A stretch of 35,218 nucleotides of DNA from NCBI GenBank assembly GCA_018985235.1, contig JADGIG010000038.1, positions 1 through 35,218 of the forward strand, read 5' to 3'. Every line of letters begins with the position of its first letter. Within the stretch, counting starts at the first letter, position 1. This stretch comes from Sanchytrium tribonematis (lineage: Eukaryota). Positions 1 through 35,218 of this stretch are shown in pieces. The notes beneath the pieces were generated by a model. It was not told the origin of the DNA. It saw nothing but the letters and a program-made list of their open reading frames with translations, and did no database searches. The translations under genes and the position numbers were made by a program.

Positions 1-1017
1 TCTAGATTATTGTATCCTTTAGAGTTTATACATGATTCACCTGCGCCTCTTGAATTGATTGAAAAAATTAATCATATAGGAGATCAAAAGACTCCTGACC
101 TTGTTAGAAGGCTATCTGTTGACGACAAGTCTGACAAAAGGCGAAAGAGCATCAATGACAAGAATATATCTCAATCAGTCGGAGCGAATTTGGGGTCTGA
201 ATTTAAACCGGAAGATATACCAGTTCCTTTGATACAAAGAACGCACTCCACAAAGCCAAGTATTGATAGAAAACTAGAACATGATCATATCCAAGAAGTT
301 CAACGTAGCCCTGAAGTGACCGAAATCATATCAAAAATGTTTGGCGATAATGAAAAAGACAATTCTCAAAAAGATGTTTCAAAAGAAATGGAACATGACT
401 CTACGCAGGTTGAAGATCACAGCAAATCTAGCGAAACGACAAAAGATTCCCCATCTACTGCCCCAACCAGTAGGTTGAGTAAATTCGCGGTAGGAACTTC
501 CTTTGTAGCTAGAAAAGTACAAAAAACGATAGTATCTGCAAAAGAAAGCTTTGTAGCGCCTCCCGCTCCTGCCAAAACAAACAGCATTCCCTCTGCATCG
601 ACTGATGAATTGAATTTGGCAACTAATGCCAAACTGAAAAATCTCAGCAGCAACATAGGCAAGTATTTAGATGATTACTCGAAACAGCATCAACAATTAA
701 AAGGTGATGTGGAGGAGGATCCTTCTATATTGGTGTCTAACAATCAATCAATTACTCCAATTAAATATATGTCATCGACTGAAAATCTTGAGCAAATTGA
801 AGAACCAAAAACAAAAATCTCTAACGCAAATTCTAGTGAGCAATTGGATAGCCATGGCCTTCTTAATCTAGAGGATCTTAAATCAAAACTCCCACTTCAA
901 AAATCTCATCAACATATTGAAGAAAAACAATCATTGCACTCGGGATCTGAAAAAATCGTAAATGACCACAATGATAACACAATGACTGCCCAAAATTTGG
1001 TGGATCTCCTTCAGTGA
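1..1017 (+). CDS. 3' part of a low-complexity S/T/D/E/K-rich hypothetical protein (runs off the left edge)
   Basis: Frame is open from base 1 to TGA at 1015-1017. Disorder-like composition; no recognisable domain. Confidence 0.7.
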   Translation, partial: SRLLYPLEFIHDSPAPLELIEKINHIGDQKTPDLVRRLSVDDKSDKRRKSINDKNISQSVGANLGSEFKPEDIPVPLIQRTHSTKPSIDRKLEHDHIQEVQRSPEVTEIISKMFGDNEKDNSQKDVSKEMEHDSTQVEDHSKSSETTKDSPSTAPTSRLSKFAVGTSFVARKVQKTIVSAKESFVAPPAPAKTNSIPSASTDELNLATNAKLKNLSSNIGKYLDDYSKQHQQLKGDVEEDPSILVSNNQSITPIKYMSSTENLEQIEEPKTKISNANSSEQLDSHGLLNLEDLKSKLPLQKSHQHIEEKQSLHSGSEKIVNDHNDNTMTAQNLVDLLQ

Positions 1018-1048
1018 GTTTTATTTATTACAAATGAGATAATTGCTA

Positions 1049-1981
1049 TTATGCGTCAGTTTCATTAAAACTTTTTCTTTTTCCTGTTTTACCAACTTCT
1101 TCTTCCTCGTCGTCTTGCTTTTCATACGAGTCTTCAACTTTAATAGTGTTCTTTTTACCAAGGAGCCACCCTCCCACTACTATTAGAAATGATCCATATA
1201 TCGATAGAAGTGGAATTTCTTCCCCTAGAAAAATTCCAATAAGGAATGCGAATAGTACTTCTGATGAGCGAACTGTCACTCCTATAACTGCCCCGACCTT
1301 CTGGAGTCCAGCATTTACAAGAAGCTGGCCAGCGGTTGCTAAAAGTCCTATTGATACAATTTTCAAATTCCAAACAAGCATTAGTCCGTCCTTGAGACTC
1401 AAAATAATTCCAATTAGCAACATGTATATAGATAGATAAAACACTAATTGAACAAAATGAGCTCTATCTCCGATTAATTTGATAAAAGTGACGGCCACAG
1501 CAGCCATGAATGCTTCGGTGACCGCTAGACTCGATCCAAGAAAATCAGAGTAACTTTCCACCCAAGAATTTGGATGTGCAATAAGTGCACTTCCAAGCAA
1601 AACAACAATAACCGCAAATGTTTTCGCATACGATACTCTTTCTTGCAGAAAAATTCGAGCAAGAATTATGGAATATATTGGACTAGTCATGAATAATGCA
1701 GTAGCGGTGCTAACTGGGATTTGCTTGAGAGTTTGAAAATAAAGATAGACTGCGACCCCACCAGCCAACCCACGCAAGTTGAGAAGGAAATAAACGCTTG
1801 AACTTCCAAATGGGTTCAATTTTAAATAACAAGCATAAATTAATGAAATTATTGTCTGAATTAAAGCTCTGTAAAATAGCAAATTGGAAGCTGGAATTTC
1901 GTTAAGGTCTTTAATAATGAATGACATAATAGCTAAACATAATGATGACAAAACAATTTGTAAAAGACCAATGTTTATCAT
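1049..1981 (-). CDS. EamA/DMT-family drug/metabolite transporter
   Basis: About 10 hydrophobic segments in two repeats (LLFYRALIQ, LNLRGLAG, SPIYSIILARIFLQE, EVLFAFLIGIFLGE). First in-frame ATG at 1981. Confidence 0.85.
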   Translation of the reverse strand: MINIGLLQIVLSSLCLAIMSFIIKDLNEIPASNLLFYRALIQTIISLIYACYLKLNPFGSSSVYFLLNLRGLAGGVAVYLYFQTLKQIPVSTATALFMTSPIYSIILARIFLQERVSYAKTFAVIVVLLGSALIAHPNSWVESYSDFLGSSLAVTEAFMAAVAVTFIKLIGDRAHFVQLVFYLSIYMLLIGIILSLKDGLMLVWNLKIVSIGLLATAGQLLVNAGLQKVGAVIGVTVRSSEVLFAFLIGIFLGEEIPLLSIYGSFLIVVGGWLLGKKNTIKVEDSYEKQDDEEEEVGKTGKRKSFNETDA

Positions 1982-2026
1982 AAGCCACAGATCATTTATA
2001 AACAAGACTAAATTGTGGAAAATACT

Positions 2027-2593
2027 TTATTCTTTTTTTTCAATAATTTGTTTCCGTTGTGGAATAGTCTCTTGTATAAAATCCCAATTTCCATTTAAAT
2101 AAAAATTTAAAAGAATCGAGTAAACTTGATTAATTGTCAATACTGAAGATGTGGTTAAATTTACATGATCTGCTAAAGGAAGTCTAGCTGTTTGAATGTT
2201 GAGCTTGTCAGCCTTTTCTTTGCATAAATTTTTATGCCTATTTCTATCAACAATTCCACCAATTATATAAGTTTTAGTTGCATCGACTGTCTCCAATATA
2301 TTTTCAGAATCCGCTGTCAAATAAATAGCATCCGCATCAAGTATTAATTCATTTAATGGCTCTTTGTATAATTCTACATATTCAATATTCCACAATTTTG
2401 CATCCCTAATTTTCAATAAATTCCATATTTTTGGGGAACAACCAGCAACTATTAATTTGCTATTCGATTTGCTTTTCCGATTGGCAGAGTAGCAGGTTCT
2501 TACCTGATCCACCAAGGATTTGAGTTCCTTATGAGTCATGTATCTTTCAAAATCTACATCAATGCAAATTTCAAGTTGTACTTGTTGACCCAT
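2027..2593 (-). CDS. TRM10: tRNA (guanine-9-N1)-methyltransferase
   Basis: SPOUT motifs YLTADS, YIIGGIVDRNRHK, TARLPL, VLTINQV. Confidence 0.95.
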   Translation of the reverse strand: MGQQVQLEICIDVDFERYMTHKELKSLVDQVRTCYSANRKSKSNSKLIVAGCSPKIWNLLKIRDAKLWNIEYVELYKEPLNELILDADAIYLTADSENILETVDATKTYIIGGIVDRNRHKNLCKEKADKLNIQTARLPLADHVNLTTSSVLTINQVYSILLNFYLNGNWDFIQETIPQRKQIIEKKE

Positions 2594-2728
2594 GTATTGA
2601 GGGGATTCCCAATTTCATATTATAAACCAAATTCGTCATAGTAATACTAGCATCAAGCAACTAGAAATTTTGGCACCTATTATTTGTTAAAATTTTCTTA
2701 ATATGACTGTAGAACGCTCCTTGATACA

Positions 2729-3439
2729 ATGAGTGTGGTAGCTAACAAATTACTTAAGAACATCAAATTACATAAAGGAACCAACGGATTTGAATTACTA
2801 GCAAACGAAAAACAGCTAAAAATCAATAATATGCCAATTGTAATTCCCTTAAAGGCCAAATCATTTGCCGAATGCTTATTTTACGAATGGAAATTATTAA
2901 AAGAATTCAAACCTTCTAAACTTCCTTTATCTCAACTTTATTCAAGAGGAATGGATTTGAAAGATAAAGAAGCAAAAAACAAATGTATTGATCAATTACT
3001 TCAATTTTATAAGAATGATGCTATTTGTTTCCATGCAGAAACTCCTAGCAATTTGTCACAAATGCAAAATGAGAGGTATATACCTCTATTGAATACAATG
3101 AGAAAAAAATTTAATCTCGACATAAATACTACGAACTCCTTTTATATTGAGGTTAGCACGAATGACTTGAAGATTTTGCGCGACCTCCTTAATTCATATG
3201 ACAATCATAAGTTGAATGCCCTTGAACGCTCTGCTTTGACCGCCAAAAGCTTTTTAATCGGCTTGGCTCTTTGTAACAAAATTATTGATGCCGAGGAGGC
3301 TGCAAACTTGGCTAGATTGGAGACACTAGCACAAATTGAATGGTTTGGAGAGGTAGAAGACAGTCATGATGTGGACGAACATTATATGAAAAGAGAAATG
3401 TATGGAACACAGTTATACGTTGAAAATTTTATAGAATGA
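2729..3439 (+). CDS. ATP12: Mitochondrial F1-ATPase assembly chaperone
   Basis: EW...PSKLPL and KSFLIGLAL...EEAANLARLETLAQIEWFGEVEDSHDVD match the ATP12/ATPAF2 C-terminal signature. Confidence 0.92.
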   Translation: MSVVANKLLKNIKLHKGTNGFELLANEKQLKINNMPIVIPLKAKSFAECLFYEWKLLKEFKPSKLPLSQLYSRGMDLKDKEAKNKCIDQLLQFYKNDAICFHAETPSNLSQMQNERYIPLLNTMRKKFNLDINTTNSFYIEVSTNDLKILRDLLNSYDNHKLNALERSALTAKSFLIGLALCNKIIDAEEAANLARLETLAQIEWFGEVEDSHDVDEHYMKREMYGTQLYVENFIE

Positions 3440-4303
3440 TTAAATATTTGCATTAAATTTCTCGTTCTGATATTTCTCTGCATCTGATAGATTTTTCATA
3501 AGCATCGCTACTGTCAAGGGTCCAACACCACCTGGAACAGGTGTTAAATATGACGCTTTTTGACTAGCGCTCTCGAAATGAATATCACCAACCAATTTAT
3601 AACCTTCCGTAGTTTCTATTGAATTGCACCCAACATCAACTACAACAGCATTCTCTTTTATCCATTCACCTCTTATAAATTCAGGAACCCCTATGGCCAC
3701 GATCAAAATATCCGCTAAATTGACCATTCTGGGTAATTCTTTAGTTTTTGAATGACAAAAGGTCACAGAGGCGCCCTCTCTAAGTAACAATTGACCCGCT
3801 GGTCTGCCGACAAGATCACTTATACCAACAATAACACAATGTGCACCTTTAAGTTCAATTTCAGTTGATTTTACAATCTGCAAAATTCCGTTTGCAGTAC
3901 AGGGAATAAACAGAGGCGTATCTAATCTTGACGAAAGCTTCCCAATATTCAATCGATTGAGGCCATCCACATCTTTTATATCAGAAACTGCATTTAATAT
4001 TTCGATAGGATCAAAAGATTTTGGTAAAGGTAATTGCACAATTATCCCATGTACGGATCGGTCATTATTTAGTCTTTGTATGTTTTTTATCAAAGTCATT
4101 TCATCTGTATTTTCGTCATAAGAATGTATTTGGCATTCAAACCCGACCTTCTTTGCTGCATTCTGTTTCATTCTAATGTAGGTCGAAGAGTCACTTCGTT
4201 CTCCCACATGAATTATGGCTAGAGTGGGTCTACTTGAGTGCTTTTGCGTTTTTAGAATGTCCATTATTGATGCGGCGAGTGCTTTTCCATTAATTATTTT
4301 CAT
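3440..4303 (-). CDS. folD: Stand-alone methylenetetrahydrofolate dehydrogenase/cyclohydrolase
   Basis: YIRMK, HGIIVQLPLP, KDVDG, PCT, TPVPGGVGPLTVAMLM. First ATG at 4303 (MKIINGK). Confidence 0.93.
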   Translation of the reverse strand: MKIINGKALAASIMDILKTQKHSSRPTLAIIHVGERSDSSTYIRMKQNAAKKVGFECQIHSYDENTDEMTLIKNIQRLNNDRSVHGIIVQLPLPKSFDPIEILNAVSDIKDVDGLNRLNIGKLSSRLDTPLFIPCTANGILQIVKSTEIELKGAHCVIVGISDLVGRPAGQLLLREGASVTFCHSKTKELPRMVNLADILIVAIGVPEFIRGEWIKENAVVVDVGCNSIETTEGYKLVGDIHFESASQKASYLTPVPGGVGPLTVAMLMKNLSDAEKYQNEKFNANI

Positions 4304-4344
4304 ACAACAAATTCCGTGTTTTAAAGTCGAAAATGACAAAAATT

Positions 4345-5079
4345 TTATTGCTTAAATATTGAATCCTCCTCTACGCCTTGAGCGGGCACAGGTTTCTCTC
4401 TACCCAGATTTTTCTTCGAAATCTTGCGCTCGTAGACGTCTAGTTTGTGTCTGCTTATATATTCTGGATTAGAGTATAGCAATTCACCTTTGCAAGGACC
4501 ACTAAAAACTCTTAGCGGCCACAAAGTCATTCTGGGCCCAATTTCGATAAGAGTTTCCTCGTCTTTCATCTCATAGTGTCTGATCCAAATGCGTCCATCA
4601 CATAAATTAAAGTGCATAACATGGTCAATAAAAGGCTTCGTCTTTGACATTTTTGGAATCTCAAAAATATTTGAAATTAAAGATTTGACAAGCTGCAATT
4701 CTGGATTATCAAAATCTTCTGAAAAACTTAAAATCATTCGCGAATGTTTGATGCAGTTGCCGTTGAATTTCAATTCTTCTAAAGTATGAATATTAGTAAG
4801 CAAAAATTGAATTCCATAACCCAATCTATCGGCCATATACAAATAGGTTTCTTCCTTTTTTTCTTCAAGGTAAAGAAAATATTTACACTCATTCATTTCT
4901 GCTAGTTCTAAGCATTCCATGACTCGCGAACACTTTGATTCTTTAACACTGTGTGGAAGAATTCCAAGTAAACTGGTAACTAAATGTCTAGGTCTAAATC
5001 CACATTTGTTAGTGGCGACTAAAACAGATTCATAATCATTCTCGGTTCTATCATCCATGATTTTGGACATTAACCCCAT
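4345..5079 (-). CDS. BRX1: Brix-domain ribosome biogenesis protein
   Basis: NIHTLEELKFNGNCIKHSR, KPFIDHV, RIWIRHY, EIGPRMTL. Confidence 0.93.
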   Translation of the reverse strand: MGLMSKIMDDRTENDYESVLVATNKCGFRPRHLVTSLLGILPHSVKESKCSRVMECLELAEMNECKYFLYLEEKKEETYLYMADRLGYGIQFLLTNIHTLEELKFNGNCIKHSRMILSFSEDFDNPELQLVKSLISNIFEIPKMSKTKPFIDHVMHFNLCDGRIWIRHYEMKDEETLIEIGPRMTLWPLRVFSGPCKGELLYSNPEYISRHKLDVYERKISKKNLGREKPVPAQGVEEDSIFKQ

Positions 5080-5120
5080 TGTGTTGTACTTGCTCCTTCG
5101 AATTTTAAAAGTACCAAAAT

Positions 5121-6378
5121 TTATTTCTTTAGTAATCCGAAGAACGACCAGCCAGTATTATCATCTGTATTCATTACTTCGGGACTGCCAAATAGATAAT
5201 CATAAGCTAAATCGTAGAAAATAGGTTTAGAAGTACATATCGGCAACATCGGAAATCTCGACACTATAATATTGTTTGGAAAATGGCGGTCCACATTTTT
5301 GTCGATCGGGCAACCAAGGTGTGGATTTGATTTAAGAGTTCCGTCCTTCTAAGTGAACATAAGATACAAAAATTTGTTTTGCAACAATTCCGTTTTCTTT
5401 GGCTGCAAAATGTGGCGTTCTAGGTATTCCATATAGCTGTTCTATATCAGAAAATTCGATTTTTAGGCCTGAATAAGCACCTTTAGTAATGTTTGAGTGA
5501 CATACAGAGAGCTTATTCTCAAACTTCTCAAGATATAATTGCAAAGGATGATTATCTGTTATCAAGTCTTTTGCCAATATTTTAATGCTTCCTATGCGCT
5601 TTATAAATCTATGTATACTTTTACCTGCCTCAAATTCATTTTTAGAAAAATTATCTTTCAGATCCTCAACTCCCTCTATATACAGTTTTAAAAGCTGAAG
5701 GTACTGCTTTTCGAAGGAGTTCTGTTTCAATTTCTCAAGCGATCTTACAATGATACGATGAAATTGATCATACAAGCCCACTATTTTAGCCGCATCTCCC
5801 GTAAATTCCATTATTGAGAATGTTTCTGTTAACGATGCTCTGAATTTTTTGGATCCCAGCTCCATGATGTCTCCACTTGAACCCAAAGAAAAGCTTTTTA
5901 GATCCGATACAATTTCTGGCTTGGTATTTTTAAGCTGCAACTGATACAAGACTTGCTTTATAGAAATTTCACATGTCTTTTTCCAATCCTCAAAATAAGA
6001 AATAAGAGAGTCACCAATAGCTGGGTAATGTGGACCTTTAAAAAAGTTGATAGCCAGTTGAATATTAGAGAATGCTTTCTCATACAATTTAGCATACGTG
6101 CAATACAAACCAGATACACACGCAAAGTAAATCTTTTCTATATCATTCGGAGTTAGCTTGGACAATACAAGGTGCGCTTTTTTAAACTTTTTTAGCTTGT
6201 GTACTCTGTCTGAATGCATCATTCCTAGCGCAACATTTTTTTCAACTAAAAGTAGATTAGCTAAATGCGTATTATTTTTCTTTCGTTCTTTTTTTATTCT
6301 GCTTGATAAGCTTTTGGCGTATGTTTGATAATCATCGAAATGCAAATGATTGCTTCGTGACTGTGCAATAATATCCAT
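5121..6378 (-). CDS. SRP68: Signal recognition particle subunit SRP68; 2 exons (6378-5368, 5348-5121), 412 aa
   Basis: N-terminal MDI...DDYQTYAKSLSSRIKK. Removing intron 5349-5367 adds an exon missed by the ORF track, ending ...KPIFYDLAYDYL...GWSFFGLLKK*, the SRP68 C-terminal signature. Confidence 0.85.
5349..5367 (-). other. 19-nt spliceosomal intron (SRP68)
   Basis: GTATCTTATGTTCACTTAG; excision opens the conserved C-terminal exon. Confidence 0.88.
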
Positions 6379-6512
6379 AATGAAACAAGGAATCCTGACA
6401 GACAATTTTAAATCTCCTGGCTCAAAAGAATCATTTGCAATTTAAACAAATGGCATTAAGAGTCTAAAAGGTTCATTCAGGATGGAAATGTTGAGTGATT
6501 TACATTAATTTT

Positions 6513-6519
6513 TGAAACA
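6513..6519 (+). promoter_or_regulatory. TGAAACA start-proximal motif (representative copy)
   Basis: Recurs within about 25 nt of several start codons; see findings. Confidence 0.6.
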
Positions 6520-6524
6520 AGTAA

Positions 6525-7461
6525 ATGGCTTATCAACCAGCTAATAATATTGAATTGCCAACGATCAATCAAGCTCAAGATGCTTTTGCAAGACCACCTC
6601 AAAAAACTCAAAAACCATACCAGCAAATATTACCAGTATCACAAGCGAATTACGGCTGTTACGAATCTATGATGACAACGATTGGTGATTGTCTAGGTTT
6701 TTTTGGTCAAGTTCCTTGTACAGCTTTATGTTTTCCAAATCCAATGAAGCAAATATCTCAAGGCAACGTTGGACTTGTTACCAAATTTGGAAAGTGCTAT
6801 AAAATTGTTGATCCTGGGCTGCACGCCATCAATGTTGCCACTGAAAAGATACTCGCAATAGATATTCGTGTTAAGGTTGAAGAGATTCCAAAGCAGTATG
6901 TTATGACTAGGGACAATGTTGGAATTAATGTCGACTCTGTTTTATATTGGCAAGTGACAGATCCCTATGTGGCAGCTTTCTTGATTAGGGATGTGCGTTT
7001 GGCTCTTATCGAAAGAACTCAAACAACTCTGAGAACAGTCATTGGATCAAGACATATGCAAGAGTGTGTTGAAAATCGAGATATTATTGCTCAAGAAATT
7101 ATGAAAGTGGTCGGACCAAGTGCAAAAACTTTCGGTGTGAGTGTCAACAGTATTCTGATCAAAGATATAGCATTTAGCAAGGAGCTTGAAGGTTTCATTT
7201 ACTTATTTAGGAGCATTGGCAAGTGCAGCTAAGCAAAGGCGAATTGGTGAGTCCAAGGTGATCGCAGCAAGAGCCGAGGTAGAAAGTGCAAAACTCATGA
7301 GAGAAGCTAGTGATATTCTTAGAAGTCCCGCAGCCATGCAAATCAGGTTTTTAGAATCACTTCAAACGATGAGTAAGGATCCTGGCACTAAGGTCGTATT
7401 CATGCCCAAAAATTCCAGTGTGCAAGAAATTACTAACACTGAAATGTTAAGAAGACTTTGA
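6525..7461 (+). CDS. Stomatin/band-7 (SPFH) protein; 2 exons (6525-7191, 7211-7461), 305 aa
   Basis: SPFH domain (MTRDNV, ERTQTTLR). Spliced junction reads ELEGALASAAKQRRIGESKVIAARAEVESAKLMR, colinear with fungal stomatins. Confidence 0.93.
7192..7210 (+). other. 19-nt spliceosomal intron (stomatin)
   Basis: GTTTCATTTACTTATTTAG; joins two ORFs in frame. Confidence 0.92.
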
Positions 7462-7510
7462 ATTTAAATAAACTGCGTTACCATTTACCTTGTGAACTTG
7501 AAACATTAAA

Positions 7511-9471
7511 ATGAGTATTTTCGAATTAAATAATGGCATAGCTTCTCTTTTTGAAGATCGATTGCTTGTAGATAATTCTTCAGAGACACTGAATGTTGGA
7601 GCAAGTTGTGGTTGTTTTCACATGAACAAAATATTTGTAGGCACTTTCAAAGGAGAATTGGTTATTTTGTCGCCTGCCAGGCGAACAGAAAAAGTCATTG
7701 AGGCGCATAATGGGTGCGTCATAACTTGCAACTATTTTAATGACTGTATAATTACGACGGGAGAAGATGGAATGGCAAAAATGTGGTCTTCTAATGGTGC
7801 ACTTCGAGCAACACTGACAAAATCTATATTACCTATTAGAGCTGTCACATTGAATGCTAATTCCCTATTTTATGGGGTGCAAGATCGATTTTTCTCCACA
7901 GACATCTTTTCCTCTGTTAAAAAATCCTATCATGCAAATTTTATAGTTACAGCATTATTTAGTGTTGGTCCTTATCTTGTAGTCGGTGGTATAAATGGAA
8001 AACTGAAATTATTCGAAAACTTGAATCTACTGAAGGAAATCAATCTTGAGTCGAAAATCTTTTCGATTTGTTTAAATCTAGATTTGCAACTTATATACGT
8101 TGGCTTATTTAATCAGATTATGATTTTAGACCTAGCGCTCAGATCGGTCCAGAATTATACCGCAAACGGAATTGTTTATAATTTGTATAGCAAAGACAAC
8201 GGTCAAATTTATTTTATTACATCAAAAGAATGCGGTACTTTGTACTACTTTAAGCCATACTTCTCTTCAAAATTTATTGTTTCGTGTAGCGATTACTTGA
8301 CAATAGAGAATGTTTCTAGCAGCATATCACACGTCGTAGAGCATGATCCGAAGGACATTAAAAAAATCAAGTTCGGTAATGTAGTAATTCTGGTACTAAA
8401 AAACAAATTGCTGATATTCGATAATCAAGAATATATTATTGATGTTTCTTTTGAAGTACGTGATATCCAGCTGCACGATTGGTAATTTATAACTTATGAA
8501 GTGCGTTTTCCGTGTGGGATGAACTAAAAAACTGTCACATTTTCACCAACTCGGGGAAGTATCTTGGCGCATTAAGTACAGATAGCAAAATTTGGACTTC
8601 ATCCTTGAAAAGTGTTGCTTGTGTCAAAGACAACAAAATTACATTATATGATCATAATTTAAAAGAAATAGAGCATTTTATTCACAAAGTAAAGATTGAA
8701 AAGGTAATGCTCAACAATGATGGAAAAGTTCTCTTTCTAGACAGTAGCAGGGACTTGCATCTATATAATTTTAAGGATCTCAGATTCATTTCGAAAGACG
8801 TTACAGATTTTAGATGGGCAGATTCTGATGTTTTCGTTTATTGTGTTAATTCCGTGCTTCATTATCAGTTTGGAACTTATCTAATACCCGACCTTTTGCC
8901 AAAATCAAAGGTAGCGGTCAAGCTTCAATCCAATATATGTGAAATCATTTCTGTAAGTCCATCGATAGAATTTAGAATGGAGAATGGCGAAAATAAGACT
9001 TCTAGTATTCTGAGACCGCATATGATAGAATTTTTTAAACTATTGAAAAATTCCAAACTACATGAAGCTTCACGCCTTGCAGTGTTATCAAAAAAGGACT
9101 TTCTGTATGCTTGTTTATGCCAAGCAGCTATAGAGCAGAAAGACTTTGATGTCGTGCTTCTGTGTTGTACATATCTTCAGTTAAATGCTCAAACTTATTG
9201 CTTATTGAAATTTCAAAAATCTTTCGGGCTGTCATTATTAAAAGGCTCACTTGAGACATCGTTAGTGTTAAATGAATTTGAACAATACCAAAGAGAGCTG
9301 GAGGCGTTCAACTTTAGCTCGATGTTTGCGTTCTCAAGAAAATCTCCACAACACGAATCTTTGTTTGCATATTACAGGAGGCAATATCTCAAGCAGATTG
9401 GTCGCGAGGAATTTATAGATGAATACAAATCACTTGAAATCAAAACTCCAATCGAGGAGTTTGTTAAATAA
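7511..9471 (+). CDS. IFT80: Divergent intraflagellar transport protein 80 (WD40 + helical tail); 2 exons (7511-8481, 8502-9471), 646 aa
   Basis: EKVIEAHNG...TTGEDGMAKMWSSNGALRATL; C-terminal KLHEASRL, LYACL, YRRQYLKQIGREE resemble IFT80 motifs. Confidence 0.82.
8482..8501 (+). other. 20-nt spliceosomal intron (IFT80)
   Basis: GTAATTTATAACTTATGAAG; contains the in-frame stop and restores frame with ORF 8512-9471. Confidence 0.88.
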
Positions 9472-9509
9472 ATTTAAATCAATTGTTTAAGATATTTGGA
9501 AATATTTAA

Positions 9510-9514
9510 AGGAG
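9510..9514 (+). promoter_or_regulatory. AGGAG/CTCCT start-proximal motif (representative copy)
   Basis: Recurs within about 40 nt of many start codons in either orientation; see findings. Confidence 0.6.
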
Positions 9515-9524
9515 ACTCTAAGAC

Positions 9525-10181
9525 ATGGGAAATATTCGCGGAATTGGTGACGATAAAGACGAAAAGCCAGATTTGTATGTTGGAAGTGGTCAGAATGTAG
9601 TACCTCCAAGAGGCAATAGACCCCAACATTCTAACCCTTTGGTTCAGGATTTGCTTCAATCCGCAGACGAAAGACAACCAGAAGAAGCAGAGGACGTGGT
9701 TGTCCGAGAAATGGTGTTATACCAAAACGGATTTTTATTACACGAGACATTTTATCCAAATGATTCTCCAGAAGCTGAACAAGTTTTGAAAATGCTCAAA
9801 AGTGGACATGCGCCTCTTGGTTTGCTCGGAGTATCTCAAAATGAAAAGGTTGACTTAAAAACTTCTATGAAATTGAATGAAGAATATGTGCCACCATTTA
9901 AGGCTTTCAAGGGTGATGGGAATAGACTTGGGGCACCGATGCCAAAGCCGAAATCACAAACAACTAACGAACCTTTACCAAATCTCGATGCTTCGGATCC
10001 AGCAAATATGACATTGCAAATCCGAAAGAGTAATGGAGAAAGGACTTCAGTTGTTGTTACCCGTAATATTAGCTTAGATACCTTAAATCAACAATTAGGA
10101 GGAACTTTACATCATGCATTCCCAAGAAAACAAGTTGAATCTTTGACAGGATGTGATAAAGAAGTACTGTTACTGTTGTAG
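9525..10181 (+). CDS. SHP1: p47/Shp1-like Cdc48 cofactor (SEP + SHP box + short UBX)
   Basis: LYQNGF and GHAPLGLL (SEP), FKAFKGDGNRLG (SHP box), LQIRKSNG and FPR (UBX). Confidence 0.85.
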   Translation: MGNIRGIGDDKDEKPDLYVGSGQNVVPPRGNRPQHSNPLVQDLLQSADERQPEEAEDVVVREMVLYQNGFLLHETFYPNDSPEAEQVLKMLKSGHAPLGLLGVSQNEKVDLKTSMKLNEEYVPPFKAFKGDGNRLGAPMPKPKSQTTNEPLPNLDASDPANMTLQIRKSNGERTSVVVTRNISLDTLNQQLGGTLHHAFPRKQVESLTGCDKEVLLLL

Positions 10182-10281
10182 TAATAAATTAAATCCATAT
10201 ATTGGCCCAATCAGTACCCTTGTGATCCTAGCTAATTTTATTAAAAAAGTCTGAAACAATTTTACATTTTTTAAATTAACA

Positions 10282-11394
10282 ATGTCGAATGTCAAAGCTA
10301 TGAGTTTGAAAGAAGAAATATTTATTTGGTCAAAAGCTATCGAATGTTACGATAATGATCAATTGAAAGATGCCTTGTTAACATTTAAACAATTGAAAAA
10401 AACCTCGAAAGTTTATTTTAATATTGGAATAATATACCGCGTACGAGGACAAAATGAGGACGCCATCAAATCATTTACTAAGGCAACTTTATTGGATCCT
10501 TGGTTTGCTGCGGCCTATTTTATGAAAGGCGTTTGTTATTGTGAACTAGATAGGTTTAACGAAGGAGTGACAGAATTCAATGAAGCCTTGCAGAGACTAA
10601 GAGGCAATTCAGTTATTGACTATTCCCAGCTTGGATTAAATCTTGTATTAGAATCAGCTGATGTTTTACTGAATCGAGCCATATGCTATTATATGCTGAA
10701 GAAAAATACCTATGCTCGAGATGATCTAAGAGCAGCACAGGAGATTGCTCCAAATGATCATTTAGCTATAGGAATAAAGACTGACGATCTTCAGTCAGTC
10801 CCTTTTGCTTTAGCCGAGGTTGTTGAGGTTTTCGTTCCTCCTAGCAACAAAATAACTAAAGACGAAAAGGTAGACTATTTAGGGAAAAGCAAAATTATCG
10901 CTGCAGTTGAGGAAGGAGATACTTTCACAGGATTTTTAGGAAGAATGCAAAGAAGTAATTCTAGTCCCAATGTTTTTGGTAATAACATGTCTACCATATC
11001 CCAAATATCGTCAAAGTCTATTGGCAGAAGCCAAAGTAATTCTCCCCAAAAAGACAATCATCATATAATTACTAATGTGGCCACCACACCATCCATGAAA
11101 TCAGCCCCCATTTCGTTTTCTCCCACTACCCCAGTTACTCCTTCCACCCCAATTCCAAATTCTAAGGGACGGATAAAAATTAAATTTATATACCAAGGCA
11201 AGGCCAAGATGATTTTAGCTCCGGACGATGTCAGCTATGATGAACTTTTGAAAAAACTAAGGAAAAAATGTAATGCTGATATTGATATGTATTACAACAA
11301 ATCCAAGTCTTCAGATTTAGAAATTATATCCAACGAGCATGAGCTTGATATTGCGATTGATTTGGGAGAGCCTGTAGTCATTTATTGTGAATAA
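10282..11394 (+). CDS. noxR: NADPH oxidase regulator (p67phox-like; TPR + PB1)
   Basis: MSLKEEI..W..A, SKVYFNIG, LRGNSVIDYSQLGL, DYLGKSKIIAA, C-terminal PB1. Confidence 0.93.
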   Translation: MSNVKAMSLKEEIFIWSKAIECYDNDQLKDALLTFKQLKKTSKVYFNIGIIYRVRGQNEDAIKSFTKATLLDPWFAAAYFMKGVCYCELDRFNEGVTEFNEALQRLRGNSVIDYSQLGLNLVLESADVLLNRAICYYMLKKNTYARDDLRAAQEIAPNDHLAIGIKTDDLQSVPFALAEVVEVFVPPSNKITKDEKVDYLGKSKIIAAVEEGDTFTGFLGRMQRSNSSPNVFGNNMSTISQISSKSIGRSQSNSPQKDNHHIITNVATTPSMKSAPISFSPTTPVTPSTPIPNSKGRIKIKFIYQGKAKMILAPDDVSYDELLKKLRKKCNADIDMYYNKSKSSDLEIISNEHELDIAIDLGEPVVIYCE

Positions 11395-11447
11395 ACGTAT
11401 TTTTTTCGTCTCAGAAATTTTAATTGTTTCAGATCATTCTCAATTTT

Positions 11448-12864
11448 ATGTCCAAGCGAGTTATCGATATAGACGAGGAATTGAATAACCTAGGAAATAA
11501 AATTGGAAATTTGCGAATACAGCAGGGCGGCCTCTATGATCTGGAAAATATTAGACACTGCCTTATCCATGGACATTCAATTTCAGAAGCATTGGTAGAG
11601 TTGCGCAAGTATCTTTGCACGTGTAATACTAACGCGATAGATACAATACTGAATTTAAATATACTGGAAATCCTATGGAAATATGCTCGTTCTAATATAC
11701 AAACGGACGTTTACGAAATTACGTGGATATTTACAAATTTAAGTGCAGGAAATGAAATACAGACATCTCAACTAGTGCAGAATGGTATAATTGAGTTAAT
11801 GGCTGAGCTATTAGCTTCCCCCAGCGAAGATGTAATTGTCCAAGCTTTGTGGTGTCTTGGAAATATTAGCGGAGATCATAGGGATTACAGAGAAAGAATT
11901 CTTGCATGTTTGGCGCCCTATCACGGTATGTCTTACTTTGTCTCTAGGACAAGTTTACAATCAGAGTTTCCTGTTAAAGTTTTTTCATGGGTCTTATCAA
12001 ATCTATGCCGCTTGAAGCCCAATAGTGACTATTGGAATTTGGTGGTTAATGACTTATCTTTTTGTGTATACAATCTCGATTTATTTAATTCTAATGATGA
12101 CCAAACCATAATAGATTTTTGCTGGGCGCTTACCAGATGTTTACACTCTGTAAGTATGGTTTATAGGCGGCAGCTTGTAACAATAGAGCTCGTAGATGGT
12201 TTGTTTGGTATAGTGAAGCGATTTAAGTTTCCAAATGTTTTGGTTCCTGTCTTTAGGGTCCTTACTAATATCGTTGCGGGAGACGATACGGAAACAAAAA
12301 TGGTGATTCAAAATAATTATTTGTCTCAAATATTGAAATTTTTGGAAACAGAAAATGCTTCTTTACTAAAAGAGTGCCTTATGTGCCTTTCAAATATTGC
12401 TGCAAGTAATTCACATGGAGAATCATTACATGATACCGATATTCTTTTAAAAATTTTACAATTGTTGAGTAGCGAGTTTACATCTGATCCAATTAAGATG
12501 GAATGCTTGTGGATATTAAGCAACTGTATTTCGATGAAGGAAGAGATTCTTCAGTAATTCGCTCTCACATAGTCATTTAATTTTAAATAATTTAATCCAA
12601 ATTTTAATTTGCTGTTTGAATATTCCTACTCTGTCTAAGAAGGCAATAGATGCTTTATATTTTGTTGAAATATGTTCTGACAAGCTGTTCTATAATTTAA
12701 AAGACAAAATTGGCGAAGTATCGAATTCATTAGAATTATTTTCGCATGAAAGTTCTTCCATTCAACAAAGATCTCAACAACTTTTACACTCGATAAAAAA
12801 CAGATCTTTTAAACAGGACTCTGTATGGCAAATCGAAACAGAATTAGAAAATATGGTGCTTTAG
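11448..12864 (+). CDS. Importin-alpha-like armadillo repeat protein; 2 exons (11448-12553, 12573-12864), 465 aa
   Basis: ARM WxxxN motifs (WIFTN, WCLGNISGD, WVLSNLCR, NIVAGDD, WILSN). Confidence 0.85.
12554..12572 (+). other. 19-nt spliceosomal intron (importin-alpha-like)
   Basis: GTAATTCGCTCTCACATAG; removes a stop and joins ORF 12616-12864 in frame. Confidence 0.88.
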
Positions 12865-12890
12865 TGATATGATTATTTAATAAATATACC

Positions 12891-13097
12891 TTACAATTTT
12901 AATTCTGTCCGGAGTTCTGCCTTTTCTAGATCTGTAATCATTCTTGCCAAAATCGATGGTTGGATTTTCTTAGAATTACCTTCTAAACTTAACTCTAGAT
13001 TTTCTTTCAGTTGCATTCTTACATCCTCAACAGAGTCAGGTAATATGTCCAATTTTTGAATCTTGACTGGTTTCTTTTTCTTAAGCTTGAAAGACAT
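12891..13097 (-). CDS. Small hypothetical protein (68 aa, Lys-rich N-terminus)
   Basis: ATG start preceded by the AGGAG motif; fills a gap much larger than typical intergenic spacing here. Confidence 0.55.
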   Translation of the reverse strand: MSFKLKKKKPVKIQKLDILPDSVEDVRMQLKENLELSLEGNSKKIQPSILARMITDLEKAELRTELKL

Positions 13098-13238
13098 GTA
13101 TCAAAATCTCCTCAGAATTAAAACCGGCCGACTCATTCTTTGGCAAATGGTGGTGTTATTATACATGATTATTTAGTCGGTCAGTCAGATCAATACATTG
13201 CCTACAATAAGAATTGCAACTCTGAAACTTAATTTTAA

Positions 13239-15862
13239 ATGGAGTCAAATCCATTTGATGACGACCAACAAATAGAGGATCCTTTCATTGATGATAGCTC
13301 TGATACCACAGACTATCAGTCGAGTGTCCCAAAATTACTAAATTTTCCGATGCCCAGATTATTAGATCCAATTGCACACACCATTAAAAGTTCTTTCAAG
13401 ACCACAGAGCAAATATATGATTCAGTTTGTAGTGGAAACTACTTGGTAGCATGCCATCTTTCTAAGCTGTCAGTCTATGACTTACTGACCTCAAAACTGG
13501 TATCGAATTTGCCATTTCCATTTGAAGGATCATCCACATTATGTTTCTGTCCTGAATTTGAGGACCCATCACTATTTGTGTTGGTTGGATTTAGCACAGG
13601 AGAACTTTGGATTGTCGATATATTGGGTAATTCACTGGAGAGTGAAAGGAAAAGAGTTTCAAATTACTCTAATGTTGAGTTATTAGGATGCGTTGTTCTG
13701 CAAAAAAGATCCATTACAAGAAGCCCATTTAAAAAATTATATCAAAAGGGCACATTTGTAATCGCAATTGATGCATACGGAACTATATTTTATTGGGATA
13801 AGGCTGATGTAGGACTTTTAGATAGGGACCCCAACATTGTTAAAATACCACTAACTCCATCTACATTGTCACTAGATAGTTCTGGCTATAATCTTTACTT
13901 TACGAATGAAACCTCCCACTGTTATTATCTGAATCTTCAAGTTGGAACTGCTTCTTTACTTACTTTTGGTGTAGATTCAAATCTAAACAATTCCACAGAA
14001 TGTCTCAACTCCAAAGGGAGAGCCATTTCCTTATGTTTAGGTGAATTTGATGGCAACCAGGCAATTTTTGTAGGGCACGATGATGGATTTATAAGTGTAT
14101 TTGATCAATCATTTAAGCTTATAAAAGTAGTTCATTTTTCAAATTATTCTATAACAACATTAAAGTTTAGACCATCTTGCTGTTATATATCTCAAGATTT
14201 AGATTTTAGGCCTGTTTTGGTAGTATGTTTGAAAACAGGTGATTATTTTCAAGTCATTGTAGATCATGAATTTAGCATGATAACTTATGGATATCCCCAT
14301 AAAAGTGAGGATTTGAAAGTTAACAACTCGATTTTACTTTTTCAACAGATTGATATTAATCCACAAGCAGACATTTCAACGAAATTGTGTGTCGACTTTG
14401 TGATACTATCTCTGAAAGAAAATACATTTCAGATTGATGTCACCTCATCCGATTTATCTTCTTGGACAAAAAGAACCGTTTTAAAAGAGCAGAAGAGCAA
14501 TATTAGTGGTAATCGCAAAATCAAGATACGAATCGTGTCTTGGAATATGGACTCAAGCAAACCAACTGAGCTGGATCGGCCAAGTGTTCGAAATAAGAAA
14601 AAAAGAAATCGACTTAGTTCTTTAAGCCCATTTAGAAAACAAAAGTTGGACAGTTCTTCAATTGAGTCTCTTAGTACTAGTCCTGTTGGGAGCACTGACT
14701 TATTTCCATCTCATATTTTTGATGACGATCCCATTGTTGCTCTGTTGAAAAGCAAATCGTTTGATAGTCCTGACATTTTTGTTGTTGGCTTTCAAGAAGT
14801 TGTTGATTTGGAATCCAAAAGGGTTCACGCCAGTAATCCATTTCTTACGTAGAGTCGCTTTTTAAAAAAAAGGAGCAGAAGACGCCTCATGACATTGAAG
14901 ATCGCGCATATAAAGATTGGCTTTATAGCATTGAAGCAGGTATCGAAGAAATATACTCTAATTCATTCAAGCTACTAAAATCACAATATTTGGTCGGTCT
15001 TTATTTACTTGTATTCATTAAAGAAGAATTGAAGCCCTATGTGCAACATTTTGAAATTCAAGAGCTTAAAACAGGTTTTAAAGGTTTACATGGTAATAAG
15101 GGTGCTTTGTGCGCCCGTATGATTTTATTCGATACTAGTATATCATTTATAGTGGCACACTTAGCGGCTGGTCAAAAGCATACACAGGATAGAAACAAAG
15201 ATGCCAAGCATATTATCAATAATGTTGCGTTTTCAAATGTAGCCATTCCCACGGTATACCTTGACCACAGTGGCTTTAAACTCTGGGATCAAGACACCTT
15301 GTTTTTCTTTGGGGATTTAAACTATCGCATCGAATTGACGAGAGATCAATGTGAGCAAAATATTAGATCGCAGAATTATATAGAATTGCTCAAAAACGAT
15401 CAACTTAATGAAAATCGATCGAAAAATCCTAGTTGCGTCTTGAGGCACTTTCAAGAGGCACCAATTAAGTTTTTACCGACGTACAAATATGATCCATATA
15501 CCATTAATTATGATTCTAGTGAGAAAAAAAGAATACCAGCTTGGTGTGACAGAATATTATATCGAGGTCAGGTTGATGTCATTTCATATGACAGATTAGA
15601 AAGGCCATTTAGTTCGGATCATAGAGCTATTTTTGGAGAGTTTGTGATTGACTGTCAAGGATTAGAAATGGACCAATTGTTAAAATTAATTGAAGGTTAT
15701 ACCACTCTGGAAAACAAAATTCAAAGATTAGAGTTTATAAATACTGTCCGATATACCTTGGACAGTTTTGGAATACAAAGTGAAGTCGCAAATTATGTCA
15801 AGCAGCCAAATATGAACTTGTTTCAATTCCTCCAATCACAAAAGTTGAATTCTCGTTCATAA
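13239..15862 (+). CDS. WD40-containing inositol polyphosphate 5-phosphatase; 2 exons (13239-14832, 14853-15862), 867 aa
   Basis: SWNM, PDIFVVGFQEVV, GNKG, HLAAG, FFGDLNYRI, PTYKYD, PAWCDRILY, SDH; WD40-like N-terminal half. Confidence 0.93.
14833..14852 (+). other. 20-nt spliceosomal intron (5-phosphatase)
   Basis: GTAATCCATTTCTTACGTAG; junction reads KRVHAKSLFKKK in frame to the catalytic exon. Confidence 0.9.
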
Positions 15863-15883
15863 TCTCCTCAGTTTTAGACTTTT

Positions 15884-16165
15884 ATGAATTCGCAAGCAGA
15901 TACTTCGCGAATCTCGCAAACCATTGAAATCGAGGAACAGCATCGAACCATTAGGGTAGAGGTAATGGAGGAAACTGAAAGAAAAGTGCAATTTGCTGAT
16001 GATGTTATTGACAATGAAAATTTAAACCGAAAAAAATCGAAAGTTTGCTGTATCTACAGGAAGCCACACAACTGTGACCAATCTGAAAGCGAATCAGATT
16101 ATAGTGACGAGGAATTGCAAAAAAACGGCTATGAAAGAAAACCAAAGTATAAACATTCTCATTAA
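15884..16165 (+). CDS. YPI1: Protein phosphatase 1 inhibitor-3
   Basis: KVQF (RVxF) followed by DVIDNENLNRKKSKVCCIY. Confidence 0.92.
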   Translation: MNSQADTSRISQTIEIEEQHRTIRVEVMEETERKVQFADDVIDNENLNRKKSKVCCIYRKPHNCDQSESESDYSDEELQKNGYERKPKYKHSH

Positions 16166-16167
16166 AT

Positions 16168-17160
16168 TTATTTGAAGTCAAATGTGGATTGACTCTGTAA
16201 TACAGAATCCTTTCTTGTAAACGATGGCTTTGGGGCAGTTATATTTTGCAGTATATCTCTTGCGATTGCGAAATCGATATTGTCTTCATTCTCCAGCGCA
16301 TCAAATATATTTAAAAGCTGCTCATCAATTACAGATGGTGCTATATTCACAACAGAAGATAGATATTTTAAAAGTTTTGAGTATTCGTTCCCACTTCGGC
16401 TAGATGTATTGGTCAGTTGGGTGCTCTGATACCGTATAATTTTATCTCGATATAGAAGCTCATAATATTGTTCCTTTACAGTTTGTTCATCATTATAAGT
16501 CTGAGACAATTGATGTTGGGCAAATGATATGCCCTTAGTCAACTCAACTTTTGCTGTTTCTAATCGGCGAGCTCTAAAGTTGTCCCACTCATAATTAAAT
16601 CTTTGACTTTCGGTGTCTGACACAATTTTTACAATAGGAACTAGCAATTCTTGTAAGTTATCAAGAGTTTCTTGAATTAAATCCTTGCATTTACACAATT
16701 CTTGAATATGTTTATGAAATGTGCTCTCAAGCAAGTTAGCGCATCGAGTAACAACATCACCAGCTGTATCTGGCGACTTGAGAAATTCATCAGTTGTTTC
16801 CTTATATAACTCAGACAGCCTCTGATCATTTCGTAATAAATCGAATGTATCTTCTTGTTCGGGAAAAATTACTTCAGAATAAAAATGTTTTAGCACAGGT
16901 AACTTGATAGGTTTTAAATTAGGCCGTAGTCGCTCAGGTTCGATTTCCTCGCTGTCTTTATTCCCTGATTTGAATTGTGGAAAGTAATGATTAAAAGCTG
17001 ACTCAAAATGAAAAAGCCCAGCTGATCGAACTAATTTAATTATTTCTGGGCCATCTCTTATTAAGCCTTCTGTATCGTTTTTCCTAATGGAGTCTTCTAG
17101 TGCATCAAAGCAAGGCGAACAGTCGCCCGATAGTATACTCTTTTTCAAAAGTTGGAACAT
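16168..17160 (-). CDS. Hypothetical helical protein (330 aa)
   Basis: Long ORF with ATG and an AATAAA-embedded stop; no family recognised. Confidence 0.7.
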   Translation of the reverse strand: MFQLLKKSILSGDCSPCFDALEDSIRKNDTEGLIRDGPEIIKLVRSAGLFHFESAFNHYFPQFKSGNKDSEEIEPERLRPNLKPIKLPVLKHFYSEVIFPEQEDTFDLLRNDQRLSELYKETTDEFLKSPDTAGDVVTRCANLLESTFHKHIQELCKCKDLIQETLDNLQELLVPIVKIVSDTESQRFNYEWDNFRARRLETAKVELTKGISFAQHQLSQTYNDEQTVKEQYYELLYRDKIIRYQSTQLTNTSSRSGNEYSKLLKYLSSVVNIAPSVIDEQLLNIFDALENEDNIDFAIARDILQNITAPKPSFTRKDSVLQSQSTFDFK

Positions 17161-17177
17161 TCTCGGCCTATTTCAAG

Positions 17178-17888
17178 TTAAATTTTATTTAGAGACTTTA
17201 TCAACTCGACTACCTGAGAACCTGTAGATAGAGTTTCTTGGGACCTTCTGAAAAAATTAAGAATAGTTACATGCATTTGGCGGAAACCTTTGGTCACATT
17301 CAAAGGTAATTCTTCAATTTTAGGCTCGTCCATTTTTGGCGGGTTGTACGCTGGTTTGAATATCCAGGATTTCTTGCATTGGTTTACAAACTCGATTTCA
17401 TACTGTCGTGCTGCTTCTTTTGATTCGTCATAATATTCTTGCTCGCTTTCCAACAAGATATTTTTAACCTCATCCCCAATTGCGATATGTTTGGCGAACT
17501 TCCATTGTAAATTAAATGGAGGAAGGGTTTTTTGCTCCTTAAAATTGTGCTTTATCATTTCTTTTAATTCTTCAGCGGTATTTGCATTTGCGATTCTTAC
17601 ATCCAATCCACTTTTTTGAAATATCGGCAATATAAATGATTTGACATATTTTTCTGACCTGTATGTCGTATTATCATCAAAACTCGGTAAGATGTAAAGG
17701 CAGACTCTTGTTGGTAGAGATTCAATCGGTAAAGGATCATTCGCAAATTCTTCGACTTCAGCCAATAGCGTCAGACAAATTTGAGATTGTTTATACTGGT
17801 CGTATTTTAGACCAGCTAATATAGACCCAGCTACTCCAAAGAAGGCAATAGTCTTCCTACTAGGCATTTTTTTCGGCAAGAAATTCAT
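17178..17888 (-). CDS. TIM54: Mitochondrial TIM22 complex subunit Tim54
   Basis: KMPSR + TM + YD, PL...LPTRVCLY, FILPIFQKSGLD. Confidence 0.8.
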   Translation of the reverse strand: MNFLPKKMPSRKTIAFFGVAGSILAGLKYDQYKQSQICLTLLAEVEEFANDPLPIESLPTRVCLYILPSFDDNTTYRSEKYVKSFILPIFQKSGLDVRIANANTAEELKEMIKHNFKEQKTLPPFNLQWKFAKHIAIGDEVKNILLESEQEYYDESKEAARQYEIEFVNQCKKSWIFKPAYNPPKMDEPKIEELPLNVTKGFRQMHVTILNFFRRSQETLSTGSQVVELIKSLNKI

Positions 17889-17977
17889 TGTAAAATTTTC
17901 AAGGAGAGTAAGTCACTATTTATTTTCTGGTCTCATATAATTCGCTTACTCTGGATGATTTCTATTGATCTTTTTAA

Positions 17978-19246
17978 TCAATTTGAATTAACAAACTCAA
18001 CAATCTTATTTAATGCTTCGTTTGCTTCCTGAAGGGGATAACATTGAAATAAATGTACAACATTGTTGTACACTTGATGTATTGCAGGAGCATCCTGTTC
18101 AACTAATTTTTTATGCAAATGCTCGTGGTCAGAAAGCAGCGTCTCAAGTGATCCTGACTGAATTAGAACTGGTGGGAATCTATTCAATATACCAAAGACT
18201 GGAGAAAAAATGGGATCAGAAAGATGCTGGGCGCCATCCAAATCCAAATTTATCCCACAGTAGAAACTCAGAAGTTTTTCAACTTGAAGATCTTTATCCA
18301 AGTAGTCTATATCTTTGTTGAAATCCCACGAAAGGCCTGTACAGCGCAAATTTGACCAAGGGCTTATCAAAACCACGCATTTGGGTAGTGGGATGCGATT
18401 TTCAATCGAACTTATTAAAAGACTCAGCATTACATTCCCACCTGCGGAATCAGATAAAAACCATATATCCGAGGATGCTATTCCTAAAAATTTCACCATA
18501 AACCAGTATGAGTCTAAGCAATCTACGAGAGATTGAGGATATTGTTTCTCCGGTAGGATACCATAACGGACATTGCAAATTCCGTGGTCTGGGAATTTAG
18601 ATTGAATCTTTGGTAGTAAATGAACATTGTGCAGTAAAAATGCACCACCTGGACAATAAAAAATCCACTTTTGAACTTCATTGATAGTTTTACCTTTAGG
18701 AACCAATAATTGGGTAGTGAATTCCATTTCAGAAGGACTAGAATGAAAAATGTATTCTTGCTGATCCCAATAAATATCTTTTCCTAGATACTTGGTAGCA
18801 TCAGGAACTTCCCAATACTCACAAGGTATACCTGTGGGAAAGTTTTGGGGTGTATACTTGACTCTTTTACCGGATCTAGTCATTTGATAATAAGTACTTC
18901 TGGAATCCAATCGTCCCAACTGCACTTCAGCAACGATATCCATTGTACATTTGATATAAACTTCCGAAAGAAAATCAATTGGTCTACTTACAAGGCGAAA
19001 TCTGTGTATTGAAAAGTAAGGATTTGCCAGCAATGATCTAATGGCTCTTGATGCTGCAAATAAGTGTACATTCATATTTTTTGCACCAACTGGAATCTTA
19101 TCTCTGAAAAAGTTGTAATAGCCTTTGATCATATGAAACCCCATAGAAGCAATAAGAGCAATAAAAGGAATTACATCAGTACTTCTAAAATTCATTTTTT
19201 GGATTATTTCATGTATCAGCTTATAGATTGGAAGCCACCCAATCAT
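17978..19246 (-). CDS. HSL-family alpha/beta hydrolase (esterase/lipase), paralog A, intronless
   Basis: PGGAF, SDSAGG, LISPW, E.L..D, VHLFQ. ATG at 19246 chosen (19195 is possible). Confidence 0.88.
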   Translation of the reverse strand: MIGWLPIYKLIHEIIQKMNFRSTDVIPFIALIASMGFHMIKGYYNFFRDKIPVGAKNMNVHLFAASRAIRSLLANPYFSIHRFRLVSRPIDFLSEVYIKCTMDIVAEVQLGRLDSRSTYYQMTRSGKRVKYTPQNFPTGIPCEYWEVPDATKYLGKDIYWDQQEYIFHSSPSEMEFTTQLLVPKGKTINEVQKWIFYCPGGAFLLHNVHLLPKIQSKFPDHGICNVRYGILPEKQYPQSLVDCLDSYWFMVKFLGIASSDIWFLSDSAGGNVMLSLLISSIENRIPLPKCVVLISPWSNLRCTGLSWDFNKDIDYLDKDLQVEKLLSFYCGINLDLDGAQHLSDPIFSPVFGILNRFPPVLIQSGSLETLLSDHEHLHKKLVEQDAPAIHQVYNNVVHLFQCYPLQEANEALNKIVEFVNSN

Positions 19247-19277
19247 GAAAGGTTCCGATATTTCGAACACCAGCAAT

Positions 19278-20508
19278 TTAAGAATTGTGCGATTTATTGA
19301 CAAAGGATCTGATTCTCTCAAAAGCTAACCCAGACTCTGCATAAGGGAAACATTGAAATGCGTGAGTCATTCTGTCATAAATGTGATGTTCAACATCGTT
19401 CCCAGCCTTCTTTAATTTTTCAAATAAAACTACATTGTCATCAATAATTGCTTCGTAAACCGCCGACTGCATTAAAATAGGTGGAAATCCACTCAGGTCA
19501 CCATTCACAGGCGAAAAATAGTGATGATCCAGTATTGCTGGATCTTCTTTCAAATTGCATCCAGAGTACAGAGACAGTAGAGGCTCAATCTGAAGATCAG
19601 AATCCAGAAAATCAATATTTTTGTGATTCTTCCATGATTCTCCTTTACAAGTCAAATCCGACCAGGGACTAACTAGCACGACACATCGTGGATTAGGTAG
19701 ATTATTTTGCTTTATGCTCAACATTAAATTTAAAAGGACATTACCTCCCGCTGAGTCTGCGAAAAGTATAATGTTTTCGGGCTCAATATTGTAATAGCTT
19801 ATTAGAAAATTGTAAGTATCAAGCGCATCTATTAAGGAATTAGGAAACGCTTTCTCTGGGACCAGCCCGTACCTAAGATGGCAAATACCAAAATTGGGAA
19901 AATTTTCATGTAAATTTGGTATGAAATGTACATTATGCATCAAAAAGGCACCTCTAAATAAAATAAAAGTACCCTGGAACATACAGAATCCATTTCTTAC
20001 ACTCTCTTATTGTTTTTCCCTTTGGCACAAAAAATTTGCTCGAGAATGTCAAAGGCTTTGGGCCTAAGTGAAAAGACCGTTCTTCCTCATGGTTATATTG
20101 TGGCTTTCCAAAAATTTCTTCTACAGTTGGAACTTTCCAATGACGGCAGGCTATTGAAGTTTTTGAATAGTCTGGTACAAACGTACTTACTCTACCAACT
20201 TTTTTTTCTGTATAATACATTTCTCCATCGTCGTTTCTTCCTAAAATAATTTCACTGGCAATATTAAGACTCCAGTTGACTCGGACCCAGGTAAAAAAAT
20301 CTGGTACTGAGTTCAGAATTCTAAACCGATGAATTGTAAAATGTTCATGGTCAAACGCTACTCTTATTCCTCTCGCTAAACTATAAGCAAAAATATCAAC
20401 ATTACTTGATTTAGCACAAACGTATCCAAATGCGTGTCGTGTAAATCCTGAGAGGACTTCCCATACTATATGTGTTAGGATTATGAACGTTGGGAGCACA
20501 TTCTTCAT
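19278..20508 (-). CDS. HSL-family alpha/beta hydrolase, paralog B; 2 exons (20508-19973, 19953-19278), 403 aa
   Basis: Spliced YVPGGAF, ADSAGG, LVSPW, THAFQ; colinear with paralog A. Confidence 0.88.
19954..19972 (-). other. 19-nt spliceosomal intron (hydrolase B)
   Basis: GTACTTTTATTTTATTTAG; excision gives PGGAF as in the intronless paralog. Confidence 0.93.
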
Positions 20509-20694
20509 TTTTATAAATGGAGAAGTGAGGCAGAAAATGGGTTTCAAGAAGTTCACCGAAAATAGAAAATTGATTGATGCAAACGCATAAGTTTATGTAG
20601 ATATCAATCGGATTTAATTTTTTTGTTAGCTAATTCTAGGAGTTTTATCTGCTTATCAGTCAAATTTTTTTCAGACTTTAAAATCTAAATTAAT

Positions 20695-21246
20695 TTATGG
20701 TACCTTTTGCATTCCTTTTAGTGCTTCTTCCGATTTATCAACTAGGTAGGCACGACAGAATAGCTCTAATTGGACTTCTTTTTCTTTAACAACATTTCCT
20801 AATTCAATAAGATACAATGTATTGAATGGATCAAGCACATGAAGCTGCTCTAGACAGTAGAGTATCAGAGATTCGCGCCTTGAAACTTTTGGATCCTCTT
20901 TGAGTAATTCATAAAATTTTAGAAATCCATTTTTGTCACCTCTAAATGTATGGGTCACTTGAGTCATTTTTTCTACCCATTTGTTGTCATTTTTGTCAAA
21001 AAGACACTGAACCACTTCTAAATAGGCTTCTATATTTGAAGGATTTTGTTTAATTAACAATTTGCAAATTTCAAGAGCTTTTTGAGTCTCCTTAGAAATT
21101 CGAAGAGTTTTCGCCTCCATTAGCTTTAGTTTATAAGAGGAAGCTGGCGCATTTCTTCTAAATTTCTCAAGTGACTCTTCCGCAGATTTTGTATTCTTCA
21201 ATTTAATAGCCTGATTAAAATCAGAAACTAATGTTGGTCCACTCAT
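20695..21246 (-). CDS. EMC2: ER membrane complex subunit 2-like TPR protein (shortened)
   Basis: QNPSN, FRGD and YCLEQLHVLDPFNTLY resemble EMC2 motifs (F.GD.EAW, FCLEEL...PHN). Confidence 0.65.
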   Translation of the reverse strand: MSGPTLVSDFNQAIKLKNTKSAEESLEKFRRNAPASSYKLKLMEAKTLRISKETQKALEICKLLIKQNPSNIEAYLEVVQCLFDKNDNKWVEKMTQVTHTFRGDKNGFLKFYELLKEDPKVSRRESLILYCLEQLHVLDPFNTLYLIELGNVVKEKEVQLELFCRAYLVDKSEEALKGMQKVP

Positions 21247-21396
21247 ATGTTTGCTACAAGGGGCATTTTTAATGATATATATAGTGTTTGCTCATATTTC
21301 TGAAGATTAAAGGACGACATTTTAATTGGGACTGATATCACTACCTTCAACCTATAGTATTTCAAGTGTAATTTTTTGTGTTTGAATCAAGGAGAA

Positions 21397-21801
21397 ATGT
21401 CTTGTTTGTTTTGCAAAATAATTAAAAAAGAGATTCCTTGCATGACATTACTGGAAACTGAAAAGAGCCTGGCATTCCTAGATATCGGGCCATTGAGTGA
21501 TGGACATGCTCTAGTCATTCCAAAAATGCACGCTGAAAAGCTAGACCAACTGACCCCCGAATATGCTGCAGACTTATTACCAACTGCTCTAAAGGTCGTT
21601 AAAAGATACAAAGAAATGGGATTATGTCATGACTACAATATTTTGCAAAATAATGGCAAGATTGCCCATCAGGAAGTAAACCATGTACACGTTCATATCA
21701 TCCCAAAAACAGAATCTGAAGGTCTCGGAATCACTTGGGATATTAAGCAGATAGACAGAAATGATTTGTCGAAGTTCGCAAAGCTATTTCAACAGAAATA
21801 A
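21397..21801 (+). CDS. HNT1: HIT-family nucleotide hydrolase
   Basis: CLFCKII, AFLDIGPLSDGHALVIPK, QNNG, HVHVH. Confidence 0.95.
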   Translation: MSCLFCKIIKKEIPCMTLLETEKSLAFLDIGPLSDGHALVIPKMHAEKLDQLTPEYAADLLPTALKVVKRYKEMGLCHDYNILQNNGKIAHQEVNHVHVHIIPKTESEGLGITWDIKQIDRNDLSKFAKLFQQK

Positions 21802-21844
21802 ATTATATAAATTTTTAATTGAAACAAGCTTTCAAAAAATTTAA

Positions 21845-22946
21845 ATGTCAGTTCTGGTAAATTCACTCAAGCAAAAGCTAACAACTGGCTCGCAGCCCAG
21901 CTTATCAACATCATTATCAAATGAATTTCCAGTTGATATGGATAATAATGAACTTATCCAATTAAGAAGATCTCGAAAGGTTGCATTGGGTGATTTTGAC
22001 GTAATGAGGACTCTTGGGACAGGTAGTTTCGGAAGAGTGCATTTGGTTAAAGTTAAATCTACTGGGAAATTTTTAGCAATGAAAGTTTTAAAAAAAGTAG
22101 AGGTCGTTAAACATAAGCAAGTTGAGCATACGCTAAATGAAAAGAATATACTAGAGTCAATTTATCATCCATTTCTTGTGAATCTATATGCTGTTTTTCA
22201 AGATTATGGAAATCTTTATGTTGTTATGGAGTATATTTGCGGTGGGGAGCTCTTCTCCTACTTGAGAAAATCTCAGAGATTTCCCAACCAAGTGGCAAGA
22301 TTTTACGCCGGCGAAGTACTTTTGGCATTCGAATATATGCATTCCAAAGACATCATTTATCGGGATTTAAAACCTGAGAATTTACTGATTGATAAAAATG
22401 GAAATATTAAAATTACTGATTTTGGATTTGCCAAAGTGGTACCCGACGTAACTTGGACGTTGTGTGGTACTCCAGATTATTTGGCCCCAGAAATAATTCA
22501 GTCCCGCGGTTATGGAAAGGCTGTTGACTGGTACGCATTAGGCGTATTAATTTTTGAAATGCTAGCTGGATATCCACCGTACTATTTATTCATTTAGATT
22601 TTATGATGAAGACCATGTCAGAATGTACGAGAAAATTCTACAAGGCAGAATCAAATGGCCTTCTCATTTTGATCCTGCTGCTAAGGATTTGTTGAAAAGA
22701 CTTTTGACAGCCGATTTGTCAAAAAGATTCGGAAATTTAAAGGCCGGTTCCAAAGACATAAAAGCGCACAAATGGTTTCAAGGCTTGGATTTTGCAATAT
22801 TGATAAAGTGCAAGGTCCCTGCGCCTTATATCCCACCTGTTAAAGGTGATGGTGATACCAGTCAATTTGACACTTATCCTGAGGAAACCGAGCCTTATGG
22901 TGTAGCTACTCGAGATCCTTATGCTGAATTATTTAAAGATTTTTAA
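21845..22946 (+). CDS. PKAC: cAMP-dependent protein kinase catalytic subunit; 2 exons (21845-22578, 22598-22946), 360 aa
   Basis: [34 protein letters not shown], spliced GYPPFYDED, C-terminal FKDF. Confidence 0.97.
22579..22597 (+). other. 19-nt spliceosomal intron (PKA)
   Basis: GTACTATTTATTCATTTAG; excision restores the conserved GYPPF. Confidence 0.95.
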
Positions 22947-22971
22947 TAAATCCCTACAAATTTTTTGTAAC

Positions 22972-23358
22972 ATGCTTAGAAGATTTTCCACCCAATTAAT
23001 TAAAAAACAGCCATCAATTCCTCAGCCTACTGGGGAAATCTTAAAAAGAACAGCAATCATTTTCAAACCAGCTAAAACAGCTATGCAAAGTGGTATTGAA
23101 AACACAAAATATTGGAGACTAAAATTTGACACTCAGGAAAAGACTGAAAACCCTCTCATAGGATGGACTAGTTCGTCGGACCCAATTCAAGCTCTGCGTT
23201 TAAAATTTAACACCGAAGATGAAGCTGTACAATTCTGTATTAAAAATGGGTGGGATTACCAAGTCTCTTTTCCAAAAACTCGGAAATGGAAAATGAAAGC
23301 TTACGCTGATAATTTTAAATATAGCTTTGGACCACTAAGGCAAATTAAAACTAAATAA
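22972..23358 (+). CDS. NDUFS4: Complex I subunit NDUFS4 (AQDQ/18 kDa)
   Basis: Presequence-like MLRRFST, KTAMQSG, ENPLIGWTSSSDP, YADNF. Confidence 0.93.
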   Translation: MLRRFSTQLIKKQPSIPQPTGEILKRTAIIFKPAKTAMQSGIENTKYWRLKFDTQEKTENPLIGWTSSSDPIQALRLKFNTEDEAVQFCIKNGWDYQVSFPKTRKWKMKAYADNFKYSFGPLRQIKTK

Positions 23359-23382
23359 ATTAAATGTGAAACAGGGCAGAAA

Positions 23383-24286
23383 ATGCTTTTCGGAAGTTTT
23401 GTTCTGCTTTCTCTCGGTGGGACTTTCTGGTACACCAACATTAAAATATTGGAAATGTATTTTTCGGTTGAAAGAGTCTTGGATTCTCAATTATATTTAC
23501 AGGAATTAACATTATTAGCTACATTACCGATTTCAGTCATTCTTATGAATTTGGAACCATACTATTGTTTATTACTTTTCGTATATATTTTATTTTGTAA
23601 AAATTCATTACTGCAACTAATTAATTTAATTATCAGAGCTATTCGGATGCCTGTCCATTTTGTTGACGTAATATTTGGTGATTTTTTAACTTCGTATGCT
23701 AAAGTTTTCTCGGACATGACACCCTCTGTCGGTTTGAAGCCTTGGATTACATGGTATTTTTTATTGATTAAGCATTCCTTACATTATACGAGCCAAGCAA
23801 TGCTTGGTGGAATATATATACAATAGAAAACGTAGTCAAATCTTTAATTTTTTTAAATACCTCTCAGCAATTCCCGTAATATTTACAAGTTATGTCATTG
23901 TACTGGGAAATATCAAATTTTCAGAGAGTCCCATGGTGGGATTATGGTTCGGATTTGTAATTGTAAATAGCATTTTCACCTTCTTTTGGGATATTAAATA
24001 CGACTGGGGGCTATTGGAAAAAGACCACGCTTTCATAAGAAGGCAACAGATATTTCCCAAATATTGCTATTGGATTGCCGTTTTCATAGATTTTGTAATT
24101 AGATTTTTTTGGCTTTTGAGCTTTTTATTCACTCAATGGAATTTATGGGATGCCAATATATCTTTCGCATTCGAATGTTTGGAATTATTTAGAAGATGGA
24201 TGTGGGTGTTTCTAAGAATAGAAAAGGAATTAGTATTTAGGGCAAGTTATCTGGATCCTACGGTAAAAAGAAAATTGACCAATTAG
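23383..24286 (+). CDS. ERD1: EXS-domain membrane protein without SPX; 2 exons (23383-23753, 23773-24286), 294 aa
   Basis: FVDVIFGDFLTSYAK, spliced IPYIIRAKQCL, NFFKY, WDIKYDWGL, ELFRRWMWVFLRIE. Confidence 0.85.
23754..23772 (+). other. 19-nt spliceosomal intron (ERD1)
   Basis: GTATTTTTTATTGATTAAG; restores the EXS P..IR..QC motif. Confidence 0.9.
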
Positions 24287-24289
24287 TAT

Positions 24290-25000
24290 TTACTCATCTA
24301 ATCGAATTAAAATTTTTTTGCTGCTCTTTAGTTCTTCCAAGTAACTTTCAATTTCGTCAATACAATTCTCAAGGTTTATTTTCTTGTTTTTCTTCGGAAC
24401 CGTATCGATAATTAAGCTTAGCTTCCCGTATTCTTTATTTAATTCTTTCAACTTGGCTTCCAAGATAGAAACTGTCTCAATTCTTTCAGACTCTGGCATA
24501 TACTTATATCCTATGGGAGCATTGTCTACGAGCGCCAGGATTTTTTTGGATTGTGGTGGAATTATGGCTGCCTTTGCTTTAACAAGATATTCTGGCACCT
24601 GCCCATAGTCTTTCTTTTCTAAATAACATTTCTCTGGATCCACTCTTTTGGTTTCCAGAGTCTCGATTGCATGAATATTAGACACTATAAAATCTTTTTC
24701 CTCTTGAACTGGTAAATTATTTATGTCATGGAAAGTTGGGCCTTTTATTACTTCTTTTATATGCTTTTCAGTCACAATTTTCCTGTTTTTAAGAAGCCTG
24801 GTGTTCCCAAAGCCTGCCTTGAGAAATTGCGATTGATGTGGCCTTTCTTCTTGAAGTGGTCCAAAAGTTGCTTTTGTTTTCTTAGATTTGGTCCAGTCTG
24901 TTCTTACTTTCTGCTTGTATGTAGACTTGTATAATGGTGGTTTTTCTATTTTAATTTCTACTTTTGGTAAAAAACTATAAATCGTTTCCACTTTAGCCAT
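24290..25000 (-). CDS. ENKUR: Enkurin (axonemal microtubule inner protein)
   Basis: ETIY, KPPLYKS, TFGP, KKDYGQVPEYL, ESERI...LSLIIDTVPKK..K..LE. ATG at 25000. Confidence 0.87.
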   Translation of the reverse strand: MAKVETIYSFLPKVEIKIEKPPLYKSTYKQKVRTDWTKSKKTKATFGPLQEERPHQSQFLKAGFGNTRLLKNRKIVTEKHIKEVIKGPTFHDINNLPVQEEKDFIVSNIHAIETLETKRVDPEKCYLEKKDYGQVPEYLVKAKAAIIPPQSKKILALVDNAPIGYKYMPESERIETVSILEAKLKELNKEYGKLSLIIDTVPKKNKKINLENCIDEIESYLEELKSSKKILIRLDE

Positions 25001-25175
25001 TTGATGGGTCAAACTTAGTGGCCTCAAAATTTAAATTGGATTTTCAAAACAAAATATAAAAGACAAATATATCCGCTTATCCATATTGGTTTTGAAGAAA
25101 TTCACCACTTTTAAGTGAAAATTTGAAGAGAATTTTAAAAAATTAAGGAGAATTTGCAAAACTAGGATATATTCT

Positions 25176-26969
25176 ATGGCAGGTGCTAAAAGAAAAGCTT
25201 TCCTTAAAGAGTATGGAGCAGATAATGCAATTGTATTCGCCCAAAATGACATTCAAGGATCCATCGAGGTAACTGATATCAAAGTTCGAGTACAAAAACC
25301 ATTTGAATTAGAAAATATTCCAAAGAAAATGAATACAAATCTACAAAAATTGAAAAAAATGAAATTAAAAGAGTCACATGATAATATAATAGAAGAAAGT
25401 GAATCTGAGGAAGATATCGAAATGGAATTTGATGAAAACCCTACTAAAAAATTAACAATCAATGAAAATGATCCATTTTTGTCTAGTTTCGTGAGACCTG
25501 ACTTATCAAAAAGAAATCTTCAGCCTATAAAGTTGAGAAAATCTGGGTGTATTATTGATGGCAATTTATCCAATTTTTCTCTGTCTGCTACACCGAATAT
25601 TGACAATCTTTTCGGAACTTTGCGATATCCTGCTGATATTGCTGGCGAAAAGTTAGCTTTTTTATGGAATTGTCTTGAACAGCATTGCGATGTATTATAT
25701 TCCATCAGAAAATGGTCTGAATCAGAAAAAATCAGACAATTGGTGTCCCTTCATTGTGCGAATCATATATTGAAAACAATTAGTCTAAGGAGACAGAATA
25801 ATGCTAAAATAGAGGAAGATCCTCAATTAGAGATTCGAGACCAAGGCTATGGGCGTGGAAGTATTTTATACGTATGTCCTATGAAAAATTCGGCTAAGGA
25901 TTTTGTAGATTCGCTTTTATTGAATCTAGATTTTTACAAAATTCATGGCTATGACAGACTAACAAAGTTGTATGGTGTGGGAGACGAACATGATGAAGAT
26001 GAATATGTCTACGACGATTTTGAAGCTACATTTAGGGACAATACTGATGACAATTTTGCAATGGGTGTAAAATTTACAAAATCAGGTATAAAATTGCTTT
26101 GTACCCTTTCCAAAGCTGACGTTATAATTGCCAGTCCTTTAGCTTTGAAGGAAAATAAAGAAATAGCCATGTTGCTTTCCTCAATAGAAATTGCCATATT
26201 TGATCAAACCTCAGACCTCAAAATGCAAAATTGGAGCAATGTGGACTTCATCTTTAGCAAAATGAATTTAATTCCATCCACAACAAGTGCTAGTACAGAT
26301 ATTATGCGAATCAAAAACCACCTTTTGGATTCTCAGGGAGCTAAGGTCCGGCAAACTGTTTTTATATCAGACTATCTCTTTCCGGAATTAAGTAATTGCT
26401 TTCGCTCTCTTGTTAATATCAAAGGATCGACTCGTTTTAGACCAATTTGTAATTCGCAATTGCCAAAAGGTATAAAGCAAGTCTTTACTCCGATACACTG
26501 CTCCACTGTTCAAAGCGCCGATGATTCCAGATTCTATTTTTTTCAAAAGCAGCTCGCCAATGCCATAAAAGATGGAACAATTTTAGTTGTACCTCAATAT
26601 CACGACTATATGCGACTAAAATTATATTTGGATGAAGAAAACAAAGATTTTGAAGAGTTATCAGAATACACAGATATTAAAGATGTCAATAGAGCCAGAA
26701 CACTATTTTTCAAAGGTGAAATACGCTTTTTACTCTATTCTGAGCGATTATGGTATTACAAAAGATCGCCTATTAAAAACGCGAAACACATTTTATTCTA
26801 TTCCCCACCGGAGACTGTGAATGGTTACAAAAATATTTCCAAATGGGTTCAAAGTGGAACTGTTCAGATATTATACACAAAGTTTGATTTTCTTGCATTG
26901 GAAAGGATATTGGGGTCTAACAAATCCAAGCAGATGGTAAAGGAGATGTCCACAGCGTTATTCAAATAA
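25176..26969 (+). CDS. UTP25: SSU processome component Utp25
   Basis: LHCANH, RDQGY, DDNFAMG, ADVIIASPL, LSSIE, MQNW, LLYSER. Confidence 0.93.
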   Translation: MAGAKRKAFLKEYGADNAIVFAQNDIQGSIEVTDIKVRVQKPFELENIPKKMNTNLQKLKKMKLKESHDNIIEESESEEDIEMEFDENPTKKLTINENDPFLSSFVRPDLSKRNLQPIKLRKSGCIIDGNLSNFSLSATPNIDNLFGTLRYPADIAGEKLAFLWNCLEQHCDVLYSIRKWSESEKIRQLVSLHCANHILKTISLRRQNNAKIEEDPQLEIRDQGYGRGSILYVCPMKNSAKDFVDSLLLNLDFYKIHGYDRLTKLYGVGDEHDEDEYVYDDFEATFRDNTDDNFAMGVKFTKSGIKLLCTLSKADVIIASPLALKENKEIAMLLSSIEIAIFDQTSDLKMQNWSNVDFIFSKMNLIPSTTSASTDIMRIKNHLLDSQGAKVRQTVFISDYLFPELSNCFRSLVNIKGSTRFRPICNSQLPKGIKQVFTPIHCSTVQSADDSRFYFFQKQLANAIKDGTILVVPQYHDYMRLKLYLDEENKDFEELSEYTDIKDVNRARTLFFKGEIRFLLYSERLWYYKRSPIKNAKHILFYSPPETVNGYKNISKWVQSGTVQILYTKFDFLALERILGSNKSKQMVKEMSTALFK

Positions 26970-27067
26970 ACTTGTAAACTAAATTGAAAGCGCTAAATTT
27001 TAAAATTTTCACAAAATTGATGGTTACACAATTGTAGACTAAAAATTGACAATTGCGGGGTCACTCC

Positions 27068-27364
27068 ATGTTATTTCTTCAACTATTAACTGCAATTCCT
27101 TCAGCTCCAAATACCGCTAATGGTAATATGAATCAAAAAGGAGTTAAGGCTCCCAGTCCAATCCTAAAAACAGTCCCATCTACTAATAATACGCATATTA
27201 TAACGCCAGCAACTCTTTCCTCCACTGACCCAGCAACTGATGCCATGAAGCCTCGTAAAACCTCTGCTGTAGATGTAGGAATTGGAACTGCTGTATTTTC
27301 AGGTGCTGCATATATGATTTACAAGACTGCAGTGGGACTTTTAAAAAAAGTAAAATCCGCATAA
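27068..27364 (+). CDS. Small P/S/T-rich protein with signal-like N-terminus and C-terminal hydrophobic helix (98 aa)
   Basis: MLFLQLLTAIP... and VGIGTAVFSGAAYMIY followed by a basic tail. Confidence 0.55.
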   Translation: MLFLQLLTAIPSAPNTANGNMNQKGVKAPSPILKTVPSTNNTHIITPATLSSTDPATDAMKPRKTSAVDVGIGTAVFSGAAYMIYKTAVGLLKKVKSA

Positions 27365-27390
27365 AATCATTTAAGACAAGATAAAGTAAA

Positions 27391-28629
27391 TTATTGAGAT
27401 TTATATTTGCGATGCTTTTTGCTTGAAATATGCAGATCCCATTCTCTTAGACCGAAAATAACTTGGTTGCAATTAACACATTCAAATCTTTCATTAGGGT
27501 CCGAAAAGACGTACTTATTTGGGGAAATATTACTGCTATGCATATTAAACAACGACTTAGTGCAAAATTTTGGAAATTTGGTATGGATCAAATCCATTTG
27601 ATATTGCAAAACTTCCATTGGGTCAATTTTAAAACCTTCAAAGTAACTATTTATACATTTTAGGGCCATGGGAATGACCGAACTGTCCCATAAATCAGCG
27701 AATGTGCTGTCTACTATACATAAATGACATTCGGATTCTTTATAGGGATTGAAAACCCGAGGTACAATTCTTGCTCGAATCCATTTTATTTGACCTCGAG
27801 AATATTGTCTCGTCCTACATTTCATTAATTCTAAACATTCTGTTAACGATTCTTCTTTTTTTGTAACGATATAGGGCAAAAACTCTTTGAATCCTATGCT
27901 TTGAAAAACGCCTTCAACTTCGTTTCCTTTTATGTCATTGTAGAAAACAGGTGCGCGACTTTTCCAATAGGTTTCCAAATCTTTTAATTCCTGTAACAGT
28001 CCATTCTCTATCATTTGATCTACTCTCTTATTGATTCGTGCATCAACAGTTTGTAAATCCGACGAACACCATACAATAATTGAATTGTACCTACTGGGTC
28101 GTTTCCACTTGAGACTAAAGTCATTATTCAATGTATGTCCTGCTTCGTATATATTTAATGCATAAACTAATTTCCTTCTATTATTTGTATTTTTAGTTGC
28201 ATAAGAATCGTCATACTTTCTGACTCTTTCTATCAGTACACTAGTCTCTAGGTCATTGTAGTCCTTTGAATTGTCTATGTAATCAAGATCATGAAAGTCA
28301 TTTCCAAATAATAGCATTTGTATGTAATAATTTGTTCCGCCGACCACTATTGGAACTTTACCACGATTATGAATGTCTTGAATGATTTTATCTGCATCAT
28401 CGACAAATTTCCTAACACTATATGTTTTATCCCAGTCGAGCATATTCATTAAATGATGTTTTGGTTCATCTACAACAACCTTGTTTGTAAGAATAGGGAC
28501 TCCTTTATAGACTTGTAGTGAATCTGCGTTGATAATTTCGCCGTTGATCTTTTTCGCGATAGCAATGGCCAAATCGCTTTTACCGACTGCAGTAGTGCCA
28601 ACTATAGTAACTATTTTTTGTTTGGACAT
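27391..28629 (-). CDS. MOD5: tRNA dimethylallyltransferase
   Basis: GTTAVGKS, INADSLQVY, VVGGTNYY, QSIGFKEF, TRQY, C-terminal C2H2 zinc finger. Confidence 0.96.
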   Translation of the reverse strand: MSKQKIVTIVGTTAVGKSDLAIAIAKKINGEIINADSLQVYKGVPILTNKVVVDEPKHHLMNMLDWDKTYSVRKFVDDADKIIQDIHNRGKVPIVVGGTNYYIQMLLFGNDFHDLDYIDNSKDYNDLETSVLIERVRKYDDSYATKNTNNRRKLVYALNIYEAGHTLNNDFSLKWKRPSRYNSIIVWCSSDLQTVDARINKRVDQMIENGLLQELKDLETYWKSRAPVFYNDIKGNEVEGVFQSIGFKEFLPYIVTKKEESLTECLELMKCRTRQYSRGQIKWIRARIVPRVFNPYKESECHLCIVDSTFADLWDSSVIPMALKCINSYFEGFKIDPMEVLQYQMDLIHTKFPKFCTKSLFNMHSSNISPNKYVFSDPNERFECVNCNQVIFGLREWDLHISSKKHRKYKSQ

Positions 28630-28650
28630 CTCCCTTGGGAGGAGTAAACA

Positions 28651-29244
28651 ATGGAAAAAGCTTTTGAATTATTAGGACACAAGAAAGACAACAGTGGTAT
28701 TGTATATCTGTCGCGGGTGCCTCCATTTATGAAAGTGGAAAAAGTAAGGCACTTATTTTCTAAGTTTGGAAATCTAAAGCGAGTATTTTTGGAGCCATTC
28801 CAAGAAAAACAATCGAAAAGGAAAGCAAATTACAAGCAAGGTTGGATAGAATTTGAAGAAGTTGAAGATGCAAAGGAGTGTGCCATTAATTTAAATAATA
28901 ACAGCGTTGGTGGGAGAGGTTTTCATTCTGACGATCTTTGGAATGTGAAGTATTTACCAAAATTCAAATGGCATCATTTGCAATTGCAACTTTCGCGAAA
29001 TAGAGCTATCAGGCAGTCTAAACTGCGACTACTTAAATCTAAGGTCAATAAGGAACATGAATTTTATGCAAAACAAATTAAAACTAGCGAGAAAGTCTCT
29101 GCTATTGAAGAGAGACTTGAGAAGAAAGGAGTATCTGTTAACAAAGCGAAAAAGTCGTTTAAACAAAGAAAAGTGGTTGAAGATGATATTTCAGAAAATG
29201 CTGATGAAAACGTCAACGATTTATTGGATGATTTATTTCAGTAG
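28651..29244 (+). CDS. ESF2: Pre-rRNA processing protein Esf2/ABT1 (RRM)
   Basis: GIVYLSRVPPFM, GWIEF, DDLWNVKYLPKFKW. Confidence 0.95.
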   Translation: MEKAFELLGHKKDNSGIVYLSRVPPFMKVEKVRHLFSKFGNLKRVFLEPFQEKQSKRKANYKQGWIEFEEVEDAKECAINLNNNSVGGRGFHSDDLWNVKYLPKFKWHHLQLQLSRNRAIRQSKLRLLKSKVNKEHEFYAKQIKTSEKVSAIEERLEKKGVSVNKAKKSFKQRKVVEDDISENADENVNDLLDDLFQ

Positions 29245-29434
29245 AACATTAAAACCAAGCCTTTTTATTCCACCAAGTAAACTTTTCACTATCTACTTTT
29301 TTGTGGCTTTTTGGTCTTTTGATTTACCAAGTCTATCTGATTGGATAAAATTACATCCAACTTGAAATTGATTGGCTATGCAATGAAATGTAATTTTTGC
29401 GATAGTTAAAACTGTTGTTTGTCAATTTTGCATC

Positions 29435-30421
29435 ATGCTTGCCAATGACAGATTGTACGCCATCTGTATCTATGATTTCACGAAAGAAAATCCACAAGAA
29501 CTTGAAGCAAATGTTAATGATAAATTGTCATTACTATGTAAGGTCAATTCTGACTGGATATTAGCCAAAAATCAAAGAACCAAAGAAACTGGTGTAATTC
29601 CCGTTTCGTTCGTGTCAATCAAGCAAAAAGACCATCCAAAACACATAGTGTCCAGCGGAGCAGACCTAGTTTCCTTGAGGGAATGGAAACATCGAAATAG
29701 CAATCAAATACAGGAGCTCCTCACTAGGAATGCAGTCAGCAATCCAGCTAATACTATACCGAATAAGAAGCTTGAGAGGGGTGCTAGATCTCTCAACGAC
29801 TTGACAAAAAATTCCAAGGATCACACTTCAAAAGGCCAATTTTTAATAAGTGGGGGAAAAGTCGTGTCTTATGAAAAACTGAAAGACAATCAAATTGAGT
29901 ATATTGTTCATTGTACTGTCAATGGCCAAAATCTTACATTATATAGACAATATGACGACTTTTTTTACATGCATTTGGCTTTGAAAAGTGCATTTCCGCA
30001 AGAAAGAGACTCTAATAGGAAATTGCCTCTTTTACCAGTACCTAATCAAAATTTAACAGAATACGCGCTTGATAGACGGTTGGATGACATCGACACGTAC
30101 ATTAGAAAATTAATCAAATTAGAACATCTTTGCAATTCAAAATATGTGCAGGACTTTTTCAAGTTGCAGCCTGGTGACGAGCAATCGGAGCAGACCATTA
30201 AAATTCAAATTTTATCAAAGGTCCAAAGTGTCGCCTTTAGAACCACCAAGAATGCTTTGTCTTATGAATCTCTTCAAAATAGAGTTCGGGACAAACTAAG
30301 AGTAGAAACATTTGAACTTCGAGATAGGTTCACCAAAAAAAGAATTCGATGTACTAATGACCTAATATCCATAGTTGAGGCAAATCCAGAAAAAATAGTA
30401 CTTTACATTCCACAAAAGTAG
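29435..30421 (+). CDS. BEM1: Bem1/Scd2-like polarity scaffold (SH3-PX-PB1)
   Basis: SH3 (YAICIYDF...DWILAK...GVIPVSFV), EWK motif, PX (LYRQYDDFF, FP, LPLLP), PB1-like tail. Confidence 0.85.
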   Translation: MLANDRLYAICIYDFTKENPQELEANVNDKLSLLCKVNSDWILAKNQRTKETGVIPVSFVSIKQKDHPKHIVSSGADLVSLREWKHRNSNQIQELLTRNAVSNPANTIPNKKLERGARSLNDLTKNSKDHTSKGQFLISGGKVVSYEKLKDNQIEYIVHCTVNGQNLTLYRQYDDFFYMHLALKSAFPQERDSNRKLPLLPVPNQNLTEYALDRRLDDIDTYIRKLIKLEHLCNSKYVQDFFKLQPGDEQSEQTIKIQILSKVQSVAFRTTKNALSYESLQNRVRDKLRVETFELRDRFTKKRIRCTNDLISIVEANPEKIVLYIPQK

Positions 30422-30434
30422 TACAAAAATAAAT

Positions 30435-30818
30435 TTACTCTTCAGACTCTTCCTCTAGATTCATCGCGGCTTCTGCTAGTAATTCTAAAAGATCATTATG
30501 ATTGTTTTGAAGGGCGGTTGTGATGGCACTTTTGCCTGCTTTGTTTGTAATTCTTGGATCTGCACCATATTGTATTAATAATTTTGCTGCGACTTGAGAA
30601 TCTGTCAAAGCACACCAATGTAAGGGAGTATTTTTGTCACTATTAAGTATGTTGGGAGAAATACCGAATTCTAAAAGGTATTTTACAATATCTACATGCG
30701 AATTTGCACATGCATAATGCAGCAAATTACTGCAAGTATTTAACTGATGCTCATGTTTTTGTAATATTTCCAAGTCCCCATTACGCGCTGCAAAGAGCAA
30801 ATCTTCTGTGGGGATCAT
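30435..30818 (-). CDS. YAR1: Ankyrin-repeat Rps3 chaperone-like protein
   Basis: ARNGDL, LHYACANSH, NTPLHWCAL, GADPRITNKAG, acidic tail; same layout as Yar1. Confidence 0.72.
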   Translation of the reverse strand: MIPTEDLLFAARNGDLEILQKHEHQLNTCSNLLHYACANSHVDIVKYLLEFGISPNILNSDKNTPLHWCALTDSQVAAKLLIQYGADPRITNKAGKSAITTALQNNHNDLLELLAEAAMNLEEESEE

Positions 30819-31584
30819 GCAAGGAGTGAAGTCATTGGAAGAATGTTTGGCACAAAATGATAATGATACTTTACTATTATATTTAGATTACTTTATGGAA
30901 GAAGGTCACCTAGAAGATGCTTATAATTTGTGCCTTAAAATGCCACAACAGTCGACTACTATGTATATTTTAGGACAACTAACGTCTGGTAAAGAAGCTG
31001 AGTCATTTTACATTCAAGGCATAGAATACGATATTAATGCTAGGTCTAAAGTTGCTGCATATTTGTCAATTGTTGAAATATACATGACTGACTTATGCGA
31101 CGAACCCGATGCAAGTGAAAAATGTAATTCTTATTTGCAAAATTGCCTGGATCTTCACTATGAGACTGCTGAGCTATATTTCACGCTAGCTGATGTCCGT
31201 ATGTGCCAATGTGATTCTGAGTCCGCACAAACCTCTGTTTTGAAAGCCATTGAGCTATATGTTCCAAAATTTGATGACAACACCATTGAATCAGAACTCA
31301 TACCTTCATATGATTCTCGAATAAAGGGAGCAAAAGTGTGCATCGAACTAAATATGATTGATTCTGCATTTGAAATATTGAAAACTTGTGAACAAGAATA
31401 TGATGAGGACCTTGATTTACTTTATTTAAATTGTTTCTGCTATTTTGCACTTTCCAAGATAGAAGATACAGAAGAAAATCTTGAAAGTTGCAAATCGTAT
31501 CTTCAGAAGCTGCTTCAACTTGATATAGAAAAGGAATATTTGGATGGTATACAGGATATGTTATCCGTATTGAAATTAAATTAA
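30817..31584 (+). CDS. ACL4: TPR assembly chaperone of Rpl4
   Basis: YILGQLTSGKEA, EIYMTDLCDEPDA, TLADVRMCQ, IPSYDSRI. Confidence 0.85.
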   Translation: MQGVKSLEECLAQNDNDTLLLYLDYFMEEGHLEDAYNLCLKMPQQSTTMYILGQLTSGKEAESFYIQGIEYDINARSKVAAYLSIVEIYMTDLCDEPDASEKCNSYLQNCLDLHYETAELYFTLADVRMCQCDSESAQTSVLKAIELYVPKFDDNTIESELIPSYDSRIKGAKVCIELNMIDSAFEILKTCEQEYDEDLDLLYLNCFCYFALSKIEDTEENLESCKSYLQKLLQLDIEKEYLDGIQDMLSVLKLN

Positions 31585-31588
31585 TAAC

Positions 31589-31834
31589 TTATTTATTATT
31601 AAGATTAGCAAAAGTTTCCTGAGCTTTTAAATTTTCTTCCGCGAATCGCATCCCAATGCGTTCAGAGGCTTTCATTATTTTCTGAGCACACGTAATAACG
31701 CATTTTTCTTCGCCAGAATCCAAAATATGAGCGTAAAAAGTAGTGCTGCATTTAGTGAAGCATTCATTTACTATGTCCGAGTACATTTTAAAAAAGTCCT
31801 TCATTTGCTTTTCTTGAAGATCAATTGTTTGCAT
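31589..31834 (-). CDS. TIM9: Small Tim chaperone Tim9
   Basis: KQMKDF..MY, twin CX3C, ERIGMRFAE. Confidence 0.93.
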   Translation of the reverse strand: MQTIDLQEKQMKDFFKMYSDIVNECFTKCSTTFYAHILDSGEEKCVITCAQKIMKASERIGMRFAEENLKAQETFANLNNK

Positions 31835-31891
31835 CTTCTCCAGGTTTCAAAGAGTTGTCCATTTTACGTGTTTTGAGCCACAAGATCAAAA

Positions 31892-32803
31892 ATGAAAATA
31901 AATTTGATAATCATAGCTGGGGTTGCTCTTCAGCTTTTGGCAAGTGTCATTTTATTTGCTGATGTCTGCGCTTTAACAAGCAATGTATTAAATAGCAATC
32001 TTATTCCCTTTCGTCGATGGTGGATTGTATTTTACAATATTGGATGGTCTCTCGGTCTATTATTTATTAAATGGAAAGGGAGAAGCAAGAAGTATAAAGA
32101 TTGGATAATGATTAACACAATTTATCAGTTTATTTTGAATTCTGGAGAGATCAGCGGTCTTCCAAGTATGAATCTTGTAGCCTTGTATGACGCAGGCTTG
32201 TACATCCTTATAATTGCAGAAATCCTCATTATTTTGCATTTGTATTTGCCAAAAGAAGCTTTTATCAAGACAAAATTTATTTCAATTTTGGAAAAAGTCG
32301 AGTTTAATGTACCAAGCATGTCAGATTTTGACGGTACAGCTGAGCCCGCAGAGACTATTGAAAAGACTAAGGAAAAGGAATCTGAAGAGGGAGATAATGA
32401 AGAAGATGAAGAAGACGTTTTACCAGCGGATCCATTCGGGGATGCTAAAAAACGTGCTATGGAAAAAGCTTTCGCAAAAAGCACCCCTGTCAAACAAGAG
32501 CCTGAACTTAAACAAAATGAACCGTTAGCAGCTAAAGAAGAGATCGCTGGATCTAAAGAGTCTTTCAATATAAAAGATTTGGACAATATGTTTGAGAAAA
32601 TTGATTTTACAGTTGATCAAAAAGAAAAAGATGAAGTTTCTGATGAGATTAGCAAGCATGGCGATGCAGGTATTTCTTACTCCGAGCTTGCAAAAATATT
32701 TCCAGCAAAGCCACTTCTTGATATCTTGAGACTGTTAGAATTTGAAGATCGTATTATTTACAGCGAAAAAGTAGAGAATGAGGTAAAATATATTTATTTG
32801 TGA
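31892..32803 (+). CDS. Four-TM membrane protein with Sho1-like N-terminus, acidic linker and non-SH3 C-terminal domain
   Basis: Four hydrophobic segments with WWIVFY, YK, F.LNS and AGLYIL spaced as in Sho1. Confidence 0.6.
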   Translation: MKINLIIIAGVALQLLASVILFADVCALTSNVLNSNLIPFRRWWIVFYNIGWSLGLLFIKWKGRSKKYKDWIMINTIYQFILNSGEISGLPSMNLVALYDAGLYILIIAEILIILHLYLPKEAFIKTKFISILEKVEFNVPSMSDFDGTAEPAETIEKTKEKESEEGDNEEDEEDVLPADPFGDAKKRAMEKAFAKSTPVKQEPELKQNEPLAAKEEIAGSKESFNIKDLDNMFEKIDFTVDQKEKDEVSDEISKHGDAGISYSELAKIFPAKPLLDILRLLEFEDRIIYSEKVENEVKYIYL

Positions 32804-32811
32804 TCAATAAA

Positions 32812-34170
32812 TTATAGTAGATATGCAAAGATTAAGCTTAGCATTATAAAATTATAACTTGATGAATCAGAAGTTGGATAAATTCCATTTTTAAATTCTG
32901 GTTCTGTAGAATAGCTTGTATTTTTGGCTGGTGGCGTGTAAGTAGAAGAATTGGTGTTCTGAAATGCATTGATAATATCTTTAACCATTGAGGTTAAGGA
33001 TTGTAAATTTTGAGCATCCCCTACAACATTTTTGATCAAGCTAACATCAGTTGCTGAAAGCTTGATATTAAATGTGTTTAGCAGCCCATCAATTATAGCA
33101 TCTACTCCTGGAATTTTACGATTTTTAGTAAAGCTAGGAGATCCGGTGCTGTATTTCTTCTTAATATCTGTCACAACAATAATTTTCTTGTTCTCATTGT
33201 AAGATTTTCTTACGTATTCCGGATTCATTCCCATATCTGAAATTCTAGGACTTTGTGGGATATTTGGAATGACTCGATTAGTGGTATTGTATTGTTGTGA
33301 ATTAAGGGACCCTTTTTTGCTTGGGGGTATATATTCAACGCAATAATCTTTTTCCAGCACTTCCATAGTTGTCATTCCAAAATGATCAAGTTTCCAACCT
33401 GCCTCTGGCCAATTTTGTATTTGATCTGGATGCGCTTTTAGCCATATATCTAAGATATAGTCCATAAATCCGTGATGCAACCAGAACAAACCATCAAAGC
33501 AACTGGTTTTGAACCAACTCTGACTTCCTCCGACAAATAAATGAACCAAAAAGTGAGGGGTGTTCAGTAAAGATACGAAGTACTCTGGTGTAGCAGCTGC
33601 GATCCATTGTTCGAAAGAGCTTTCGCCGTATAGTTGGATTTTTAAAGCCACTGGATCTGTTGGTCCTCTACCAATCTTGTACAGCAAATCCTGTGGGAAC
33701 CCGGTGTGACCTTGTCTATCAAATTGACGCTTGACACACTGCCCTTCATTATCAACTAGCCCAACAAATGGACCACTTGGTATGCAAACTGGGTCAAAGC
33801 TGTTGCCATTCCAACTTAATTGACTACCACCAAGAATTGAATCATCCCATACCGAGCTCAATTCGGGAGCTTCGGCATCGTAAATCCAGGGATAATACGG
33901 CAAGATTACTTGGGGGTCGATCTTGATTAGTTCTTCTTCGTACCAGTTGGTAAATTCCCTATGCCAACCCCAGATGTGATTATCTTGATGAATTGTCTGA
34001 TAAGTCCCGTGGATTTTGGTCATTTGAGACAAAATTCCACTTTGGTATAGCGCTACATGAGACTTTTGCCATCTTGTAATTTCTTCATCAGACATATCAA
34101 AAACTGACTTTCGATATTTAATTTTGGCGCACTTACTGAAAGCTATGCTGAGTATTAGAAAGAGAGTCAT
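32812..34170 (-). CDS. Secreted tyrosinase-like type-3 copper protein, probably GPI-anchored
   Basis: Signal peptide from ATG 34170. CuA: KIH, TIH, WHR. CuB: PHFLVH, DGLFWLHH. S/T-rich linker and hydrophobic C-terminus. Confidence 0.88.
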   Translation of the reverse strand: MTLFLILSIAFSKCAKIKYRKSVFDMSDEEITRWQKSHVALYQSGILSQMTKIHGTYQTIHQDNHIWGWHREFTNWYEEELIKIDPQVILPYYPWIYDAEAPELSSVWDDSILGGSQLSWNGNSFDPVCIPSGPFVGLVDNEGQCVKRQFDRQGHTGFPQDLLYKIGRGPTDPVALKIQLYGESSFEQWIAAATPEYFVSLLNTPHFLVHLFVGGSQSWFKTSCFDGLFWLHHGFMDYILDIWLKAHPDQIQNWPEAGWKLDHFGMTTMEVLEKDYCVEYIPPSKKGSLNSQQYNTTNRVIPNIPQSPRISDMGMNPEYVRKSYNENKKIIVVTDIKKKYSTGSPSFTKNRKIPGVDAIIDGLLNTFNIKLSATDVSLIKNVVGDAQNLQSLTSMVKDIINAFQNTNSSTYTPPAKNTSYSTEPEFKNGIYPTSDSSSYNFIMLSLIFAYLL

Positions 34171-34335
34171 CTGTAATTTCCGGTCGGCTGGTATTGAAGT
34201 AGTGAATTTTTTGGTACACAAAATCCTCGGAACAGAAATTCAGGTCTGAATTGTCACAATGAATATCTAAGAGGATGTCACAAAAGGAAAATTTCTGAAA
34301 TATCTGTTGTGTAATTATAATTTTATTTTTTGAAA

Positions 34336-35052
34336 TCAAGCCATATACAATACCGCCAAAGTTATGAATAATAGCAATCCGAATACTTTCAACAAAAGCG
34401 ACCTATTATTGCTGATCGAATTCATATAAGTTAAAAGCTCAGTATGTGCTCCTTCAATGTTGACATCCATTTCATCTATATTTGTATGTATTCTCTGTAT
34501 TTGTTCACGTTGTTGACTTAAGAGCTGGCCCAATTGTCCAAATACACTCGACAAATCTTGCAGAGTATTTTGGATCTGATTCATGGCTTCATCTTGCTGC
34601 GGTTCTTCTGGCATCAGTAATTGAACATGGTCGCCTTGAATTGGTGTGGTATCTTCAAAAGTGGTATTATCCATATAAGAATTTCTAGCAATCGATTTAT
34701 GGGTTTGCTGTTGCTGTTGCTTGGAAAGCAAATTTGCCAGTTGTTGAGAAGGCATTGCCAATTTACTTGTCAACAACTGGGAAACTTTTTGTTGTTCTTT
34801 ATTGCTACTGAGAGTATTCAATTGATTAATCTGACCATGTATTCCGTTTAACTGATGGGCAATTTGCTGCGTATTAAGATTGCCCTGCAACCCATTTTCA
34901 AGCTGTAATGTGATTTGCTCAATACTTTTTAAAATCAACTGAGCTGTTTTAATAAATTGGCTGCTTTCTCTGAATTCTTTTGTAATTGGCATGTGTTTTC
35001 TTCTTCTGTATAGATCGACTAAATTTCCAACTTGAGTAGTTTTGTTCTTCAT
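34336..35052 (-). CDS. SED5: Golgi Qa-SNARE syntaxin-5
   Basis: SNARE motif with QQREQIQRI, NIEGAHTELL.Y..ISNNR and a C-terminal TM. Confidence 0.9.
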   Translation of the reverse strand: MKNKTTQVGNLVDLYRRRKHMPITKEFRESSQFIKTAQLILKSIEQITLQLENGLQGNLNTQQIAHQLNGIHGQINQLNTLSSNKEQQKVSQLLTSKLAMPSQQLANLLSKQQQQQTHKSIARNSYMDNTTFEDTTPIQGDHVQLLMPEEPQQDEAMNQIQNTLQDLSSVFGQLGQLLSQQREQIQRIHTNIDEMDVNIEGAHTELLTYMNSISNNRSLLLKVFGLLLFITLAVLYMA

Positions 35053-35143
35053 AATAATAATTGCTTGTAAGAAAAACTTTTTTCATGTTTCTTGATCGTA
35101 TGATAATTTTTTGGATATATTAATCTTGAGAACCATTATCAAT

Positions 35144-35218
35144 AGCTACGGCCATACACACCTGGAAACACCTGATCCTGTCAAATTTCAGAAGTTAAGC
35201 AGGTGCTGGCATGGTTAG
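35144..35218 (+). rRNA. 5S rRNA gene (5' 75 nt; cut by the window edge)
   Basis: AGCTACGGCCATAC start, GAAGTTAAGC box A region, GGTTAG. Helix II CACCTG/CAGGTG and helix III CTGA/TCAG pair. Confidence 0.9.

Follow-up and report, generated by a model that had tools for sequence, protein, structure and literature searches.

Introduction

Uniform introns shorter than 22 nt have hitherto been known from nucleomorphs, heterotrich ciliates and mikrocytids. In the heterotrich ciliate Stentor coeruleus, introns of 15-16 nt are described alongside a near-complete spliceosome (PMC9505925). Chlorarachniophyte nucleomorph introns are reported to measure 18-21 nt (PMC6009652), and those of the parasite Mikrocytos mackini 16-17 nt (PMC10245619). 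Anchored branch points have been described in Yarrowia lipolytica, Trichomonas and Giardia (PMC2483917).

The sanchytrid genome paper placed Sanchytriomycota within Fungi, as sister to Blastocladiomycota. Its ORF caller was intron-unaware and introns were not discussed; our literature search found no report of sanchytrid introns. Here, a 35,218-nucleotide stretch of sanchytrid DNA (the window) was analysed. Sequence comparison makes it highly probable that genes in this window are interrupted by U2-type introns of the major spliceosome, and that such introns have a near-fixed size throughout sanchytrid fungi. They would represent a further independent case, in Fungi, and at 19-20 nt would be shorter than any fungal spliceosomal introns that we found described.

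Placement of the window

The window groups with Amoeboradix gromovi, one of the sanchytrids, which parasitise algae, in trees of the PKA catalytic subunit (support 99/100; 22 rows, omitting four without the trimming motif) and of stomatin (support 100/100; 22 rows). Neither tree, each built from one gene, settles which lineage is sister to the sanchytrid clade. GC content is 35%, within the published sanchytrid range of 34.6-36.3%. The earlier note had proposed tiny-intron splicing in a flagellated fungal relative. The tiny introns and the flagellum-bearing lineage stand; the organism is a sanchytrid and belongs inside Fungi rather than beside it. From this phylogenetic position we infer that the tiny introns evolved independently.

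Interrupted genes

The earlier note had listed eight GT-AG segments of 19 or 20 nt. The letters of the window bear out this list: all eight start with GT and end with AG on the coding strand at the positions given below, six being 19 nt and two 20 nt long. On the forward strand (+), candidate introns lie at 7192..7210 in a stomatin/Band 7 gene (6525-7461; 19 nt, phase 1), 8482..8501 in an IFT80 gene (7511-9471; 20 nt, phase 2, AAG acceptor), 12554..12572 in an importin-alpha-like ARM gene (11448-12864; 19 nt, phase 2), 14833..14852 in an inositol polyphosphate 5-phosphatase gene (13239-15862; 20 nt, phase 1), 22579..22597 in the PKA catalytic subunit gene (21845-22946; 19 nt, phase 2) and 23754..23772 in an EXS-family gene (23383-24286; 19 nt, phase 2, AAG acceptor). 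On the reverse strand (-), they lie at 5349..5367 in a gene that we take from its motifs to be SRP68-like (6378-5121; 19 nt, phase 0) and at 19954..19972 in an alpha/beta hydrolase gene (20508-19278; 19 nt, phase 2). An uninterrupted tandem paralogue of the hydrolase (17978..19246, -) provides an internal control.

Excision of each of the eight segments fuses two frames into an ORF of 294-867 aa, counted from the first ATG; when the segment is kept in, the frame reaches a stop 1-24 codons past the donor. All three intron phases (0, 1 and 2) are represented, and the segments are positioned at 42-87% of the coding length, in conserved genes such as PKA. A restored frame is weak proof by itself, because chance GT-AG joins abound in dense DNA. 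An unbiased GT-AG scan found joins for many adjacent ORF pairs and 6-58 alternatives per gene; since adjacent genes can be linked by chance, joining ORFs is uninformative unless homology backs it. The restored frames claimed earlier hold in every case, and homologues fix the junction to the base in five of the eight; the other three are placed by frame, family and motif only.

The list of eight is probably incomplete. A scan of the window for small 5' exons gave no 19-20-nt candidate, and a scan for small 3' exons gave two. An EMC2-like TPR gene (21246-20604) is likely to hold an additional intron close to its 3' end, at 20685..20703 (-; 19 nt, phase 0): this segment matches the complete motif described below, its interior has 13% GC, and without it the stop lies 91 nt further downstream and a 186-bp gap shrinks by half. 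The match of this gene to EMC2 is weak (E 0.012), and the Atlas labels its product only as a TPR protein. The segment 29241-29259 has no T eight bases from its 3' end, would give a tail of low plausibility and was dropped. With 20685-20703 counted, GT...AG termini are present on the coding strand in 9/9 segments, and nine of the 35 complete genes, about a quarter, are interrupted (about 0.28 introns per kb and 0.25 per gene).

Evidence at the junctions

The stomatin junction leaves the residue count unchanged in 111 of 112 homologues, and its intron scores best, narrowly, among 78 GT-AG alternatives (843 vs 839 for a 22-nt acceptor). At the PKA junction, the residue count is unchanged in 106/112 homologues and the intron is the best-scoring of 23 alternatives. 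The 5-phosphatase intron ranks first among 41, and around its junction 24/25 residues are identical to the uninterrupted orthologue P0256. This gene also carries 14- and 7-residue insertions relative to P0256; they contain no GT-AG segment that is in frame and of the right size, and were taken as protein insertions. Once its segment is removed, the hydrolase aligns to the paralogue at 19246-17978 with no gap at the junction (399 columns, 40% identity, the single gap being distant from the junction), and its intron scores best among 19 alternatives.

At 5349-5367, scoring failed to discriminate (618 for 10- and 13-nt alternatives, 614 for the claimed intron) because the reference orthologue, P0405, is itself unspliced there. 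P0405 is the only orthologue; its similarity ends at this very codon, and its tail decodes as a 19-nt intron (score 31 vs 7). The gene itself had no Pfam or PDB match.

The remaining three junctions were not aligned to the base. The two halves of IFT80 each match solved IFT80 (E 2.8e-12 and 0.004), a PDB search with the junction piece gave no match, and the next-shortest GT-AG alternative is 95 nt. Exon 1 of the importin-alpha-like gene matches importin alpha to residue 362 of 368, and spacing past the W-x-x-S-N motif, judged by eye, fits within one residue; the claimed intron is the shortest of 14 alternatives, the next being 31 nt. Both halves of the EXS gene match Pfam EXS (E 8e-4 and 1.9e-44), with a next-shortest alternative of 61 nt; exon 1 found no match in the PDB.

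Probable introns in related genomes

Orthologues in related genomes stop matching at GT, leaving nine such tails from three genes. Four decode as introns: P0137 and P0405 at 19 nt, P0138 (based on two residues and a stop) and P0002 at 20 nt. For two more, a length of 19 nt depends on the stop codon being the terminal TAG, and three end within the intron and give no length. In the PKA orthologues P0121, P0122, P0123 and P0002, similarity ends at one shared codon, that of the window's intron. In P0002, a 20-nt GT-AG intron precedes 33 residues that all match exon 2 of the window (33/33; score 185 vs 38). The P0002 decoding indicates that the PKA segment has varied in sequence and length (19 nt in the window vs 20 nt in P0002) while its ends and exons stayed fixed.

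Presence and position differ elsewhere. The 5-phosphatase intron is absent from P0256, and the hydrolase intron from the tandem paralogue. The stomatin relatives P0136, P0137 and P0406 show no break at the window's intron site, and across five relatives the visible stomatin intron occupies four different positions. A scan of metagenome contigs with the stomatin alignment yielded two loci from 78 candidates; these were 47-56% identical with 22-24% GC, not sanchytrid-like, and were set aside.

A branch-like adenine

A feature absent from the earlier note is a positionally fixed, branch-like A. In all eight segments, a T-N-A-Y stretch places its A six bases before the 3' end (-6). An invariant A column in 8/8 has P = 0.00025 under within-intron shuffles with any column allowed. 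In five of six decoded relatives the amino acids dictate an A at -6, and in the sixth they permit one; a pyrimidine occupies -5 in all six. The intron interior is T-rich and G-poor (55% T, 4% G), and the donor consensus is reduced to GT(A). The motif is insufficient by itself: on the sense strand, 19-20-nt matches also fall inside unbroken coding sequence (2125-2143, 5599-5618 and 32177-32195).

Because it is invariant in all eight and forced in five of six relatives, the -6 A is likely to be a fixed branch point, as in Stentor. If it acts as such, the lariat loop would measure 14 nt in 19-nt introns and 15 nt in 20-nt introns, and length variation would lie entirely between donor and branch point. 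The acceptor may then be chosen mainly by how far it lies from the branch point, since no polypyrimidine tract follows the branch; the two AAG acceptors would fit such a choice.

Splicing machinery

To judge from a relative's annotation, a mostly conventional spliceosome would remove these segments. Slu7 and Prp18 were looked up by the KEGG and KOG identifiers that are presumably theirs. The eggNOG sheet of A. gromovi, which covers 3757 of 7220 predicted proteins and describes the relative rather than the window's organism, lists Prp8, Brr2, SF3B1, U1-70K, U2AF65, U2AF35 and SF1, together with Prp17, Prp22, a Prp16-labelled helicase, Cwc22, Cwc25, Isy1, Yju2 and the lariat debranching enzyme Dbr1. 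Slu7 and Prp18 are not listed in this published annotation of 3757/7220 proteins, which serves as a lead only. This second-step pair may be missing, and yeast can spare it at such short branch-to-AG distances: Slu7 is reported to be required in yeast only when that distance exceeds 9 nt (PMC10158995). Sanchytrids would be a natural test of this rule. A search of the window with Rfam found a 5S rRNA and no snRNA.

Length range and alternative explanations

All 13 measured lengths (nine in the window and four frame-verified in relatives) are 19 or 20 nt, which may reflect genome-wide uniformity. The sample is one 35-kb window and nine tails from three genes, so the introns may instead be real and their 19-20 nt the visible part of a broader range, with longer introns or stop-free ones of 18 or 21 nt. 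Without RNA, stop-free in-frame introns and introns in UTRs easily escape notice, three of the tails from relatives yield no length, and microsporidia are reported to combine miniature with longer introns (PMC6349667). Against this, simple arithmetic on 13/13 limits other classes to less than about a fifth at 95%. The earlier claim that no longer intron is needed also holds, none of the 35 complete genes requiring one. On the sense strand, the motif occurs three times at a length of 18 or 21 nt, each time in a G-rich segment unlike the introns, and no 6-7-residue GT-AG insertion was found in five genes aligned at full length. We consider a broader range unlikely, if the most serious of the alternatives.

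A little less probable still is that the introns are spliced poorly and mostly retained as expression dampers, as in microsporidia. Encephalitozoon short introns are reported to be spliced at less than 20% (PMC6349667); the window is likewise intron-poor, at about 0.28 per kb, with a minimal donor. Retention at 42-87% of coding length, however, would truncate conserved proteins such as PKA, and nucleomorph introns of the same size are reported to be spliced at more than 90% (PMC6009652). We infer that the segments are removed from mRNA.

Assembly errors or decaying pseudogenes, with GT-AG ends chosen afterwards, are largely refuted. Frame-restoring GT-AG pairs are indeed common by chance in the window, and the sole DNA run containing it, which agrees over 5000-24500 with no indel at any intron, may be its source rather than an independent check. 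Even so, a one-base slip would put six extra residues into invariant motifs where homologues have none, and in independent genomes the breaks fall at matching codons although the filler differs, the -6 A recurring.

The consensus of Ire1-type endonuclease splicing is a C-N-G cleavage motif at both boundaries, not GT-AG. Such a non-spliceosomal route, or ribosomal bypassing, is equally improbable: although the size resembles the 20-nt piece reported to be lost from fungal hacA (PMC7044415), a C-N-G boundary is missing on both sides of each of the nine segments, every one of which starts with GT, ends with AG and contains a branch-like A. The segments interrupt unrelated housekeeping genes in all three phases, and a relative's annotation lists a spliceosome and Dbr1.

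Implications

Returning to spliceosomal introns of near-fixed size, the prediction in the earlier note that gene finders would split these genes is borne out in EukProt, where the truncated first-exon ORFs of PKA and the seven other genes, and the two second-exon ORFs looked up, all appear as entries. The genes are likely to be in pieces in public protein lists because introns interrupt them. The term "IFT80" was not found in the searched supplements of the sanchytrid genome paper. Gene-loss and phylogenomic conclusions from sanchytrid proteomes merit re-checking after re-annotation.

A bolder joint proposal is tentative, and we give it somewhat less than an even chance. All Sanchytriomycota introns would be 19-20 nt, the shortest in opisthokonts, and would be spliced by a ruler-like spliceosome with a fixed -6 A that has dropped Slu7 and Prp18. 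Gain of introns would be continuing, at new sites with a 3' bias, and roughly one in four gene models published for the phylum would be truncated.

Comparison with known systems

Among opisthokont parasites with short introns, a compact parasite genome and a donor reduced to GTa are reported features that the window shares. Introns here are shorter and narrower in range than those of Encephalitozoon, about a third of 76 nt (PMC6349667), and those of myxobolids, with medians of 22-27 nt (PMC13644364). Putative myxobolid branch As are described as receding from the AG as introns lengthen, whereas here the A lies at -6 in 19-nt and 20-nt introns alike. In Y. lipolytica, the branch motif is fixed 2 nt before the AG, a geometry like T-N-A-Y-N-N-A-G here, and a 3' polypyrimidine tract is likewise absent, as far as the available text of PMC2483917 describes. 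Yarrowia introns are reported to be long, with a median of 204 nt, and to carry a strong ACTAAC consensus; those of the window measure 19-20 nt in all and have a minimal consensus.

Mikrocytid introns likewise come in two adjacent lengths, occur in a parasite and were missed by ordinary annotation logic, but they are described as strongly conserved in sequence and served by only 17-19 spliceosomal proteins (PMC10245619). In sanchytrids the intron sequences are unrelated, and many more factors appear in the annotation of A. gromovi. Chlorarachniophyte nucleomorph introns resemble those of the window in size, AU-rich interior and canonical ends. Nucleomorphs are intron-dense endosymbiont remnants (3.1 per gene) with no discernible branch A in the available part of the account (PMC6009652); in the window, which belongs to a main nucleus, the figure is about 0.25 per gene, the branch-like A is fixed and lengths span a narrower range.

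Stentor shares with the window two adjacent lengths, GT(A)...AG ends and a U-rich interior (PMC9505925). Its branch A is reported at position 10 of 15 or 11 of 16, six bases from the 3' end as here. The lineages are unrelated, and T-N-A-Y context is visible here where the accessible Stentor account describes no strong consensus. The loop is 10-11 nt in Stentor and would be 14-15 nt here, in introns four bases longer; a Stentor-like -6 geometry with such a loop would bear on the lower size limit of splicing.

Reading frames and junctions of the eight proposed introns

The earlier note proposed eight GT-AG introns. They lie in genes for an SRP68-like protein (named from motifs; 5349-5367, -), a stomatin (7192-7210, +), IFT80 (8482-8501, +), an importin-alpha-like ARM protein (12554-12572, +), an inositol 5-phosphatase (14833-14852, +), an alpha/beta hydrolase (19954-19972, -), PKA (22579-22597, +) and an EXS protein (23754-23772, +). 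At these coordinates, all eight segments were found to start with GT and end with AG on the coding strand. Six are 19 nt and two 20 nt long, and removal of each gives a single ORF (294-867 aa), as had been claimed. When the segment is retained, each frame runs into a stop within 1-24 codons. All three phases (0, 1 and 2) are represented. The window has 35% GC and is very dense: it contains 35 complete genes, and the gaps between them are mostly below 150 bp. In an unbiased scan, many neighbouring ORFs could be joined by GT-AG pairs, with 6-58 alternatives per gene for all eight. Frame restoration by itself is little proof in DNA this dense, and the junctions were therefore decided by homology.

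Within 18 residues either side of the junction, the residue count of the spliced protein equals that of 111/112 full-length homologues for stomatin and 106/112 for PKA. At the 5-phosphatase junction, 24 of 25 residues are the same as in the uninterrupted orthologue P0256; zero net gap was seen in only 38 of all 137 junction-spanning alignments, as distant homologues vary in the downstream segment. The spliced hydrolase aligns without gaps to its uninterrupted tandem paralogue (17978-19246, -). When every frame-restoring GT-AG pair of 8-160 nt was scored per gene, the claimed intron ranked first for stomatin (of 78), PKA (23), 5-phosphatase (41) and hydrolase (19), the stomatin margin being narrow (843 vs 839 for a 22-nt acceptor). 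For the 5349-5367 gene, this scoring could not separate the alternatives. IFT80 and the EXS gene each have two halves that both match their family (solved IFT80 and Pfam EXS, respectively), which places these junctions at family level, not to the base. Exon 1 of the ARM gene matches importin alpha to at most 6 residues from the junction, likewise not at base level.

Probable introns in relatives

Sanchytrid proteins were predicted from contigs by TransDecoder (PMC8371127). The earlier note expected gene finders to split these genes, and all ten window ORFs checked in EukProt appear there unchanged, nine of them as intron-truncated pieces. Because such public calls ignore introns, their C-terminal tails translate the intron. 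In all four distinct PKA relatives, homology ends at the window's intron codon. Every phase and length was fitted to the relatives' tails, leaving out P0121 (PKA) and P0136 (stomatin); as a control, the fit recovered the true 19 nt from the three tails of the window itself. The PKA relative P0002 was decoded as a 20-nt intron followed by 33/33 residues of the window's exon 2 (score 185 vs 38). P0405, the sole orthologue found for the 5349-5367 gene, is interrupted at the codon where the window gene is and yields a 19-nt intron (31 vs 7; 12 residues). The stomatin relatives P0137 (19 nt, three residues) and P0138 (20 nt, two residues) yield introns at sites other than the window's. For P0122 and P0123 (PKA), 19 nt follows provided that the terminal TAG serves as their stop. 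The tails of P0121, P0136 and the stomatin relative P0406 end inside the segment and so give no length. The nine tails thus comprise four frame-verified, two conditional and three uninformative cases. The introns are very likely real and common to the sanchytrid group.

Sequence anatomy

T makes up 55% and G 4% of the intron interiors. Donor position +3 is A in 7/8, with no conservation beyond. Counted from the 3' end, all eight have T at -8, A at -6 and a pyrimidine at -5; six carry T at -3 and the other two A. Among 200,000 interior shuffles, 0.025% produced an invariant A column anywhere and 0.26% two invariant columns. The -6 A was noticed post hoc and then checked on relatives' data not used to find it: of the six decoded introns, five require it and one permits it, and all six have a pyrimidine at -5.

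A motif search returned a likely ninth 19-nt intron (20685-20703, -) near the 3' end of an EMC2-like gene; the short last exon explains why the earlier note lacks it. Taking it out lengthens the protein and cuts an unusually large gap to half. The motif also occurs, at 19-20 nt, in intact coding sequence (2125-2143, -; 5599-5618, -; 32177-32195, +), where splicing would frameshift the genes; these matches are natural decoys. The motif is not sufficient by itself; U-richness or context must therefore also count for recognition. A 22-nt match upstream of the 5-phosphatase start (13155-13176, +) may be a 5' UTR intron or chance.

Gain or loss

All nine intron-bearing genes have one intron each, at 42-87% of coding length. 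In intron-poor fungi, 5' introns are usually the ones kept. The first visible stomatin intron occupies four different sites within ~60 codons in five relatives (the window, P0136, P0137, P0138 and P0406); the window reads through the site of P0406, and P0406 through that of the window. This spread suggests fast intron turnover. The window's introns are missing from the hydrolase paralogue and from P0256. These data fit recent gain as well as differential loss from an intron-rich ancestor.

The organism and its genome

The truncated PKA ORF and a EukProt protein labelled Amoeboradix gromovi fall in one 90% cluster. PKA and stomatin trees, each with 22 rows, place the window together with A. gromovi and three ENA proteins on one side of a branch, supported at 99/100 and 100/100, respectively. 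Sanchytrids are described as algal parasites, sister to Blastocladiomycota, that have a non-motile flagellum and genomes of 10.5-11.2 Mb with 34.6-36.3% GC (PMC8371127, excerpt). The window encodes the flagellar proteins IFT80 (7511-9471) and enkurin (24290-25000) despite that description. The proteins of 7511-9471, 11448-12864 and 21246-20604 look compacted; IFT80 has 646 aa vs 765 in a solved chain, and the EMC2-like protein (21246-20604) starts ~50 residues into human EMC2. The first ATG of an ankyrin gene (30818-30435, -) overlaps that of its neighbour (30817-31584, +) at 30815-30820, so that no space remains for promoters; either of the starts may be misplaced, or the transcripts may overlap. 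A 5S rRNA gene (35144-35218, +), cut by the window end, directly adjoins protein genes. A second contig (depth 12) in X1, a DNA sequencing run containing the window, differs in intergenic 6380-6510 by 10 substitutions and a 2-base insertion, and is either an allele or a second strain.

Proposed mechanism and comparison with known systems

If the -6 A is the branch point, the lariat loop would be 14-15 nt, the acceptor would be set by distance and length variation would be restricted to the donor-to-branch arm. The earlier note had called for a spliceosomal protein inventory. For the relative A. gromovi, the complete published eggNOG sheet lists Prp8, Brr2, SF3B1, SNRNP40, cactin, U1-70K, U2AF65, U2AF35, SF1, Dbr1, Cwc25, Isy1, Yju2, Prp22, a Prp16-labelled helicase, Prp17 and Cwc22. 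Slu7 and Prp18 have no entry, by name or by identifier, in this annotation, which covers 3757/7220 proteins from split ORFs. Slu7 is described as dispensable at branch-to-3'-site distances of <=9 nt (PMC10158995, excerpt), and the missing entries offer a lead that fits the short distance here.

In the main text of the sanchytrid genome paper (PMC8371127; supplement covered in part), "intron" occurs once, in the title of a reference, and "splic" is absent; the one "intron" of the TPPP paper is also in a reference title. Searches of the non-subscription literature on sanchytrids, Sanchytriomycota and Amoeboradix, on short introns in Blastocladiomycota, Rozella and microsporidia, and on introns of 19-20 nt listed no report of tiny introns in this lineage. 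In the available part of a 2026 survey of ultra-short introns, Microsporidia are the sole fungi named and the lowest animal median is 22 nt (PMC13644364). Tiny introns are already known from other eukaryotes; this lineage and the 19-20-nt anchored-branch form appear to be new. T-N-A-Y forms the core of the branch consensus WCTRAYN, and the anchored branch geometry of Yarrowia has the same 2-nt gap to AG as the window introns (PMC2483917, excerpt). In Stentor, the branch A likewise lies at -6, as does the A of the window introns (PMC9505925, excerpt).

Follow-up and report, generated by a model that had tools for sequence, protein, structure and literature searches.

Gene content of the window

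The stretch of DNA analysed here, called the window throughout, is 35,218 nt long and its source group is the sanchytrids, fungi that parasitize algae. It is about 35% GC and gene-dense, with about 36 genes over 94% of its length by our gene list, and Pfam searches find housekeeping genes of fungal type in it (Table 1). The closest named homolog of its stomatin is that of Amoeboradix gromovi (82% identity), and the A. gromovi ortholog of its PKA catalytic subunit is 95% identical. Trees were built from 25 stomatin rows and from 19 PKA rows (one row excluded by the tool). In both, the proteins of the window, A. gromovi and their relatives form one branch, with support of 100/100 and 100/99, respectively. 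Hence the identities and the tree placement indicate a sanchytrid other than A. gromovi.

Compaction is extreme, and genes abut or overlap, as in the head-to-head pair at about 30817-30818. The names NoxR and Bem1 given to two of the proteins are those that we presume from their domain order. The IFT80-like gene, with a 20-nt intron inside, and the enkurin gene are both cilium-related and lie in a lineage described as losing much IFT. Intron-split genes such as the IFT80-like one could affect tallies of gene loss.

Table 1. Features of the window, with strand and with the basis of assignment or the putative branch adenosine
Feature	Position	Strand	Basis or putative branch A
19-nt intron, phase 0, SRP68-like gene	5349..5367	-	branch A 5354
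Stomatin/Band_7 gene, two exons	6525..7461	+	Pfam PF01145, homologs
19-nt GT-AG intron, phase 1, stomatin/SPFH gene	7192..7210	+	branch A 7205
20-nt intron, phase 2, AAG acceptor, IFT80-like WD40 gene	8482..8501	+	branch A 8496
TPR protein, NoxR/p67phox-like	10282-11394	+	Pfam domains
19-nt intron, phase 2, ARM-repeat (importin-alpha-like) gene	12554..12572	+	branch A 12567
20-nt intron, phase 1, inositol 5-phosphatase-type gene	14833..14852	+	branch A 14847
19-nt intron, phase 2, alpha/beta hydrolase (esterase) gene	19954..19972	-	branch A 19959
Candidate 19-nt intron, phase 0, near TPR gene end	20685..20703	-	branch A 20690
19-nt intron, phase 2, PKA catalytic subunit gene	22579..22597	+	branch A 22592
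19-nt intron, phase 2, AAG acceptor, EXS-family gene	23754..23772	+	branch A 23767
Enkurin gene	24290-25003	-	Pfam
SH3-PX protein, Bem1-like	29435-30421	+	Pfam domains
Tyrosinase-domain gene	32812-34170	-	Pfam
5S rRNA gene, cut by window end, beside syntaxin gene	35144-35218	+	Rfam

A contig of run X1 was compared with positions 5000-24300, outside which the window has none of the nine introns. No indels or joints were found, and the three single-base differences (6523, 16581, and 17020) all lie outside the introns; the contig is possibly the window's own source and hence not independent of it.

Short inserts that interrupt reading frames

The preliminary description had quoted eight introns, and all of them are present as given; six measure 19 nt and the other two 20 nt. 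The candidate near the end of the TPR gene, a ninth, also fits their motif; it was found using that motif and is thus no independent test. Removal of the insert restores a long reading frame at all nine loci, and at three of them (stomatin, PKA, and esterase) homology fixes the boundaries exactly. The spliced stomatin, a frame of 305 aa, is ungapped for 12 aa upstream and 12 aa downstream of the junction when aligned with each of 116 non-sanchytrid homologs; the window's own record and those of three sanchytrids that read through the intron were set aside from the 120 matches listed. Likewise, the spliced PKA is ungapped at its junction against 14 of 14 homologs (16 matches listed minus two), and the spliced hydrolase shows no gap over the junction when aligned with its adjacent intronless paralog. 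The hydrolase paralogs stand in tandem (17978-20592, reverse strand), one with the intron and the other without it at the same codon, which implies that its gain or loss postdates the duplication.

Homology is too weak to place the boundary in the SRP68-like, IFT80-like, ARM, EXS, and TPR genes. The SRP68-like insert separates 358 from 75 codons, a 22-nt variant being equally in frame, and exon 2 matches the SRP68 C-terminus weakly (E 0.45). The IFT80-like gene (7511-9471, forward strand) has weak IFT80 Pfam matches in its exon 2, and its intron is the sole GT solution that unites 326 and 323 codons; the ARM-repeat intron is similarly the sole solution uniting 376 and 97 codons. Splicing of the 5-phosphatase gene joins 531 and 336 codons, with longer in-frame alternatives present, and PF22669 is matched at positions 12-44 before the break and 44-287 after it. 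In the EXS gene both halves match PF03124, the motif spacing is 28 aa against 44-104 aa in 39 of 149 homologs, and the record of a relative (P0151) likewise holds the second half only. The TPR candidate is the least supported of the nine: it matches the motif and lengthens the frame by 26 codons, and its exon 2 is without a Pfam match.

A search for frame-joining GT..AG segments that ignored the motif returned 22 rows and recovered seven of the eight loci, so the motif is not merely a product of choosing the introns by it. The EXS locus at 23754 was dropped from it because the unspliced frame runs for 24 codons and hits the filter. Three other clusters (22902, 17168, and 32524) were rejected, as they had fused separate genes or used a non-coding frame. 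Two in-frame 24-nt matches to the motif (4464-4487 and 10541-10564) were judged from their sequence to be coding. Introns of 18 or 21 nt that contain no stop leave the frame intact and could escape detection among the nine found in these 35 kb.

The same design is seen in the relatives. Their database records are raw open reading frames that run into the intron, and hence their introns can be decoded from the protein tails. Eight tails were decoded, omitting P0122 and P0142 as repeats of P0003 and P0124; the control, the window's own record P0123, returns the true 19 nt. P0124 gives a strong case of 20 nt, the 9 residues expected of its exon 2 being recovered by the decoding (score 54 vs 3), P0003 gives 19 nt (15 vs 0), P0004 gives 20 nt weakly (8 vs 2), and P0140 and P0141 give 19 nt on the assumption that the stop codon ending them represents the TAG acceptor. 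The tails of P0002, P0121, and P0139 display the donor alone. All 14 sized introns, nine in the window and five in the relatives, are therefore 19 or 20 nt long, within the 2-4 nt range and below the 25 nt that define a tiny, fixed-length class. In the five sized relatives the codons force a pyrimidine at -9 and -5 in every case, A at -6 in four (those of P0004 allow other bases there), and T at -8 in two. G occupies +5 in two relatives (P0121 and P0141).

The PKA break falls at the same codon in the window, in A. gromovi (P0139), and in P0124, P0140, and P0141, with differing insert sequences. The stomatin relatives P0002, P0003, P0004, and P0121 have introns at four different positions within about 65 codons, and P0002, P0003, and P0121 read through the window's intron position without an insert; intron positions thus turn over within the group. 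The DNA of the relatives was sought in JGI metagenomes, where 78 pattern matches reduced to two weak, unrelated loci, in GTDB genomes (0/17 and 0/54), and in IMG/VR (0/37).

The breaks, seen here in DNA, might instead be errors of the assembly, lesions of pseudogenes or sites of frameshifting, and the EXS homology is compatible with a small indel. Such a reading is very improbable and already largely refuted, given that exact removal of 19 nt yields ungapped alignments, that the PKA break recurs at an identical codon in A. gromovi and three relatives with inserts that differ, and that every break is GT..AG with a common internal motif. Minor-class (U12-type) introns have the consensus RTATCCTT at the donor and TCCTTAAC at the branch. 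This class was rejected, as the donor columns +4 to +8 are variable and the U12 branch word is absent from the introns. The GT...AG ends, and the restoration of the protein in nine of nine frames, three of them exact by homology, are those of the U2 type. Hence the inserts, each 19-20 nt long, are probably genuine, intron-defined spliceosomal introns of the U2 type, with a yUnAy motif to which U2 is predicted to bind and with the predicted branch A at -6.

The motif before the acceptor and its predicted use

All eight introns of the preliminary description have a pyrimidine at -9, T at -8, A at -6, and a pyrimidine at -5, with T at -3 in six and A in two (six TAG and two AAG acceptors) and A at +3 in seven of the donors and T in one, exactly as it had stated. 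Over the nine introns, YTNAY with A at -6 is found in every one, against 6 of the 353 other GT..AG 19/20-mers on both strands of the window, of which 109 (31%) have A at -6. Among 200,000 sets of shuffled interiors, none had YTNAY at a shared offset, whichever it was, and 0.0245% had an A column that was invariant at any position. The statement that the acceptor is never CAG holds as a count for the eight, but is not significant (P = 0.24 with the C content of the introns, 0.18 with that of the window), and with P about 0.2 the absence of CAG was rejected as a signal. Similarly, the lack of a polypyrimidine tract, also claimed there, stands for the segment downstream of the branch but not for the intron as a whole, as the interiors are 53-55% T and positions +5 and +7 are pyrimidines in 9/9. 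G makes up about 4% of the interiors and is found at +5 in none of the nine donors, and the acceptor is the single AG of each intron.

Length and motif are insufficient to define an intron, and something more must be read, since two coding-strand decoys, 2125-2143 (reverse strand, 19 nt) and 5599-5618 (reverse strand, 20 nt), match GTA..YTNAYNAAG inside continuous frames. These are Trm10-like and SRP68-like, and splicing of the decoys would shift them. The extra cue is perhaps the pyrimidine content of the loop, as the decoys have 5 and 6 purines there and the real introns 2-5. There is also a hint that intron-like 19/20-mers are depleted from coding strands, where 1 was found and 300 synonymous shuffles lead one to expect 5.5 (P 0.003, in one cell of the 16 tested). 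In the same shuffles 25/26-mers were likewise low (P 0.047), 16/17-mers were not, and the count of YTNAY alone (2 vs 5.3 expected, P 0.073) was not significant. An asymmetry of decoys between sense and antisense strands (1/179 vs 10/156) was discarded as confounded by strand composition, and the synonymous shuffle took its place. A further 19-nt GT..AG segment with YTNAY and a CAG end lies at 6462-6480 (forward strand), separated by 44 nt from the stomatin start downstream of it. This segment may be an intron of the 5' UTR, in which case it would be a CAG exception, but it is purine-rich and has an internal AG.

In the standard register, positions -9, -8, -7, and -5 face U2 GUAGUA around a bulged A. 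With this standard sequence, used in place of the sanchytrid's own, pairing is predicted at -9, -8, and -5 in nine of nine introns and at -7 in two. The motif equals the ordinary yUnAy pattern, which is the human branch-point consensus (PMC2367711), so no altered U2 is needed. The distance from the putative branch to the AG is fixed, as the preliminary description proposed, with A at -6 in 9/9 and a lariat loop of 14-15 nt, and the near-contact of 5' site and branch footprints that it foresaw is consistent with this loop. An invariant distance with no pyrimidine tract downstream, found in nine of nine, is the arrangement of a fused branch and 3' splice site, if the putative branch is the one used.

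The motif abuts the AG, and might alternatively be an extended 3' splice-site word for U2AF-like proteins, comparable to the TTTCAG of C. elegans, with the branch at another or a variable A. Positions -6 and -5 are conserved in C. elegans (PMC2483917), and most of the introns have other A residues (e.g., at -10 in 5/9). This is unlikely, since the columns without variation coincide exactly with the ones predicted to pair with U2 GUAGUA around the bulged A, no second A column is invariant, and a branch farther upstream would make the loop shorter than 14 nt.

With the branch A at -6, the preferred reading, splicing could proceed as follows. BBP/U2AF and then U2, through GUAGUA, would bind the motif, -7 remaining mostly unpaired as in humans. 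The acceptor would be the first and only AG, 4 nt beyond the branch A; in yeast, Slu7 is dispensable when the distance from branch to 3' site is 9 nt or less (PMC10158995). The donor, with little signal beyond GTA and no G at +5, is probably picked by its distance from the branch, as the GT 13-14 nt upstream of the branch A. In human early complexes about 50 nt are required between the 5' site and the branch (PMC6692369). As the loop is far below this, the assembly of U1 and U2 would have to differ in order or strain; their binding would be sequential or strained. The core machinery, like that of heterotrich ciliates, is probably conventional for the most part. Unspliced RNA would be frameshifted and cleared by NMD.

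Splicing factors of a relative and comparison with known systems

The spliceosome was surveyed in the relative A. gromovi, rather than in the window's own genome, through its eggNOG sheet of 3,755 rows (PMC8371127 supplement). It lists Prp8, SF3B1, Prp40, U2AF1, U2AF2, U1-70K, U5-40K, and Snu13, BBP as two adjacent ORFs, U1A/U2B'', Luc7, Cwc25, Yju2, Isy1, Prp17, and Dbr1, as well as Prp5, Cwc22, helicases of the Prp2, Prp16/22, and Prp43 types, Cactin, and Upf1. Among the 3,755 rows none was found for Slu7, Prp18, U1C, SF3b14, Prp39, Smu1, and SPF45, and the KOG number of Prp16 was absent as well. The searches used the name, K12819 and KOG2560 for Slu7, the name, K12817 and KOG2808 for Prp18, K11095 and KOG3454 for U1C, KOG0114 and K12833 for SF3b14, and KOG1258 and K13217 for Prp39, identifiers that we take to be the right ones. 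The annotation covers about half of the proteins at a BUSCO completeness of 92%, so the absence of Slu7, Prp18, U1C, SF3b14, and Prp39 is a lead only. Moreover, the ORFs were called without an intron model, so that short, split or divergent genes drop out.

The preliminary description had suggested checking such factors for loss, and the outcome is divided: U2AF2, BBP, and U1-70K are present, and Slu7, Prp18, and U1C were not found in the sheet. Its remodelled spliceosome is unsupported as stated, as the motif is the standard yUnAy and more than 20 spliceosomal proteins are listed for A. gromovi. A reduced spliceosome, with most proteins and U1 lost, is not what the sheet describes, since U1-70K, U1A/U2B'', Luc7, Prp40, U2AF, and BBP are listed.

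A stronger form of the idea adds to the explanation given above and is compatible with it: the introns would be real and the spliceosome remodelled, having lost Slu7, Prp18, U1C, SF3b14, and Prp39 and counting from the branch to both ends. In its favour are the seven factors with 0 rows in the 3,755-row sheet, the 14 of 14 sized introns of 19 or 20 nt, and the lack of G at +5 in nine of nine donors. Against these stand a half-annotated, 92%-complete genome with ORFs called ignoring introns, the listing of more than 20 further spliceosomal proteins, U2AF2, BBP, and U1-70K among them, and the heterotrich ciliates, which splice introns of 15-16 nt with a largely intact core (PMC13685798). Such remodelling is conceivable, though rather doubtful. 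A double ruler with factor loss may be pictured, since the spacing from the putative branch is always 4 nt to the acceptor and 13-14 nt to the donor, and a joint lack of Slu7 and Prp18 would fit the short branch-to-AG distance. With equal reserve, sanchytrids might have thousands of introns of 19-20 nt, shorter than all others in Fungi. Their spliceosome would then be a double ruler anchored at the branch, one that has kept U1, U2AF, and BBP and lost the Slu7-Prp18 module with U1C and SF3b14. If true, this would be a natural experiment on the factors dispensable for a minimal-distance intron.

The size class of 19-20 nt in fungi is new, apparently unreported in the literature searched; the yUnAy consensus was already known and the -6 geometry published for Yarrowia and Stentor. 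The literature searched, subscription papers being outside its scope, held no description of sanchytrid introns, the sanchytrid genome paper has 'intron' once, in the title of a reference, and the available text of PMC6349667, PMC8476143, and PMC4435813 mentions none shorter than 22 nt in a fungus. Both published sanchytrid proteomes came from TransDecoder on genomic contigs (sanchytrid genome paper), and the public records P0001, P0002, P0123, and P0139 stop within introns or shortly after them. With 0.25 introns per gene (9 in 36 genes), many sanchytrid proteins would be cut short or divided, and the gene-loss tallies for the phylum may be affected.

Among fungal relatives, Encephalitozoon cuniculi also has short GT-AG introns, 37 in total and of 22-76 nt (PMC3629993), with the branch consensus CTAAYTT (PMC2483917 Table 1). 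It differs in strict donors and a severely reduced spliceosome, with no U1 identified in the available accounts, whereas the introns of the window are shorter and far denser and have weak donors, and U1 proteins are listed in its relative A. gromovi. In E. cuniculi an AG directly after the branch consensus would place the A at -6. The window introns, below the 22-nt minimum of that species, would be an independent fungal origin of ultrashort introns. A study of 2026 that deals with the shortest introns of animals names ciliates, microsporidia, and dicyemids as the known exceptions (PMC13644364).

Fused branch and acceptor introns are described in Yarrowia, Trichomonas, and Giardia (PMC2483917) and in Spironucleus (PMC6679479), all of which share with the window a branch anchored to the AG and the absence of a 3' pyrimidine tract. 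The spacer is 4-5 nt in Trichomonas, Giardia, and Spironucleus, unlike in the window. Yarrowia lipolytica, with TACTAAC followed by 2 nt and AG, has the A at -6, but its introns are long (median 204 nt) and its ACTAAC consensus is strong (PMC2483917). The same -6 in such long introns points to a limit set by exon ligation and not by intron size. The window would add one more lineage that settled on a branch A at -6 and would support a geometric floor for exon ligation, whatever the intron length.

In the size class of the window, the nucleomorph of Bigelowiella natans has introns of 18-21 nt, for which a caliper model was proposed, but no discernible branch A in the text available (PMC6009652); as the branch motif is readable in the window, the lariat geometry is testable here. 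Mikrocytos, with introns of 16-17 nt, is close in size, but its spliceosome has 17-19 proteins (PMC10245619).

A close parallel, drawn already in the preliminary description, is Stentor, and it is borne out: the branch A at position 10 of 15 or 11 of 16 is -6, in introns of 15-16 nt with most spliceosomal proteins kept (PMC9505925). The heterotrichs (Stentor coeruleus and Blepharisma) resemble the window in near-fixed length, AU-richness, GTA donor, branch A at -6 (predicted in the window), and intron density, about 0.26-0.50 per gene (PMC13685798) against 0.25. Their spliceosome is largely intact, as the annotation of A. gromovi suggests for that relative of the window. They differ in introns of 15-16 nt, of which 15 is a multiple of three, a loop of 10-11 nt, and a weak branch consensus, whereas the window, from an unrelated lineage, has introns of 19-20 nt, no multiple of three, a loop of 14-15 nt, and a clear yUnAy.
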